DNA from: an uncultured Gemmatimonadales bacterium
GTDB lineage: Bacteria > Gemmatimonadota > Gemmatimonadetes > Gemmatimonadales > GWC2-71-9
Reading direction: 5' to 3'
Assembly (NCBI GenBank): GCA_963828735.1
Contig: CAWHFW010000002.1
Span: 576,001 to 640,000, forward strand
Length of the DNA: 64,000 nucleotides
In this document: one piece after another, positions 1-64,000 of the stretch
Layout: each line of letters opens with the position of its first letter
Numbering within the stretch: the stretch's first letter is position 1
The notes under the pieces: generated by a model
Told to the model about the DNA's origin: nothing
The model's database searches: none
What the model saw: the letters and a program-made list of their open reading frames with translations, nothing else
Program-made: the position numbers and the translations under genes

Positions 1-2
1 AC

Positions 3-1811
3 GGCGTCAACATTTTCCTTGCCGAGTCCTCGGCCACCACGGGCGGCCTCGACAGCCTGCTCGAGCCGACCGGGAACATCAAGAAGGCCCAGGAAAAGGC
101 TGCGCGGTGCTGGGGGGCAAAGAAGGCGTTCTTCGGCACCAACGGCACCTCGACCTCGAACAAGATCGTGGTGCAGGGCCTGCTCCGGCCCGGCGACATC
201 GTCCTGATCGACCGCAACTGCCACAAGTCGCACCACTACGGGCTCGTGCTCGCGGGCGGCCAGCCGTACTACCTCGAGGCCTTCCCGTTGCACGAGTTCT
301 CCATGTACGGGGGCGTGCCGCTTCGCACGATCAAGAAGGCCCTCCTCGATCTCAAGGCCGAAGGCAAGCTCGACCGGGTGCGGATGCTGGACCTGACGAA
401 CTGCACGTTCGACGGGCACGTCTACAACGTGAAGCGCGTGATGGAGGAGTGTCTGGCCATCAAGCCGGACCTCATCTTCCTGTGGGACGAGGCCTGGTTC
501 AGCTTCGCGCGGTTCTCCCCGTACCATCGGCGCCGGACCGGGATGGCGGCCGCCGCGGAGCTACGCGCGCGGTACGCCTCGCCGGCCTATCGGGCCGAAT
601 ACGAGGCGTTCAGAAAGCAGGTCGGTGAGCTCGACGGGAGTGACGCCAAGCTGCTCGACCGCCGCCTGCTCCCCGATCCCGACAAGGTGCGCATCCGGGT
701 CTACGCCACGCATTCGGTCCACAAGTCGCTCTCCTCGTTCCGACAGGGGTCCCTCATCCTGGTTAACGACGACGACTTCGACTCGGTGGAGGAGGCGTTC
801 ACGGAGGCGTTCCTGACCCACACGTCCACCTCGCCCAACCTGCAGATCATCGCCTCGCTCGACCTGGCCCGCCGGCAGGCGGAGCTGGAGGGGCACGACC
901 TCGTCACCCGGCACACCGGGCTGGCGCTCCGCCTCCGGCGCGAGGTGAACAACCACCCGCTGATCAGCAAGTATTTCCGGATCCTGACGCCCGCGGAGAT
1001 GATCCCCCCCGCCGAGCTCAGGGAGAGCGGCCTGGCGAACTACGGTCCTCCGCACTCCACCTGGAGAGAGGTCATCACCGCGTGGGACGAAGACGAGTTC
1101 ACGCTCGACCCCACCCGCCTTACGCTGATGTGCGGGACCGCCGGGTTCGACGGGACCTCGTTCAAGGGCCGGCTCGCCGAGCACTACGACATTCAGATCA
1201 ACAAGACCTCGCGCAACACGGTCCTCCTGATGACCAACATCAACAACTCCAGGAGCGACATCTCGTACGTCATCAAGGTCCTGGCGGACATGGCGCGCGA
1301 TCTCGACGCGAAGGTCGGCGCGGGTCCTGATGCCGAGACCTTCAAGGAACAGGTGAAGTCGCTGGTACAGGACGTGCCAGACCTGCCCAACTTCAGCGCC
1401 TTCCACGACGCGTTTCGCGCCGATCCCGACAGCGGGACGCTGGAGGGCGATATGCGCGAGGCGTTCTACCTCGCCTACGACGCCGGGAACTGCGAGTACC
1501 TCAAGCTCCACAGCAAGGACATCGACGACCGGCTCAAGAACGGCCCGCCGATGGTCTCGGCCAACTTCGTGATCCCGTATCCGCCGGGCTTCCCGATCCT
1601 GGTCCCCGGCCAGGTGGTCGCCGCCGACACGATCACCTACATGCGGAAGCTGGACGTCAAGGAAATTCACGGCTACAAGGCGGCGACGGGCATCAAGATG
1701 CTGAAGCCCGACCTGCTGGGCGGGCGCGCGAAGAAGGTCGGCGATGGCGCGAAGGCCGGCGCACGGGAGCCGGCGGCTGCACGCGCGGGGTCGAGCCGTA
1801 CACGTAAGTGA
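3..1811 (+). CDS. Orn/Lys/Arg decarboxylase family PLP enzyme, 5'-truncated by the window edge
   Basis: Frame is open from nt 3 (GVNIFLAESSATTGGLDSLLEPTG...TNGTSTSNKIV). Motifs DRNCHKSHH, WDEAW, PLP-lysine THSVHKS, HTSTSP and C-terminal PYPPGFPILVPG. Confidence 0.9.
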   Translation, partial: GVNIFLAESSATTGGLDSLLEPTGNIKKAQEKAARCWGAKKAFFGTNGTSTSNKIVVQGLLRPGDIVLIDRNCHKSHHYGLVLAGGQPYYLEAFPLHEFSMYGGVPLRTIKKALLDLKAEGKLDRVRMLDLTNCTFDGHVYNVKRVMEECLAIKPDLIFLWDEAWFSFARFSPYHRRRTGMAAAAELRARYASPAYRAEYEAFRKQVGELDGSDAKLLDRRLLPDPDKVRIRVYATHSVHKSLSSFRQGSLILVNDDDFDSVEEAFTEAFLTHTSTSPNLQIIASLDLARRQAELEGHDLVTRHTGLALRLRREVNNHPLISKYFRILTPAEMIPPAELRESGLANYGPPHSTWREVITAWDEDEFTLDPTRLTLMCGTAGFDGTSFKGRLAEHYDIQINKTSRNTVLLMTNINNSRSDISYVIKVLADMARDLDAKVGAGPDAETFKEQVKSLVQDVPDLPNFSAFHDAFRADPDSGTLEGDMREAFYLAYDAGNCEYLKLHSKDIDDRLKNGPPMVSANFVIPYPPGFPILVPGQVVAADTITYMRKLDVKEIHGYKAATGIKMLKPDLLGGRAKKVGDGAKAGAREPAAARAGSSRTRK

Positions 1812-1854
1812 CGCGTAAGTACCGCGCCGGAGCAGCGCCAGTGGAGATCGGCCG

Positions 1855-2997
1855 ATGAGCGAGTTCCAGATGCATGACGTCGACGAGCTGCCACTGACGG
1901 CCAACCAGGCCATCGGCGTGTTCGACTCCGGCAGTGGGGGAATGGTCACCGCGGCTTTCGTCGCCAGGATGCTGCCCGACACGGGAGCCGCGGCAAGCGT
2001 CGTGTTCTTCGGGGACACCGAGCATCTGCCGTACGGCAAGCGCACGCAACAGAACGTCGCCGAGCTGTCCGACGACATCATCGAGCGGCTGGCGCCGACC
2101 TGCCCCGTGATCGGCATTGCGTGCAACACGGCCAGCGCCGCCTGGTCGAACCTGGGCAAGGCCGGGAAGGGCGGGACCGGCCCGCAGGTGTTCAGCGTGG
2201 TCAAGGTCGCGGCGGAGCTGGGATACGAGCGGGCACGGACAGTGGTGGATCCGAGGCTCAAAGGGCGGGTCAAGGTGATCGGCGTGCTCGGGACCGAGCT
2301 CACCGCCTCGATCCAGTCGCACGCCGAGCAGATCGTCGAGCTCCATCGCGCCGCTCTCAGCCGGGCCATCGGCCACGAGCTGCCGCTGATTCCGTACGAG
2401 TTCGGCAGCCGGGGCCTGCTCCCTACCCTTCCGGCCTCGGTGATCGACTACCGGCGCACGCCGCACGTCGGCGTGCTGCGGGAGGACGAGGAGGCCCCGG
2501 GCGGCACGACCCGCGCCATGATCGTCAACTGGACCCCGCCCGAGGATCTGCCACATGCCGTCCGCATCATCGCGCGGGACGCGCAGAAACTGGTGGCGGC
2601 CGTGGACGTGGCTCACATCCTCGACCAGGACGGCCTGGTCAAGCCGGAATGGCGCAACCGGCTGGAGGAGTACCTTCACCAGGCCTCATCCGAGCTGGTG
2701 AAGCGCAAGGTCACCGCGCTGATCCTCGGCTGCACCCACTTCGAGTACTTCGAGCGCGACTTCGCGCGGCTGCTGCCGGTGCTGGCCGCGCGCAACGGCA
2801 TCGTGAGCCCCTCCGGTGCACTCGCCTGCCGGTTGCTGGACGCCTATCAGGATCACCTGGCCTCCCATCCCGTCCAGCCGGTCCGGCGGCGGGACGCCTC
2901 GTACTTCATGTTCTCCGGCGACCGGCCGCCCGACGAGGTATTCAAGTCGCTCGGACTCGACGAGGTCACGTTGGTGAAGGCACCCGCGGTCGTCTAA
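1855..2997 (+). CDS. Glutamate racemase (MurI)-like Asp/Glu racemase with a large internal insertion
   Basis: IGVFDSGSGG, FGDTEHLPYG, IACNTAS and LILGCTHF motifs, so both catalytic Cys are present. 380 aa is longer than typical MurI. Confidence 0.8.
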   Translation: MSEFQMHDVDELPLTANQAIGVFDSGSGGMVTAAFVARMLPDTGAAASVVFFGDTEHLPYGKRTQQNVAELSDDIIERLAPTCPVIGIACNTASAAWSNLGKAGKGGTGPQVFSVVKVAAELGYERARTVVDPRLKGRVKVIGVLGTELTASIQSHAEQIVELHRAALSRAIGHELPLIPYEFGSRGLLPTLPASVIDYRRTPHVGVLREDEEAPGGTTRAMIVNWTPPEDLPHAVRIIARDAQKLVAAVDVAHILDQDGLVKPEWRNRLEEYLHQASSELVKRKVTALILGCTHFEYFERDFARLLPVLAARNGIVSPSGALACRLLDAYQDHLASHPVQPVRRRDASYFMFSGDRPPDEVFKSLGLDEVTLVKAPAVV

Positions 2998-3012
2998 GGA
3001 GCGATCTTCGCC

Positions 3013-4698
3013 GTGATCGTTGAAGCCCTCCGGTCTCATCCCGAGATCGCCCTGTTCCTCTGCCTCGCCATCGGCTACGTGATCGGCAAGGTAAAGGTCG
3101 CCGGCCACGCGCTGGGGTTGGTGACCGGGTCGCTGTTTGCGGGACTCTTCATCGGACAGCTCAAGATCGACATTTCGCCGGCCGTGAAGACGGTGGCTTT
3201 CCTGCTCTTCCTGTTCGGCAACGGCTACTCGGCCGGACCCCAGTTCATGCGCGCCCTGAAGCAGGACGGCGTGCGCCCGCTGATCCTCACTCTCGTCGTG
3301 ACCGTCACCGGGCTGGCGGCAGTGTACGTCATGTCGCGGCTGCTGCACCTGGAGACCGGCTTCACGGCCGGGCTGCTTTCCGGCGCCCTCACCCAGTCGG
3401 CGGCGATGGGCACGGCCACCGAGGCCATCAACGCCCTCGCGATCCCGGCCGCGGAGAAGGTCCGGCTCGCCAACCAGGTGCCGGTGGCCGACGCGGTCTG
3501 CTACCTGTTCGGCTTCTGGGGCGAGGTGCTCTTCGTGGTGGTTGCAGGGCCCAAGCTGCTCGGCATCAACCTGGAGAAGGAGGCGAAGGCGCTGGAGGCG
3601 AAGCTCGGTGTCCGCGACGAGGCCGCCGGTGCCTCCGCTCACAGGGGCCACCTGGCGCGAGCCTACCGGGTGGAATCCGGCGAGGCGGTCGGGCGCACGA
3701 TTGCGCAGCTGGAAGCCTGGGCCGGGGAACAGACCGCGCGACGGATCTTCGCGCTGCGGCTGCGGCGGGGTGACACGATCCAATCGGCCGCGCTGGATAC
3801 CGTGCTGAACCGTAACGACGTCGTCGTGCTCGTTGGTCCCGCCGAGCCGCTCGTGGCGTTCGGTCCCCGGATCGGAATCGAGGTCGACGACGCGGCTCTC
3901 CTGGATTTCCCGGTCGAGGCGCTCGACGTCGTGCTGTCGAGTCGGGAGCTGGACGGAATGACCGTGCAGGAGGCGGCGGAACGCTGGACCGAATCCAGGG
4001 CCGTCTTCCTCCGGCGGCTCACGCGGGAAGGGCTGGAACTGCCCCTGCTCCCCGGGACCCGACTGAATCGCGGCGACGTGGCGACGCTCATCGGCCCGGA
4101 GGATGCGGTCGAGGCGCTGACAGCACAGATCGGCGACCCCGACCGGAAGACGACGACCACCGACTTCTTCACCGTCGGGCTCGGAATCGCGGTGGGGTGT
4201 CTGATCGGTCTGCCGGCGATCATGATCGGCTCCGTGAACTTGGCCCTGTCGACGTCCGTGGGCACGCTGATCGCGGGGCTGTTCTTCGGCTGGCTCCGCC
4301 CCACCCGGCCGCGGCTCTTCGGCCCGGTTCCCGAGGCCGCGCAGAAGTTCATGATCAACTTCGGGCTCGCCACCTTCGTGGCCGTGACCGGTCTGCACGC
4401 CGGGCCGGTGTTCCTGAGCGCGCTGCGGGAGGTCGGACTGGTCCTGTTCGTCGCCGGCGTGGTGTGCACGCTGATCCCACCGACCGTCGGCCTGTTGTTC
4501 GGCCGCTATGTGCTGCGCATGAACCCGGTCCTCCTGCTGGGCGCCGTGGCCGGCGCGCAGACGATGACCGCGGCGATGGTCGCGGTCCAGGAGGCCGCGA
4601 AGAGCCGGGTCCCGCTGCTGGGCTTCACCGTTCCCTATGCAGTCGCGAACATCATCCTGACACTTTGGGGATCGGTGATCGTGCTGCTGGTGAGCTGA
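3013..4698 (+). CDS. aspT: Aspartate:alanine antiporter (AAE/YidE family)
   Basis: Two hydrophobic AAE repeats flank TrkA-C-like domains. GALTQSAAMG and GAQTMTAAM motifs. Adjacent to aspD. Confidence 0.9.
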   Translation: MIVEALRSHPEIALFLCLAIGYVIGKVKVAGHALGLVTGSLFAGLFIGQLKIDISPAVKTVAFLLFLFGNGYSAGPQFMRALKQDGVRPLILTLVVTVTGLAAVYVMSRLLHLETGFTAGLLSGALTQSAAMGTATEAINALAIPAAEKVRLANQVPVADAVCYLFGFWGEVLFVVVAGPKLLGINLEKEAKALEAKLGVRDEAAGASAHRGHLARAYRVESGEAVGRTIAQLEAWAGEQTARRIFALRLRRGDTIQSAALDTVLNRNDVVVLVGPAEPLVAFGPRIGIEVDDAALLDFPVEALDVVLSSRELDGMTVQEAAERWTESRAVFLRRLTREGLELPLLPGTRLNRGDVATLIGPEDAVEALTAQIGDPDRKTTTTDFFTVGLGIAVGCLIGLPAIMIGSVNLALSTSVGTLIAGLFFGWLRPTRPRLFGPVPEAAQKFMINFGLATFVAVTGLHAGPVFLSALREVGLVLFVAGVVCTLIPPTVGLLFGRYVLRMNPVLLLGAVAGAQTMTAAMVAVQEAAKSRVPLLGFTVPYAVANIILTLWGSVIVLLVS

Positions 4699-4743
4699 GG
4701 CTCACCTGACCGCAGAACTACGCCAAACGAGGAGCTACCATCC

Positions 4744-6534
4744 ATGCCACATCCATCCAAAGGGGGGACGGCCGTCCTCGAGCGCGAGAAGCGCGCGACG
4801 CCCCCCGCCCAGGTGGCGCCCACTACGACGACGCCGCGCTCCTCGTCCCGCGGGAGCGAAACCACCCCCGAGCTGCTGGCCGCGCTTCAGAAGTACTCGA
4901 AGCTCAGTCCGTTCGAGATCAAGGACAAGCTGATCTTGCTCGCCAAGGAAAGCTCCAGGAAGTCCGCCGTGACCCTGCTGAATGCCGGTCGCGGCAATCC
5001 CAACTGGGTCGCAACCACGCCGCGCGAGGGCTTCTTCCTCCTGGGTCAGTTCGCCATCGGCGAGAGCAAGCGGGTCATGGATCTGCCCGACATCGGGGGA
5101 ATGCCCGACAAGCATGGCGTCGCGCACCGGCTCGAGGCGTTCCTGGCAGCCCACGCGGATGCGCCCGGTGCGGCGTTCCTCGGCGAGGCCGTCCGGTTCG
5201 CGATAGAAAAGTTCGCCTTCGACCCCGACGCGTTCGTGCACGAGCTCGTCGACTCGATCATCGGTGACAACTATCCCGTGCCGGACCGTATCCTGGTGCA
5301 CAACGAGCGGGTCGCCCAGGCGTACCTCGATTGGGCCATGTGCGGCGGGCGGCCGCCCAAGGGGACCTTCGACCTCTATGCGGTGGAGGGCGGCACCGCC
5401 GCCATGTGCTACATCTTCAAGTCGCTGATGCAGAACATGATCCTGCACAAGGGCGACACCATCGCGCTTGGCGCCCCGATCTTCACGCCGTATCTGGAGA
5501 TGCCGCACCTCAACGACTACGATCTGCACATTGTCCAGGTGAACGCCACCCAGGAGAATCGCCTCCAGTTCCCCGACTCGGAGCTCAAGAAGCTGGAGGA
5601 TCCCAAGATCAAGATGTTTTTCCTGGTGAATCCGGGGAACCCGTCGTCGGTCGCGGTGAGCGACGACGTGTTGAAGAAGCTCGTCACCCTGGTCAAGACC
5701 AAGCGACCGGACCTGCTCATCCTGACCGATGACGTCTACGGCACGTTCGTGCCCGGGTTCCGGTCGCTCATGGCGGACATCCCGCACAACACCATCGGGG
5801 TCTACTCGTACTCGAAGTACTTCGGCTGCACCGGCTGGCGCCTGGGGCTCATCGCACTCCACCAGGACAATCTCATCGACGAGATGATCGCCAAACTGCC
5901 ACCGAAGCAGCGGGACGTCCTCAGAAAGCGCTATTCTCCCATAACGCTCGATCCCGACAACCTCAAGTTCATCGACCGCGTGGTCGCGGACAGCCGCGAC
6001 GTGGCGCTCAACCACACCGCGGGGCTGTCGCTCCCTCAGCAGGTCCAGATGACGCTCTTCGGGCTGTTTCAGCTCATGGACGACGATCTGAGCTACCAGA
6101 AGGCCAGCGTCAAGATCGTGCGTGACCGCGCCGACGCCGCGATCAAGGGACTCGGCATCGATCTCACGCCAGGTCCGCTGTTCAGCGGCTACTATGGTAT
6201 CATCGACCTCGAATTCTGGCTCAGGAAGTATGTCGGCGAGGAGGTGCTGGACTTCATCAAGGAGAATTATCACCCGCTCGACGTCGTCTACCGGTTGGCC
6301 ACCGACCACTCGATCGTCCTGCTGAACGGCAGCGGTTTTGCCGCTCCGGACTGGTCGGTTCGGATCTCGTTCGCTAACCTGCAGGACGACGTGTATGATG
6401 ACATCGGCCGGGCCATCCGGGCCGTCGCCCGCTCGTACGTGGAGGCCTATCACTTCGCCCATCCGAACGGAGCGGGCAAGGAGAAGGGGTCGACGGGAGC
6501 TGCGGGCAAAGGAGAGCGGGCGTCTCACCGGTGA
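4744..6534 (+). CDS. aspD: Aspartate 4-decarboxylase (bifunctional aminotransferase)
   Basis: LSPFEIKDKL, LNAGRGNPNW, EGGTAAMCY, TDDVYGTF, PLP-lysine SYSKYFGCTGWRLG and NHTAGLS. GAGGAG RBS. Confidence 0.92.
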   Translation: MPHPSKGGTAVLEREKRATPPAQVAPTTTTPRSSSRGSETTPELLAALQKYSKLSPFEIKDKLILLAKESSRKSAVTLLNAGRGNPNWVATTPREGFFLLGQFAIGESKRVMDLPDIGGMPDKHGVAHRLEAFLAAHADAPGAAFLGEAVRFAIEKFAFDPDAFVHELVDSIIGDNYPVPDRILVHNERVAQAYLDWAMCGGRPPKGTFDLYAVEGGTAAMCYIFKSLMQNMILHKGDTIALGAPIFTPYLEMPHLNDYDLHIVQVNATQENRLQFPDSELKKLEDPKIKMFFLVNPGNPSSVAVSDDVLKKLVTLVKTKRPDLLILTDDVYGTFVPGFRSLMADIPHNTIGVYSYSKYFGCTGWRLGLIALHQDNLIDEMIAKLPPKQRDVLRKRYSPITLDPDNLKFIDRVVADSRDVALNHTAGLSLPQQVQMTLFGLFQLMDDDLSYQKASVKIVRDRADAAIKGLGIDLTPGPLFSGYYGIIDLEFWLRKYVGEEVLDFIKENYHPLDVVYRLATDHSIVLLNGSGFAAPDWSVRISFANLQDDVYDDIGRAIRAVARSYVEAYHFAHPNGAGKEKGSTGAAGKGERASHR

Positions 6535-6604
6535 ATGCGGTGAGCCGGCGCGTCATCGGCGCGGTCCGTCCAACACACGCGGGTGGCACTACTGTGGAGG
6601 CGAG

Positions 6605-7123
6605 ATGTGGAGAGGAAACGCTCTGATCGTACTGGCAGGGGCCCTGGCGTGTTCGGGGCGCCCTGACGCGCGGCCGGCGTCCGAAGCCGGCGCGCCGCCG
6701 GCGTCCGAAACCGGTGCGCAGCCGGCATCCGGATCCGAGGCGCAGCCGGCTGCCGGGACCAGTACCGGCAGCCTGGAAGGAAGCTGGCGAGTCGTCAGTG
6801 TTTCGGTGAGCGGAAAGCCGTCCGCGATCGACGCGTCGGGGCGGACATGGACATTCCAGGACACTACGCTGGCCACCGCCCAGAATGGCAAGATCGACCA
6901 GCGGGGAACGGTAAGCATTGACAGCACTTCCTCGCCCCCCCGCCTCGATTTCCACCTCCAGAGGGGTTCCGGGACGGGCACCCTGGTGCGCCGCCAGATC
7001 TACCGACTTGCCGACGATACCCTGACCGTGGCGTACGCGCTCGAAAACTCGAGGCAGTCCTATCCGCGCTCGCTGGACGTCACCGATGGGGTGGTGAAGC
7101 TCAAGCTGGTCAAGGGCAAGTAG
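6605..7123 (+). CDS. Lipoprotein with TIGR03067-like beta domain
   Basis: ATG at 6605 after GGAGG. Lipobox-like ALAC, PAS-repeat linker, then LEGSWRVVS...IDSTSSPPRLDF...IYRLADDTLTVAY. Confidence 0.7.
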   Translation: MWRGNALIVLAGALACSGRPDARPASEAGAPPASETGAQPASGSEAQPAAGTSTGSLEGSWRVVSVSVSGKPSAIDASGRTWTFQDTTLATAQNGKIDQRGTVSIDSTSSPPRLDFHLQRGSGTGTLVRRQIYRLADDTLTVAYALENSRQSYPRSLDVTDGVVKLKLVKGK

Positions 7124-7146
7124 CAAGTCGAGGAGTACCGCCAACG

Positions 7147-7590
7147 ATGCGGAGAGGAATCACTCTGGTCGCGCTGGGCGTGGCCCTGTCGGGCCCGGCC
7201 AGCGCCCGGCGCAGGCATCCGGGGGTGACGCCGCAAGGCCGCAGGAAACCTGGCGCATCGTCGGGACGTGGGTGGAGGGAAAGCCGTCCGCGCTCGATGC
7301 GACGGGACAGACCTGGACCTTCCAGGGACAGCACGATCGCCACCGCCGACAACCGGAAGATCGATCTGCGGGGAACCGTGAGCATCGACAGCACCTCGTC
7401 ACCGGCGCGCCTGGACTTCTTCCTCCACCGGGATTCCACGGCCGGCACCCTGGTCCGGCGCCAGATCTACCAGCTGGCCGAGGACACCCTGACCGTGGCG
7501 TACGCGCTCCAGAGTTCGTCGAAGGCGTACCCGCGATCCCTCGACGTGACGAAAGAGGTGGTGAAGCTCAAGTTGGTGAAGAACCGCTAG
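7147..7590 (+). CDS. Tandem paralog of 6605..7123 with two compensating 1-nt frameshifts (about 7206 and 7326)
   Basis: C-terminal half is near-identical to the upstream paralog. The missing middle (TWRIVGTWVEGKPSALDATGQTWTFQ) is read in another frame. Confidence 0.7.
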   Translation: MRRGITLVALGVALSGPASARRRHPGVTPQGRRKPGASSGRGWRESRPRSMRRDRPGPSRDSTIATADNRKIDLRGTVSIDSTSSPARLDFFLHRDSTAGTLVRRQIYQLAEDTLTVAYALQSSSKAYPRSLDVTKEVVKLKLVKNR

Positions 7591-7629
7591 CCGCCCCAGG
7601 CCGGGGCGGTTCGCGCTTCGAGACCACCG

Positions 7630-8292
7630 ATGCGGGCATACCGACTCCTGCCGTGGCTGATCGCCTACGCCGTGGCGATGGCTTACGTCGAAGCGGCCGT
7701 CGTGGCGTACCTGCGAGCCCTCTACTACCCACACGGCTTCGCCTTTCCGCTGGTCCTCATGCCCGCCGGGCTGGCCGCGATCGAGATCGGCCGGGAAGCG
7801 GCGACCCTGGTCATGCTGCTGGGAGTTGCCGTCATGGCAGGCGTCGAGCGCTGGGAGCGGTTCCTGGCCTTCTGCGTCGGCTTCGGCGTGTGGGATCTCT
7901 TCTACTACGTATGGCTGTGGCTCCTGCTCGGCTGGCCTCCCTCCCTGCTCACGTGGGACGTGCTGTTCCTCATTCCGGTGCCGTGGATCGGACCCGTCCT
8001 GGCGCCGGCGCTCATCAGCGTGCTCCTCGTCGCCGGAGGGATTCTCATCCTGCGAGAGGAGGCCCAGGGCAGGCCGACACGCCTCACCGCCCCGCTCTGG
8101 ACGCTGGCCCTTGCAGGCGTCCTGCTGATCCTGGGCTCCTTCATGCTGGACTTCGGCGTCGTCCTCCGGCAGATGGAGCCCCCGCCATTTCGCTGGGGAC
8201 TGTTCGGCACTGGTGCCGCGCTGGCCGTGGCTGCCCTGCTGCTCGCCTTCCGCCGGAGATCGCGAGGAGCACCCTCGAGGACCGTGCTCTAG
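7630..8292 (+). CDS. Conserved hypothetical integral membrane protein
   Basis: About 6 hydrophobic segments with EIGREAATL, WDLFYY and WDVLFLIPVPW motifs. Confidence 0.75.
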   Translation: MRAYRLLPWLIAYAVAMAYVEAAVVAYLRALYYPHGFAFPLVLMPAGLAAIEIGREAATLVMLLGVAVMAGVERWERFLAFCVGFGVWDLFYYVWLWLLLGWPPSLLTWDVLFLIPVPWIGPVLAPALISVLLVAGGILILREEAQGRPTRLTAPLWTLALAGVLLILGSFMLDFGVVLRQMEPPPFRWGLFGTGAALAVAALLLAFRRRSRGAPSRTVL

Positions 8293-8909
8293 GCCCGCGG
8301 GACGGTCGCTCGCACGCCAGCATCACCGGACGTCGCCATCTCTGTGAGGAGCTCCTTGCACCCCGCCCCCCACCGGGAGATGGACTTGATGGCCTGCGTG
8401 AAGGGCACGTTCAGCGGATGCACCCGTTCCGCCGGGAGAACGTAAACGGCCCCGGCGAGCGGCGTGGGTATCGAGGGGACGAAGACGGTGAACCGGCCGT
8501 CCTCGAACTCCTCGATGATGAATGCGGGGACGAGGGCATCCTCGATCTCGGCGAACGCCGGCTTCCACACGTTCTCCTGGCCCTGCCCCACCAGCTGCTG
8601 GGTCAGACTTCGAAGCAGCGCGTAGCCCGGAATGCGCTCGAAGAAGGATCGCTCGACTCGCTCCCGCGCCGCGCGGCCCGCTCGAGTCCGGAGGGCGGCG
8701 CCGACGAGAAAACACACCACCAGCACGAGCAGGAGCGCCAGGAGATCTTCGGCGGGCAACCAATCCGGCAGCATCGCCGCGAATGGCTTGACGAGCCCCA
8801 CGAGGGATTTCATCGCCTTCAGGACCAGCAGGATCGCGAGGTACAGTGGAGCGACGACCAGCAGACCTCCCACCAGGGAGGTAATCACAAAGTCACGGAA
8901 TCGTTTCAT
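8289..8909 (-). CDS. DUF502 family membrane protein
   Basis: ATG at 8909 with AGGAGG RBS. Two TM helices, ERIPGY and VFVPSIPTPLAG motifs. Confidence 0.75.
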   Translation of the reverse strand: MKRFRDFVITSLVGGLLVVAPLYLAILLVLKAMKSLVGLVKPFAAMLPDWLPAEDLLALLLVLVVCFLVGAALRTRAGRAARERVERSFFERIPGYALLRSLTQQLVGQGQENVWKPAFAEIEDALVPAFIIEEFEDGRFTVFVPSIPTPLAGAVYVLPAERVHPLNVPFTQAIKSISRWGAGCKELLTEMATSGDAGVRATVPRA

Positions 8910-8991
8910 AAGACCCTCCTGAGGCGTCCGAGTCACCGTCTGGTGCCCGCCGCGTCCGGCAACTTGAGCCTTCTGCAGCGCCCTGCCGCCC

Positions 8992-9007
8992 TGCACCAAG
9001 GTGCAAT
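8992..9007. promoter_or_regulatory. Palindromic operator copy 1 (TGCACCAAGGTGCAAT), between divergent genes
   Basis: Perfect TGCACC-AA-GGTGCA palindrome. -10-like CAGCGT at 9030 (+) and CAAGTT at 8961-8966 (-). Confidence 0.7.
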
Positions 9008-9042
9008 GTCCCCGTATGTCGGTTTCCGGCAGCGTTTATAGG

Positions 9043-10197
9043 ATGCCACCTTTCCGACCCACCTCGGGTCTGGCGGCGGTCTGCCTCCTGCCGCTGGTTG
9101 CGGCTGCCTGCCTCAAGGTGCCGCAACAGTCCGCGTCGTTGACCGCGATCGAAGCCACCGATGTCACCGCGAGCGAGCTCCAGCTGCGCGTCTTCGAGGC
9201 GGGGCGGCGTCTCTCGTCCATCATCGAGGATGCCGCGGATACCATCGCCGCCCGCAGCCCGGATTCCACCATCCGCCGCAACGCCCTTCGCTGGAAGGTG
9301 GCGGCGATCCCGCTGATCCAGGAAGCCTCGCTCCGTCCCGACCCGGTGGTGGCCTTGGCCGACGTCTGGACCTTCACCATGCAGCTATCCGACTACTTGG
9401 AGCGAGGCGACGGGCGGGACGCATTCGGCGACCAGCAGCCGATCGCGATCGCCGCGACCGACACGCTCGAGCGCCTGGCATCGGATCTCGCCGCCCACGT
9501 CGTCGGCACCACCGAGAGCAAGCCCCGAGAGGAGCGGCTCCGCGTCTGGGCGGGGGACCACCCGATTCACGGCCCCGACCTCGCGCGGGAGTCCATTCTC
9601 TCGAGCGACATGAAGGCGCTCTCCCTCGGCGAGACCAGCCTGACCGGCACCGTCGCCAGCCTCCAACGCAACCTCGTGGGCATCAACAACCGGCTCGGCT
9701 ACGTGAACGAGGGAATCTTCAAGCGGGTGGTGTGGCAGGGCGAGTTGGCGGCAGGCGACGTGTTGCCTCCGATCCTCGCCCGTGCCCGGGCGGCCGCCCT
9801 GCAGTATCTCACCGAACAGGAGCGCGGGCTCCTCGGAGCAGTAGACTCGCAGCGGACGGCCGTGTTCGCCGCCCTCGCGGTCGAGCGCGGGACCGTGCTC
9901 GACCGCGTAGCGATGGAGCGAGCGATCGTGCTCGATGCCATCAGGGTAGAGCGGACCGCCACGCTGGCCGGCTTGCGCGACGAACGCGTAGCCGTGCTCC
10001 TCGCCATCGAGGCTGAGCGCCGCGCGGCGCTGGCCAAGATGGACAGCGTCGCTCAGGCATCCATCGACCACGCCGGGGCAGTCGTCGGCCGGCTCCTGCT
10101 CTGGACCGTCCTCGCACTCGTCGGCCTCGCAACCTTCGTCGGGATCGGCGCCGTGTGGATCACCCGCTCATGGAGGCCCGCGGGCGCGCGGGGGTAG
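9043..10197 (+). CDS. Hypothetical lipoprotein with 11-residue coiled-coil repeats and C-terminal TM anchor
   Basis: Lipobox-like VAAAC, about 7 ER-x-x-(V/T/A)-L 11-mers and a C-terminal hydrophobic helix. Confidence 0.75.
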   Translation: MPPFRPTSGLAAVCLLPLVAAACLKVPQQSASLTAIEATDVTASELQLRVFEAGRRLSSIIEDAADTIAARSPDSTIRRNALRWKVAAIPLIQEASLRPDPVVALADVWTFTMQLSDYLERGDGRDAFGDQQPIAIAATDTLERLASDLAAHVVGTTESKPREERLRVWAGDHPIHGPDLARESILSSDMKALSLGETSLTGTVASLQRNLVGINNRLGYVNEGIFKRVVWQGELAAGDVLPPILARARAAALQYLTEQERGLLGAVDSQRTAVFAALAVERGTVLDRVAMERAIVLDAIRVERTATLAGLRDERVAVLLAIEAERRAALAKMDSVAQASIDHAGAVVGRLLLWTVLALVGLATFVGIGAVWITRSWRPAGARG

Positions 10198-10310
10198 GGC
10201 GGCGGTCCCAACGACGAACGACGCCGGGCCGCCATGATATCGGTCGGCGACCGTCAGGAGGCCCTCGACAATGTCGATGCGGTTGGTCGGCGCCGCCGCC
10301 GCCATGGCCG

Positions 10311-10500
10311 TCACGATGATGGGCCCGAGGGATAGTTCAGCTTGAGCTGGCGCTGGATGTTTCCGATACGCTCGCTGGGACGGGAGTGATCGCCGGCGAA
10401 GAAGTTGGAGAGCCTGTCCTCCTCGCCGTACTTGTCCTTGAACTTCTGCCAGAGGCCCGGACCCTTGGTCACGTCGAAGCCGGCCTCGTAGATGCGAGGA
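10311..10500 (-). pseudogene. C-terminal remnant of an M48-family metallopeptidase
   Basis: YEAGFDV..GPGLWQKF...NFFAGDHSRPSERI resembles the M48 tail (AGYDP..W..M...FLSTHP...ERI). No HEXXH-containing N-terminus. Confidence 0.55.
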
Positions 10501-10608
10501 GAGCAGAAACGACAAGTCATCGACGCCCCGGCCTTCCAACCGCGGCTGGAGGCCCTGGCGACCGCGCGTCACGTGTAGCCATATGAGTCCCTCGAACGCT
10601 TCACTGGC

Positions 10609-12974
10609 CTATTCCCGAAGCAGCAGTCCGATCGCCTCGCGCGCCGGATCGCGGTACGGCTCTCCACTCACGTCCACCGTGACCCGGCGGATCGTGCCGC
10701 CGGTAAAGGCCCATGGCCGATACCCAGGATAGTCCGTGGTAACGGCGTCGCCGCCGTCGCGGCCGACGTCGAGGCCCTCGCCTGCGAGCGAGAAGCGGCC
10801 GGGCTGCGTGCGGATGGCCCGCTCGCCGACGACACGGCCGTCGAACTGCAGGCGCAGGACGCCGGCCGCCGCACCCGAGCCCTCCTCGCCCGTCTTCTCG
10901 AAGGCGGCCACGAGCACGGCGTCCCCGAGCGGCACGTCCTCGCTCGATTCGATCAGCTGGTCCTCGATCCCCACGAAGTTGTACACGTACCGGAGCCGGC
11001 GGTCCTTCACGTACAACGCGTGCCCGCCGAACCGGCCACCCATGGCGAAGAGGACGCCCGCCGCCTCCGCCGAGACGATCTCGACATGGGCGGCGACCGT
11101 GTAGGACCGGCCGCGGATGCTCACCGCCGCAGCTTCGGGAACCCCGGAGATGTTAGGGTAGTAGACATACCGCTTGCGGGCTCCGACGAGCGCGGGTCGC
11201 GGCGCCTCGAGAATCTCGGCCATGTTGCGGTCGTCGAGCGGCAGCGCCCCGTAGCGTCCCGCGCAGACGAACCAGAGGTTCTTGAGCTCCTCGAGCTTGG
11301 CCGGGTGCTGGGCCGCCAGATCGAAGCGCTCGGTGCGATCGTCGTCGGTGTTGTAGAGCTCCCACGTGTCGCGCGAAAAGTTGCCCCAGCCGGCGAGCGG
11401 CGGATGGGTGGTCACCGCCTTCCACCCCCTGCTCCAGATGCCGCGCGTCCCGAGCATGGAGTAGAACTGCAGGTCGCGGTGGCCGACGGCATACGCGTCC
11501 TCGAAGGTGTAGGCCAGGCTGATGCCCTCGATCGGCTTCTGCGTGTATCCCCGGACCGTGTCGGGCATGCGGGTGCCCGCGCACTCGAGCAGGGTCGGCA
11601 TCAAGTCGATCGCGTGGCAATACTGGGCTCGAATGCCGCTCCGGTCGGCGATGCCCCGGGGCCAGTACACGACGCAGGGAGCCGCGATCCCTCCCTCGAA
11701 CGAGGCGTACCGCTTCCACATCTTGAACGGGGTGTTGAACCCCATCGCCCAACCGGTACAGAAGTGGTTGTACGTCTCCGGCCCGCCCAGCTTCTCCAGC
11801 ATATCGGTGCGGCCGCGCAAGCGGTCGGGCACGCCATTCATCACGTGGTTGCCGTTCACCACGCCGTCCGGACCCTCCCTCGCCACTGGCTCCATTCCCC
11901 GACACCACGGCGCACGACGGTATTCTCGAGCTCGCCGGCGTCCTCGAGAAAGTCGACCAGCCGCCCGATGTGGTGGTCGGCATGACTCAACATCCCTGCG
12001 TACACCTCGGCCATTCGCGCGAACAGCGCCTGCTCCTCGGGCGAGAGCGAATACCATGGCTTGACCCAGTCCGCCGGCGGGTAGGGTTCGCCGTTCGGAC
12101 CCGAGCGAGTCGCGGGCGTGCCGACCGGATTGAGGGCGGGCAGGCCGACGTCCGGGAGCAGGATGCCCATCGACTTCTGTCGATTGAGGATACCCCGACG
12201 CATCTCCTCGTAGCCCGCGTCGAAATGACCGCGATACCGATCGGACCACTCGCGGGGTACCTGATGCGGCGCGTGGCACGCGCCGGGACAGAAATAGAGA
12301 AAGAAGGGCCGGTGCGGGGCGATGACCTTCGAATCCCGGATGAACTGGAGCGCGGTGTCGGTCAGGTCTTCCGTCAGGTGGTAGCCGGCTTCGGGCCCGC
12401 GAGGTGGCCCGACCGGATGGTTGTCGTGCACCAGCTCCGGGAAATACTGGCTGGTCTCGCCGCCGAGAAACCCGTAGAACCGCTCGAACCCTCGCCCGAG
12501 CGGCCAGCTTCGTTTGCTGGACGCGAGGTTCACCTCGCCCTCGGGGCACAGGTGCCACTTGCCCACCGCGTAGGTATTCCAGCCGTGCGAAACGAGCACC
12601 TCGGCAAGGCTGGCGCACTCGGGGGGGATGTAGCCGCTGGAGGAGGGGAAGCCGCTGGTGGCTTCACCCAGGCCCGCCATGCCGACGGTGGTGTGGTTGC
12701 GGCCCGTCAGCAGGCAGGCACGGGTCGCCGACGACACGCCCGTCGTGTGCCAGTTGGTGTAGCGGAGCCCGTTCCGGGCGAGCCGGTCGATGGCCGGCGT
12801 TTCGACCGGGCCGCCGAAGCACCCGAGCGACCCGAAGCCCACGTCGTCCAGCACGATGAGGACGATGTTGGGCACTCCGTCACGCGCCCGGGGCTGCTCG
12901 TAGGGCCGCCAATCGGGGCGGGAGTCACGGATGTCGAGGGTCGCGTTGCCGCGGAAAGCACGGGTAACTGGCAC
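10609..12974 (-). CDS. Arylsulfatase paralog 1, interrupted by two frameshifts at about 11875-11915, with atypical SxAxR active-site motif
   Basis: N-half (ORF 11856..12974) has PNIVLIVLDDVG, HTTGVSSATRACLLTGRNH and GKWHL. C-half continues in the 10609 frame with GWAMGFNTPFKMWK and WELY. Confidence 0.8.
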
Positions 12975-13126
12975 TGTGGACCCCCCTCAGAGGATCGCGC
13001 ATCCGGGTGGGGCGCAAGACCAGCACGGCGAAGTACGCGCACACCAAGCCGGGACGTCCGGGTGGCCCCCAGGAGGTGAACACCATTGGCTTCAGCGAAG
13101 GTGTCCCCGGAAGTCGAGGGGCGCAC

Positions 13127-13142
13127 AGTGGACCTTCGTGCA
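13127..13142 (-). promoter_or_regulatory. Operator copy 2 (AGTGGACCTTCGTGCA) upstream of sulfatase 1
   Basis: Matches the consensus. -10-like CACCTT (13098-13103, minus strand) lies 23 nt downstream. Confidence 0.65.
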
Positions 13143-13151
13143 CACGGCGAC

Positions 13152-15530
13152 CTACTGAATCGCCATCGCCAGTCGCATCCGCTCCTCGGGTGCGATCAGA
13201 TGATCGACATCCCGGGCCGCCTTGTTGACGTCGATCTCGACCCAGTTGACCTCGCCCGAGAACTTCCCGCCCGGCGTCTCATTGTCGTTCGTGACGGGTG
13301 AGCCCGACTCGTACCCGATGTCGAGCGTCTCGTCGGCGGAGAAGAGCGCCGGCTCGGTGCGCTCGATGCGGGCGGCGCCGACCGCTTTGCCGTCGACGAA
13401 GAGTGTGGCGGTCCCGCCCTTCGCCAGGCCGCCGCCTTCGTAGGCGAACTCCATCCGCACCTGGTGCGTGCCGGCCGGGATCGGCGTGGAGGCCTCGGCG
13501 TAGTACTGATTCAGGCCGAGGAAGTTGTAGCAGTGTTTCAGCCTCCCGCTCTTCGCGTAGAGCGACCATCCCCCGGTGATCCCGCCCAACGCCACGATGG
13601 TGCCCTCCGCACCGGATTCCGGTACCACAATCTCGGCGGTGATCGCGTAGGACTTGTTGTGGGTGTTGACGACCGAGCTCTCCGTGAGCCGCCCCATGCC
13701 GCCGAACAGGAGCTGGCGGTTCCCTTTGACCAGCTGCGGGCGGCCGGCGACATCGGGGTTCGCGCGCTCGATCATCCGGTCGTCGAGCGGCAGCACCTGG
13801 TACTTGGCTGCCTCGAGCAACCAGAGACGCTGGAGTTCGTGCAGGCGGTCGGGCTGCGCTTTCGCCAGGTCGTGTGCCTGGGTCCAGTCCTTGGTCGTGT
13901 CGTACAGCTCCCAGACGTCGTCGTGGAAAGCCATGGTTTTCACGTAGCCCGTCTGCCACGGAATCCGGTGGCGTGTCACGGCGGTCCAGCCCTTGTGATA
14001 GATGCCGCGATTGCCGAACATCTCGAAGTATTGCGTCTCGTGACGGTCGTGCGCCGTGGCATCGTTGAACGAGTAGGCCATGCTGACGCCCTCGAGGGGC
14101 TTCTGGGCGACGCCGTGCACGAACTGCGGCTCGGGCAGCCCGGCCACCTCGAGGATCGTCGGCGCGACGTCGATCACATGATGGAACTGGCTGCGGATCT
14201 CGTTCCTGGCCTTGATGCCTTTGGGCCAGTGGACGATCGTGCCGTTGCGTGTGCCGCCCCAGTGGGAGGCGACCTGCTTGGTCCACTGATAGGGCGTGCC
14301 CATCGCGTGCGCCCACCCTACCGCGTAATGATTGTAGGCCTCGGGACCTCCGAACTTGTCGAGCCGTGCCGCGAGGAACGCGGGTGTCTCGAGCTGCGGG
14401 AACCCGCCGAGGGTGATCATCTCGTTGAACGTGCCCTGCAGGGAGCCTTCGGCCGACGCGCCGTTGTCGCCGATGATCACGTAGATCAGGGTATCGTCGA
14501 GGACGCCCACGTCCTCGAGCGCGGTGATCACCCGTCCCACATGGTGGTCCGCGTGCTCCAGGAAGCCCGCGTAGATCTCCATCTGCCGCGCGAGCACCGT
14601 CTTCATCGTGGCGCTCACCGTGGTCCAGGCCGGGATTTCGGGATGGCGCGGGGTCAGGTCGCAGTCGGCGGGAATGACGCCCAGCCGCTTCTGGCGCGTG
14701 AAGGTCTCCTCGCGGAGCACGTCCCAGCCGGCGTCGAACTTGCCCTTGTACTTGTCGGACCACTCCTTCGGCACGTGGTGCGGCGCGTGCGTGGCGCCGG
14801 GCGCGAAGTAGACGAAGAACGGCTTGTCGGGCGCGAGGGACTTCTGCTGGCGGATCCACTTGATCGCCCTGTTGGCGAGGTCCTCGGTCAGGTGATAACC
14901 CTCAGCCGGAGTCTTCGCCGGCTCGACCGGAGACGTCCCCTCGAACAGCGCGGGATAGTACTGATTGGTCTCACCGCCGATGAATCCGTAGAAATACTCG
15001 AAACCGCCGCCGCCACTCGGCCACCGCTCGAAAGGGCCGATGGGGCTGGTCTCCCACACCGGGACCTCGTGACACTTGCCGAACTGTGCGGTCGAGTAGC
15101 CGTTGAGCTTGAGGATGTCGGCGATGGGGGCCGCGGTGTTGGGACGCATCGAGTTCTGGCCCGGCGCCGAGGTGGCCAGCTCGGTAATGGAGCCCATGCC
15201 GACGGAGTGGTGATTCCGACCGGTCAACAAGGCCTGGCGCGTCGGCGAGCATAGAGCGGTCGTGTGAAACCGGTTGTACTTGAGCCCGTTGCCGGCCAGC
15301 CTCTCGAACGTCGGCGTTTGGCAGGGGCCACCGAAAGTGCTCGACGCCCCGAACCCCACGTCATCGATGAGGACCACCAGCACGTTGGGTGCGCCCTTCG
15401 GTGGACGCAGAGGCCGGATCGGGTCGAAGCTGGCTTCCTTGTCCTTCGCATCGAACGTGATCACGCCGGAGGCCGGGCGGTCCGGGATCGGGAGAACATC
15501 GCGCGCGATGTTCCCGTTGCGGTCTGGCAT
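13152..15530 (-). CDS. Arylsulfatase paralog 2 (Cys-type, intact)
   Basis: ATG at 15530 with AAGGAG RBS. LIDDVG, HTTALCSPTRQALLTGRNH, GKCHE and GDNG motifs, plus a C-terminal LamG-like beta domain. Confidence 0.92.
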   Translation of the reverse strand: MPDRNGNIARDVLPIPDRPASGVITFDAKDKEASFDPIRPLRPPKGAPNVLVVLIDDVGFGASSTFGGPCQTPTFERLAGNGLKYNRFHTTALCSPTRQALLTGRNHHSVGMGSITELATSAPGQNSMRPNTAAPIADILKLNGYSTAQFGKCHEVPVWETSPIGPFERWPSGGGGFEYFYGFIGGETNQYYPALFEGTSPVEPAKTPAEGYHLTEDLANRAIKWIRQQKSLAPDKPFFVYFAPGATHAPHHVPKEWSDKYKGKFDAGWDVLREETFTRQKRLGVIPADCDLTPRHPEIPAWTTVSATMKTVLARQMEIYAGFLEHADHHVGRVITALEDVGVLDDTLIYVIIGDNGASAEGSLQGTFNEMITLGGFPQLETPAFLAARLDKFGGPEAYNHYAVGWAHAMGTPYQWTKQVASHWGGTRNGTIVHWPKGIKARNEIRSQFHHVIDVAPTILEVAGLPEPQFVHGVAQKPLEGVSMAYSFNDATAHDRHETQYFEMFGNRGIYHKGWTAVTRHRIPWQTGYVKTMAFHDDVWELYDTTKDWTQAHDLAKAQPDRLHELQRLWLLEAAKYQVLPLDDRMIERANPDVAGRPQLVKGNRQLLFGGMGRLTESSVVNTHNKSYAITAEIVVPESGAEGTIVALGGITGGWSLYAKSGRLKHCYNFLGLNQYYAEASTPIPAGTHQVRMEFAYEGGGLAKGGTATLFVDGKAVGAARIERTEPALFSADETLDIGYESGSPVTNDNETPGGKFSGEVNWVEIDVNKAARDVDHLIAPEERMRLAMAIQ

Positions 15531-15687
15531 GGGTGACTCCTTCAGGGGGCCCGCTTTCAGTGCTCGGTGCCTCGGGCCGGTTGCCAAGCGATTCGGGGCG
15601 GCGGCGAAGCGGGCGAAGGCGAGGACGCGCAGCAACACGTCCGGAGCAGACTGCAACGAAGTTGGGCCTCATCCGCCGTGTCGAGCC

Positions 15688-15703
15688 AGTACACCTTGGT
15701 ACA
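15688..15703 (-). promoter_or_regulatory. Operator copy 3 (AGTACACCTTGGTACA) upstream of sulfatase 2
   Basis: Matches the consensus. -10-like CAACTT (15659-15664, minus strand) lies 23 nt downstream. Confidence 0.65.
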
Positions 15704-15836
15704 CGCGCCGGCGCTCGGGAGCGCCCGTCGAAAACAGGTGCAGGCGCGAGGCGACGCTCCGCCTCCACGCCTGCACTTTCCGACATCACCCGCAGATTCC
15801 AGATTCGCGCCGAGACACGCCTACGCTGTCACCCGG

Positions 15837-16409
15837 TCACCGGTGTGCGAGACGCTGCGCGAACCCGCGGGCCTTGAACGCCAGCATGACCATGAGAATG
15901 CCGAAGGCGAAAGCGTACGCGCCGATCAGCCACAGCACCGTGAGGGCACCTGCGCCGGGCCGCGCCATGAGAAGAACGCCGAACGCGACCGAGGCCAATC
16001 CGCCAAGAATGAGCAGCCACTCCCCTTCGATCTCCTTGCGGAGGCGGATCGCGGCCGCGATCCCGAGCACACCCCGGGCGATGGCCCAGATGGCGATGTA
16101 GTAGAGGAGCGCGAGAGCCGTGAGCCCCGGGGCGGCCAGGGTCAGGATGCCGACGCCGACGCCCAGCAGTCCTCCGAGCAGCAACACCCACCACTGCTCC
16201 TGATCCTTGCGTCCGGCAAGCGCGGTCCACACATCGAGGACCCCGTCCGCCAGCGAGTACAGGCCAAAGAGCAGGACCAGGGAGGCGAGCGAGATGCCGG
16301 GGCGCAACCACGTCAGAAGGCCGAACGCGATGGCCGCGAGGCCACGCAGAAGCAGACGCCACCAACCCCGAGTGAGAATGGTCGCGAAGCGTTCCCCCAC
16401 GCCGTTCAT
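15837..16409 (-). CDS. HdeD/DUF308 family acid-resistance membrane protein
   Basis: WWRLLLRGLAAIAFG...LFGLYSLADG...WAIARG...GEWLLIL pattern with 6 TM helices. Confidence 0.85.
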   Translation of the reverse strand: MNGVGERFATILTRGWWRLLLRGLAAIAFGLLTWLRPGISLASLVLLFGLYSLADGVLDVWTALAGRKDQEQWWVLLLGGLLGVGVGILTLAAPGLTALALLYYIAIWAIARGVLGIAAAIRLRKEIEGEWLLILGGLASVAFGVLLMARPGAGALTVLWLIGAYAFAFGILMVMLAFKARGFAQRLAHR

Positions 16410-16512
16410 GATGGTCCCCCTTAGGCGCGCGGTGGCCGACCTGCGATCAGGCCGGCCACCGCGCACATCGTAGAGAAGAGAACGGTGGTTCTGAATCGCG
16501 TCATTGCTTCGC

Positions 16513-17076
16513 TCAGAACAGACCGCTTACCAAGCTGCTGACTTCCGGTCCTCCGACCTGCCCGAGGTACTTGGTGACCTCCGGAACGAACTTGGAAGCC
16601 GTCTCCGGCGGGATGCCCAGCTTGCCGAGGGCCGCGTTCAGACCCGCGACATCCGTGATGGAGCCCGTATCGACACCGGCGGCCTTGGCCGCGTCGAGGC
16701 TCGCGGTGCCTCCCCCTGGAAGCGATCCCGCGACCTTTTGATAATCGCTGGCGGGCAGCTTGTTCTGGGCGTAGGCCAGGACGGCCCCGGTTCCTGCGGT
16801 GGCCTGCGCGGGCGTCACGCCGAGGTCCGACGTCAGCGACGCCGGCAGCTCCCCGGCAGGCATGGCGGGCGCCGCCGCAGCTGCTGCGCTATCGGCCGAT
16901 GGTACCGCAGCCGTCGCCGCGGCAGCGCTATCGGCCGACGGGGCAGCCGGGGCCTCGCTCGTCACCGCACCGGCGCTATCGGCCGGCGCCGCCCCCGTCT
17001 CCGGAGTTGACTTGCTGCAGCCCGCGAGGGTCGCGGCCGCAAGCAAGGTGAACGTCAGCAGTGTATTCCGCAACAT
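16513..17076 (-). CDS. Lipoprotein with Ala-rich linker and DUF2780-like C-terminal domain
   Basis: ATG at 17076 with GAGGAG RBS. Lipobox LAGC and LGVTPAQATAGTGAVLAYAQNKL motif. Confidence 0.75.
   Translation of the reverse strand: MLRNTLLTFTLLAAATLAGCSKSTPETGAAPADSAGAVTSEAPAAPSADSAAAATAAVPSADSAAAAAAPAMPAGELPASLTSDLGVTPAQATAGTGAVLAYAQNKLPASDYQKVAGSLPGGGTASLDAAKAAGVDTGSITDVAGLNAALGKLGIPPETASKFVPEVTKYLGQVGGPEVSSLVSGLF
16886..16985. repeat. Three copies of GCGCTATCGGCCG encoding ADSA
   Basis: Copies at 16886, 16925 and 16973. Confidence 0.8.
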
Positions 17077-17120
17077 GAATGCTCCTCTCCAACTCGTGAA
17101 AACTTCTTCCGCGCCCGCAC

Positions 17121-17136
17121 AGTAGATCCTGGTGCA
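17121..17136 (-). promoter_or_regulatory. Operator copy 4 (AGTAGATCCTGGTGCA) upstream of the DUF2780-like gene
   Basis: More degenerate match, with the same GCAC 5' flank as copy 2. A partial second site lies at 17141-17156. No clean -10. Confidence 0.5.
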
Positions 17137-17247
17137 CGAGCCGGACACCTGGTGCGCCAAGCGCACCTTTCGCCGCCAACCGGTAGACCACCCTGGGCGC
17201 GACCACCCTGAACGCAAGGGAGCGCCGCCATCGAGCCTCCCAACGCG

Positions 17248-17760
17248 TCACTGCGACGTCGTGTCACCGACCATCGGCATGTTCGCTTGCAGGTTCGCGC
17301 TGATCACCGCGTCGAGCGCGTTCTCGATCTGGTAGAGGCGAGCCACCTTCACCGCTGGCAGGACCTTCTTGAACTTGCCGATGTACTTCTTCTGGAGATC
17401 GAGATGGCCCTGGCGAATCTTGAACCAGTTGGTCAGCAGGTCTTCCGCCTCCTTGTCCGTCATCTTGTCCGAGGTCTTGACGTAGTTCTCGATCAGCTCG
17501 ACCCGCTTATCGCCGATCTTGGCGACCTCGGCCTGGTACTCCCGGTAGACCGGCCAGAAGTTTTCGCTCTCCTGGGGCGTGAACTCCATGAGCTGCTGCA
17601 GGATGTCCCGGCGCTTGTTCTGCACGTCGGCCCGGGTCAGCTCAATCTCATCGTGCGCGTTTTTGACCTGGCCGGACTCCGTCTGGGCCCTGCAGGGGGC
17701 CGCGGCGGCAACCAGGCCCCAGGCCAGAACGGCCAGCCCGGCGGTTCGAGTGTATTCCAT
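17248..17760 (-). CDS. Secreted all-helical protein (Spy/CpxP-like)
   Basis: ATG at 17760 with GAGGAG RBS. Signal peptide and FTPQESENFWPVYREY...FKKVLPAVKVARLYQIE motif. Confidence 0.7.
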   Translation of the reverse strand: MEYTRTAGLAVLAWGLVAAAAPCRAQTESGQVKNAHDEIELTRADVQNKRRDILQQLMEFTPQESENFWPVYREYQAEVAKIGDKRVELIENYVKTSDKMTDKEAEDLLTNWFKIRQGHLDLQKKYIGKFKKVLPAVKVARLYQIENALDAVISANLQANMPMVGDTTSQ

Positions 17761-17813
17761 ACGGAGGCTCCTCAAGGGGAGCCCCAGAATAGGGCTGTGG
17801 CGGGCCCGGACCC

Positions 17814-17829
17814 ATTGGACCTTCGTGCA
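17814..17829 (-). promoter_or_regulatory. Operator copy 5 (ATTGGACCTTCGTGCA)
   Basis: 14-nt core identical to copy 2. -10 TATTCT (17786-17791, minus strand) lies 22 nt downstream. Confidence 0.75.
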
Positions 17830-17843
17830 GGGCCCCCCTTGGC

Positions 17844-18815
17844 TTACATCAGGACGCGCTCGGCGCAGAGGCCGATGGACCGTTCCAGGTGCTCCGCATT
17901 AAGGGTCCCGGCCAGCGCGATGAGCGTCACCCGGCACCCGGGGGGCTCCGCCGGCCCCCAGGGGCGGTGGCGGCGGACGCTCCAGCGCGAGCCGAGGTGC
18001 TGGAACAGGAATCGGTGGACCGGGTCCCTAGAGAGGGAGAGCACGCCCTTGGCCCGGAGCACGTTTCGGGGAAGCGCCGCTACCCACCGGCCGAAGGCCG
18101 CCTCCCGTATGGGACCGGGCCCGGCCCAGCTCCAGCGTTCGTACGCCGTCCCGTGGTGGGGAGGAAACTCGGGGCCCTGCGCGGCTTCCACCGTGCGCCG
18201 CTCGAGCCGAGCGTCGTCGGCCCGGTGGCTCCCCAACAGCACCAGCGCCGGAAGGCGAGCGTGCGAGGCCTCGACCACCTGGGCGCCGGGCGCCAGCGCA
18301 TGAAGCCACTGTACGACCGCCGTGCGCTCCCGCGGCGGCACCAGGTCGATCTTGTTCAGGACGAGGAGATCGGCCGATCGGAGCTGCTGCCGGATCCGGA
18401 TCCCCGCGTGCCGTTCCACCGCGGCCAGCCGGATCGTTTCGGCGTCGGCCACGACGATGGTGCCGTCCAGTCGGAAGCCGGGGAGGTGGCCGCACTGGGC
18501 GATCGTCCTCGGATCGGCGATCCCGCTGGCCTCGATGACGACGTGGACCGGGGGGTGGGGGCGGTCGCGGATGGCGCACAGGGTGCCGGCGAGCTCCGCG
18601 CCGAGCGTACAGCAGAAACAGCCATTGTCGAAGCGGAGGAGGTCGTGTTCGCCGCCCTGGACGTCATCGTCGTCGAAGCTGACGTGACCGAAGTCGTCCA
18701 CAGCGAGGACCAGCCGGCGGCTGGTGGCGGTGCGGACCAGATGCCGGAGCAGCGTGGTCTTCCCCGCCCCGAGGTAGCCCGCGACGACGGTGATGGGGAT
18801 GGGGGCCAGGCTCAC
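17844..18815 (-). CDS. CobW/COG0523 family P-loop GTPase metallochaperone
   Basis: GYLGAGKTT, NGCFCC (CxCC), IEASG, NKID and C-terminal LRAKG motifs. Confidence 0.88.
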   Translation of the reverse strand: MSLAPIPITVVAGYLGAGKTTLLRHLVRTATSRRLVLAVDDFGHVSFDDDDVQGGEHDLLRFDNGCFCCTLGAELAGTLCAIRDRPHPPVHVVIEASGIADPRTIAQCGHLPGFRLDGTIVVADAETIRLAAVERHAGIRIRQQLRSADLLVLNKIDLVPPRERTAVVQWLHALAPGAQVVEASHARLPALVLLGSHRADDARLERRTVEAAQGPEFPPHHGTAYERWSWAGPGPIREAAFGRWVAALPRNVLRAKGVLSLSRDPVHRFLFQHLGSRWSVRRHRPWGPAEPPGCRVTLIALAGTLNAEHLERSIGLCAERVLM

Positions 18816-19216
18816 CGGTCCATCTCCCCTACCGCCTCGATGGCGGCGAGGAGCGAGCGGTCCTCGAAGGGCTTGCGCAGGCAGATCACCGCCTCGGACC
18901 GAAGCCGGACCGCCGTCACCTTGGCGTCATCATGGGCGGTGATGAATACGGTCGGAGGCGCGTGGCCGCGGGTGCACAGCTTCGCGTAGAGGTCGATGCC
19001 GTTCATTCCGCCGAGGTACACGTCGAGCACGAGGCAATCCAGCTCATCCGGGGGATTCGTGCTCAGAAACTCCTCGGCGGAGGGATAGGTGCGAACCTCG
19101 AACCCTGTCGCCCGCAGCAGTCGGCCGAGCGCTCCGCGCACGCCCTGATCGTCGTCGACGACGACAATCCGGGTCGGCGCACGATCCGTGGGCGTACGCT
19201 GGAGACTCGCGGTCAT
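18812..19216 (-). CDS. Stand-alone response regulator receiver (FixJ-associated type)
   Basis: VVDDD, LDVYLGGMNG, FITAH and LRKPF motifs. No output domain. Confidence 0.88.
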   Translation of the reverse strand: MTASLQRTPTDRAPTRIVVVDDDQGVRGALGRLLRATGFEVRTYPSAEEFLSTNPPDELDCLVLDVYLGGMNGIDLYAKLCTRGHAPPTVFITAHDDAKVTAVRLRSEAVICLRKPFEDRSLLAAIEAVGEMDR

Positions 19217-19271
19217 GTGTTTTCTTGGAAGGATGTGACTTACAGAATCGGGTCGGGCTGGGCGGGACGGT

Positions 19272-19287
19272 ATTGGCTCTTGGTATA
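19272..19287 (-). promoter_or_regulatory. Operator copy 6 (ATTGGCTCTTGGTATA) upstream of receiver-cobW
   Basis: Degenerate match. -10-like GATTCT (19244-19249, minus strand) lies 22 nt downstream. Confidence 0.55.
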
Positions 19288-19318
19288 ACTCGGCGGCCGC
19301 GTGGCGCGGCCGGCCGTT

Positions 19319-20047
19319 TTATCCCTGCCGGTCGGGACCGGGTTCGGGGCTCCCCTCAGCGCCGCCTCGCCACCCAAGGCGTTCGGCGAGGTGGACCAGC
19401 TGAGCGAGGGAGGCGGCCTCCATCTTTTGCATGACCCGGCCGCGGTGCACCTTGACGGTCTGCTCGGTGGTTCCCAGGCGGCCGGCGATCTGTTTGTTCA
19501 ACAACCCTTGGACGACCAGTGCGAAGACCTCCCGCTCGCGGGGCGTGAGCATCGACAGGCGCTCAGCCACCTGGCGGTGGTCTTCCAGCGCCTGGCGCCG
19601 CATCCGGTCCCGCTCCAGGGCCTGCTCCACGGCCCGGAGCAGGTCATCGTCGTCCACGGGCTTCGTCAGGAAGTCCACCGCGCCCGACTTCATCGCTTTC
19701 ACGCCGGTCGCCACGTCCCCATAGCCCGTGATGAAGATGATCGGGATCTTGCAGCCCGACATCCGCAGCATCGCGAACAGGTCGAGTCCATCGACCTCGG
19801 GGAGCCGCAGGTCGCTCACCAGCACCGCGGGCCCGTGCTCGTTGTGCTTGTCGAGGAATTCGCGCGACGACGCGAAGAGCTCCACCTGATACCCGGCGGT
19901 TCTGAGCAGCCGCCCCAACGCCTTGCGCACATTTGGATCGTCGTCCAGCACGAATACGAAGGGCTGGTCGGCAGCCTGCGGGTCCCCGCTCTCGGTCGAG
20001 CGGGCCCGCGCCTCGGACGGCGGTTCGGACGTGGGACGCGGCTTCAC
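19319..20047 (-). CDS. FixJ/NodW/TtrR-type response regulator (REC + LuxR HTH); start uncertain
   Basis: [30 protein letters not shown] and [25 protein letters not shown]...[13 protein letters not shown]. Confidence 0.92.
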
Positions 20048-20553
20048 GACGGATCGGGAGATGAAGCGCTCCTGTCAATCACGGGTTCCATTCCACTCGG
20101 CGACCGCGGCCGCGGCTCGGCCGGACGGCTTGCGGGTGCTGCCCCGACCGAAGCGCCCGAGGAACCGGCACCTGTGTGCCCGGGGGCCGGATGACCCCGC
20201 GAAGAAGAGGTTGACGACGCTTGGAATTGCCAGCGGCGAGAACGGCCTCGAAGGTCCTTCCCCCGGCCACGACCGGAACCCGGAAACCCCTACCCTGCGG
20301 CAGTCATCGCGGGCACATCCGACCCCTCTCGAACGCCTTGGCCACACGCGACGCAAATCGACAACTCGCGTTCCGGCGTCGGCGGCGCGACCATCAGAGG
20401 CTGGATATCCCGAAGACGGCTCGGGCTTGCTATGTCGATGCATGCGGGCTTCCAGGAGGGCTGCCGGCGGGAAGTTGCCCCTCGGCCTCCGTCACGCCGC
20501 CATGGCGAATATTTACCCACCCCCGGCGGCGGTCAAGGGTACGGGCGCCACGG

Positions 20554-20569
20554 CCGACCAAAGTCCAGT
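20554..20569 (+). promoter_or_regulatory. Operator copy 7 (CCGACCAAAGTCCAGT) upstream of tamB
   Basis: Matches the consensus in + orientation. -10 TAAGCT at 20593-20598, 23 nt downstream. Confidence 0.6.
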
Positions 20570-20612
20570 ATCCTGGGGCACGTAGACGGCGATAAGCTGG
20601 ATCGTCTCGGCC

Positions 20613-23600
20613 GTGCCGCCTGGCGCCGCGCGGCCGTGTTTTCGTCTGCCGAACCGGCGTCGAAGGACCGTCACCCTGGCCCGCACCCTGCTTCGCGTGC
20701 TCCTCCGCCTGCTGACGATCGGGGCACTCGTCGTCCTCGGGTTCATCGTGGCCCTGTATCTCGGTGGGGCCACGTGGATCGTCAACCGTGTGCTCCAGCG
20801 AGTTGATCCCTTCCCCGATACGTCCCTGCAGACCGCCCGCGTATCCGGAAATCTCCTCACCGAGCTCACCCTTCATGACGTGCGCCTGATCCGCGCGGAT
20901 TCGCAGCCGGCCTGGCGGCTCGACAGCGTCCGGGCGGCCTACGACCCACGCCAGCTGTTCGGAAACGAGATCGTCATCCGGGAGGGGATGGTCTTCGGGC
21001 CGGACGTCGTGCTTCAGCAGCTCACCAACTCGAAGTGGGACTTGCCCCGCCCTCGACCCAAGCGCGCCGGCGCCGGCCCGTCCAAGGGGCCCCGTATCAC
21101 GATCGAACGCCTTGCGGTGTCCGGCGGCAGGGCGGCAGTGCGGTTCAGCGGCTCACGGGCGGGACGGGTGGCGCACCTCGACAGCGTCAACGCCCTGGCG
21201 GCCGACATCCGGATCGCGAACGGCGTTCGGATTTCGCGGGCAATGATCCGGCTTCGGGCGCGCAACGAGCAGGGCACCCCCGAGCGGGCAACAATCGTGG
21301 CGAAGGGGTCGGTAGAGCCGGACCTGATCACCATCGCGGATCTGTCCGTTCATTCGCCGGGCAGCACGATCTCCGCTCACGGAGCGATACCACTGCGGCG
21401 CGGGAAGGGGCAAACCCGTGGCCCGGGCCGACTCGAGGCGCATGTCGTAGCGCAACCGCTTCAATTTCGTGACCTGAGCCTGCTGGATGCGAGATTCGAA
21501 CGTGCCGGAAGCGTCGGCCTCACATTCGATCTCGGCGGTGAGCGCGATGGGTTCATGCTTCGGGCGAAGGCCGGGTTCTCGGACGGTGGTACCGCACACG
21601 CGGAGGGATACCTCACGGCGCGTGGCGTGACCCCCGTGGAATATCGCGGAAGCGCGATGCTCCGTTCCGTCGACCCCAGCCTGTTTACGCTGGGACCCAC
21701 CCGTTCGGAACGGGTGAATGGCGACCTCGAAGTCGACTTGCACGGATCGCGTGCCGACCTCATGAACGGACGAGCCGCGCTTCAGGTGTATGACTCCCGC
21801 TACGGCCCGATCCGAGCAACCCGCGCACAGGCGAAAGCGACCTTCACCGAGGGTCGCGCCCGGCTCGCCGCGGAGACCGAATGGAAGCCGTTCGCGATGG
21901 CGTTGAACGGGTGGTTGCGACCATTCGATACGGTGCCGACCTACGACCTGACGGCCCGGCTCGGCCGCCTGCCCGGAGACACATCGTCCGTGTGGCTCGA
22001 GCGCCTGCTTGGGAGCGGCACCGCCCGGGTCGCCGTCAACGTGAAGGGACGAGGCGCCGGTCCCCGGACGGCGGACCTCAGCGTGGTCGCCTCTCTCGAG
22101 CGCGGGACTGGACCGCGAGGGCTCCTCGACTCGGTCTCCCTGCAGGCTCGGCTCATGAGCGGCTCGGCTGAGGTGCGTGGACGACTGGGGGCCACGGGGG
22201 GCCTGGTTGCCTTTCGCGGGCAGGCAGTGCTTGGAGACGCCCTGCAATACCGGGTCGAGCGAGCGACCATCGACCACGTGCGTCTGTCTGCCCTGGCCGG
22301 CGACACGACGGCGAGCTCGCTCGACGCCACCTTCTCGCTCCGCGGCACGGGTACGAGCGCCGATTCCGCCGAGGCGCACGCCGAGGTTCAGGTCGCCCGG
22401 ATGTCATATGGCCGGCACGAGCTCGCCGGCGGCCGGCTCGACTTGGGCCTCAGGCAGGGCACCACGCGGGTTGTCGCCCGCGGCACCATGGACGGTGCCG
22501 CGGTGGACGTCGATGCGTCGGCGCGGCCGTTCGCGGCCGAGCCTGTGGTCATGGTCGACCACCTCCGTTTCCGTCATGTCGATCTGGCGCGAGTGGCGCC
22601 TGGAGCAGGCCTCTCGAGCGACCTGTCCGGGATGGCTCGTGTGCGGGTCCGGGGCCGACGTTCCGAGGCGCTGCACGTCGAAGGGGGCATGACGCTGGAG
22701 CCCTCGCGCCTCGGCGCGGACACGCTGGAGGAGGGCACGATCGAGGCCTCGCTCGACCGGGGCGATCTGACCGTCCGCACCCGGCTCCTCTGGCCCGCGG
22801 GGCGACTCACCCTGGCTGGGACCGCACGGCCGTTCGATTCCCTTCCCACGTACTCCGTTCGCGAGGGCGCCTTCCAAGGTCTCGACCTGGGCAAGCTCCT
22901 CCGGCGGCCCTCGCTGCGTACCGCTCTCTCGGGCTCGTTGCGCCTCGAGGGCAGGGGTCGCGAGGCGAAGAGCGCGAGGCTCGACGGCACCATCACCGTC
23001 GACTCGTCGATCGTCAACCGCACGGTCATTCGCGGAGGCCGGCTTCAGCTTGCCCTCACGGATGGACGGGCTCGGATCGTCGGTGGGCTACGCGGTGACG
23101 GCGACAGCATCACGATTGATGGCACCGCGGAGCCGTTTGCCACGCCACGCCGGGTACACCTCACGAGCCAGATCGCGATCGCCGACCTCGCCGCTCTGCT
23201 CGGGCGCGACACGATCGATGCGGGCGGTGCGGCACGAATCGTCGTAGAGGGGGAGCTGGGCCGTCCGGAGGCGACGCGACTTCGCGGCACCATACGGGGC
23301 AACGGCCACTTCGCCGGCATCTCCGTGGACTCGCTGCGGGCCGACGGCCGACTCGCGGCGGGACTGCTGGACCTCGATACCCTGGCGATCAGGTCCAACG
23401 TCGCACATCTGACCGGCGGTGGTCGGGTCGCGCTGTACGGGCCGGACGCCACCGCACGATCGGCCTTCCGCCTCGGCGGGAGCCTCCGGGATCTCGCGCC
23501 GCTCGGACCCGTCCTGGGGATCGAGGGACTCGCCGTCGATTCGGGTCGCGTCGACCTTCGCCTCGATGGCCCCAAGGCCCGCACCCATCTCGAAGCCGAC

Positions 23601-25757
23601 CTGCAGGCGACCCACCTCGCCCTTGGCCCTCGGCGAGCCCGGGCGGTGCACGCGTCGCTCGACGGGAGCCTCGCGGCCGATCGGTCGATCGCCGCGGGAA
23701 CCGGCAGCATCGTGATGGAGAATGTCACGGTGCCCGGCCGACGCATCGGGCGCTTGCGTGTCGACGGCTCGTATGGCGCTCAGCAGCTGGCCGTTCGCGG
23801 GCACGTGGAGCTGGACCGCTTGCGCACCCTGACGCTGGCGGCGCGCGCCTACCCGGCCACCGCGGAGCGGAGGGTGGAGCTCGATACGCTCGTGGTAAGG
23901 GGCGACAAGCAGACCTGGGCGCTCCGCCATCCGGTGCGCATGACCTACGGGCAGCGCATGGCGATTCAGGATTTCGCCCTGGTCTCCGGCGGACGCAGGA
24001 TCGGGATCGACGGCATCGTCGACCGCCGCGGTGAGCAGCGGATGACGGTGGCGATCGATTCGCTCCCCGTCGCCTGGCTGAGCGAGCTGCTCGGCAGCGG
24101 CACGACGGACGGAGAGATCAACGGCAGGCTGGATCTCACGGGCCCCGCCACGGCCCCGAAGTTGGCGGGCACGCTGGCGGTCGGCCTCACGTCGCGCGGC
24201 AAGAAGGTCGGCACGGCCCGCGCGGGCCTGGAGTGGATCGGCGCGCGAGGGCTGCGTCTCGACGTGGGCGTCTATCACCCCGATGGCGACAGTCTTCGCG
24301 TCACCGGCCGGGTTCCGCTCGCGCTCTCGCTTGCCTCCGACGATTCGAGCCGCGGCGTGGTGAGCCGGATTCCAGCCGGCGAGCTGACGATGGATGCCGT
24401 GGCCAATGGATTCCGGATCGACATGCTCCAGCCTCTGCTCGATCCGAAAACCGCCAAGTCGCTTCGTGGCCGGCTCACCGTGGACGCTCACGCCCGAGGA
24501 AGCCTGGAATCACCCGTCCTGTCCGGCAGCGTCGAGCTCACCGAGGCGAGGATCGAGATCCCTCGCCTTGGCGCGACCTACGACAACGGTCACATGCGGG
24601 CCACCCTCGAGGGTCGGAACGTTCGGCTGAACGAGGCGCGGTTCGAGGCCGGCGGGGGGCGCTTGGACGGCAAGGGCGTGATCAGTGTCCAGGAGGCCCA
24701 GCGCATCGGGCTCGACCTCGACGCCACCATGGAGGACTTCCGGCTCGCCGACGGCGACAACCTCGGCGCGACCACGTCGGGCAGGGTCCACCTCGGCGGC
24801 ACTCCCAAGGCGCCGTCGCTCGAGGGGGCCGTGAAGGTTCGGAACCTCGACTACTACCTCCAGGCAAAGAGTCTCGGCCAGTCGGCTGAGGCAGTCGAGC
24901 TCACGGCGGAAGACCTACGCATCCTTGAGGACCGATTCGGCGTCACGGCCGATCAGTCCGTCCGCGGGGCCCCATCGCCCTGGGCGATGAACCTCGACCT
25001 GACACTGTCCGGGAACGACTGGCTCCGGCGTCGGACCAGCCCGGTCGTTGCCGTCGAGCTGTCCGGCAACCTCCAGATCCGGAAGGCTGCGGGGGAGGAC
25101 ATGCAGATCTTCGGCGCGATTCAGCCGCTCGCGGGCCGGAGCTTCGTGGAGCTTCTCGGGCGCCGGTTCCAGGTCACGAGCGGCCAGGTCGGGTTGAACG
25201 GGCCAATGAAGAACGCCCGCCTCAACCTGCTCGCCGAATATCGTGCCGACTCGGGCAGCAGCAGCACGTCTCCCTCGGGAGTCGTGATTACGACGCAGCT
25301 CAAGGCGGATACCGGGCAGCTGGCGGTCACGCTGGACTCGCGTCCCAAGCTGAGTAACGCGGACATCCGCTCCTATCTAGCAACGGGACGCCCCGCGGGG
25401 ACGGATCCGACGCGTGCCAACGACGAAACGAATCCGCTGACCGCTGGGGCGTCGCTGGCGGTGGGCGCCGCGCTCGGCACGGTCGCCGGCGGAGCCGGGC
25501 GCGCGCTCGGATTCGACGTCGTGCAGATTCTCCAGGATCGGAACGGCGGGCAGACCCTCGTCGCCGGCAAGTACGTTTCGCCCCCCTTATACCTCGGATT
25601 TCGGGAACCGATCGTCGCGGCGGAGGATCCTTCCGAGCCGCAATCGTCGAGGGGGAGCATGGAGTGGGAAGTCGAATATGCCGCGCTCCGACGCGCACTG
25701 CTCAATCTCCAGGGTTCCGGCGAGGAATTCCGCGCCTTCCTGCGGCTCCGGCGGTGA
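20613..25757 (+). CDS. tamB: TamB/AsmA-like bridge protein (start uncertain)
   Basis: N-terminal TM anchor, about 1700 aa of beta-rich repeats and a C-terminal DUF490-like region (LVAGKYVSPPLYLG). GTGA-coupled to an Omp85 gene. Confidence 0.82.
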   Translation: MPPGAARPCFRLPNRRRRTVTLARTLLRVLLRLLTIGALVVLGFIVALYLGGATWIVNRVLQRVDPFPDTSLQTARVSGNLLTELTLHDVRLIRADSQPAWRLDSVRAAYDPRQLFGNEIVIREGMVFGPDVVLQQLTNSKWDLPRPRPKRAGAGPSKGPRITIERLAVSGGRAAVRFSGSRAGRVAHLDSVNALAADIRIANGVRISRAMIRLRARNEQGTPERATIVAKGSVEPDLITIADLSVHSPGSTISAHGAIPLRRGKGQTRGPGRLEAHVVAQPLQFRDLSLLDARFERAGSVGLTFDLGGERDGFMLRAKAGFSDGGTAHAEGYLTARGVTPVEYRGSAMLRSVDPSLFTLGPTRSERVNGDLEVDLHGSRADLMNGRAALQVYDSRYGPIRATRAQAKATFTEGRARLAAETEWKPFAMALNGWLRPFDTVPTYDLTARLGRLPGDTSSVWLERLLGSGTARVAVNVKGRGAGPRTADLSVVASLERGTGPRGLLDSVSLQARLMSGSAEVRGRLGATGGLVAFRGQAVLGDALQYRVERATIDHVRLSALAGDTTASSLDATFSLRGTGTSADSAEAHAEVQVARMSYGRHELAGGRLDLGLRQGTTRVVARGTMDGAAVDVDASARPFAAEPVVMVDHLRFRHVDLARVAPGAGLSSDLSGMARVRVRGRRSEALHVEGGMTLEPSRLGADTLEEGTIEASLDRGDLTVRTRLLWPAGRLTLAGTARPFDSLPTYSVREGAFQGLDLGKLLRRPSLRTALSGSLRLEGRGREAKSARLDGTITVDSSIVNRTVIRGGRLQLALTDGRARIVGGLRGDGDSITIDGTAEPFATPRRVHLTSQIAIADLAALLGRDTIDAGGAARIVVEGELGRPEATRLRGTIRGNGHFAGISVDSLRADGRLAAGLLDLDTLAIRSNVAHLTGGGRVALYGPDATARSAFRLGGSLRDLAPLGPVLGIEGLAVDSGRVDLRLDGPKARTHLEADLQATHLALGPRRARAVHASLDGSLAADRSIAAGTGSIVMENVTVPGRRIGRLRVDGSYGAQQLAVRGHVELDRLRTLTLAARAYPATAERRVELDTLVVRGDKQTWALRHPVRMTYGQRMAIQDFALVSGGRRIGIDGIVDRRGEQRMTVAIDSLPVAWLSELLGSGTTDGEINGRLDLTGPATAPKLAGTLAVGLTSRGKKVGTARAGLEWIGARGLRLDVGVYHPDGDSLRVTGRVPLALSLASDDSSRGVVSRIPAGELTMDAVANGFRIDMLQPLLDPKTAKSLRGRLTVDAHARGSLESPVLSGSVELTEARIEIPRLGATYDNGHMRATLEGRNVRLNEARFEAGGGRLDGKGVISVQEAQRIGLDLDATMEDFRLADGDNLGATTSGRVHLGGTPKAPSLEGAVKVRNLDYYLQAKSLGQSAEAVELTAEDLRILEDRFGVTADQSVRGAPSPWAMNLDLTLSGNDWLRRRTSPVVAVELSGNLQIRKAAGEDMQIFGAIQPLAGRSFVELLGRRFQVTSGQVGLNGPMKNARLNLLAEYRADSGSSSTSPSGVVITTQLKADTGQLAVTLDSRPKLSNADIRSYLATGRPAGTDPTRANDETNPLTAGASLAVGAALGTVAGGAGRALGFDVVQILQDRNGGQTLVAGKYVSPPLYLGFREPIVAAEDPSEPQSSRGSMEWEVEYAALRRALLNLQGSGEEFRAFLRLRR

Positions 25758-27916
25758 CCCGCGGGCGCGCGTTGGCGCTGGCCCTCCTGATGCTCAGTGC
25801 CACGCTGCGGGTGGCAGCGGCACAGGATTCTCTCCTCGCCATTCGTCCGGATGCTCAGGTCGAGTCCGTCGACTTCCGCTTCGCAGGCACCCGGAGCTTC
25901 TCCTCCGTCGAGCTCGGTGAGCAGCTTGCGGTCAAGGGCCGCGGCTCGCTCTATGACGTCCGGCGTCTGCTCGGCAAACTCCCACTGATCCCCACGCCGG
26001 GCACGTTCACCTTCGATCCCGTCGAGCTCCAGAAGGACGTGGTCCGGCTCCGCCGGTTCTACCAGCGGGCCGGCTTCTTCGAGCCGCAACTGGACTACGA
26101 GGTCCGGACCAACGACGCGGGCACGCTGGTGAAGGTGGTCTTCCTCATCGACGAGGGAGCGGCGACTCCGCTCCGAAGCGTGCGGGTCGTGAGCTCGGAC
26201 GGAGATTCGGCCCTTTCCCTGCCCGACTCGCTTCGGGAGAGCTGGGCGGAGTTCGAGCGCGAGCTCACTGCCGGCCGCGGCCGGCGCCTCGGGGAGACCG
26301 ATCTCGTCGCCGTCGAAAATCGAACGCTCGAATGGCTCCGCCAGCGCGGTTATCCCTTCGCCACCGTGCGTTCAACGCGGACGGTGGATTCGCTCGCGAA
26401 AGCGGTCGACGTGGTCCTGACGGCGGATCCGGGCCCCCGGAGCCGGATCGGACGAATTGCCGTCGAGGGCAACGCGTCGGTAAGCGATCGGGTGGTGACG
26501 CGGGTGCTGCCCTTTCAGACCGGCGACTGGTATTCCTCGGACGAGCTCGCAATCGCCCGGAAGCGGCTCCAGACCGTGGATTTGCTGTCAGACGCCGTAG
26601 TGGACGTCGACTCGCAACCGGCCCCCGACTCGACCCTCGCCGTTCGCATCCGGGTACACGAGACCCGTCCCAGCCTGACCCTCGCCGAGGTGGGCTACAT
26701 CTCCGAGGGTGCCGGCCTCACGGGCCGGGTGCAGTGGACGCATCCCAACTTCACCGGCGGCGCGCGCAGCCTGACAGCCTCGCTCGAGGGGCAGACGGGC
26801 GCCGGGGCGATCGGGACCGAGGCCGAGCAGCTCCTCCGCGGCTCGCTCAGCCTCACGCAGCCCTTTGTGTTCGATCCCCGATTCTCCCTGATCTTCGGCC
26901 CCTGGGCGGAGTACCGGAACGACCTGAAGGATCGTTCCGGCGCAATCGGCCTCACAGCGACCCTGGTGCGCCGATTTCTTCCCCTCTCCTCCATCGCGCT
27001 GCAGTACCAGTTCAGCGCCCGTCATATCGACGAGTACCACTTTGGCGACGTCTCGGCCGGCGACGTCAGCTTGGGCGAGCTGCTGTCGCTTCAATTCCCC
27101 CACCTGATCGACTCGCTCGGACGTGACCAGAACAAGAGCACGATCACGCTGTCCGGCACGTTCAGCAACGTGGACGATCTGGGCGATCCCCGCCGGGGCT
27201 GGGTGGTCCGGCCGGCGGCCGAGATCACGGTGCCCGCAGTGCTCAGCACGGTCGAGTTTGGTCGGCTCGACCTCTCCGTGACCCGCTTTCAGCCAATCGC
27301 GCGGAACGTCGTGCTGATGGCGCGCTTCTCGGCCGGGCGGCTCTTCCCGTACGGCAAGAGCGCGCCCGCCCCCGGCGAGGATCCGACCTTCGATTTCATT
27401 CGCCTGAGAGACGAGTCGATGACGGCGGGGGGGACGAACGACGTCCGGGGATGGGGCGACCGGATGCTGGGCCCCAAGGTGCCCGACGTGGAAGGACACA
27501 TCGAGGGCTCGGACACCGTGTTCGTCGCCGACCACTACGCACCCGTGGGGGCGCTGGCTAGGCTCAGCGGCTCGGTCGAGCTACGGTTTCCGGCTCCAGG
27601 TCTGACGCCGGCCTGGCGAACCAGCGTGTTCGTCGATGGTGGGAGAGTATGGACGCCCGACGAGCGGTTCTCGCAGGCACGCCTCCTCCCGGAGAACACC
27701 GAATTCCGTTTCTCGATCGGTGCGGGGATCAGCTACCAGACGCCCATTGGTGCGCTGGGGCTCAGCGTGGGATACAAGCTGAACCCGTCCGCGGTGGACG
27801 TGCGCGACCCAGGCAAGGTGCTGGACGCGCTGATCGCCGGCTTGCCGGTGACGAGCGTCGAGTCCGAGTCGATCCGGCGCTATCACCTGCACCTGTCGTT
27901 CGGCGTGGCGCTGTAG
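25754..27916 (+). CDS. TamA/BamA-family Omp85 protein with POTRA domains
   Basis: Signal peptide, POTRA motifs (FYQRAGFF, LRQRGYPFA), AGGTNDVRGW lid loop and terminal beta strand. Confidence 0.85.
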   Translation: MTRGRALALALLMLSATLRVAAAQDSLLAIRPDAQVESVDFRFAGTRSFSSVELGEQLAVKGRGSLYDVRRLLGKLPLIPTPGTFTFDPVELQKDVVRLRRFYQRAGFFEPQLDYEVRTNDAGTLVKVVFLIDEGAATPLRSVRVVSSDGDSALSLPDSLRESWAEFERELTAGRGRRLGETDLVAVENRTLEWLRQRGYPFATVRSTRTVDSLAKAVDVVLTADPGPRSRIGRIAVEGNASVSDRVVTRVLPFQTGDWYSSDELAIARKRLQTVDLLSDAVVDVDSQPAPDSTLAVRIRVHETRPSLTLAEVGYISEGAGLTGRVQWTHPNFTGGARSLTASLEGQTGAGAIGTEAEQLLRGSLSLTQPFVFDPRFSLIFGPWAEYRNDLKDRSGAIGLTATLVRRFLPLSSIALQYQFSARHIDEYHFGDVSAGDVSLGELLSLQFPHLIDSLGRDQNKSTITLSGTFSNVDDLGDPRRGWVVRPAAEITVPAVLSTVEFGRLDLSVTRFQPIARNVVLMARFSAGRLFPYGKSAPAPGEDPTFDFIRLRDESMTAGGTNDVRGWGDRMLGPKVPDVEGHIEGSDTVFVADHYAPVGALARLSGSVELRFPAPGLTPAWRTSVFVDGGRVWTPDERFSQARLLPENTEFRFSIGAGISYQTPIGALGLSVGYKLNPSAVDVRDPGKVLDALIAGLPVTSVESESIRRYHLHLSFGVAL

Positions 27917-27919
27917 GCG

Positions 27920-28708
27920 TCAGTTGACGGTGTAGCCGCGGCCCTGGAGGCAGGTCGCCATCGCCTTGCTGAACTTGTCCATCGTAGCGGAAGCCTGAGC
28001 GGTTGCCTGCTGCTGCCCCTGCTGTTCGGCCTGCGCGTCGGCCTGCTTCTTGGACTTTCGTCCGCGAGCGCCCCCGGCAACGGCGCCGACGGCGGCCCCT
28101 GTGCCGGCGTCACCCACAATGGCGCCCACGACGGCGCCGCCGGCTGCCCCCCTTGCAGCGCCGGAAACGGCTGCTCCAGAGGTGGCGGAATCCGATTGTG
28201 CCTTCGCGGCCTTGCCCGCGGAATCGGCGTTCACGCTCACCTTCGTGGGATCGATCCCGGTCTGCTCCTTCGCCCATTGGTAGCAGGCTCCTTCGTCCTG
28301 CACCTGCTGGGCCTGGGACTGCCCCTTCGCCGCGTACACGGTGAGGCCGACCTGCGCAGCCAGCTTGGGATCGACCACCTCGGCTGCCGGCGCGGGCGCC
28401 GGCGCGGCGGCAACTGCGGGCGCCGCGGCCGGAGCAGACGGCTCGGCGGCGGGCTTCGGGGCAGCCTTCTTGGGCTCCTGCTTCCCAGTGGCGGGCGGTG
28501 CCGCGGACGGCTGGGCGGCCACCGATTCAGCCGGCTGCACCGACACCGTCGGCCCGGCGGGCGCCGATGTCGCCGCCGCGGTCTCCGGCGTTGATGTCTT
28601 GGTCGCGGCGGTCTCATCGGCCCTGTTCGCCCTGCCCTTGCAGGCGGATGCGGCCGCCAGGCCGGCCACCACGGCCAGGGTCAGAACGGAACGTCCGGAG
28701 ATTTGCAT
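27920..28708 (-). CDS. Glycine-zipper (YMGG-like) lipoprotein with Ala/Pro-rich linker
   Basis: Lipobox ASAC, YAAKGQSQAQQVQDEGACYQWA, GAARGAAGGAVVGAIVG zipper and CLQGRGYTVN end. Confidence 0.8.
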   Translation of the reverse strand: MQISGRSVLTLAVVAGLAAASACKGRANRADETAATKTSTPETAAATSAPAGPTVSVQPAESVAAQPSAAPPATGKQEPKKAAPKPAAEPSAPAAAPAVAAAPAPAPAAEVVDPKLAAQVGLTVYAAKGQSQAQQVQDEGACYQWAKEQTGIDPTKVSVNADSAGKAAKAQSDSATSGAAVSGAARGAAGGAVVGAIVGDAGTGAAVGAVAGGARGRKSKKQADAQAEQQGQQQATAQASATMDKFSKAMATCLQGRGYTVN

Positions 28709-28806
28709 GATGCCAACCTCATCTCTGCACAGATTCGACTGGGTGGACCACCCGGGCGCACCGGCCCGGGGCCCTTGTAGGGTAGGCCACGTCGCGCGCA
28801 TCCGAC

Positions 28807-28822
28807 ACTGCACTTCCGTCCA
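28807..28822 (-). promoter_or_regulatory. Operator copy 8 (ACTGCACTTCCGTCCA) for the glycine-zipper gene
   Basis: Degenerate match. -10 TACCCT (28779-28784, minus strand) lies 22 nt downstream. Confidence 0.55.
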
Positions 28823-28829
28823 GTGCTCC

Positions 28830-28845
28830 TCCACCAAGGTCCAAT
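28830..28845 (+). promoter_or_regulatory. Operator copy 9 (TCCACCAAGGTCCAAT) for the barrel-only Omp85
   Basis: Close match. -10 TAGCGT at 28868-28873, 22 nt downstream. Confidence 0.72.
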
Positions 28846-28944
28846 GTGCGGACCGGCTACCGTGACTTAGCGTCCACCATCACCGGACCTCCGGGCCGAC
28901 CAACCGCCCCGGTCCTTCGCCGATCCGCCATCAAGGTGGGCCCC

Positions 28945-30231
28945 GTGACCTGCAGGGCGTTCCGCTCCTTCCTGCGGTATCAGTTGTGCCCCGCCATCGC
29001 GGCCGCGGCCTTGCTCTTGTCGGCCTCCCGTGCGCGAGCCCAGCAGCCGTCGGCCGACAGCACACGGTTAGCCGCCGACAGCACCCAGGCATCCGCCGAC
29101 AGCACGGAGGCGTCCGTTCCGCAACGGGACGTCATGGACATTCTGGCGCAGATTCTCCACGGCAAGCCGGAAAAGCCCACCGTCGGCGCCCCTCCGGGGT
29201 TGGTGCTCACGCTGCTTCCCGCGTTCTCGGTCAACCCATCGACCGGACTGCTCGTCGGTGTCGCGGTCAATGCCCTCAAGCGCCTTGGTCCACCCGAAAC
29301 CACCAATTCGTCCACCGCCTCGCTGTCGGTCAACTACACGACCAAGCAGCAGTTCAACGTCCTGGCCCGGTCCAACGTCTTCGGCAGCGGCAACAGCTTC
29401 CTGTTGCAGGGCGACTGGCGCTACCTGGACACCTCGCAGCCGACCTACGGCCTCGGACCCGCCCTGCCCGACGACCAGAAGGATGACCTGCAGTACAAGC
29501 TGATCCGGATCTACCAGACGGCGTACCGGCCGGTAACCGGTCAGCTCATGATGGGCTTCGGCTATCACCTCAACGACTACTTCAACATCGTGGACTCGAA
29601 GGCGGAGCAGGGCCTCCCATCGCCGCTGCTCGACTACAACGGCGGTCAGAAGGTGACCACGATGATCTCGTCTGGTCTCTCTGCCGGCCTCGTGTTCGAC
29701 AACCGCGACAATCCGATCTACGGGACTCAAGGCATCTTCATGTCCGCGAGCTTGCGGATGTTTCCCACCTGGCTGGGCAGCGACAACACCTGGCAAAGCT
29801 TCCAGGCGGAGCTCCGGACCTATGGCCGGCTCGATCGTGCGGGGCGGCACGTTTTCGCCACCTGGACCACGACATGGTTCACCTTCGGCTCACCGCCTTA
29901 TCTGGAGCTGCCCGCGATCGGCTGGGATACCTACGCGCGCAGCGGACGGGGCTATCCGCAGGGTCGCATCCGGGGTAACAATCAGATCTATTTGGAGGGG
30001 GAGTATCGTGTGACGTTGTCTGCGGACGGATTCTGGGGAGCGGCAGCCTTCCTGAATCTGCTCTCCACCAGCGATCCGACTACGGGAGCCTTCCAGCGCG
30101 TCGATGCAGGCGGGGGAGTGGGCCTGCGGATCAAGCTCAACAAGCACTCGTCAACGAACATCACGCTCGACTACGGGTTCGGGGCGCACGGCTCGAACGG
30201 CCTGTTCATGGGAACCGGCGAGGCCTTTTAG
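28945..30231 (+). CDS. Omp85-family outer membrane beta-barrel lacking POTRA domains
   Basis: Signal peptide, ADST repeats, FDNRDNPI, SGRGYPQGRIRG lid loop, GGGVGLR and terminal GEAF. The GTG start is inferred. Confidence 0.8.
   Translation: MTCRAFRSFLRYQLCPAIAAAALLLSASRARAQQPSADSTRLAADSTQASADSTEASVPQRDVMDILAQILHGKPEKPTVGAPPGLVLTLLPAFSVNPSTGLLVGVAVNALKRLGPPETTNSSTASLSVNYTTKQQFNVLARSNVFGSGNSFLLQGDWRYLDTSQPTYGLGPALPDDQKDDLQYKLIRIYQTAYRPVTGQLMMGFGYHLNDYFNIVDSKAEQGLPSPLLDYNGGQKVTTMISSGLSAGLVFDNRDNPIYGTQGIFMSASLRMFPTWLGSDNTWQSFQAELRTYGRLDRAGRHVFATWTTTWFTFGSPPYLELPAIGWDTYARSGRGYPQGRIRGNNQIYLEGEYRVTLSADGFWGAAAFLNLLSTSDPTTGAFQRVDAGGGVGLRIKLNKHSSTNITLDYGFGAHGSNGLFMGTGEAF
29053..29105 (+). repeat. Three copies of GCCGACAGCAC at 21-nt period, encoding ADST
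   Basis: Copies at 29053, 29074 and 29095. Confidence 0.8.
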
Positions 30232-33080
30232 CCTGACGCGGTCATGACCGGCTCCCCCTGCAGGGCCAGGTGGAAGGTCGCGCCTCCCTCCTGGTTGTTG
30301 TTCGCCCAGAGCCGACCCCCGTGGGCGTTGACGATCGATCGACAAATGGCGAGGCCGAGGCCAAGCCCGTGCGGCTTCGAGGTCACGAACGGGTCGAAGA
30401 CCCGCTCCATCTTCTCTTCCGGAATGCCGGTCCCCTGATCCGCGACGGACAGCTCCACCAGACCCTCCTCGTTCGTGGCGGTCAGGATCGTTACCCGGCG
30501 CTCGCCCCGAGCCTTCGTGCTCACCGCATCGCACGCGTTCAGGAGCAGGTTCAACAACACCTGCTGCAGCTGCACGCGGTCTGCGAAGACCAGCGGGAGG
30601 GAGGGCGCGAGCGACGTATCCACCACGACCTTGCGCTGGATCAGGTCGCTGTGCACCAGCTCCAGCACCTCGGTGACCACGTCGTTGATGGCGAGGGCCC
30701 GCGGCTGGACGTCGCCCTTCCGAAGAAACGAGTGCAGGCGGTCGATCACGTCTCCCGCGCGGCGGTCGTCATGGGCGATGTCCTCGAGAATCTCGCGGAG
30801 CTCCGTCAGGTCCGGTGTGCCAGTGCGCAACAGTCGCTGCGCCGCCCGGGCATTGGCGAGGATCGCGGTGAGCGGCTGGTTGAGCTCGTGCGCCAAGGCA
30901 CCGGAGAGCTCGCCGAGCACGGCGACGCGGCTCAAGTGCGCCACCTGGCGGCGCTGGTCCTGGGCCTCCGCCTCGGCGTGTTTCCGCTCGGTGACGTCCC
31001 GGATGAAGACGATGAAGCACGGCTCGCCGCCCATCTCCACCGTGTCCGCGGCGATGACCGTCTGTCGCACCTCTCCCGACTTGGTCCGCAGCTCGAGGTC
31101 GTACTCACGCACGCGGCTTTCGGTGCCAAGCAGCCGCTCCAGCCCCTCATGATCTCCGACGGTGATGTACATGCCCAGCGCGACCGGCGTGCGGCCGACG
31201 GCCTCCTCGCGCGTGTGGCCGAACACGGCCTCCCAGGTGTCGTTGACCTCCAGGATCCTCCCATCGCCACGGCACGTGATCAGAATCGCGTCCGGGCTGG
31301 ACCGAAAGGCCTTGGAGAAGCGCTCCTCGGAGCTGCGGAGCGCCTGTTCGGCGTGCATCCGCTCGCTCACGTCCGCCGCGAACCCCACCATGCGCGAGAT
31401 GTTGCCCGCCTCATCCCTGAAGAACCGCCCGCGGTCCTCCACCCAGATGAGCCGCCCGTCCTTGCGGTACATGCGGTAGGTGAGGTGGAAGGTGTCCTCA
31501 GTAGCGATCACGCGCTCGATCTCCGCCTCAAACGCCGGTCGGTCGGCCGGGTGGATGCAGTCGACAAAGCCGCTGAGCCCGCCGCCCATCTCCGCCTCGG
31601 AGAAGCCCAGAATCCGGAGGAGATCACCGCCATAGGTCACGTCGTTGGTGCGGGGATCCCAATCGTACAGAAGCTGGTTGCTGGAGAGGATCGCGGCCTC
31701 ATAGCGGTTCTTCCACTCGCGGAGCGCGGCGTAGGCATGCCTGCGCTCCGTGACGTCCGCGTTCACGCCGAGCAGGCGAACGGGCCGGCCGAGGTTGTCG
31801 AAGATCGCCTTTCCCTTGGCCAGCACCCAGCGGGTCTCCCCGTTGGGGCGCAGGATCCGGAATTCGGTTTCGTAGGGCACGCCCTCCTCCACCGCCTGCC
31901 GCACCGCCTTGGACACGGCCGGTCGGTCCTCCGGGCTCAGCAGCTCGAGAAACGCGTCAAGCGTGAGATCGTGCGGAAGCGTGCCGAGTCCGAAGATCTC
32001 TCGGGACTTGTCAGACCAGGAGCCCTCGTCGCCGGTGATCTTCCATTCCCATGTGCCGAGCTGGGCCGCGCTCAGGGCGAGCTTGAGTTGCTCCTCGCTC
32101 TGTCGCGCTTCGGCCTGGGCCTGGAGCCGCTCGCGCAAGGCCGCGGCGAGCGCCATGAGCGGGACCGCGATTACGATGAGGAACGTCTGCAGCGACACGA
32201 CGTTCTCGGCCGGCGTGCTCGCGACGAATGGCCCGTCGCCGCCGATCGCGCCCCAGATGGCCAGCAGCGCGACGAGCAGCAGGCAGCCGCTCGTCGCGGC
32301 CGGGCCGAAGCGCACGGCGGACCACAGGAGGAACGGCAGCGGGGCGTACACCAGTGCGGGAGTGGTGTTGGGCCCAGCGGGTCTGCCGGTGAAGACGAAG
32401 AGGGACACCGCAAGGAGGCTCAGTAGCAGGACGCCACCTTCGATGATGCGCCTGGACGTGGCCCGGCGGAGGACGTTCAGACCTCCACTGCCCCAAGTCA
32501 CGATCAGCGGCACCAGGGTGAGCGTCGCGAGAACATTGGAGAACGACCGCAGGCGCCAGTTGTACCAGTAGCTGCCCGTCCCCCACGCGTTGAGCCGCAC
32601 GAATTCGGCATCCAGAAACGACGACACGAAGACGCTCAGGAGCGTCGCCACCAAAAAGATGCCCACGCGGCGGAAGGTGTCGAACCGCGCCGGTCCCTTG
32701 CCCAGCCAGCGAATGAGGGCGGCACCTAGCAGGGCCTCGGTCGAGTTGCTGATGAACCAGGACAGGACCATGGACAGCGGGATGCCGCTGCGCAACTCGA
32801 CGAACAGGTGGGCAGGGAGCGCCGCCAGGACGACCACCCACCACAGCCTGGTCGGCGTGAGCAGCAGGAGGGCCAGCAGTGTCGCGTTGGGCGGCCAGAG
32901 GGTAGAGACCGGGTGAGGATGCAGCGTGAGCGCGATGCCGATCTCAGCGGCGACGTAGTATGCGGCGCATACCAGCACCGCCATCGCCGCCGGATGGGCC
33001 ACGGACTCGGCGCGAGGTATGGCCGCGTCGGCCGGCTGCTCGCTCTGGGCCATCGCCGCTTCAGACACAATAGACTCCAT
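30228..33080 (-). CDS. MASE1-PAS-PAS-PAS sensor histidine kinase (FixL-like transmitter)
   Basis: MASE1 membrane region (LWPPNA), three PAS/PAC domains, H-box LAHELNQPL, N-box QQVLLNLLLNA, DQGTG and GLGLGL. Confidence 0.9.
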   Translation of the reverse strand: MESIVSEAAMAQSEQPADAAIPRAESVAHPAAMAVLVCAAYYVAAEIGIALTLHPHPVSTLWPPNATLLALLLLTPTRLWWVVVLAALPAHLFVELRSGIPLSMVLSWFISNSTEALLGAALIRWLGKGPARFDTFRRVGIFLVATLLSVFVSSFLDAEFVRLNAWGTGSYWYNWRLRSFSNVLATLTLVPLIVTWGSGGLNVLRRATSRRIIEGGVLLLSLLAVSLFVFTGRPAGPNTTPALVYAPLPFLLWSAVRFGPAATSGCLLLVALLAIWGAIGGDGPFVASTPAENVVSLQTFLIVIAVPLMALAAALRERLQAQAEARQSEEQLKLALSAAQLGTWEWKITGDEGSWSDKSREIFGLGTLPHDLTLDAFLELLSPEDRPAVSKAVRQAVEEGVPYETEFRILRPNGETRWVLAKGKAIFDNLGRPVRLLGVNADVTERRHAYAALREWKNRYEAAILSSNQLLYDWDPRTNDVTYGGDLLRILGFSEAEMGGGLSGFVDCIHPADRPAFEAEIERVIATEDTFHLTYRMYRKDGRLIWVEDRGRFFRDEAGNISRMVGFAADVSERMHAEQALRSSEERFSKAFRSSPDAILITCRGDGRILEVNDTWEAVFGHTREEAVGRTPVALGMYITVGDHEGLERLLGTESRVREYDLELRTKSGEVRQTVIAADTVEMGGEPCFIVFIRDVTERKHAEAEAQDQRRQVAHLSRVAVLGELSGALAHELNQPLTAILANARAAQRLLRTGTPDLTELREILEDIAHDDRRAGDVIDRLHSFLRKGDVQPRALAINDVVTEVLELVHSDLIQRKVVVDTSLAPSLPLVFADRVQLQQVLLNLLLNACDAVSTKARGERRVTILTATNEEGLVELSVADQGTGIPEEKMERVFDPFVTSKPHGLGLGLAICRSIVNAHGGRLWANNNQEGGATFHLALQGEPVMTASG

Positions 33081-33233
33081 GGAGGTGGGATTCGGCCACG
33101 GCCCCGTCCCTGCCCTCCCCTGTTGGCGACACAATCCCTCCGCGAGAACTTATACCGATCCTTCCACGGTGACCAGTTCGGACACGGCGGCGCGCCTACC
33201 GCAGGCTCCACGGCCGCCGCATCTTACCCTCCG

Positions 33234-33524
33234 ATGTCCTTCGACGACAACGATACCAGGCCCATCACCGACCTCCTGCTCGAGTTGCGCGCGGGCGACC
33301 GTTCCGCACTCGACCGGCTGTTTCCGCTGGTTTACGAGGAGCTCCAGCGGGTCGCCCACCGGCAGCTTCGCGCCGAGCGCGAGGAGCACACCCTGGGCAC
33401 GACGGGACTGGTCCATGAGGCCTACCTCCGGGGCGCGGGACAGAGCCGCTCCTGCTCGTCGGGGGCCGAGCGTCCGCGGCCGGCCGTCACGCGGCGGCTC
33501 GCGCCCACCTCCCTCTCGGATTGA
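33234..33524 (+). pseudogene. Truncated ECF-type sigma factor (TIGR02999-like), N-terminal about 65 aa only
   Basis: ITDLLLELRAGDRSALDRLFPLVYEELQRVAHRQLRAE...TLGTTGLVHEAYLR is followed by unrelated sequence from about 33430. Confidence 0.75.
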
Positions 33525-33592
33525 CGAAGGCCGAACCGCGCCAGCATGTTCCCCGGACAAGGAAGTGTCCAAGCGCCAAACAGAGGTGACTC

Positions 33593-34138
33593 ATGAGAAG
33601 ACTGCTCGGCGTGCTCGCCGCGTCCGCCTTGCTACCGATCGGCGTTCAGCTGGCGGCGGCTCAGGCGCCATCACAGGCCAGGCCCGGCCCCGAATACGAG
33701 CGGCTCGGATACTTTGTCGGCAAGTGGACCGGCGAGGGAGAGATCAAACCGGGTCCCATGGGGCCCGGCGGGAAGTTCACGTCCTCCGACGACTGCGCAT
33801 GGTTCGAAGGGCACTACAGCGTCGTCTGCCACTCCGAGTCCAAGATGCCGACGGGAGCCAGCAAGAGCATCGGCATCCTGGGCTACAGCGGGGAGGAAAA
33901 GGTCTACACCTACTACGGCGTGGACAACACGAACATGACCATGGCCAGCGTCCCTAAAGGCACCGTCCATGGAAACACGTGGACGTACAACGACGAAGGG
34001 ATGATGGGCGGCAAGAAGGTCAAGACGCGGGTCACGATCAAGGAGCTCTCACTCAAGGAGTACTCCTTCACGATGGAAGCGCAGGGTGACGACGGGAAGT
34101 GGATGCCGATGATGGAGAGCAAGAACACCCGGCAGTAG
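33593..34138 (+). CDS. DUF1579-like secreted beta-barrel protein
   Basis: Signal peptide and LGYFVGKWTGEG...GILGYS...YTYYGVDN motifs. Confidence 0.7.
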   Translation: MRRLLGVLAASALLPIGVQLAAAQAPSQARPGPEYERLGYFVGKWTGEGEIKPGPMGPGGKFTSSDDCAWFEGHYSVVCHSESKMPTGASKSIGILGYSGEEKVYTYYGVDNTNMTMASVPKGTVHGNTWTYNDEGMMGGKKVKTRVTIKELSLKEYSFTMEAQGDDGKWMPMMESKNTRQ

Positions 34139-34152
34139 CGGATGAGCAGGCC

Positions 34153-34196
34153 GAGGGGCCGGCGTCGCAGTGCGGCGTCGGCCCCTTCGATTGTTC
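34153..34196 (+). terminator. GC-rich hairpin, possible terminator
   Basis: GAGGGGCCGGCGTCGC-AGT-GCGGCGTCGGCCCCTTC followed by GATTGTTC. Confidence 0.5.
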
Positions 34197-34341
34197 TGGA
34201 ACCGCCGTGGAGGACACGGCCCCACCGGAAATGAGGGGTTTCACGGCGCAATCGGGCGTTGCTTGACAGAGGGGTTCCGAGCCGGCCGTGTATCGGCGCC
34301 GGCCTCTGTCGTGACTCGGGCGGTCGATCCGCCGGGAACAC

Positions 34342-35724
34342 ATGACGACGCTCATTCTTGCTACCCTGACCCTTCACCTCGGCGTCCTTCAGGGCCGCCA
34401 GAGCCCCGCGCCGATCCCGATGCGGCAGGGGGTCACCATCGTGCAGGCTGTGTCGGGCGACGGCTACCAGCGTCGAGACTATGAACCGGTAATTACGATC
34501 GGGTCCGCCGACGCGCGCGGCGTGACGTTGACATCGACGGCGTTCGTCAAGGATCGCGCCGGCGAGCGGCGCTGGCTCACCGTGCAGCGCACCGTGCCGA
34601 GCGGCGACATGGGCGGTGCGCGCACGCTCATCCTCGGCTTCGACACCGACGATCCCGAGCGCCTTCCCGGCACCACTGCGATCGGACCGTCACGGTTGAT
34701 CCTCGAGGAGCTCGCGAAGGGTGGTCGCGCCATGGTGACGGTAAAGCAGCACGCTGCCCGTCCTGCCTACACCGGCACCCTCGAACGGATCGAATCCGGC
34801 ACCGTCTCCTTTCCGGTCCTCGTCAACGGCGTGCGCGTCGCGCTCCCTGCCATCCACGCGCGCGGGCAGCTCCACACGAGCGGGGGCCTCCCGCCGTGGG
34901 AGTTCTGGTTCTTCGATCACCCGACCCAGCCGCTGACCCTGAGGGCGAGGTACGGCGCCGAGGGTCAGCATGAGGCCAATCCACCGGAGTGGAGCCGGCA
35001 AATCGTCCGCATAGATGTTCCAGGCGGTGTGCCAGGTGTCGGCGCGGACTCGCCTGAGCCGGGTGGCGGTCGCGGCAGCCGCGAGCTCGAGGCCGACAGC
35101 GGTGAGATCACCGCGGTTGCGATGGGCGGCACGCCGCGGCCTGGGGACGGGGCGGGATCGGGAGGAGGCGCGGTGCAGGGCGTCGACGCCGGCGCCGGCG
35201 GGGGAGCTGGCGGCGGCGCGGGTGCGGGAAGTGGCGCCGGGGCGGGCTCAGGGACCGGCTCAGGGGCGGACCGATCGGGCGCAAGAGCAGGCGCGGCGCC
35301 GGGCCCAGGAACTGGCGCCGGGCTGGGGGGAGGCGCGGGTGGATCGCTGGAGGGTGGGCTCGACATCCTCTGCCGCGTCCCGGTCCCGGGGATCTACTTC
35401 GAGTTCGATAGCGACGTCCTGAATCCGGCGTCCAGGCCCTGGATCCGCTCGATCGGCGGCCTGCTGAGCCGGCATCCCGACTGGACCGTCACGATCGAAG
35501 GGCATACCGACAGCACCGGTAGTGCGGGCTATAACCTCGATCTCTCCAGCCGCCGCGCGGCCGCGCTCAAGCAGAGCCTGGTGACGGAGCAAGGCATCGC
35601 CGCCGCCCGCCTGTCGACGCGAGGCTTTGGTCCGAATCGCCCGCTGGAATCCAATGCCACCGTGGAAGGACGCGCCCGCAATCGACGGGTCGAGCTGGTG
35701 CGTCCCTGCGATCCGACCCGCTGA
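34342..35724 (+). CDS. OmpA-C domain protein with unknown N-terminal domain and Gly/Ala-rich linker
   Basis: GIYFEFDSDVL, IEGHTDSTG, YNLDLSSRRA and GRARNRRVEL motifs. Confidence 0.85.
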   Translation: MTTLILATLTLHLGVLQGRQSPAPIPMRQGVTIVQAVSGDGYQRRDYEPVITIGSADARGVTLTSTAFVKDRAGERRWLTVQRTVPSGDMGGARTLILGFDTDDPERLPGTTAIGPSRLILEELAKGGRAMVTVKQHAARPAYTGTLERIESGTVSFPVLVNGVRVALPAIHARGQLHTSGGLPPWEFWFFDHPTQPLTLRARYGAEGQHEANPPEWSRQIVRIDVPGGVPGVGADSPEPGGGRGSRELEADSGEITAVAMGGTPRPGDGAGSGGGAVQGVDAGAGGGAGGGAGAGSGAGAGSGTGSGADRSGARAGAAPGPGTGAGLGGGAGGSLEGGLDILCRVPVPGIYFEFDSDVLNPASRPWIRSIGGLLSRHPDWTVTIEGHTDSTGSAGYNLDLSSRRAAALKQSLVTEQGIAAARLSTRGFGPNRPLESNATVEGRARNRRVELVRPCDPTR

Positions 35725-35734
35725 CGAGGCGAAC

Positions 35735-36253
35735 ATGTCGATGCTCGAGGTCCTGGGGCGGGAACGACGCCGCGTTTCACCCCGTCATCCCCTGCTCCGT
35801 CGTCTGGCCGGGCTCGTGCTCGCGATCGCCGCCTCGCAGGCCATCCCGGGACGACTTGCGGCGCAGCGGCGAACCGCCGAGGACACCAAGGCGATCGACG
35901 GATACCGCCTCACCATGCCGACCCTGCGCAAGGTGCTGCCCGCCCTGTATCACCCACAGGCGAGTACCTGTGAGCATCCCAAGGACCGGGACCCGCAGAC
36001 GTTGAGCCTCGATGAGATGACGAGCTCGCTCGAGCGATGCGCTCCGGTACGTGACGCCCTCAAGCAGGCCGGCGTGCAGCCACGGGAAGCGGCGCTGGCC
36101 TTCGCGTCGCTGCTGAGTACCGGACACCAGGTCGCGATGCAGGGCGGCCGGGCCAGCACGCTGCCGGGCGGCGTGTTGCGCGACAACGCCCTCCTCCTCG
36201 AACAGAACGATGCCGAACTCAAGCGGATCACGAAGACTGGAGCGCCGTCATGA
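35735..36253 (+). CDS. Hypothetical secreted protein
   Basis: RBS, signal-like segment and a Cys pair. ATGA-coupled to the next gene. Confidence 0.55.
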   Translation: MSMLEVLGRERRRVSPRHPLLRRLAGLVLAIAASQAIPGRLAAQRRTAEDTKAIDGYRLTMPTLRKVLPALYHPQASTCEHPKDRDPQTLSLDEMTSSLERCAPVRDALKQAGVQPREAALAFASLLSTGHQVAMQGGRASTLPGGVLRDNALLLEQNDAELKRITKTGAPS

Positions 36254-36909
36254 GACGATCTGTGTCACTTCACGTGTTCGCTCGCGTGTTGCCGCTGCTT
36301 CTCGTTCCCACGCTGGCCTACACGCAGACCCCCGCGCCGGCCGGGGCCGGCGCCACGCAGATCTGCCTCGCGCCGGCGACCGTGGAAACCGCGCCGACCG
36401 GCGTCGATCCCATGTCTGCCGTGCGGGAGACGTTTACCAGCTTCCTCACGGGGCCGTCGCTCGCCGTCACGCCGCTCCAGGCCCGGCTGCGCTCGCAAGT
36501 GCAGCAGGAGGCCAAGCAGGCCAGGTGCCCGTATCTCCTGCTCCCCACCATCAAGCACGAACGCAAGACCGGCGGCGGCGGCCTGTTCGGCAAGGTTGGG
36601 GCGGGCGCGGTACAGCAGGGCGCGTGGGCGGTCACTGGATCCGCCGGCTCGACGGTGGGGCGCGTGGTGGCCGGCGCGGCCGCCGGCGCGGCGACCAGCG
36701 CGGCAAACGACTACGCCCTGAACTCGCGCACCAAGGACGAGCTCACGCTCGCCTACCGGCTGGAGTCGTCGACCGGCGCGATGCTGGTGGAGAAATCCGA
36801 GAAGCGAAAGGCGAAATCGGACGGCGAGGACCTGCTCACGCCGCTCGTGCAGCATGCCGCCGAGGCGATCGCGACGGCGGCACAGAAGGCCGCGGAGCCC
36901 GCTCCATGA
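36250..36909 (+). CDS. Hypothetical secreted protein with glycine-zipper-like segment
   Basis: Signal peptide, a Cys pair and GRVVAGAAAGAA. Confidence 0.65.
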   Translation: MRRSVSLHVFARVLPLLLVPTLAYTQTPAPAGAGATQICLAPATVETAPTGVDPMSAVRETFTSFLTGPSLAVTPLQARLRSQVQQEAKQARCPYLLLPTIKHERKTGGGGLFGKVGAGAVQQGAWAVTGSAGSTVGRVVAGAAAGAATSAANDYALNSRTKDELTLAYRLESSTGAMLVEKSEKRKAKSDGEDLLTPLVQHAAEAIATAAQKAAEPAP

Positions 36910-37071
36910 GTGTTGGCAAAGGCTGCGGCTTCTCAAAGGCGACCGGATGCTCGCGACCGACCCAACCCGGCCTGACGCCCCCCGGCGCGGCCACCTCTGC
37001 CGGTGACCGGGCCTCCCCTGCCGTCACTCACCTGGCCCAGCCATGCCGCCGGCGCGCCCGCGTCCCCCGCG

Positions 37072-37605
37072 TCAGGGAAGTCTAGGGAGCACCAGCTTGG
37101 CGAATCGCTCGAGCCGCGGCCGGGTCGCTTCCAGCGGCTCGCCGGCATGGGCGTCCAGAGTGAGCGAGATGACCCGCGGGCCGGCATAGACAGCGAGCAG
37201 GCCGATGCGCTGGTACTCGTCGTTCGGCTTGGGGATCATGAAGAACGCGCGTTCCCCGATCCCCTGCACCGGCACCCGCGGCTCCTTGTTGACCTTGAAA
37301 ACCTCCAGTGTGCGCTCGAGGCTTTGGGCCGCCGTCGTGCCCTTCTGGGCCTCGTACACTTCCAGCGAGCCACCGGAGTACTCGCACCTCATGCCCCCCG
37401 CCATCGTCTCCGGCGCTGTCCAGAACTTGGCGAGCTCGGGCTTCTCTTCGGCCACCTGCTGCACTTCAGCGTTTGTGGCCAATGTGCACGCGTCGAGCGT
37501 CGCCTCGCGCCTGGCCACGGGGGTTGCCTGCGCGGCCAGCGCGGTGGCAATTGCGACGCTCGCTGTCATCCCGGGCACCACTTTGGAGGTCCACCATCCG
37601 TGCAT
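37072..37605 (-). CDS. Hypothetical secreted protein (DUF3558-like)
   Basis: GGAGG RBS, signal peptide, DACTLAT...C and VQGIGERAF motifs. Confidence 0.6.
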   Translation of the reverse strand: MHGWWTSKVVPGMTASVAIATALAAQATPVARREATLDACTLATNAEVQQVAEEKPELAKFWTAPETMAGGMRCEYSGGSLEVYEAQKGTTAAQSLERTLEVFKVNKEPRVPVQGIGERAFFMIPKPNDEYQRIGLLAVYAGPRVISLTLDAHAGEPLEATRPRLERFAKLVLPRLP

Positions 37606-37873
37606 ACCTGCCTCCCCGCTTTGAGTCGAAGCCACGATGCTGACCCTCTCATAACGCCCGCTCGGATGCATGACTCCCTCACGCGCCCGTGTGAAGAGTG
37701 GCGTCAGGCCGTTACACCGTTGAGCTGCGCTGCGTTCCCCACGCTCGATGTTTGTCACTGGCAAGCTTGCCCTCACGCCCGATCCTTGGTGGATTGCCCC
37801 CGGCTGAGGCTTTGCACGGCTATTCGGGGCGTCTTTGATGAGGCGACCTGACCGCACTCACCGGGGGCCCCGT

Positions 37874-38857
37874 ATGCGCCTGTCGCGCCCGTCCCTCCCT
37901 TTCATCATGGCGGCTCTCGTGACGGCCGCATCCGCGGGGTGCTCCGGCGGCCTTGCGGCAACGGCTCCGGATACGTTCGACGCGAGTCACCGGCAGAGAA
38001 CGCAGCTCGAGCTGGGCACGGTGCACGCGACACCGGATCACTTCAACATCAGCTTCACTGCACCTCTTCACGCGCTGCCAGCTCTGGAATACAGCACCGA
38101 GCCACCTATCAGGGCGCCAGGGAGCGGCCATTGGACTTTCATGGCTCCGCTGTCGTCGCAGGTGATCGAGGGCTCCAATGCGGGCAACCCGCTCCTGGGC
38201 ACCTATCTCGCGACGCCAGCCGCACGTCTGGAACCGGCGACTCGCTACTACTTCGTCATCACGGTGCCGGGGGATGCAGCGGGTGGGTCGATGCAGCAAT
38301 ACACGGGTGCATTCAGTACCATGGCGCGACCTTCGGGTTCGGATCTGGTCGCCCAGCTCAAACCTGGCCTGAAACCTGAGCCGCGCCCCAGCATCCTCCC
38401 TCGTTGGGTGCTCCTCGTCTGGATTGCCTTCGTTCCATTGATATTCCTGATACATCGACGGACGGCTCGGCGCCGCCTTGCTGACGTCTATCCCGAAGCC
38501 CCGCGGCGCAATCCGGGTCGACGCATCTACGCCAGCCCCCTGGTCGTCGGCAAACTCTTCTACCGGAACACGACCTGGCTTCAGCCCGACGACACCTACC
38601 TCCATGTTCTGGGGATCGGACCCAGTAGCCTGTGGATGCCGACCATCAGCATTCCGTGGTCTGACATCTCCGCCATCTCGGACATCTATTCGGTGGTTGT
38701 GTGGGATGCGCGCGTGGTTCGACTCACCCTGGCGCGCGACCCCAGCATGCGCTTCCTGATGTGGCCGGATGCATTCGAGCGCTTGAACAAGGAGACAGGT
38801 GGCCGCTTGAGCCTGCGCGATGCCAAGGCTCCGGTGGTTGCGGGCCCGGGCCGTTGA
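37874..38857 (+). CDS. Hypothetical lipoprotein/membrane protein
   Basis: Lipobox SAGC, beta-rich domain, internal TM helix and a C-terminal ISIPWSDI-type domain. More A/T-ending codons than its neighbours. Confidence 0.55.
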   Translation: MRLSRPSLPFIMAALVTAASAGCSGGLAATAPDTFDASHRQRTQLELGTVHATPDHFNISFTAPLHALPALEYSTEPPIRAPGSGHWTFMAPLSSQVIEGSNAGNPLLGTYLATPAARLEPATRYYFVITVPGDAAGGSMQQYTGAFSTMARPSGSDLVAQLKPGLKPEPRPSILPRWVLLVWIAFVPLIFLIHRRTARRRLADVYPEAPRRNPGRRIYASPLVVGKLFYRNTTWLQPDDTYLHVLGIGPSSLWMPTISIPWSDISAISDIYSVVVWDARVVRLTLARDPSMRFLMWPDAFERLNKETGGRLSLRDAKAPVVAGPGR

Positions 38858-39030
38858 GGAGCGTGGCGACCGCCCCGCTTCACCGTAGTTTGGCCACCAA
38901 CGCTTCGTCGCCTACGGCCTTCACCGCCTCCTGTTTGCACTATGGGAGGAGCCTGACCTTGCGACGGCTCCGCGTCCAATCCTTGCCGGGGATCAAATTG
39001 AACGTGGGACAGCAGGGCGTGGCGAGAACA

Positions 39031-39067
39031 ACGAAGCGCCCGGGACTCGAGGTCCCGGGCGCTTCGT
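39031..39067 (-). terminator. Intrinsic terminator of rpoC
   Basis: Perfect 16-bp stem ACGAAGCGCCCGGGAC/GTCCCGGGCGCTTCGT followed by TGTTCT on the minus strand. Confidence 0.85.
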
Positions 39068-39085
39068 CCTACCCTGTTCGTTTAT

Positions 39086-43654
<4,569 letters not shown>

Positions 43655-43664
43655 GTGTCCCCTC

Positions 43665-48132
<4,468 letters not shown>

Positions 48133-48339
48133 CAGTGGCTCACTCCCACGCAACACAAATGGCCCCAACGCGGATCCCCCGCCGGAAGACGGGGTGACCT
48201 ATGGGGCTCGGCAGATTCGGGAACTTCCGAGAGCTTCGAGCGTGCATTCGGTCTCACTGAAATAGGGTTGAAGTCGCCGCGTCGTCGCCGGGGGCCGGGC
48301 CGGAACCGGCCCGCCCACCGTCGGGACCGCGCTTCCGCC

Positions 48340-48726
48340 CTACTTCAGCTCGACTTCCGCGCCCTGCTCCTCCAGCTTCTTCTTGATCTCCTCGGCCTCC
48401 GCCTTCGAGATCCCTTCCTTCAGAACGCTCGGGGCATTGTCCACGGCGTCCTTGGCTTCCTTCAGGCCCAGGCTGGTGATCTCGCGGACCACCTTGATGA
48501 CCTGGATCTTCTTGGCGCCACCGGCCTTGAGCACGACGGCGAACTCCGTCTTCTCCTCGGCCGCGGGCGCCGCCGCGCCGCCGGCGGCGCCGCCGCCCAC
48601 CGGGGCCGCCGCGACGGTGACGTTGAACTTGCTCTTGAAGGCTTCGATGAGGTCCGCGAGTTCGATCACGGTCTTGTGGCCGATCGCTTCGAGGATCTCT
48701 TCGTTGCTCAGCGTGGTCGATGCCAT
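48340..48726 (-). CDS. rplL: 50S ribosomal protein L7/L12
   Basis: [10 protein letters not shown]...[20 protein letters not shown]. Confidence 0.98.
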
Positions 48727-48745
48727 TGTCACTATCTCCGTACGG

Positions 48746-49234
48746 TTAAGAAACAGTACCGCGCTGTTCGCGGAGGGCCTCGAGAGCGCCCACAAAGGAA
48801 TAGAGAAGACCGTTGAACGAGCCGGCGATCTGCGCCAGCAGGACTTCGCGCGACGGGATCTGGCCGAGGCGCTTGACGTGGGCGGGCGAAACGGCCTTGC
48901 CGTCGACCATCCCAGCCTTCACGGCCGGCCGCTCGAACTCCTTGGCGAAGTCGCCGATGACCTTGGCCGCGGCGAGCGCATCCTTGGTCAGTACCAGGCC
49001 GGTCGGGCCGGCCAGATGCTCGTCGAGCCCGGTGATGCCGTTGGCGGCGAGCGCCCGCTGCGCGAGCGTGTTCTTCACCACCACGTACGAGACCCCCGCG
49101 GCGCGGAGCCGGCGGCGGAACTCGGTCATGCGCAGCACGTTCATGCCGCTGAAGTCGGTCACATAGACGTGGGGCGAGTCCTTGAGCAGCGCGCCCAGGC
49201 TCTCCACCGTCTCCTGGCGTTCGGTCTTGTTCAT
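48746..49234 (-). CDS. rplJ: 50S ribosomal protein L10
   Basis: MNKTERQ...VVKNTLA...LAGPT...[10 protein letters not shown]. Confidence 0.97.
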
Positions 49235-49920
49235 CGGTACCCCGCCGTGTCGAGCCGCACACCCGGCCCCATGGTGCTCGAGATGGTCGCCGAGCGGATG
49301 TAGACGCCCTTGGCCGCCGACGGCTTGGCCCGGAGGATGGTATCCATGAAGGCGCCCACGTTCTCGGCCAGTTGCGACGGCGAGAACGACACCTTGCCGA
49401 CCGGGGCGTGCACGTTCCCGGTCTTGTCCACGCGGAACTCGATCTTGCCCGCCTTGATCTCCCGCACGGCCTTGGCCACGTCCATGGTGACGGTCCCAGC
49501 CTTCGGGTTCGGCATCAGGCCGCGCGGGCCCAGCACCCGGCCCAGCTGGCCGAGCTGGCCCATGACGTCCGGCGTCGCGACGATGACGTCGCACTCGAGC
49601 CAGCCGTCCTTGAGCTTCTGGATGTATTCGATCCCCACGAAATCGGCGCCCGCGGCCTCCGCCTCCCGCACACGCTCGCCCTGGGTAATCACCAACACGC
49701 GAACCGGCTTCCCGGTTCCGTGGGGCAGGACGACCGTTCCACGCACCACCTGATCGGCGTGGCGCGGGTCGACGCCGAGCCGCACGGCGACGTCCACGGT
49801 CTCATCGAACTTCGCGAACGAGGCGCCTTTCACCAGCGCGACCGCGTCGGGGATCTGGTATTGGCGCGCGCGATCCACCTTCGCGATCGCGGCCGTGAAC
49901 TTCTTCCCTTGCGTCGCCAT
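49231..49920 (-). CDS. rplA: 50S ribosomal protein L1
   Basis: [21 protein letters not shown] and [11 protein letters not shown]. Confidence 0.98.
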
Positions 49921-50345
49921 CAGTCCACCACCTCCAGTCCCATGGACCGGGCGGTGCCGGCGATCATCTTCATGGCGCTGTCGAGGTCGGAGGCGTTGAG
50001 ATCGGCCATCTTGATCTCCGCGATCTTCTTGACCTGCGCGCGCGTGACCTTCCCGACCTTGGTCCGGTTGGGCTGGCCGCTCCCCTTCTCGATCCCCGCC
50101 TCCTTCAGCAGAAGGTTCGGGGCCGGCGGGGTCTTGGTGATGAAGGTGAACGTGCGATCCGCGAAGATCGTCACGACCACCGGAATCACCATCCCGCTCT
50201 GGCTCTGCGTCCGGGCGTTGAACTGCTTCACGAACTCCATGATGTTCACGCCGTGCGGACCCAGGGCCGTGCCGACCGGAGGTGCGGGCGTCGCCGCGCC
50301 GGCCGGGCACTGCAACTTCACCAATGCCTGGATCTTCTTTGCCAT
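49920..50345 (-). CDS. rplK: 50S ribosomal protein L11
   Basis: [12 protein letters not shown] and IAGTARSMG. Confidence 0.98.
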
Positions 50346-50360
50346 CGGACTCCTCGTTTC

Positions 50361-50386
50361 GGTGGGCGCTCTGGCGCGCCCCTACC
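50361..50386 (-). promoter_or_regulatory. Hairpin just upstream of the rplK RBS, candidate L1 autoregulatory site
   Basis: GGU-AG-GGGCGC-GCCAGA-GCGCCC-ACC bulged stem at the expected position. Confidence 0.35.
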
Positions 50387-50426
50387 TGCCGCGATGACCC
50401 GCGCGGTCGCGGGTACGACTCTCCGC

Positions 50427-50969
50427 CTAGTGGCCGCGCAGCTGGAGGTAGTCCAGCTCCACCGCCGTCGGCCGTCCGAACAGGCTGACCGACACCTTCA
50501 CCTTCCCCTTGTCCGCCAGCACCTCTTCCACCGTGCCGCTGAAATCGGAGAACGGCCCCTCGGTGATCTCGACCACCTGACCGACCATGAAGGGGATCTC
50601 TTCCTTCGGCTCCGCCTCGGTCACCGCCTCGGCGATGCCGAGCAGGCGGTTGACCTCATCCTGGCGGAGCGGCTGCGGCAGCTTGCCGGTGCCGACGAAC
50701 TTGATCACGCCCTGAATGCTGTTCACGACGTGGAGCGCCTCCTGGCTCATCCCCATCTCGACCAGCACGTAGCCGGGGTAAAGCTTGCGCTCGACCGTCA
50801 CCTTCTTGCCGTTCTTGATCTCGATCACGTCCTGCACGGGAACGAGGGCCTGGCGGATCAGCTTCTGCTCCGCGGGACGCGGATCGTCCTCGATCCGCTT
50901 CTGGAGCAGGTTCCGCACCTTGTTCTCGTGCCCGGCGGTCGTCTGAATCGCGTACCAGCGGTATTCCAT
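50427..50969 (-). CDS. nusG: Transcription elongation factor NusG
   Basis: WYAIQT..GHENKV, YPGYVLV and [11 protein letters not shown] motifs. Confidence 0.98.
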
Positions 50970-50972
50970 AGG

Positions 50973-51215
50973 CTACCGCGCGAGGTGCGCGACTCCGTTG
51001 ACGAGGAGAGCCTGCAGCACGAAGTCCATGAGGCCGATCGTGATGCCGAGCACGATGCTCAGGATCACGATCATGCGCGTGGCCTTGACCAGTTCGTCGC
51101 GGGTGGGCCACGTGACCTTCTTCATCTCGTCACGGACGCCTACCAGGAACGTGCGGGTCTGACTCACCCAGCCGGTGAGTCGTCCCGCCGGCTGCGCCAC
51201 CTGCGTGCGCTCCAT
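50973..51215 (-). CDS. secE: Preprotein translocase SecE
   Basis: [12 protein letters not shown] followed by a TM helix. Confidence 0.96.
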
Positions 51216-51217
51216 GG

Positions 51218-51370
51218 CTACTTCGACTCTTTGTGCACGCGGTGCGTGTCGCAGCGGGGGCAGTACTTGCGCCGCTCCACCCGCTCCGGGTGCTTCCGCT
51301 TGTTCTTGTCCGCAAAGAAGTTGCGGCTCTTACACTCGGTGCATTCGAGCGTGATCTTGTCTCTCGGCAT
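51218..51370 (-). CDS. rpmG: 50S ribosomal protein L33, Zn-binding form (not in the ORF track)
   Basis: [50 protein letters not shown]. Confidence 0.95.
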
Positions 51371-51392
51371 TTCAGTCCTCGGTCGGTCCGGC

Positions 51393-52595
<1,203 letters not shown>

Positions 52596-52718
52596 TGTGC
52601 TCGGTCCCGGTGTTCGGTTGAGTGCGTTCCTGAGCCCGGGTCGTGCGCGAGATCCAGCGAGATCTCGACCTCACCACCCTCGGTTCACTGCTGTCCCCAC
52701 ATCCGGCGTTGTCGTCGA

Positions 52719-52791
<73 letters not shown>

Positions 52792-52807
52792 GACCCTCTT
52801 GTCTCAG

Positions 52808-52880
52808 AGCGGGCGACGGGGCTCGAACCCGCGACCCTCAGCTTGGAAGGCTGATGCTCTACCAACTGAGCTACACCCGC
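52808..52880 (-). tRNA. tRNA-Gly(TCC)
   Basis: Cloverleaf with anticodon loop CTTCCAA. Confidence 0.97.
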
Positions 52881-52985
52881 ATGCCAGAGGCCGGTCGATG
52901 ATCCGAAACACGAGCTGACCTGCCGCCGGTTGACCAGCCTCCCGACCTACCTCTCACGACGTCCTGCTCACGACCCACGACTGCA

Positions 52986-53069
52986 TGGTGGGGGTAGGAT
53001 TCGAACCTACGTAGGGCAGAGCCCGGCAGATTTACAGTCTGCTACCATTAGCCACTCGGTCACCCCACC
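52986..53069 (-). tRNA. tRNA-Tyr(GTA)
   Basis: Anticodon loop CTGTAAA and a long variable arm. Confidence 0.97.
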
Positions 53070-53162
53070 GACGCTCCCACGCCTGCGAGTCACCCTCATG
53101 TGAGACAGAACCCCGCCGGCGAAAGAGCGGGGTCCTATTCATCGAGAGTGTCGGCGCCACCG

Positions 53163-53235
53163 AGCTGACGAGGGGAATCGAACCCCTAACCTCCCGCTTA
53201 CAAGGCGGGTGCTCTGCCAGTTGAGCTACGTCAGC
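53163..53235 (-). tRNA. tRNA-Thr(TGT)
   Basis: Anticodon loop CTTGTAA. First gene of the Thr-Tyr-Gly-Thr-tuf operon. Confidence 0.97.
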
Positions 53236-53264
53236 CTAGAACAGGCCGAACAAGACAGACTCGT

Positions 53265-53293
53265 ATGATAGAGGGCAAGTTGGCCTGAGTCAA
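53265..53293 (-). promoter_or_regulatory. Sigma70 promoter of the tRNA-tuf operon
   Basis: TTGACT-N17-TATCAT. Confidence 0.85.
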
Positions 53294-53524
53294 TGGGGTG
53301 GGACCCGCCGAGCCCACCCGCGGCGTACCCCGCCGGGACCCCGGTTGCCCTCGCCCACGCCGGCCCCGGCCGGACGCGTTTGCCCTCGTATCCGTTTCGG
53401 CTAAGTTCTTCACCCTTCACCCTCCCAAACACGGCTCCCGGACCCCGGACGACACCCTGACACACTGCCGCCTGCGCCGAGACGACCACGGGCAACCGGC
53501 CCGACTGCACCGGGGACTCGCTCC

Positions 53525-54499
53525 ATGAGCGGGACCGTCCTCCTCGGCCTGCTTGGCTGCGGCCGGGCGGCGGAGCGGTTCTATTCGCCTGCCATCGGCC
53601 ACCTGACGAACGCCCGCCTCACGGCCGCATACGATCCCCAAGCCGACCGCCGCCAGTTCATCGCCCGGTCTGCCCCCGGCTGTCGCCCGTTCGATTCGGT
53701 CGAGGCGCTCATCGAGGCTCGCGTCGTGGATGCCGTGGTGATCGCGGCGCCTGCGGACGCGCACGGCACCCTCGCGGTGCGGGCCTTGGGCGCGGGGTTG
53801 CCCGTGCTGCTCGACCCACCGCTCGCCTCGTCGCCGGAGGAGGCCGAGTGGATCCGTGAGGCCGAGGGGATCGTCCATTTGCCGGTTATGGTGGCCTTCA
53901 ATCGCCGATGGTGGGCGCCGGCCGAGCGCGTCCGGCGCGCCCTCGGGAGAGCGGCCGAATTTGAGGTCACGATCGAGAGCGTCCTCGTGAGCGACCCGCG
54001 GGATGCAGACCCGTGCCAGGCCCTCACCCCGCATCTCGATCTCGCGCGCCATCTGCTGGAGCGGGAGATCGCGACCGTGAGCGCGCGGCGCGAGACGCCG
54101 GAGGAGGTCGAGGCTCGTGTGACCTTCCAGGGGGGAGGCGTCGCGGTCTGCCGGGCCGGGCTGGGCGAACGGCCGGCGGAGCGGATCACGATTCACGCGG
54201 GGCGTCGAAGCTTCGAGATCCGGGCGGGGTCGGAGCGGTTCTGGCCCGCAGGCGGCCCGGGCCGGCGAGCGCTGGACCTCGCGGTTTCCGCGCCGCGCCG
54301 GGTGTTGGGGCATCGGGACGGTTTGGCACGGTCCTATGAGGCGATGCTGTCGGCGTTCGTGAAGCGGGTGGAGTCGCGCGCCGGCGTCGGTCCGGGCACA
54401 GGTGACGGCATGGCGGTCATGCTCGCCATCGAGGCGGTGCGTCGGTCGCTGGCGCACGGCGGTGTCCAGACGGAGGTGACGCCGAGCTCCGGTGGCTAG
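53525..54499 (+). CDS. Gfo/Idh/MocA family oxidoreductase, degenerate
   Basis: GLLGCGRAA Rossmann motif, VDAVVIAAP and VAFNRRW. The EKP motif is replaced by DPP. Confidence 0.75.
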   Translation: MSGTVLLGLLGCGRAAERFYSPAIGHLTNARLTAAYDPQADRRQFIARSAPGCRPFDSVEALIEARVVDAVVIAAPADAHGTLAVRALGAGLPVLLDPPLASSPEEAEWIREAEGIVHLPVMVAFNRRWWAPAERVRRALGRAAEFEVTIESVLVSDPRDADPCQALTPHLDLARHLLEREIATVSARRETPEEVEARVTFQGGGVAVCRAGLGERPAERITIHAGRRSFEIRAGSERFWPAGGPGRRALDLAVSAPRRVLGHRDGLARSYEAMLSAFVKRVESRAGVGPGTGDGMAVMLAIEAVRRSLAHGGVQTEVTPSSGG

Positions 54500-54501
54500 G
54501 C

Positions 54502-56010
54502 TCAGGTCCCGGTCCGAACCACCTCGATCGAGCCATCCCGGTTGTCCCGCACCTCCCATCCCGCCGCCTTGAGCAGTCCTCGGATCCGATCCGCCTCCGG
54601 AAAGTTCTTGCCCGTCTTGGCTTCCTTCCGCCGAACTGCCCACCGGATGGCCCACGACCGTTGCGTTTCCTCGCCCCGCTCTGCCGGAGGGCTCTCGCGG
54701 AGCTCCCCGTCTCCGGCTCCCGCGTCGACCGCCGATCCGACCTTGACCGACTGCACGCCCGACGTGACGGCGAGCACGCCCTCCGCCCGACGCCATGCGG
54801 CAAGCCCGCGGGGACCCGCCGATTCGCCCGAGTCTAGCGCGGCGTTGCCGGCCTTCGCGAAGTCGAAGACCGCGGCGACCGCGCGCGGGGCGTTCAGGTC
54901 GTCGTCCAGCGCCTCGGTCAGCTCGCGCTCGAGCCGCGTGGCGGCCTCGCCCAGGAGCGGGCCATCGGTAGACCCGGTCGCGGCGAAGAGCCGATTCTGG
55001 AACTCACCCAGTCGGCGCGAGCCCTCGCGCGCGCTCGCGAGCGCCTCGTCGGTCAGGTCGAGCTGCTTCCGGTAGTGCACCTGGAACATCAGCAGCCGGA
55101 CCGCGCCGGGATCCACCCCGTCCTCCCGGAGATCGCGCGCCGTCGTGATGTTGCCGAACCGCTTGGACATCTTGGTCCCGCGAATGTTGAGGAACTCGCC
55201 GTGGAGCCACACCCGGGCAAACGCGTCGCGCCCGGTGAATGCGCAGCTCTGGGCGATCTCATCCTCGTGATGCGGAAAGATCAGGTCCACGCCCCCGGCG
55301 TGGATGTCGAGCACGTCCGTACCGAGGCGCCGGCGAATCAGCTCGAGCGCCATCGCCGAGCACTCGATGTGCCAGCCCGGCCGCCCGCGGCCGAACGGCG
55401 CATCCCAGGCGGCCCCGACCGCCTCGTCTTCCGGCTTCGCCGCCTTCCACAGCACGAAGTCGCGCGCGTCCTCCTTGCTGTACTCGTCGGCGCTCACGCG
55501 CTCGCTGGCGCCCGCGCGGAGCTCGCGCCGGTCGAGCTGCGACAGTCGGCCATAGGCGGGAAACCGCGCGATCGCGAAGTACACCGAGCCGTCCTCGCCG
55601 AGGTATGCCACGCCCCGATCCAGGAGGCCCTGGATGAGCTCGATCATGGGACCGATGTACTCCGTGGCCCGCGGTTGCTCGGTGGCCGGCTTGATCCTGA
55701 GCCAGTCGCGGTCCTCCTCGAACGCGCGCGCGAACGGATCCACGTGCGCGCGAAGGGACACGCCCTTTTCATGGGCGGCGGCGATCGTCCGATCGTCCAC
55801 GTCCGTCAGGTTCATGATGTGGAGCACGTCGTAGCCGCTCGCCTCGAGCCAGCGACGGAGGAGGTCCTCGAAGAGAAACGTTCGGAAGTTGCCGATGTGG
55901 GCGTAGTTGTAGATCGTCGGCCCGCAGGTGTACAACGAGACGCGCCCCGGCTGCAGGGGCACGAAGGGTTCGACGCGGCGGGTGAGCGTGTTGTGGAGAC
56001 GGAGGGTCAT
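54502..56010 (-). CDS. cysS: Cysteinyl-tRNA synthetase
   Basis: CGPT, HIGN, PGWHIECSAM, DLIFPHHE and KMSKR motifs. Confidence 0.98.
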   Translation of the reverse strand: MTLRLHNTLTRRVEPFVPLQPGRVSLYTCGPTIYNYAHIGNFRTFLFEDLLRRWLEASGYDVLHIMNLTDVDDRTIAAAHEKGVSLRAHVDPFARAFEEDRDWLRIKPATEQPRATEYIGPMIELIQGLLDRGVAYLGEDGSVYFAIARFPAYGRLSQLDRRELRAGASERVSADEYSKEDARDFVLWKAAKPEDEAVGAAWDAPFGRGRPGWHIECSAMALELIRRRLGTDVLDIHAGGVDLIFPHHEDEIAQSCAFTGRDAFARVWLHGEFLNIRGTKMSKRFGNITTARDLREDGVDPGAVRLLMFQVHYRKQLDLTDEALASAREGSRRLGEFQNRLFAATGSTDGPLLGEAATRLERELTEALDDDLNAPRAVAAVFDFAKAGNAALDSGESAGPRGLAAWRRAEGVLAVTSGVQSVKVGSAVDAGAGDGELRESPPAERGEETQRSWAIRWAVRRKEAKTGKNFPEADRIRGLLKAAGWEVRDNRDGSIEVVRTGT

Positions 56011-56954
56011 CCGCTCGCGGCCCCGGCGGCGGCCTGGGCGACCGGATCGGTGTCCGGCCCGCCCTGGATGCGCACGTGCACGCGGCGCTGCGGGAACGGA
56101 ATCTCGAGGCTCTCGCGATCGAACCGGTTCTTGATGCGCCGGCGGAACTCACGCGCCACGGCCCACTGGGACCCGGGCTGCGTGCGGATCATGGTGCGAA
56201 GGACGACGGCGCTCTCGCCGAGCGATTCGACGCCCAGCACCTCCACCGGCCCGTCGAGCTGCCCGCCCCAGGTCTTGTCGGTGGAGAACTGGGCCGCCTC
56301 GTCGCGCAGCACGTCGATGGCGCGGTCCACGTTCTCGTCGTACGGGACGCCCACGTCCACCACCGCGCGCGACCACCCGCGCGTCTTGTTGCTCACCACC
56401 TTGATCTCGCCGTTGGGCACCACGTGCATGACACCTTCGCCATCGCGAAGCTGGACCACGCGCAGCGACATCTTCTCGACCACGCCGGTCTTTCCGGCGA
56501 TCTCGATCACGTCCCCGATGGCGAACTGGTTCTCGAACAGGATGAAGAAGCCGCTGATGACGTCCTTCACCAGGCTCTGCGAGCCGAACGACACCGCGAG
56601 GCCGAGGATGCCGGCGCCTGCCAGGATCGGCCCGATGTCGATGAACACGTTGAAGGTGAGCAGGGTGGCGATCGCCACGATGGCTACCCGCCCCAAGCTG
56701 CGGAGCAGCTGGGCGACCGTCTGGCCGCGCCGCTCGCGCAGGGTCGTGACGGAATCGTCCCCGTCGTCCACGGCGATCTCGATGCGGCGTGCCGCCAGCC
56801 GCACCACCCGGTAGGCCAGCCACGCGAGGAGCCAGATGCCGAGTACCCGCAGGCCCGACCGGACCAGCTCTTCGCCATCGATGCGAAGGATGGCGGCGAG
56901 TCGGCGGATGATGTCACCGAAACTGAAGAGCGGAACGAGGTTGAGTGCGAGCAT
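56007..56954 (-). CDS. Small-conductance mechanosensitive channel (MscS family, YbiO-like)
   Basis: AGILGLAVSFGSQSLVKDVISGFFILFENQFAIGD. Confidence 0.92.
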   Translation of the reverse strand: MLALNLVPLFSFGDIIRRLAAILRIDGEELVRSGLRVLGIWLLAWLAYRVVRLAARRIEIAVDDGDDSVTTLRERRGQTVAQLLRSLGRVAIVAIATLLTFNVFIDIGPILAGAGILGLAVSFGSQSLVKDVISGFFILFENQFAIGDVIEIAGKTGVVEKMSLRVVQLRDGEGVMHVVPNGEIKVVSNKTRGWSRAVVDVGVPYDENVDRAIDVLRDEAAQFSTDKTWGGQLDGPVEVLGVESLGESAVVLRTMIRTQPGSQWAVAREFRRRIKNRFDRESLEIPFPQRRVHVRIQGGPDTDPVAQAAAGAASG

Positions 56955-56978
56955 AAGCCTGAATCGTGGGCGAGCCCT

Positions 56979-57008
56979 AACCTACGGACGCGCCCGGGCG
57001 GCCGTCAA
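56979..57008 (-). promoter_or_regulatory. Probable sigma70 promoter for mscS-cysS
   Basis: TTGACG-N18-TAGGTT. Confidence 0.55.
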
Positions 57009-57460
57009 CCTGAGCGGGCGCCGCCATAGTCGATCCAGGTGGCCGCGACCGGCACCCGTGCGGCCGCACACGCGGCGAGCGCCGGCTCGGCGCCGTCCAG
57101 CCCCAAGGGCAACGCGATGCGGCCGTTATCCACGCGGAGCCCGGGATAAAGCGCCCGGAGCTCCCGGACAGCCGGGAGAAACGGGGCGCCAACCACGATC
57201 TGCAGCGTCCGCCAGGCAATCAGTCGCTCGGCGTCGAGGGCGACGGCGCCATGGCTGTCGCGAACAACTACTCGCCCGCAGCGGCGGAGCAGGAAACCCA
57301 GATCCGAGCTGGCCAGGAGGGCGCGTCCGCGCGCGCGCAGGTGAAGAGGCCACCGGCCCATGCGCACCCAGGCGCCCAGAGGTTCCCCGGGGTGGGCAAA
57401 GGCCAGCGCGCGGCGGAGCAGGAAGGAGGAGGGGAGGCGGGAAGGGGCGCCGGGGAGCAT
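57005..57460 (-). CDS. Hypothetical protein
   Basis: Fills the gap co-directionally. No recognisable motif. Confidence 0.35.
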   Translation of the reverse strand: MLPGAPSRLPSSFLLRRALAFAHPGEPLGAWVRMGRWPLHLRARGRALLASSDLGFLLRRCGRVVVRDSHGAVALDAERLIAWRTLQIVVGAPFLPAVRELRALYPGLRVDNGRIALPLGLDGAEPALAACAAARVPVAATWIDYGGARSG

Positions 57461-57538
57461 GGCCGATGATCGCGGTGCCAGGCGACAGGACCACCACCGT
57501 TTCCCCTTCGCGCGTACCGAAACGCCGCCAGGCGCGGG

Positions 57539-58621
57539 TCACCGTGCGATGCTGACCCGCTCCTGTTCGTGACGGTCCCGAGCGCTCACGACCGCCTCCA
57601 CGAGTGGAGTGGGATCGAACCGCACGGGGTCGGTCGCCGGCAGCCCTGTTTCCCGCGCGGCGGCCTCGCAGGCGCGGCGGGCCTCCGTGTCGGTCAAGTC
57701 GTAGGTGTTGAGCGAGATGGCGATGACCTTCGTCGGATGGACCGCCCCGCCGATGCTCTCGTACACCCGGATGTAATCAGTGAGCGGCGGGATGCGGAGC
57801 CATGCCGCCTTGCGGTAGTCGCCGATGTACTCCCGGCTCGACTGGTGACACAGGATGAGCGCGTCGGGGCACGAGCCGTGGAGCAGGCCAAGGGTGACGC
57901 CGGAGTACCCCGGATGGTTGATGCTCCCCTGCCCTTCCACCAGCACGACGTCGGCATCCTTGGCCCCCTCGAGCACGAGCCGCTCGGCCGCGCCGGCGAT
58001 GAAATCCGCGACCACCGCGTCCACCGCGATGCCCCAGCCTTCGATCATGATGCCGGTCTGACCGGTGGCGACGAAGCGCGTGCGCACGCCGCGTTCATTG
58101 AGCTGACGGGTGATCTGCAGCTGCGCGGTCATCTTGCCGACGTTGCAGTCGGTCCCGACCGTGAGGACCACCAGCGGATCCACCGACTTCGCCAGCCCCG
58201 AGGCGATCGGCAGGTCGGGCGGCGGGCGGCGGAGATCCAGGATCTTCCGTCCCCTGGTCCCCGCCTTCTCGGCGAGCAGTGGATCGTCGCCGAGAAAGGT
58301 GTGGAGACCGCTCCAGAGATCGCAGCCGTGATCGAGCGCCTCGGCCAGCCACGCGCGCCATTCCGGCGGCATCCGCCCGCCCTGGGGCGCGATGCCGATC
58401 AGGATCGCGGTCGGGCCGAGCGCGAGTCCCTCGCGCATGGAGGCGACGATCGGGATCTTGCCGCCAAAGCCCAGGACGTCCTGCACGGTCTTCCCGGCCT
58501 GTTGTCGGTCGAGCACGCCCACCGTGCGGTCTGGGAGATAACGGATCACCGAGTTGGCCGTTTTGGACGTCATGGCCGAGAAGTCGCCGTCGGCGACGAT
58601 CAGGAAGCGCGGAGCAGTCAT
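57539..58621 (-). CDS. DUF1611 family P-loop protein (DgcN-like)
   Basis: KTANSVIRY, SGLH, VGTDCNVGKMT, ATGQTGI and VEGQGS motifs. Confidence 0.88.
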   Translation of the reverse strand: MTAPRFLIVADGDFSAMTSKTANSVIRYLPDRTVGVLDRQQAGKTVQDVLGFGGKIPIVASMREGLALGPTAILIGIAPQGGRMPPEWRAWLAEALDHGCDLWSGLHTFLGDDPLLAEKAGTRGRKILDLRRPPPDLPIASGLAKSVDPLVVLTVGTDCNVGKMTAQLQITRQLNERGVRTRFVATGQTGIMIEGWGIAVDAVVADFIAGAAERLVLEGAKDADVVLVEGQGSINHPGYSGVTLGLLHGSCPDALILCHQSSREYIGDYRKAAWLRIPPLTDYIRVYESIGGAVHPTKVIAISLNTYDLTDTEARRACEAAARETGLPATDPVRFDPTPLVEAVVSARDRHEQERVSIAR

Positions 58622-58625
58622 CCGG

Positions 58626-59753
58626 TCAGGTGTGCGAAGGTTGGACGGAAGGCTCGGCCGTGGCTGGCACGGTTCCGGAGGGCGCGACCGCCACGACCGG
58701 ATCGCCGTAGACCTCGCCGAGCAGGATATGGCGGACCAGGGCCATCACCAGCACCATGATCGGCACGGAGATGATGAGGCCCGCCAGCCCGAACAGCTTG
58801 CCGATCAGCAGCACGCCGGCGATGGTCACCACGGGCGGCAGGTTGACCTGCCGCTCCATGACCACCGGCGACACGATGTTGGCCTCGATGAGGTGCACGA
58901 CGACGCCCAGCGCCGCCACCAGGAGGGCCTTGGTCAGGCCGAACGCGCCAAGCGCGAAGAGGGCCGGCACCACGGTCGAAAACAGGACGCCGAAGAACGG
59001 CACGATGGCGGCCACGCCGGCGAATACGCCGAACGCCAGGAAGTACGGCATGCCGAGGGTCCAGAGTCCGAGCGTCGTGAGGGCCGCCAGCAGCACCATC
59101 GCGATGATCTGGCCCACCACCCAGGCCCGGATCGTACCGTTGACGTCGGCGAGGATCGCGCGGGCCAGCGCTCGGCGGCGCGGCGGGACCAGCGCGACGA
59201 CACCGTTGATATAGATCGCCGGGTGTCGCGCGAGGAAGATCGCCATCACGATCACGCTGACGCCCTCGATCAGCACCTCGACCCCGCCCTTCAGATACGG
59301 TACCGCCGCCCCCCGCAGAAATCCGAGGATCTCGCCGAGCGCCGAGGCCACCAACCCCGGCTGGGTTTCCCCGCCGGGCGTGGCCTCCCGCCGGAGCACG
59401 GGGATGCTCCGCATCAGGGCAGTGATATTGGCATCGAGCCTGCTGAGATACTGCGGGAGATTGCTGAGCAGGTCCTGGACCTGCGCGGTCACCGGCGGCG
59501 CGATGAGGAGCACCGTCCCCACCAGGACGCCCAAGGTCCCTACGACGCCGAGCGAGAGCCCGAGCGGCCGGGGTATGCCAAGGCGCCGATCGAGCAGATC
59601 GGTCACCGCATCCAGGTAGATGGCCAGGATGGCCGACAGGAACAGCACGAGCAGGATGTCGACCGTGCGGACGACCAGGGCCACCAACGCGACGGCCAGC
59701 AGGACCCGCCCGATAGGCAGGCCCCGCCGGCCGTCAAAGGTCGTCTCCGCCAT
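58626..59753 (-). CDS. AI-2E family transporter
   Basis: Multi-TM topology, IVPFFG and EANIVSPVVM...VNLPP motifs. Confidence 0.88.
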   Translation of the reverse strand: MAETTFDGRRGLPIGRVLLAVALVALVVRTVDILLVLFLSAILAIYLDAVTDLLDRRLGIPRPLGLSLGVVGTLGVLVGTVLLIAPPVTAQVQDLLSNLPQYLSRLDANITALMRSIPVLRREATPGGETQPGLVASALGEILGFLRGAAVPYLKGGVEVLIEGVSVIVMAIFLARHPAIYINGVVALVPPRRRALARAILADVNGTIRAWVVGQIIAMVLLAALTTLGLWTLGMPYFLAFGVFAGVAAIVPFFGVLFSTVVPALFALGAFGLTKALLVAALGVVVHLIEANIVSPVVMERQVNLPPVVTIAGVLLIGKLFGLAGLIISVPIMVLVMALVRHILLGEVYGDPVVAVAPSGTVPATAEPSVQPSHT

Positions 59754-60526
59754 CAGCGGGTAGACCCCTCATCCCCCTCTTCCACGAGCTCGGCGTCGTG
59801 GACGTCGTTGTTGCCCTTGTTGAGCTGCCGGGTCGGCTGCGCCTGCCCGGGGCCGACGAGGCCCATGCGCTGCTTCAGCTCGATGAGCTGCTGGTCAGAG
59901 CTGCCCTTGTACTCGAGCGCCTCGAACTGTTTGGCGAGCCGGTCGCCGGAGACCTCCTCGTTGAGCTCCGCCGCGGCGAGCGCCTTGCGCTCGTGGGCTT
60001 CGATCTTCTCCGCCATCCGCTCGAACGACTCGAACGCGCTCTTGTCGGACATGCCCGACATCGTCTCCTGGATCCGCTGCTGCGCCTCCGCGCGCTTGGC
60101 GCGCGCCACCAGGATGTTCTTCTTGCGCTTGGCCTCCTCGATCTTGTCGTTGAGCTGGCGCAGCGAGAGCTTGAGCGCGTCGGTCTCCGCCTTGTGCCGG
60201 AGCCACGTCTCGTGGAGCTGCTGCGCGCCCTGCATCTGCTCGTTGTACCGGCCGAGAGCCTGCTTGGCCATGTCGTCCCGCCCCTCCTGCACGGCGAGCA
60301 TCGCCCGGCGCTCCCAGTCCTCCGCCTGCTTCTTCATGTTCTCAGCGTCGCCCTGCAGCTTCTTCTCGTCGGCGATCGCCGAGGCCACCTGCTGTTTGGC
60401 CTTGGCGAGGTTGGTCTTCATGTCGACGATGAGCTGGTTGAGCATCTTCTCCGGGTTCTCGGCCCGCGAGATCAGGTCGTTGATGTTCGACCGGAGCAGG
60501 GTCGAGAGACGGTCAAAGAGTCCCAT
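59753..60526 (-). CDS. pspA: PspA/IM30 (bacterial ESCRT-III) family protein
   Basis: MGLFDRLSTLLRSNINDLISRAENPEKMLNQ...WERRAMLA...FERMAEKI. Confidence 0.95.
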   Translation of the reverse strand: MGLFDRLSTLLRSNINDLISRAENPEKMLNQLIVDMKTNLAKAKQQVASAIADEKKLQGDAENMKKQAEDWERRAMLAVQEGRDDMAKQALGRYNEQMQGAQQLHETWLRHKAETDALKLSLRQLNDKIEEAKRKKNILVARAKRAEAQQRIQETMSGMSDKSAFESFERMAEKIEAHERKALAAAELNEEVSGDRLAKQFEALEYKGSSDQQLIELKQRMGLVGPGQAQPTRQLNKGNNDVHDAELVEEGDEGSTR

Positions 60527-60532
60527 GTCGCT

Positions 60533-60928
60533 TCACCTTTCCCGGTACGGAGCGAGCGCGGTCAGGTGCGAGGCCACCGCCAGCGTGATCGAGTCGAAGC
60601 TCGCCTCGAACTCGCTGAAGTCGAGGTCTTCCAGCTCGAGCGTGTCGGTCAGGACGACGTGGTCGCCCTCGAGACCGTAGGAGCCGTGCACCAGATCCCG
60701 GGCGTTGTACTCCAGCAGCTGGCGGAACAGCTCGCTGCGCCGGGGCTCGCTGGCCGGGAGCTCCATCACTCGCACCCGCATGATCACGACCGGGGGCGCG
60801 AAGTGCACCACCACCTCGGCGTCGTCCGGCGTCCGGGCGAGCCAGAGGTTCGGCTCGATCTCCATGACCGTCAGGCCGCCGCCGTCGAGCCGGTCCAGGA
60901 ACGACTGGATGTCCTCGCGGGTGATCAT
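60533..60928 (-). CDS. YbjN/CesT-like chaperone-fold protein
   Basis: ATG at 60928 (ATGA overlap). LFRQLLEYNA..LVHGSYGLEGDHVVLTDTLELEDLDFSEF motif. Confidence 0.75.
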   Translation of the reverse strand: MITREDIQSFLDRLDGGGLTVMEIEPNLWLARTPDDAEVVVHFAPPVVIMRVRVMELPASEPRRSELFRQLLEYNARDLVHGSYGLEGDHVVLTDTLELEDLDFSEFEASFDSITLAVASHLTALAPYRER

Positions 60929-61176
60929 CGGTGCGTTCCCCCCGGCAGCTGGTCGGCCTCGCGCACCTGAGCCAGGAGACGCTCGGCGAAATCTAACCGT
61001 TCCTCGACGTCGGCCAATCGGCCGCGGAGATGGTCCATCTCGGCGGCGAGAGCCGGGTCGCCGTCGGGCGCGCCGCCACGGATTCGCGCCGCGAGCGCGT
61101 CGCCCAGCGGCCCGCGAAAGATCTTGACGAGGCCCGCCATCAAGACCACGGCGATGATCACGTTCTCCAGCTGCAT
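60925..61176 (-). CDS. PspB-like small membrane protein, paralog 5
   Basis: TM helix + GPLGDALAARI + EERLDFAERLL. Confidence 0.8.
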   Translation of the reverse strand: MQLENVIIAVVLMAGLVKIFRGPLGDALAARIRGGAPDGDPALAAEMDHLRGRLADVEERLDFAERLLAQVREADQLPGGTHR

Positions 61177-61185
61177 CGGTCCCCC

Positions 61186-61518
61186 TTACCGTTGAAGCCG
61201 ATCCGGCTCCCGTGCCTGCGCCAGCATCCGCTCGGCGAACTCGAGCCGCTCCTCGACCTCGGCCAGCCGGCCGGACGCCTGCTCGAGCTGGTCCACCCGA
61301 TTCCGGAGCCCTTCTACCTCGGCCTGCAGCTCGACGCCGGCGGCGCCTCCCTCGAGGCGGCGAGCCAGGGCGCGGATCAGCGGCCACACGATCAGCAGCA
61401 GCGTCGCGAGCACGGCGACCGTGATGGCCACCGCGGCCGGGTCGCTCAGCGAGCCGGCGACCGACATGTGACCGCCCGGGTCGGGCGGCACCGGAATCTG
61501 CTGGGCGAGGACGGTCAC
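61186..61518 (-). CDS. PspB-like small membrane protein, paralog 4
   Basis: GTG at 61518 (GTGA overlap). TM helix + WPLIRALARRL + EERLEFAERML. Confidence 0.8.
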   Translation of the reverse strand: MTVLAQQIPVPPDPGGHMSVAGSLSDPAAVAITVAVLATLLLIVWPLIRALARRLEGGAAGVELQAEVEGLRNRVDQLEQASGRLAEVEERLEFAERMLAQAREPDRLQR

Positions 61519-61874
61519 GTCGTTCCCCGTGGCAAGGTCGCCTGGTTTTCCCCACGCGCGAGCAGGCGCTCGGCGAAGTCGAGCCGCTCCTCGAGCTCCG
61601 TGACGCGCTGGTGGAGCGCGTCCACCTCGCCGAGGCGATGGTGCATCTGATCCAGCTCTCCCTGCAGCGCCGGCGTCATGACCGACTTGCCCTCGAGCCG
61701 CCGCGCCAGCGCGCGGGCGATCGGCCAGCACACGATCGTCACGGCAGCCACCACCAGCAGCACGACCATCACGATGCCAGGCGAGCTCAACTGCGTCAGC
61801 AGAAGGTTCGGGTCCACCGGAATGCTAGGTACCGGCGGCGGTACTGGTGGCACCGCCTGCATCGGGCTCATCAC
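61515..61874 (-). CDS. PspB-like small membrane protein, paralog 3
   Basis: Pro-rich N-terminus, TM helix + WPIARALARRL + EERLDFAERLL. Confidence 0.8.
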   Translation of the reverse strand: MMSPMQAVPPVPPPVPSIPVDPNLLLTQLSSPGIVMVVLLVVAAVTIVCWPIARALARRLEGKSVMTPALQGELDQMHHRLGEVDALHQRVTELEERLDFAERLLARGENQATLPRGTT

Positions 61875-62128
61875 GCATCCCCCTGTCTGAGCTGCCCGGC
61901 CTTGCGTTCCTGCAGTAATACGCGCTCGGCGAAGTCGAGCCGCTCCTCGAGCTCCCCCAGGCGCCCCTGCAAGTCGGCGAGCTGCTGGTCGTCGTGATCG
62001 GTTCGCGGCTGCCCGGCTCCGCCGATCCTGCGGGCGATGGCCTCACCGAGCGGACCACGGAACACGCGCGCGATGGTCCAGGCGGCAATCGAGCCGATCA
62101 CGATGGCGAAGACCTGATCCGGGCTCAC
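61871..62128 (-). CDS. PspB-like small membrane protein, paralog 2
   Basis: TM helix + GPLGEAIARRI + EERLDFAERVL. Confidence 0.8.
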   Translation of the reverse strand: MSPDQVFAIVIGSIAAWTIARVFRGPLGEAIARRIGGAGQPRTDHDDQQLADLQGRLGELEERLDFAERVLLQERKAGQLRQGDA

Positions 62129-62379
62129 TCGCCGGCGCCCACCTTGCCCTGCTCCTGTCGTTGGGCGAGCAGCCGCTCGGCGAAGTCCACCCGCTCGTGC
62201 AGCTCGGCCACCTCGTGGCGAAGCGCGTCCACATCGGCCAGCAGCTCGGGGTCCTGCGCCGCCTGTTGCTGGCCCCGGATCCGCTCGGCGAGGGCCCTCC
62301 CGACGGGGCTGATCGACAGGAGGAACAGCGTACCGCCGCCGAAGATGAACGTGATCGCCAGTACGCCTTCCATATCCAT
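62125..62379 (-). CDS. PspB-like small membrane protein, paralog 1
   Basis: TM helix + SPVGRALAERI + HERVDFAERLL. AAGGA RBS. Confidence 0.8.
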   Translation of the reverse strand: MDMEGVLAITFIFGGGTLFLLSISPVGRALAERIRGQQQAAQDPELLADVDALRHEVAELHERVDFAERLLAQRQEQGKVGAGE

Positions 62380-62408
62380 ATGATCCTTTGGATCTCCCGG
62401 GCGCCCCC

Positions 62409-62435
62409 TACGACCCTAGGCTGGCCAATGTTTCA
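62409..62435 (-). promoter_or_regulatory. ECF-sigma-type promoter of the psp operon
   Basis: TGAAAC-N17-CGTA, about 30 nt upstream of the first ATG. Confidence 0.6.
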
Positions 62436-62465
62436 AGGCGCAACACGGGCGATGCGTGGACGACG

Positions 62466-62681
62466 TCAAACCAGCTCGACCGCCTCGATGGCGGCCAGGG
62501 AGACGGCGATTTCGGTATCGTCGCTGCCGGCCGGGCGGAGATAGACCTCGTGGGCGGTGATGTGGGTATCCACGCTCATCGGAATGCCCACGACTTCGGT
62601 GCGATCCGTAGTCGTGATGCGCACGGCCTGCTCGTGCCCACCGGCGTACCCGAGGAGCTGGACGATGTCTTCGTAGGTCAT
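62466..62681 (-). CDS. Small hypothetical protein with an Sm/LSm-like pattern
   Basis: 71 aa: an N-terminal helix followed by VRITTTDRTEVVG...VYL...IAVSLAAIEAVEL. Confidence 0.6.
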   Translation of the reverse strand: MTYEDIVQLLGYAGGHEQAVRITTTDRTEVVGIPMSVDTHITAHEVYLRPAGSDDTEIAVSLAAIEAVELV

Positions 62682-62741
62682 GGGGTCCCCCAAGCGGGTA
62701 GGACCCCTAATGTAGGCCGTGAACTGGGACAGCCGCAACGA

Positions 62742-62795
62742 GAGACCGGAGGTGGGAGCGATCGGGAAGCCGCCGCTCCCGCCCTCGCCGGTTTC
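62742..62795 (-). terminator. Long imperfect hairpin right after the S9 peptidase stop codon
   Basis: GAGACCGG..GGGAGCG pairs with CGCTCCC..CCGGTTTC. Confidence 0.4.
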
Positions 62796-64000
62796 TAATG
62801 CGCGTTGGCCTGCTTTTCGGGCGTTGGGACCGGGCCGAGCAAGTGCTCGTCGAGGAATCGCGTGATGAGCGAGAACAGGTGCAGCGTCGTGTTCTTGCCC
62901 TGGCAGACGCAGTGGGTCCGATTCGGGTACTCCATCATCTGGAAAGGCTTATTGGCCGCCACGAGCGCGTTGATGAGCAGCTCGCTGTTCTGGAAGTGCA
63001 CGTTGTCGTCGCCGCTGCCGTGCACCAGGAGCAGGTCGCCCTTGAAGCCGCTGACGTAGCTGATGGGCGAGCCGCGGTCGTAGCCGTCGCGATTGGTGGT
63101 GATGAGCCCGTTGAAGCGCTCGGTGTAGACGTTGTCGTACAGCGCCCAATGCGTTACGGGCGAGACGGCCACGCCCATCCGGTACAGCTCCGGGTGCTGG
63201 AACAGCACATTGAGCGTCATGAACGCGCCGTAGCTCCATCCCCAGATACCGACCCGGTTCGGGTCCACGTACGGCCGCTGACGCAGCGCCGTCGCGGCGG
63301 AAGCCTGGTCCTGGGTCTCGAGCACGCCGAGCTGACCGTAGATCGCCTTGCGCCACGCCCGTCCAAGAGGCGCGGGAGTGCCGCGGTTGTCCACGATGGC
63401 CACCAGATAGCCCTTCTGCGTGAGCATCGAGTGCCACAGGTAGTATCCGCCCCACTGGTCCTCGACCTCGGCGTTCCCCGGTCCGCCATACACGAAGAAC
63501 AGCAAGGGGTACTTCCGGGTGGAGTCGAAATCCGCCGGCTTCAGGAGCACGCCGGGCATCTTCGAGCCATCGGCCGCCGGCACGGTCAGCCATTCGACCG
63601 ACGGGCGGCGGAGACCCGCGACGCGCGCACGGAGACGGGCGTTGTCCACGAGGGTTCGGATCACCTGGTGGCCCGGCAGCCGGACGAGGCGGATCAGCGG
63701 CGGATTGCCGAGGCTCGAGTAGTTCTCGATCGCGTACTTGTAATTGGGTGAGCGGTCGTACACGTGCGTCCCCTTCTCCCCCTGCGGGCTGATGCGCTGC
63801 GGGGTGCCCTTCCCGTCGAGCCGAGTCCGGTACAGGTACTTCTGGGTCGGATTGTCCGGCGACGCGACGTAGTACAGCCAACCGCCCTTGTCGTCGATGC
63901 CCTTCACCTCCAGCACGTCGAAGTTGCCCTTGGTCACCAGGCGCACCGACTTGCCGTCGCGCGAGACGGCGTAGACGTGCTTCCAGCCGTCACGCTCGCT
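62795..64000 (-). CDS. S9 family dipeptidyl peptidase IV, 5'-truncated by the window edge
   Basis: VYGGP, catalytic GWSYG, HGSGDDNVH and YPNRTH motifs. Confidence 0.93.
   Translation of the reverse strand, partial: SERDGWKHVYAVSRDGKSVRLVTKGNFDVLEVKGIDDKGGWLYYVASPDNPTQKYLYRTRLDGKGTPQRISPQGEKGTHVYDRSPNYKYAIENYSSLGNPPLIRLVRLPGHQVIRTLVDNARLRARVAGLRRPSVEWLTVPAADGSKMPGVLLKPADFDSTRKYPLLFFVYGGPGNAEVEDQWGGYYLWHSMLTQKGYLVAIVDNRGTPAPLGRAWRKAIYGQLGVLETQDQASAATALRQRPYVDPNRVGIWGWSYGAFMTLNVLFQHPELYRMGVAVSPVTHWALYDNVYTERFNGLITTNRDGYDRGSPISYVSGFKGDLLLVHGSGDDNVHFQNSELLINALVAANKPFQMMEYPNRTHCVCQGKNTTLHLFSLITRFLDEHLLGPVPTPEKQANAH

Follow-up and report, generated by a model that had tools for sequence, protein, structure and literature searches.

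StyR/TodT response regulators recognize the consensus ATAAACN4GTTTAT (PMC5874301), and StyR is reported to activate from a site at about -40 and to repress via other sites as well (PMC2442086). In Escherichia coli, NarL activates yeaR from -43.5 (ogt from -44.5) in combination with a weak -35 element, the alpha-CTD lying in the central A/T minor groove (PMC10853779). The consensus of EL222, a LOV-HTH protein of Erythrobacter litoralis, is given as RGNCYWWRGNCY (PMC10521638), and the base contacts of DosR are assigned to Lys179, Lys182 and Asn183 (PMC4082495).

The window analyzed here is a stretch of 64,000 nt (C2:576001-640000) from a Gemmatimonadales genome labeled G000, 4.78 Mb in total. 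A preliminary description had read nine palindromic sites in it as operators of a FixJ/NodW-type LuxR-HTH activator encoded among them (RR-A, 19319..20047, minus strand; recognition helix E-Q-T-V-K-V-H-R-G). RR-A combines a receiver with a LuxR HTH, and StyR is both its nearest characterized relative and its closest solved one (1yio, E 1e-52). G000 encodes a second regulator of the StyR/NodW type, RR-B (C2:545599-546294; helix E-G-T, K-M-H-R-G), which is 48% identical to RR-A and lies 30 kb left of the window; its closest HTH is that of EL222 (E 3e-13; helix E-K-T-V-K-M-H-R).

Extent of the motif and promoter geometry

All nine 16-mers occur at the coordinates originally given, and all are intergenic according to our own gene calls, which leave 15% of G000 between genes. 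A matrix built from the nine sites matches 42 positions in the 4.78 Mb at 17 bits or more. Among the 33 matches outside the window, 27 are intergenic, compared with the 15% share of intergenic DNA (binomial p 3e-17), and 11 are concentrated in the 36 kb that adjoin the window on its left, where 0.25 are expected. Twenty column-shuffled matrices yielded 0-22 matches at 17 bits and 0-2 at 20 bits in the same genome. In this genome-wide scan, a check that the preliminary description had proposed, the motif stands above background and is mostly intergenic. The exact pattern behaves likewise, with 24 matches versus 2 for its control, as does a stricter pattern (20 versus 0). In the reverse direction, a matrix trained solely on the 27 outside intergenic sites recovers all nine window sites at 12.6-25.8 bits, while 2 other window positions reach 9 bits. 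The final matrix, trained on all 36 sites (9 window, 27 outside), finds 39 intergenic sites of at least 16 bits, 36 of them facing a co-oriented gene; at 19 bits or more, every match (33/33) is intergenic. The picture of nine sites in 20 kb has to be enlarged: they form the right-hand end of an island of 23 sites (at least 15 bits) spanning 62 kb (C2:542,976 to 604,830), with 14 sites left of the window. One box left of the window is at C2:546318. Five further sites are clustered at C5:2.52-2.56 Mb.

The G000 consensus is T-V-B-A-C-S-A-A-R-G-T-B-Y-A-V-T, with degenerate positions 2, 3 and 12. The dyad of the motif first proposed, TG[GC]ACC-WW-GGT[GC]CA, is retained; its symmetric WW center is not, the center being a strand-oriented AA, which, when left free in scoring, is found in 21/23 G000 sites, 86/100 sites of relatives and 19/26 sites of other lineages. 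The A-N-T tail described at the gene-facing side is likewise present and has been reinterpreted as the dyad's final A plus a T with which the -35 hexamer begins; the tail belongs, in other phyla, to an 18-bp dyad of which it forms one half. An AnnnT -10 element follows the 27 held-out sites at +22 nt in 18 cases and at +23 in 3, compared with 0-2 at 20 other offsets. In the window, the -10-like hexamer reported 22-23 nt downstream is found for eight of the nine sites, the exception being 17121. By arithmetic, this spacing places the box's last T at -35 and the center of the 14-bp dyad at -43.5, in agreement with the earlier estimate near -43, relative to a +1 that is inferred rather than mapped. 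The dyad, 43.5-44.5 nt before the inferred +1 and abutting the -35 hexamer, has the geometry of NarL/FixJ-type activation.

The predicted +1 falls 33-37 nt past the box, where ATG-started ORFs cluster in other lineages (9/34 sites versus 1.49 expected per 5-nt bin) and in relatives (13/114 versus 4.48 expected). This bin was chosen after a first look at box positions in the other-phyla loci, and the promoter geometry predicts the same bin. In G000 itself, the peak is not evident (2/23 sites versus 0.8 expected).

Boxes and their putative target genes

The left edge of the window (1..6534, plus strand) holds the tail of a porin-AspT-decarboxylase-racemase-AspT-AspD run; the box of this run is situated 4,150 nt beyond that edge (C2:571851). 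The leftmost window box (8992..9007, plus; 24.9 bits with the held-out matrix, as for the scores below; -10 CAGCGT at 9030-9035) precedes a 384-aa predicted lipoprotein (9043..10197, plus) without family match. Its predicted +1, at about 9042, would adjoin the ATG at 9043, and the sequence predicts a leaderless mRNA. This box is divergent from the gene of a DUF502-like protein (8289..8909, minus; E 1.8e-4, a match below cut-off), which no box faces; its proposed membership in the regulon is not supported. Both proposed sulfatases do have boxes. Sulfatase 2 (10609..12974, minus; Ser-type SSATR motif) lies behind box 13127..13142 (minus, 22.9 bits, CACCTT at 23 nt), and in this assembly a frameshift splits it into 11856-12974 and 10609-11862. 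Sulfatase 1 (13152..15530, minus; Cys-type CSPTR motif) follows box 15688..15703 (minus, 23.2 bits, CAACTT at 23 nt). A DUF308 membrane protein (15837..16409, minus) is without its own box. The site before the DUF2780 exported protein (16513..17076, minus) scores 12.6 bits (17121..17136, minus) and is weak or decayed, with no -10 element; a site was found upstream of 0/2 homologues of that gene.

The 170-aa exported protein (17248..17760, minus), part of a conserved module, is preceded by box 17814..17829 (minus, 24.3 bits, TATTCT). Upstream of it, a CobW-family GTPase (17844..18815, minus) overlaps the stop of REC-A (18812..19216, minus), a stand-alone receiver and the most conserved type of target. 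Box 19272..19287 (minus, 20.1 bits, GATTCT), situated between RR-A and this receiver gene, has a deviant AAGAG center; the box recurs in this deviant form in G260, G257 and G240, and is absent in G218, G243, G225 and G282. The tamB-tamA pair (20613..27916, plus; tamB start uncertain) follows box 20554..20569 (plus, 20.6 bits, TAAGCT at 23 nt). Two back-to-back boxes precede a Gly-zipper lipoprotein (27920..28708, minus; box 28807..28822, minus, 14.4 bits, TACCCT) and a barrel-only Omp85 (28846..30231, plus, start uncertain; box 28830..28845, plus, 25.8 bits, TAGCGT). The likely sensor, HK-A, a histidine kinase with MASE1 and PAS domains, is encoded at 30228..33053 (minus).

Boxes also precede OmpA-FGE-CobW-aquaporin, DUF202, both receivers, a FadL-like protein, several beta-barrel proteins, DUF308-glyoxalase, MarC and DUF3302-HlyD-OEP-SulP-PPK2. 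Targets elsewhere in G000 include AI-2E, a bestrophin-like protein, a transglycosylase-associated protein and a weak Spy-like match. Operon membership was deduced from gene order; Pfam assignments cover 60 of the 231 ORFs listed for the window, together with 94 proteins of which most are encoded close to sites outside it, and NCBIfam assignments cover 32 proteins. Conservation upstream of homologues, which the preliminary description had named as a check, is observed for the sulfatases (3/3 listed), the 170-aa protein (6/7 scorable), TamB (2/2), Omp85 (4/13, these being the four closest) and the Gly-zipper gene (2/10, both with the same gene order). The 9043 gene and the DUF502-like gene have no homologue in the relatives' DNA compared.

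Rival readings and candidate regulators

The motif is very probably bound by a StyR/NodW-type response regulator, as a phosphorylated dimer, that activates about 39 promoters. Of the original proposal, the regulator class and the activator geometry are supported, as is conservation upstream of homologues. The phosphorylated dimer would occupy the box at -43.5 (or -44.5), abutting a weak sigma-70 promoter whose -35 hexamer would start with the box's last T and whose -10 element would be AnnnT, with the alpha-CTD presumably contacting the oriented AA center. Binding would activate genes for outer-membrane and exported proteins, TamAB, the sulfatases and their maturation enzyme, as well as Asp/basic-amino-acid decarboxylase-antiporter genes, aquaporin, SulP and PPK2; the stand-alone receivers among the targets would probably feed back on the kinase. 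Proton-consuming decarboxylation is part of acid-stress biology in E. coli. Together with envelope building, it suggests that the signal may be acid or envelope stress, a reading that comes close to being probable without quite reaching it.

A strand-oriented center at fixed spacing from a -10 element would also be expected if an alternative sigma factor recognized the motif and AnnnT as its promoter, with no operator involved. This is very improbable, since the motif becomes an 18-bp dyad in other phyla and adjoins the regulator gene, differs between helix classes of the regulator and is compatible with known LuxR-HTH boxes; moreover, the spacing is that of a normal sigma-70 promoter with a 17-nt spacer, and one site (C5:478347) has TTGACA at the -35 place. 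Contact with the -35 hexamer, along with the capacity of StyR to repress from other sites too (PMC2442086), could instead point to a repressor site, whether of RR-A, RR-B or another factor. However, the box never lies between -35 and +1, the -35 elements are poor, as at activator-dependent promoters, and a third NarL-like regulator, located near the module in some relatives, lacks a G000 orthologue (best 39%), which removes it as a reader of these boxes; repression hence seems scarcely credible. Chance, a repeat element or coding-sequence look-alikes can practically be dismissed. The loose pattern does match 6-15 times in those family f7 genomes in which no regulator was found, but of 12 such matches inspected, all 12 are part of long open frames, most of which encode a repeated YTFV peptide, and 0/12 have a -10 element; they were rejected as coding look-alikes. 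In G000, the sites have no flanking sequence in common, and the held-out matrix tests refute a chance or repeat origin.

As the regulator, the preliminary description had named RR-A alone, yet RR-B, which like RR-A is encoded in the island, is the better genomic correlate of multi-copy sites. The comparison within the genus covers 103 genomes, 39 of them with a regulator match and 18 with at least three strict sites. The E-G-T class to which RR-B belongs, a single clade (support 98), occurs in 22 genomes (one gene frameshifted in its assembly), and at least three strict sites are found in 16 of these 22 versus 2 of the 81 others; the genomes are kin with orthologous sites in common, so p values computed across the genus overstate the association. 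The two exceptions are G225 (84% complete; 4 sites, only RR-A found) and G286 (85%; 3 sites, no regulator found), and six E-G-T genomes have 0-2 strict sites. In genomes with the E-G-T regulator only, it adjoins a MASE1-type kinase resembling HK-A.

That RR-A alone reads all boxes is improbable. All eight genus genomes with an RR-A orthologue do carry 4-20 strict sites, G225 has its four sites with RR-A as the only regulator found, and G074 combines a single E-Q-T regulator with a 25.8-bit site about 3 kb away. Against this, 7/8 RR-A genomes also carry RR-B, and 3-9 strict sites are present in each of five genomes of 94-99% completeness in which RR-A was not found (G080, G019, G230, G268 and G169). 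In addition, a skeleton box and its -10 element come directly after every one of the 21 intact E-G-T genes, whereas the box after RR-A is deviant or missing. At positions unused for selection, 14 of 16 island sites best fit the E-G-T-only logo and 2, including 20554, the Lys-class logo; the genomes compared are kin, and this evidence is not independent. The main reader of the boxes is most likely RR-B. We consider it an evenly balanced question whether RR-B reads them alone; that it does so together with RR-A, the candidate co-regulator of the window, is a substantial possibility but less than probable. Both regulators may share the same boxes.

Related boxes in other phyla and comparison with known systems

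A GTDB scan for relatives of the regulators returned at least 600 matches, of which the best 80 loci were listed; the closest among these is Gemmatimonadales-titled (73%). The G000 matrix has 60 matches in 29 of the best 80 loci, compared with 9.5 for permuted matrices (maximum 27), and 36 of the matches have AnnnT at +22. Without the Gemmatimonadales locus L088, 52 matches in 28 of the best 80 loci remain, and 51 of the 80 have no match. Seventeen matches in these 80 loci are found no more than 400 nt past the regulator gene and on its strand, mostly before a stand-alone receiver gene. In other phyla, the box takes the form ATTGGACC-AA-GGTCCAAT. By record titles, it occurs beside related regulators in at least eight phyla: it was seen in Gemmatimonadota, Acidobacteriota, Methylomirabilota/Rokubacteria, Desulfobacterota and other deltaproteobacteria, Binatia, Verrucomicrobia, MAGs titled Bacillota, and alpha- and betaproteobacteria. 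Three of five plasmid/proteobacterial regions (L169-L171, with Ile-class regulators) contain no G000-type box. On pSymA of Sinorhizobium meliloti 1021, kinase, regulator (NC_003037, about 950.9-951.5 kb), box and receiver are found together, with a sulfatase and a HAD gene nearby (in an unannotated record). This regulator is presumably SMa1686. The accessible part of one report mentions no known role for SMa1686 beyond RirA control (PMC4560400).

Box bases covary with the regulator's recognition helix. When positions 1-3, 12 and 13 are excluded from scoring, 63/120 regulators have a box above the shuffle threshold. CC occupies positions 12-13 in 24/30 boxes after Lys/Arg/Gln regulators versus 2/26 after hydrophobic ones (13 of the 26 have AT), and C occupies position 12 in 25/27 with Lys/Arg versus 2/26 with a hydrophobic residue. 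For comparison, StyR has Val at the covarying helix residue and an A/T-rich box, and EL222 has Lys; by spacing, Lys179 of DosR would map onto the same residue. Our working hypothesis, drawn from sequence, is that the helix residue after Glu determines the box bases; as a case of proven co-evolution, the code is rejected for now, the tree giving just 1-2 independent pairs. A broader interpretation is tentative and rather doubtful: the module might be one instance of an undescribed cross-phylum system of kinase, StyR-like regulator, box and feedback receiver running a shared envelope/acid-stress regulon under a one-residue code, in which Lys/Arg after the helix Glu would read GG..CC and Ile/Val AT..AT, while Gly would relax both and let the Gemmatimonadales clade build a 40-promoter regulon; it would also be present, apparently unstudied, on S. 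meliloti pSymA.

Searches with motif strings and gene sets, covering mainly openly readable main texts, found no description of the box or regulon, and the accessible text of PMC3224230, PMC10454721, PMC12124856, PMC5069765 and PMC11387232 contains nothing on the box. The regulon is real, well supported and of a known kind, and apparently undescribed; what is new here is its extent across the genome, the presence of a second regulator and a possible recognition code. For a soil phylum in which little regulation is known, it offers a concrete regulon with its box, its promoter geometry, about 39 targets and candidate regulators. Many unnamed envelope proteins are placed alongside TamAB, sulfatases and decarboxylase-antiporters, and the large orphan group of NodW-like regulators gains a likely binding site.

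Relative to StyR/TodT, the T..AC-N4-GT..A skeleton is kept in 26/36 G000 sites, but the outer bases differ and the full box occurs in 0/36. Of the StyR/TodT recognition residues Lys175, Val176 and His179, His179 is replaced by Gly in both RR-A and RR-B. Neither a TodS-type hybrid kinase nor an aromatic catabolic operon was found among the G000 proteins compared with Pfam: unlike StyS/TodS, the kinases are MASE1-PAS or GAF-PAS proteins without a receiver match, and about 39 envelope targets take the place of one catabolic operon. FixL/FixJ is the best NCBIfam family for both the regulators and the kinases, all below the equivalog cut-offs (204.3 and 154.4 bits against 255 for FixJ, NF006900; 332 and 193 against 850 for FixL). 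The EL222 consensus fits 32/52 other-lineage matches in the best 80 loci, compared with 4/36 G000 sites in full and 21 right halves; EL222 is a light sensor with a LOV domain, whereas RR-A and RR-B carry a receiver domain. DosR/DevR of mycobacteria similarly governs an island-plus-genome regulon through a NarL-family regulator, but is absent from the solved-structure matches of RR-A and RR-B and has other targets and other box flanks. The G000 system lacks a nitrate kinase and differs from NarL at yeaR in box sequence, but resembles it in the -43.5 position of the LuxR-HTH dimer and in the weak -35. By this analogy, an alpha-CTD in the central minor groove would plausibly explain the oriented AA center, and the mechanism itself is a familiar one.

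Boxes facing the second regulator, an orphan site and divergent promoters

The operon encoding the histidine kinase HK-B and RR-B, a second receiver-LuxR HTH regulator (C2:545599-546294 of the source genome), is faced by a weak palindromic operator (box) with an AAG end at C2:543610 (L002:7610), and this weak AAG-ending box was found again in three genomes of the genus, G260, G257 and G240. Its placement suggests possible positive autoregulation.

At C2:561566 (L003:5566), a 25.8-bit box with a downstream -10 hexamer lies without a called gene facing it; a small protein or RNA may be encoded there. Within the window, two boxes stand back-to-back at 28807-28845, separated by 7 nt, with divergent predicted promoters. 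Similar close box pairs occur at other genes in the relatives G283, G268, G264, G169 and G260.

Broken reading frames and other genes of the window

Because rpoB (window 43665-48168) is broken into two reading frames, the assembly carries indel errors. The frameshift near 11860 in sulfatase 2 (10609..12974, minus strand) may be another of these.

Elsewhere, the region 1855-6534 holds genes for an Orn/Lys/Arg decarboxylase, an aspartate 4-decarboxylase and a pair of AspT antiporters, with a racemase-like gene lying in between. Next to it, at 6589-7590, are two mutually similar short ORFs in tandem. A short ORF at 33234-33524 presumably resembles a truncated ECF sigma factor.

Boxes of the Ile and Lys regulator classes

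Regulators were typed by the residue following the recognition-helix Glu. In the genus genomes G120, G136, G214, G253, G264, G270, G274 and G281, a distinct conserved box with a -10, TATAC[CG]AA[CT]GTATAAT, comes after the Ile-class regulators and would mark a second, putative regulon. Lys-class boxes (n=4) occur on the symbiotic plasmid pSYMBR3459 of P. phenoliruptrix (L172, 17248-27034), neighboring genes for a cation:proton antiporter, a TrkA-C protein and DUF3300/DUF2950 proteins.

Follow-up and report, generated by a model that had tools for sequence, protein, structure and literature searches.

The window, a stretch of 64,000 nucleotides from an uncultured Gemmatimonadales bacterium, carries on its minus strand a compact unit in which five small paralogous genes precede a CesT/Tir-like gene, pspA, an AI-2E family transporter gene and a DUF1611 gene (Table 1), with an MscS gene also lying downstream, past DUF1611. 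Five tandem genes of 83–119 aa, mostly coupled by overlaps, had been described in the original prediction, and the minus-strand open reading frames and their junctions bear this out: GTGA overlaps join paralogs 1 and 2, 2 and 3, and 3 and 4, a 9-nt gap separates paralogs 4 and 5, an ATGA overlap couples paralog 5 to the CesT-like gene and 6 nt lie between the latter and pspA. The downstream order proposed there (YbjN/CesT-like gene, pspA, AI-2E transporter, DUF1611) is confirmed by Pfam matches. According to a profile search, this pspA is the sole PspA/IM30 gene found in the genome. The AI-2E transporter gene follows pspA in many relatives and is likely co-transcribed with it. Metatranscriptome contigs, drawn from four of 24 runs listed, give thin and even coverage across the entire 9-kb stretch, a pattern from which expression and transcript ends are not readable.

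Table 1. Features of the array and the pspA unit behind it (positions refer to the window).
Feature	Positions	Strand	Remarks
Promoter-like site, ECF (SigW-type), TGAAAC-N17-CGTA	62409..62435	-	~30 nt 5' of paralog 1
Imperfect inverted half-site, GTTTC/GTTGC	62436..62446	-	Abuts -35 element, 5 nt before GAAAC
Paralog 1, 84 aa	62125..62379	-	FGGG motif in membrane helix; slowest-evolving type
Paralog 2, 85 aa	61871..62128	-	Groups in tree with second-position genes of relatives
Paralog 3, 119 aa	61515..61874	-	WP type; Pro-rich N-terminal extension, longer coil
Paralog 4, 110 aa counted from overlapping GTG	61186..61518	-	WP type
Paralog 5, 83 aa	60925..61176	-	Stop overlaps CesT-like start
CesT/Tir-like chaperone-fold gene, 131 aa	60533..60928	-	PF22550 CesT_Tir_1, E 1.4e-24
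pspA, 257 aa	59753..60526	-	PF04012 PspA_IM30, E 5e-47
AI-2E family transporter	58626..59753	-	PF01594, E 3e-50; start overlaps pspA stop
DUF1611 protein	57539..58621	-	4 nt past AI-2E transporter gene; DgcN-like match below cut-off

Architecture and conserved tail of the paralogs

Every paralog has one hydrophobic 19-mer by its N-terminus (mean hydropathy 1.7–2.9), and all five share a charge bias, with no Lys or Arg before this segment and two to four in the next 15 residues. The membrane helix is followed in each case by P-x3-A-(L/I)-A-x-R-(L/I) and then by a coil ending in ER(L/V)(D/E)FAER, so hydropathy and sequence patterns agree with the single helix, P-x-x-x-A motif and terminal coiled coil that had been foreseen. 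For paralog 1, an AlphaFold2 model built on a 148-row alignment places helices at residues 3–23, 25–38 and 44–81 with a mean pLDDT of 90.7.

Pairwise DNA identity among the five genes is only 56–61%, which marks them as old duplicates and rules out an assembly artefact or recent repeat. Comparison with five relatives gave dN below dS in 25 of 25 paralog-to-relative pairs (dN/dS 0.05–0.3 for paralog 1); taken with the low identity between copies, this establishes that the five paralogs are real and old genes under purifying selection. A division into two subtypes had been proposed and is visible in the sequence, but a quick tree separates paralog 1, the WP type (paralogs 3 and 4), paralog 2 and paralog 5, and groups each paralog of the window with genes of other genomes and not with its neighbors; this tree covers 102 of 388 sequences over few columns and leaves many forks unresolved.

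At the end of the coil, the pattern R-x-(D/E)-F-x-E occurs in 377 of 383 array members. In a heptad register set by the Leu/Val pattern, the outward positions are conserved (E-4 in 90%, E-1 in 97%, D+2 in 95% and R+6 in 100%; the anchor pattern itself dictates R, F and the second E), and the core positions of the coil vary among aliphatic residues. The fixed outer stripe and the exposed Phe suggest a putative binding surface for one conserved partner. The coil also contains R-h-x-x-h-E, strictly in paralogs 2–5 and, in a form that has Ala at the fifth place, in each of the five; this motif is often linked to parallel trimeric coils and is reported in dimers and tetramers too (PMC5381506).

Genomic distribution, promoter and co-occurrence with PspA

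Linkage to pspA was followed in 80 array loci, which were selected by their resemblance to paralog 1 and are thus biased toward the pspA-linked layout. Seventy-eight of them are labelled Gemmatimonadota, one is unlabelled and one, a contig of 1.9 kb, was binned with Chloroflexota; the closest named relatives of the array are Gemmatimonadales MAGs. Wherever at least 1200 nt extend past the last copy, pspA follows the array (62 of 62 loci, with 1–13 copies per array), whereas the CesT-like gene is present in 44 of these 62, which makes PspA, and not CesT, the neighbor that stays constant. The absence of CesT from the other 18 arrays rules it out as an obligatory partner. All 15 same-genus arrays start with the paralog-1 type and include the WP type, and these two types alone form four of the five two-gene arrays that are complete in the classed set.

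As a check on the sampling bias, the pspA loci of 24 genomes from other taxonomic families were inspected. An array is present in one of them and a single divergent member in five; the other 18 (12 from family f2, one from f4 and five from f7) lack a member before CesT. A partner within the operon is hence not required, and the series of member-less, single and array loci before CesT-pspA points to CesT-pspA as the core, preceded by the array as an insert that can expand. The order promoter, single divergent member, CesT, pspA was found in six genomes, which belong to three other families, and in five families members occupy the place between promoter and CesT-pspA. Three of the five singles match the array profile at E < 1e-4 and two at 0.06–0.16; when the singles are combined with a copy encoded in this genome, the resulting profile matches that of the arrays at 98.3%.

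Nine more members lie on four contigs of the same genome, bringing the total to 14 copies. These unlinked copies keep the tail and differ at the front, which consists of single helices, a two-helix anchor or a fused TM2 domain; one follows a PadR gene and another sits between bshC and murJ. Within 200 nt upstream, none of the nine has a GAAAC-type motif, one having a one-letter variant. The TM2 fusion is found once per genome, as a full-length match, in 37 of 42 genomes of the taxonomic family of this genome; the tail is present in 30 of 30 loci inspected and an ECF motif within 260 nt in none of the 30. A model of this fusion from a single sequence reached a pLDDT of 57 and was set aside. The tail is also kept in several metagenome proteins that join a 240-aa domain to the helix; among 26 matches to longer fused forms, mostly single-sequence records that resemble artefacts of read-through or frameshift, the 240-aa type is the only one seen repeatedly. 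Genomes of family f1 contain 4–20 matches each. Family f2 has its own subfamily, whose tail reads ERISEGQRF and which occurs in 24 of 26 genomes (2–10 matches each, often in tandem). An ECF motif lies upstream at eight of 30 loci of this subfamily, against one of 30 on the other strand. Two f2 genomes have the promoter, a histidine kinase gene and then three or four copies, and in one of them a response regulator gene lies on the far side of the array, with no pspA there. Overall the family comprises 2406 clusters at 50% identity (E ≤ 0.001), some of which may be generic coils, and no Pfam or NCBIfam model names it. Among cultured members of the class, Longimicrobium terrae has a recorded family member.

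The original prediction had held that usual separation from pspA would speak against it. This is partly what is seen: nine of the 14 copies in the genome are unlinked, pspA lies within 1.5 kb of none of the 30 f2 subfamily loci sampled and 18 of the 24 pspA loci of other families lack a member in front, yet every one of the 62 arrays is linked. A place always next to pspA is ruled out by these unlinked copies and loci.

The promoter-like site ahead of the array is the only match to TGAAAC-N17-CGTA in the window, where 0.01 would be expected. In B. subtilis, pspA is controlled by SigW, and in the Bacillus model the anti-sigma factor RsiW releases SigW on envelope stress. The TGAAAC and CGTA elements correspond to the B. 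subtilis SigW consensus (PMC5758882). In close relatives the same motif stands before every array (15 of 15), and in the wider set before 63 of 76 arrays (a count that includes TGACAC, a variant found in arrays without CesT), against two of 868 background windows; in other families, 15 of the 24 inspected pspA loci carry it as well. An inverted half-site matching in at least four of five letters accompanies 41 of the 63 array promoters. Neither the promoter nor the nine further copies had featured in the original prediction.

A SigW-like ECF sigma factor is encoded in the genome: its best NCBIfam model is SigW (E 8e-46), at 156 bits and so below the cut-off of 209. The motif also lies between this SigW-like sigma gene and the gene of an HxxxCxxC (zinc) anti-sigma factor, and a LiaF-C (Toastrack) gene follows the pair. 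Among 30 genomes, the motif is found 3' of the sigma gene in 27 and 5' of it in five; the SigW-like sigma itself occurs in 58 of 61 genomes of the class. With the promoter motif, a SigW-like sigma and a zinc anti-sigma, the features of a SigW-type ECF regulon are present, and we infer that the SigW-like sigma would drive the array-CesT-pspA unit. No PspF exceeds the model cut-off in the genome, the best of 15 sigma-54 activators reaching 287 bits against 443.55; in place of PspF and sigma-54 control, the unit has an ECF-type promoter.

Family and PspA tend to be present or absent together. Of 151 genomes of the phylum, 130 have a match to the family profile and 132 have PspA, with both in 128, neither in 17, the family only in two and PspA only in four (145 of 151 concordant), figures that are inflated by kinship, as they reduce to about five independent absences, three of them in small genomes. 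No conclusion drawn depends on G157, an unpublished genome. A more sensitive profile for divergent members finds copies in three of the four PspA-only genomes. One genome (G041) has PspA without a family member and another (G022, 95% complete) has a member with no pspA found. PspA is absent from all 15 genomes of families f9 and f13, where three borderline family matches (E 5e-4 to 1e-3) occur and 13 genomes keep the SigW-like sigma. By its linkage, SigW-type promoter and co-presence with PspA, the lineage-specific envelope-stress unit that had been postulated around pspA is well supported.

Relation to PspB, PspC and other Psp systems

The paralogs had been called PspB-like, and their architecture agrees: hydropathy, charge bias and the AlphaFold2 model give an N-terminal anchor and an α-helical cytoplasmic domain. 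Enterobacterial PspB likewise has one N-terminal membrane helix, a short linker and a cytoplasmic coil with R-h-x-x-h-E, the spacing from Pro to Arg is 37–38 in the short paralogs and 37 in E. coli PspB, and the genes adjoin pspA in both cases. The profile evidence is slight. Paralog 1 aligns collinearly with the PspB model TIGR02976 (residues 11–75 on model positions 5–69) at E 1.4e-4 and 22.1 bits against a cut-off of 51.7. TIGR02976 is the most-matched model among 148 members (24 at E ≤ 0.01, the best at 1.1e-6 and none near the cut-off), but generic models match as well (GspM in 16 of 148, CcmI in eight), so that much of this signal is generic; Pfam PspB (PF06667) matches one of the 148 at E ≤ 0.01. 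In 121 genomes of the phylum, TIGR02976 has no match over its cut-off, and six of its eight best matches are family members. Alignment by hhalign reaches 13% and 25% against the single E. coli PspB sequence and 6% against PspC, and for two members the closest named clusters in the Atlas are those of PspB, at 0.80 and 0.79, scores that below 0.9 are leads only. In the reverse direction, the family profile did not recover E. coli K-12 pspB among six candidates scored, the direct score being 3–8 bits. Searches with the paralog-1 model gave no match in Foldseek and only generic long helices in VIA-align (Z ≤ 5.9, rmsd ~7–8), and a sequence search of solved structures returned nothing under E 0.15.

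In a MAFFT alignment, the tail aligns with RERIQALESIL of PspB and ETRLREMERYV of PspC, and the near-invariant L71 falls on V105 of E. coli PspC, an alignment that is statistically weak, with the hhalign register one heptad earlier. V105 has been reported as necessary for PspC-PspA binding (PMC6003685). Since R-h-x-x-h-E occurs in both E. coli tails, convergence is possible. Given this weak likeness (best E 1e-6, none over the cut-off, hhalign 13%), the family is not filed as PspB; plausibly, it works in the manner of the PspB and PspC tails.

The arrangement differs from the enterobacterial one in further respects. The array places 1–13 copies upstream of pspA, where enterobacterial pspB is one gene downstream; its family has its own D-F-x-E-R-L-L signature and scores far below the PspB cut-offs; and it has neither a linked pspC nor PspF and an ECF-type promoter, as opposed to sigma-54 in pspFABC. 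Absence of pspC and pspF had been claimed from the outset and holds for the genes of the unit, among which no PspC model match was found, leaving no pspABC operon; the genome nevertheless has a PspC-domain gene of 77 aa on another contig, without the coil tail and without the ECF motif.

Several described systems come close. The dyad of CesT/Tir and PspA was described by Ravi et al. (2024; PMC11237479), and here too a CesT_Tir_1 gene (PF22550, 87 bits against 27) stands directly before pspA, as part of the core across the class. The dyad contexts reported (band-7/flotillin, spermine-synthase-like and ATP-grasp genes) are absent here, where the neighbors are the array, the AI-2E transporter, DUF1611 and MscS; a membrane-coil array in front of the dyad is not one of the reported contexts. 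The same work (PMC11237479) calls the PspC tail a divergent PspB and describes PspB duplicates and fusions of PspC to divergent PspB, to which the TM2 fusion is a parallel. LiaI of B. subtilis, reported to recruit the PspA homolog LiaH into foci (PMC7619361), resembles the paralogs as a small membrane protein induced together with a PspA homolog but is single-copy and under LiaRS; the LiaI model matches no gene of the unit and no family member, and the unit has no two-component genes. With the B. subtilis SigW regulon (sigW-rsiW; pspA-ydjGHI) the unit shares the promoter consensus, an HxxxCxxC anti-sigma factor and pspA as a target, here a predicted one, but the partner genes differ and the sigma here falls below the SigW equivalog cut-off. 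Gemmatimonadota are not mentioned in the text and one supplement of Ravi et al. (PMC11237479), whose web tables may list such loci, nor was a mention found in Popp et al. (2022; PMC9239133). Literature searches on Gemmatimonas or Gemmatimonadota with PspA, phage shock or PspB found no description, and none was found on the TM2 domain with PspA and envelope stress; two papers retrieved for ESCRT-III in this group appear unrelated. The array is a real variant of the Psp system and apparently undescribed in print.

Proposed membrane adaptors for PspA and alternative readings

By analogy with PspBC or LiaI, we favor, at a probability of roughly 0.55, the reading that the paralogs are membrane adaptors whose putative tail dock recruits the ESCRT-III-like PspA. 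Envelope stress would free the SigW-like ECF sigma from its zinc-binding anti-sigma factor, whose genes are seen and whose release is modeled on Bacillus SigW/RsiW. The sigma would then produce one coupled message for the array, the CesT-like gene and pspA, as the promoter and the gene overlaps lead one to expect. The paralogs are predicted from their charge bias to insert N-out/C-in and would associate through their coils into what are probably mixed oligomers, judging from the tandem R-h-x-x-h-E. Their outer stripe E-x-x-E-R-x-D-F-x-E-R-L-L may dock PspA, and the varying membrane helices, N-terminal extensions and fused domains may set the site or trigger of each adaptor.

The adaptor reading draws on the linkage of all 62 arrays to pspA and the use of the same slot by singles in six genomes, on a promoter common to the arrays (63 of 76) and to the SigW-like sigma loci (27 of 30) and present upstream at eight of 30 f2 loci away from pspA, on the joint presence and absence of family and PspA, including f9 and f13, which lack PspA yet keep the sigma, and on a tail that is conserved (377 of 383), kept on varied anchors and aligned, at L71, on PspC V105. 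It is weakened by the nine of 14 copies that are unlinked and lack a GAAAC-type motif, by the TM2 fusion, motif-less at all 30 loci, by the 18 of 24 pspA loci of other families without a member and the f2 arrays beside a histidine kinase gene, and by the two discordant genomes, the kinship behind the co-occurrence, the weak PspC/PspB alignment and the biased sampling of loci.

The paralogs could also be read as co-induced, PspA-independent effectors of the SigW-like regulon that protect the membrane, for example by binding mislocalized pore-forming or misfolded membrane proteins; the tail would then be a self-assembly element or a protease/chaperone tag, and the place before pspA would reflect a shared promoter only. 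Copies and whole arrays away from pspA speak for this reading, rapid birth and loss of copies (1–13 per array, 4–20 per f1 genome) fits diversification against many targets, and even when PspA is missing, PspBC of Yersinia give protection against secretins (PMC9239133). Joint loss of family and PspA in lineages that retain the sigma, together with use of the slot between promoter and CesT-pspA in five families, tells against such effectors, which we regard as rather unlikely. Divergent PspB orthologs would be another possibility, forming a PspBC-like sensor with an unlinked PspC-domain protein (or the TM2 fusion) as the partner that binds PspA. The full-length collinear alignment of paralog 1 to TIGR02976, the predominance of members among the best matches of that model (six of eight) and the two Atlas leads point this way, as do the PspB duplicates and the PspC-divergent PspB fusion of Ravi et al. 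(PMC11237479). We nonetheless consider it improbable, because none of the 121 genomes exceeds the cut-off, GspM and CcmI match too, hhalign gives 13% and the Atlas scores stay under 0.9, while the 77-aa PspC-domain protein lacks the coil tail, its gene is unlinked and has no such promoter, and PspF is missing.

In two f2 genomes the SigW-type promoter is followed by a histidine kinase gene and then the array, and in this genome one copy follows a PadR gene; these placements would suit signaling modulators that inhibit or activate a membrane kinase, an anti-sigma factor or a regulator and so tune the stress regulon. Gene-by-gene inspection of pspA-linked loci showed no kinase or regulator, and a single regulatory target would not readily account for so many diverged copies, making this the reading to which we give very little credence. 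As for the membrane adaptors, a wider version of that reading is tentative and itself doubtful: the ~30-residue tail may be a portable, putative PspA-docking tag carried by many anchors (single helices, two-helix anchors, Pro-rich extensions, TM2 and the 240-aa domain), providing up to ~20 adaptors for one ESCRT-III protein and expanded independently in at least two families. Such a repertoire would be the bacterial counterpart of the site-specific ESCRT-III recruiters of eukaryotes.

For the targeting of bacterial ESCRT-III proteins (PspA/Vipp1) to damaged membrane, few partners are known, among them the PspC tail and LiaI. The family offers a natural series in which one PspA per genome is accompanied by zero, one or up to 13 operon partners, and by up to ~20 per genome, all sharing a short conserved tail that is open to mutation. 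If the tail does not bind PspA, a large unnamed family would still have been described; if it does, a recruiting motif would be defined and the multiplication of adaptors shown in bacteria. The loci also outline a SigW-like envelope-stress regulon, with promoter, sigma, anti-sigma and targets, for a common but little-studied soil phylum.

Genes flanking the pspA-linked unit

The 71-aa gene next to the array promoter falls outside the unit delimited by this promoter, adjoins it on the upstream side in 15 of 15 close relatives and lies close to many arrays of the wider set. Its product, for which no match was found in Pfam or NCBIfam, shows a pattern of a helix followed by strands, which by resemblance makes an Sm-like fold a candidate. 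On the downstream side, the tightly spaced run of genes continues through cysS, a gene also found a short distance after pspA in several relatives.

Features outside the pspA-linked unit (G000, source genome of the window; C, its contigs; L, individual loci; G115 and G124, other genomes of the phylum)
Feature	Coordinates	Strand	Remarks
71-aa gene	window 62466-62681	-	directly upstream of array promoter
151-aa unknown gene, mscS, cysS	window 54502-57460	-	continues the tightly spaced run
Divergent family member	G000:C1:150396-150671 (L021:3397-3672)	-	between bshC and murJ
ECF-type promoter, TPR lipoprotein, PadR regulator, family member	G000:C3:158831-161440 (L022)		in this order
TM2-domain protein fused to family tail	G000:C2:53200-53607 (L019:3201-3608)	-	
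PspC-domain gene, 77 aa	G000:C5:2211992-2212222 (L115:1483-1713)	+	stand-alone, unlinked to pspA
SigW-like sigma, HxxxCxxC anti-sigma, 428-aa membrane protein, LiaF-C (Toastrack) protein	G000:C5:902837-906200 (L024)		
Tandem family array behind histidine kinase gene (f2)	L216:4638-7841 (G124); L217:2546-5750 (G115)		separate array

Dispersed family members and a PspC-domain gene

The family member between bshC and murJ is kept in many Gemmatimonadales records and also occurs in G022, a genome in which no pspA was found. Another follows a PadR gene; in the Psp-system survey of Ravi et al. (PMC11237479), PadR recurs among the regulators associated with Psp. Two dispersed copies (L016 and L018) have in common an upstream sigma-70-like site (TTGCxC, 17 nt, TAGxTT) with near-identical spacers, which suggests housekeeping expression and a shared origin. 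The TM2-tail fusion, present as one copy each in 37 of the 42 genomes of the source genome's family and lacking an ECF promoter, is a candidate constitutive PspC-like partner. The short PspC-domain gene carries no coiled-coil tail.

Arrays in other genomes and candidate regulon members

In both f2 loci, the promoter motif of the pspA-linked array precedes the histidine kinase gene, and in G115 the family array is followed by a response regulator. A layout identical to that of the pspA-linked array is found on a 1946-nt contig (L039) in a Chloroflexota-labelled bin, a label which is likely a binning error.

At the sigma locus, where the 428-aa membrane protein could be assigned to no family, the TGA stop of the SigW-like sigma forms the start of the TGAAAC-N17-CGTA promoter of the anti-sigma gene, an arrangement seen in many genomes. 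Further strict sites of this motif in the source genome (C2:889952 (-), C2:421612 (+) and C5:891218 (+)) precede three genes: one product is a membrane protein of 71 aa with two helices, another resembles outer-membrane efflux proteins, and the remaining gene is uncharacterised. Judged by these motifs, all three are candidate members of the same regulon.
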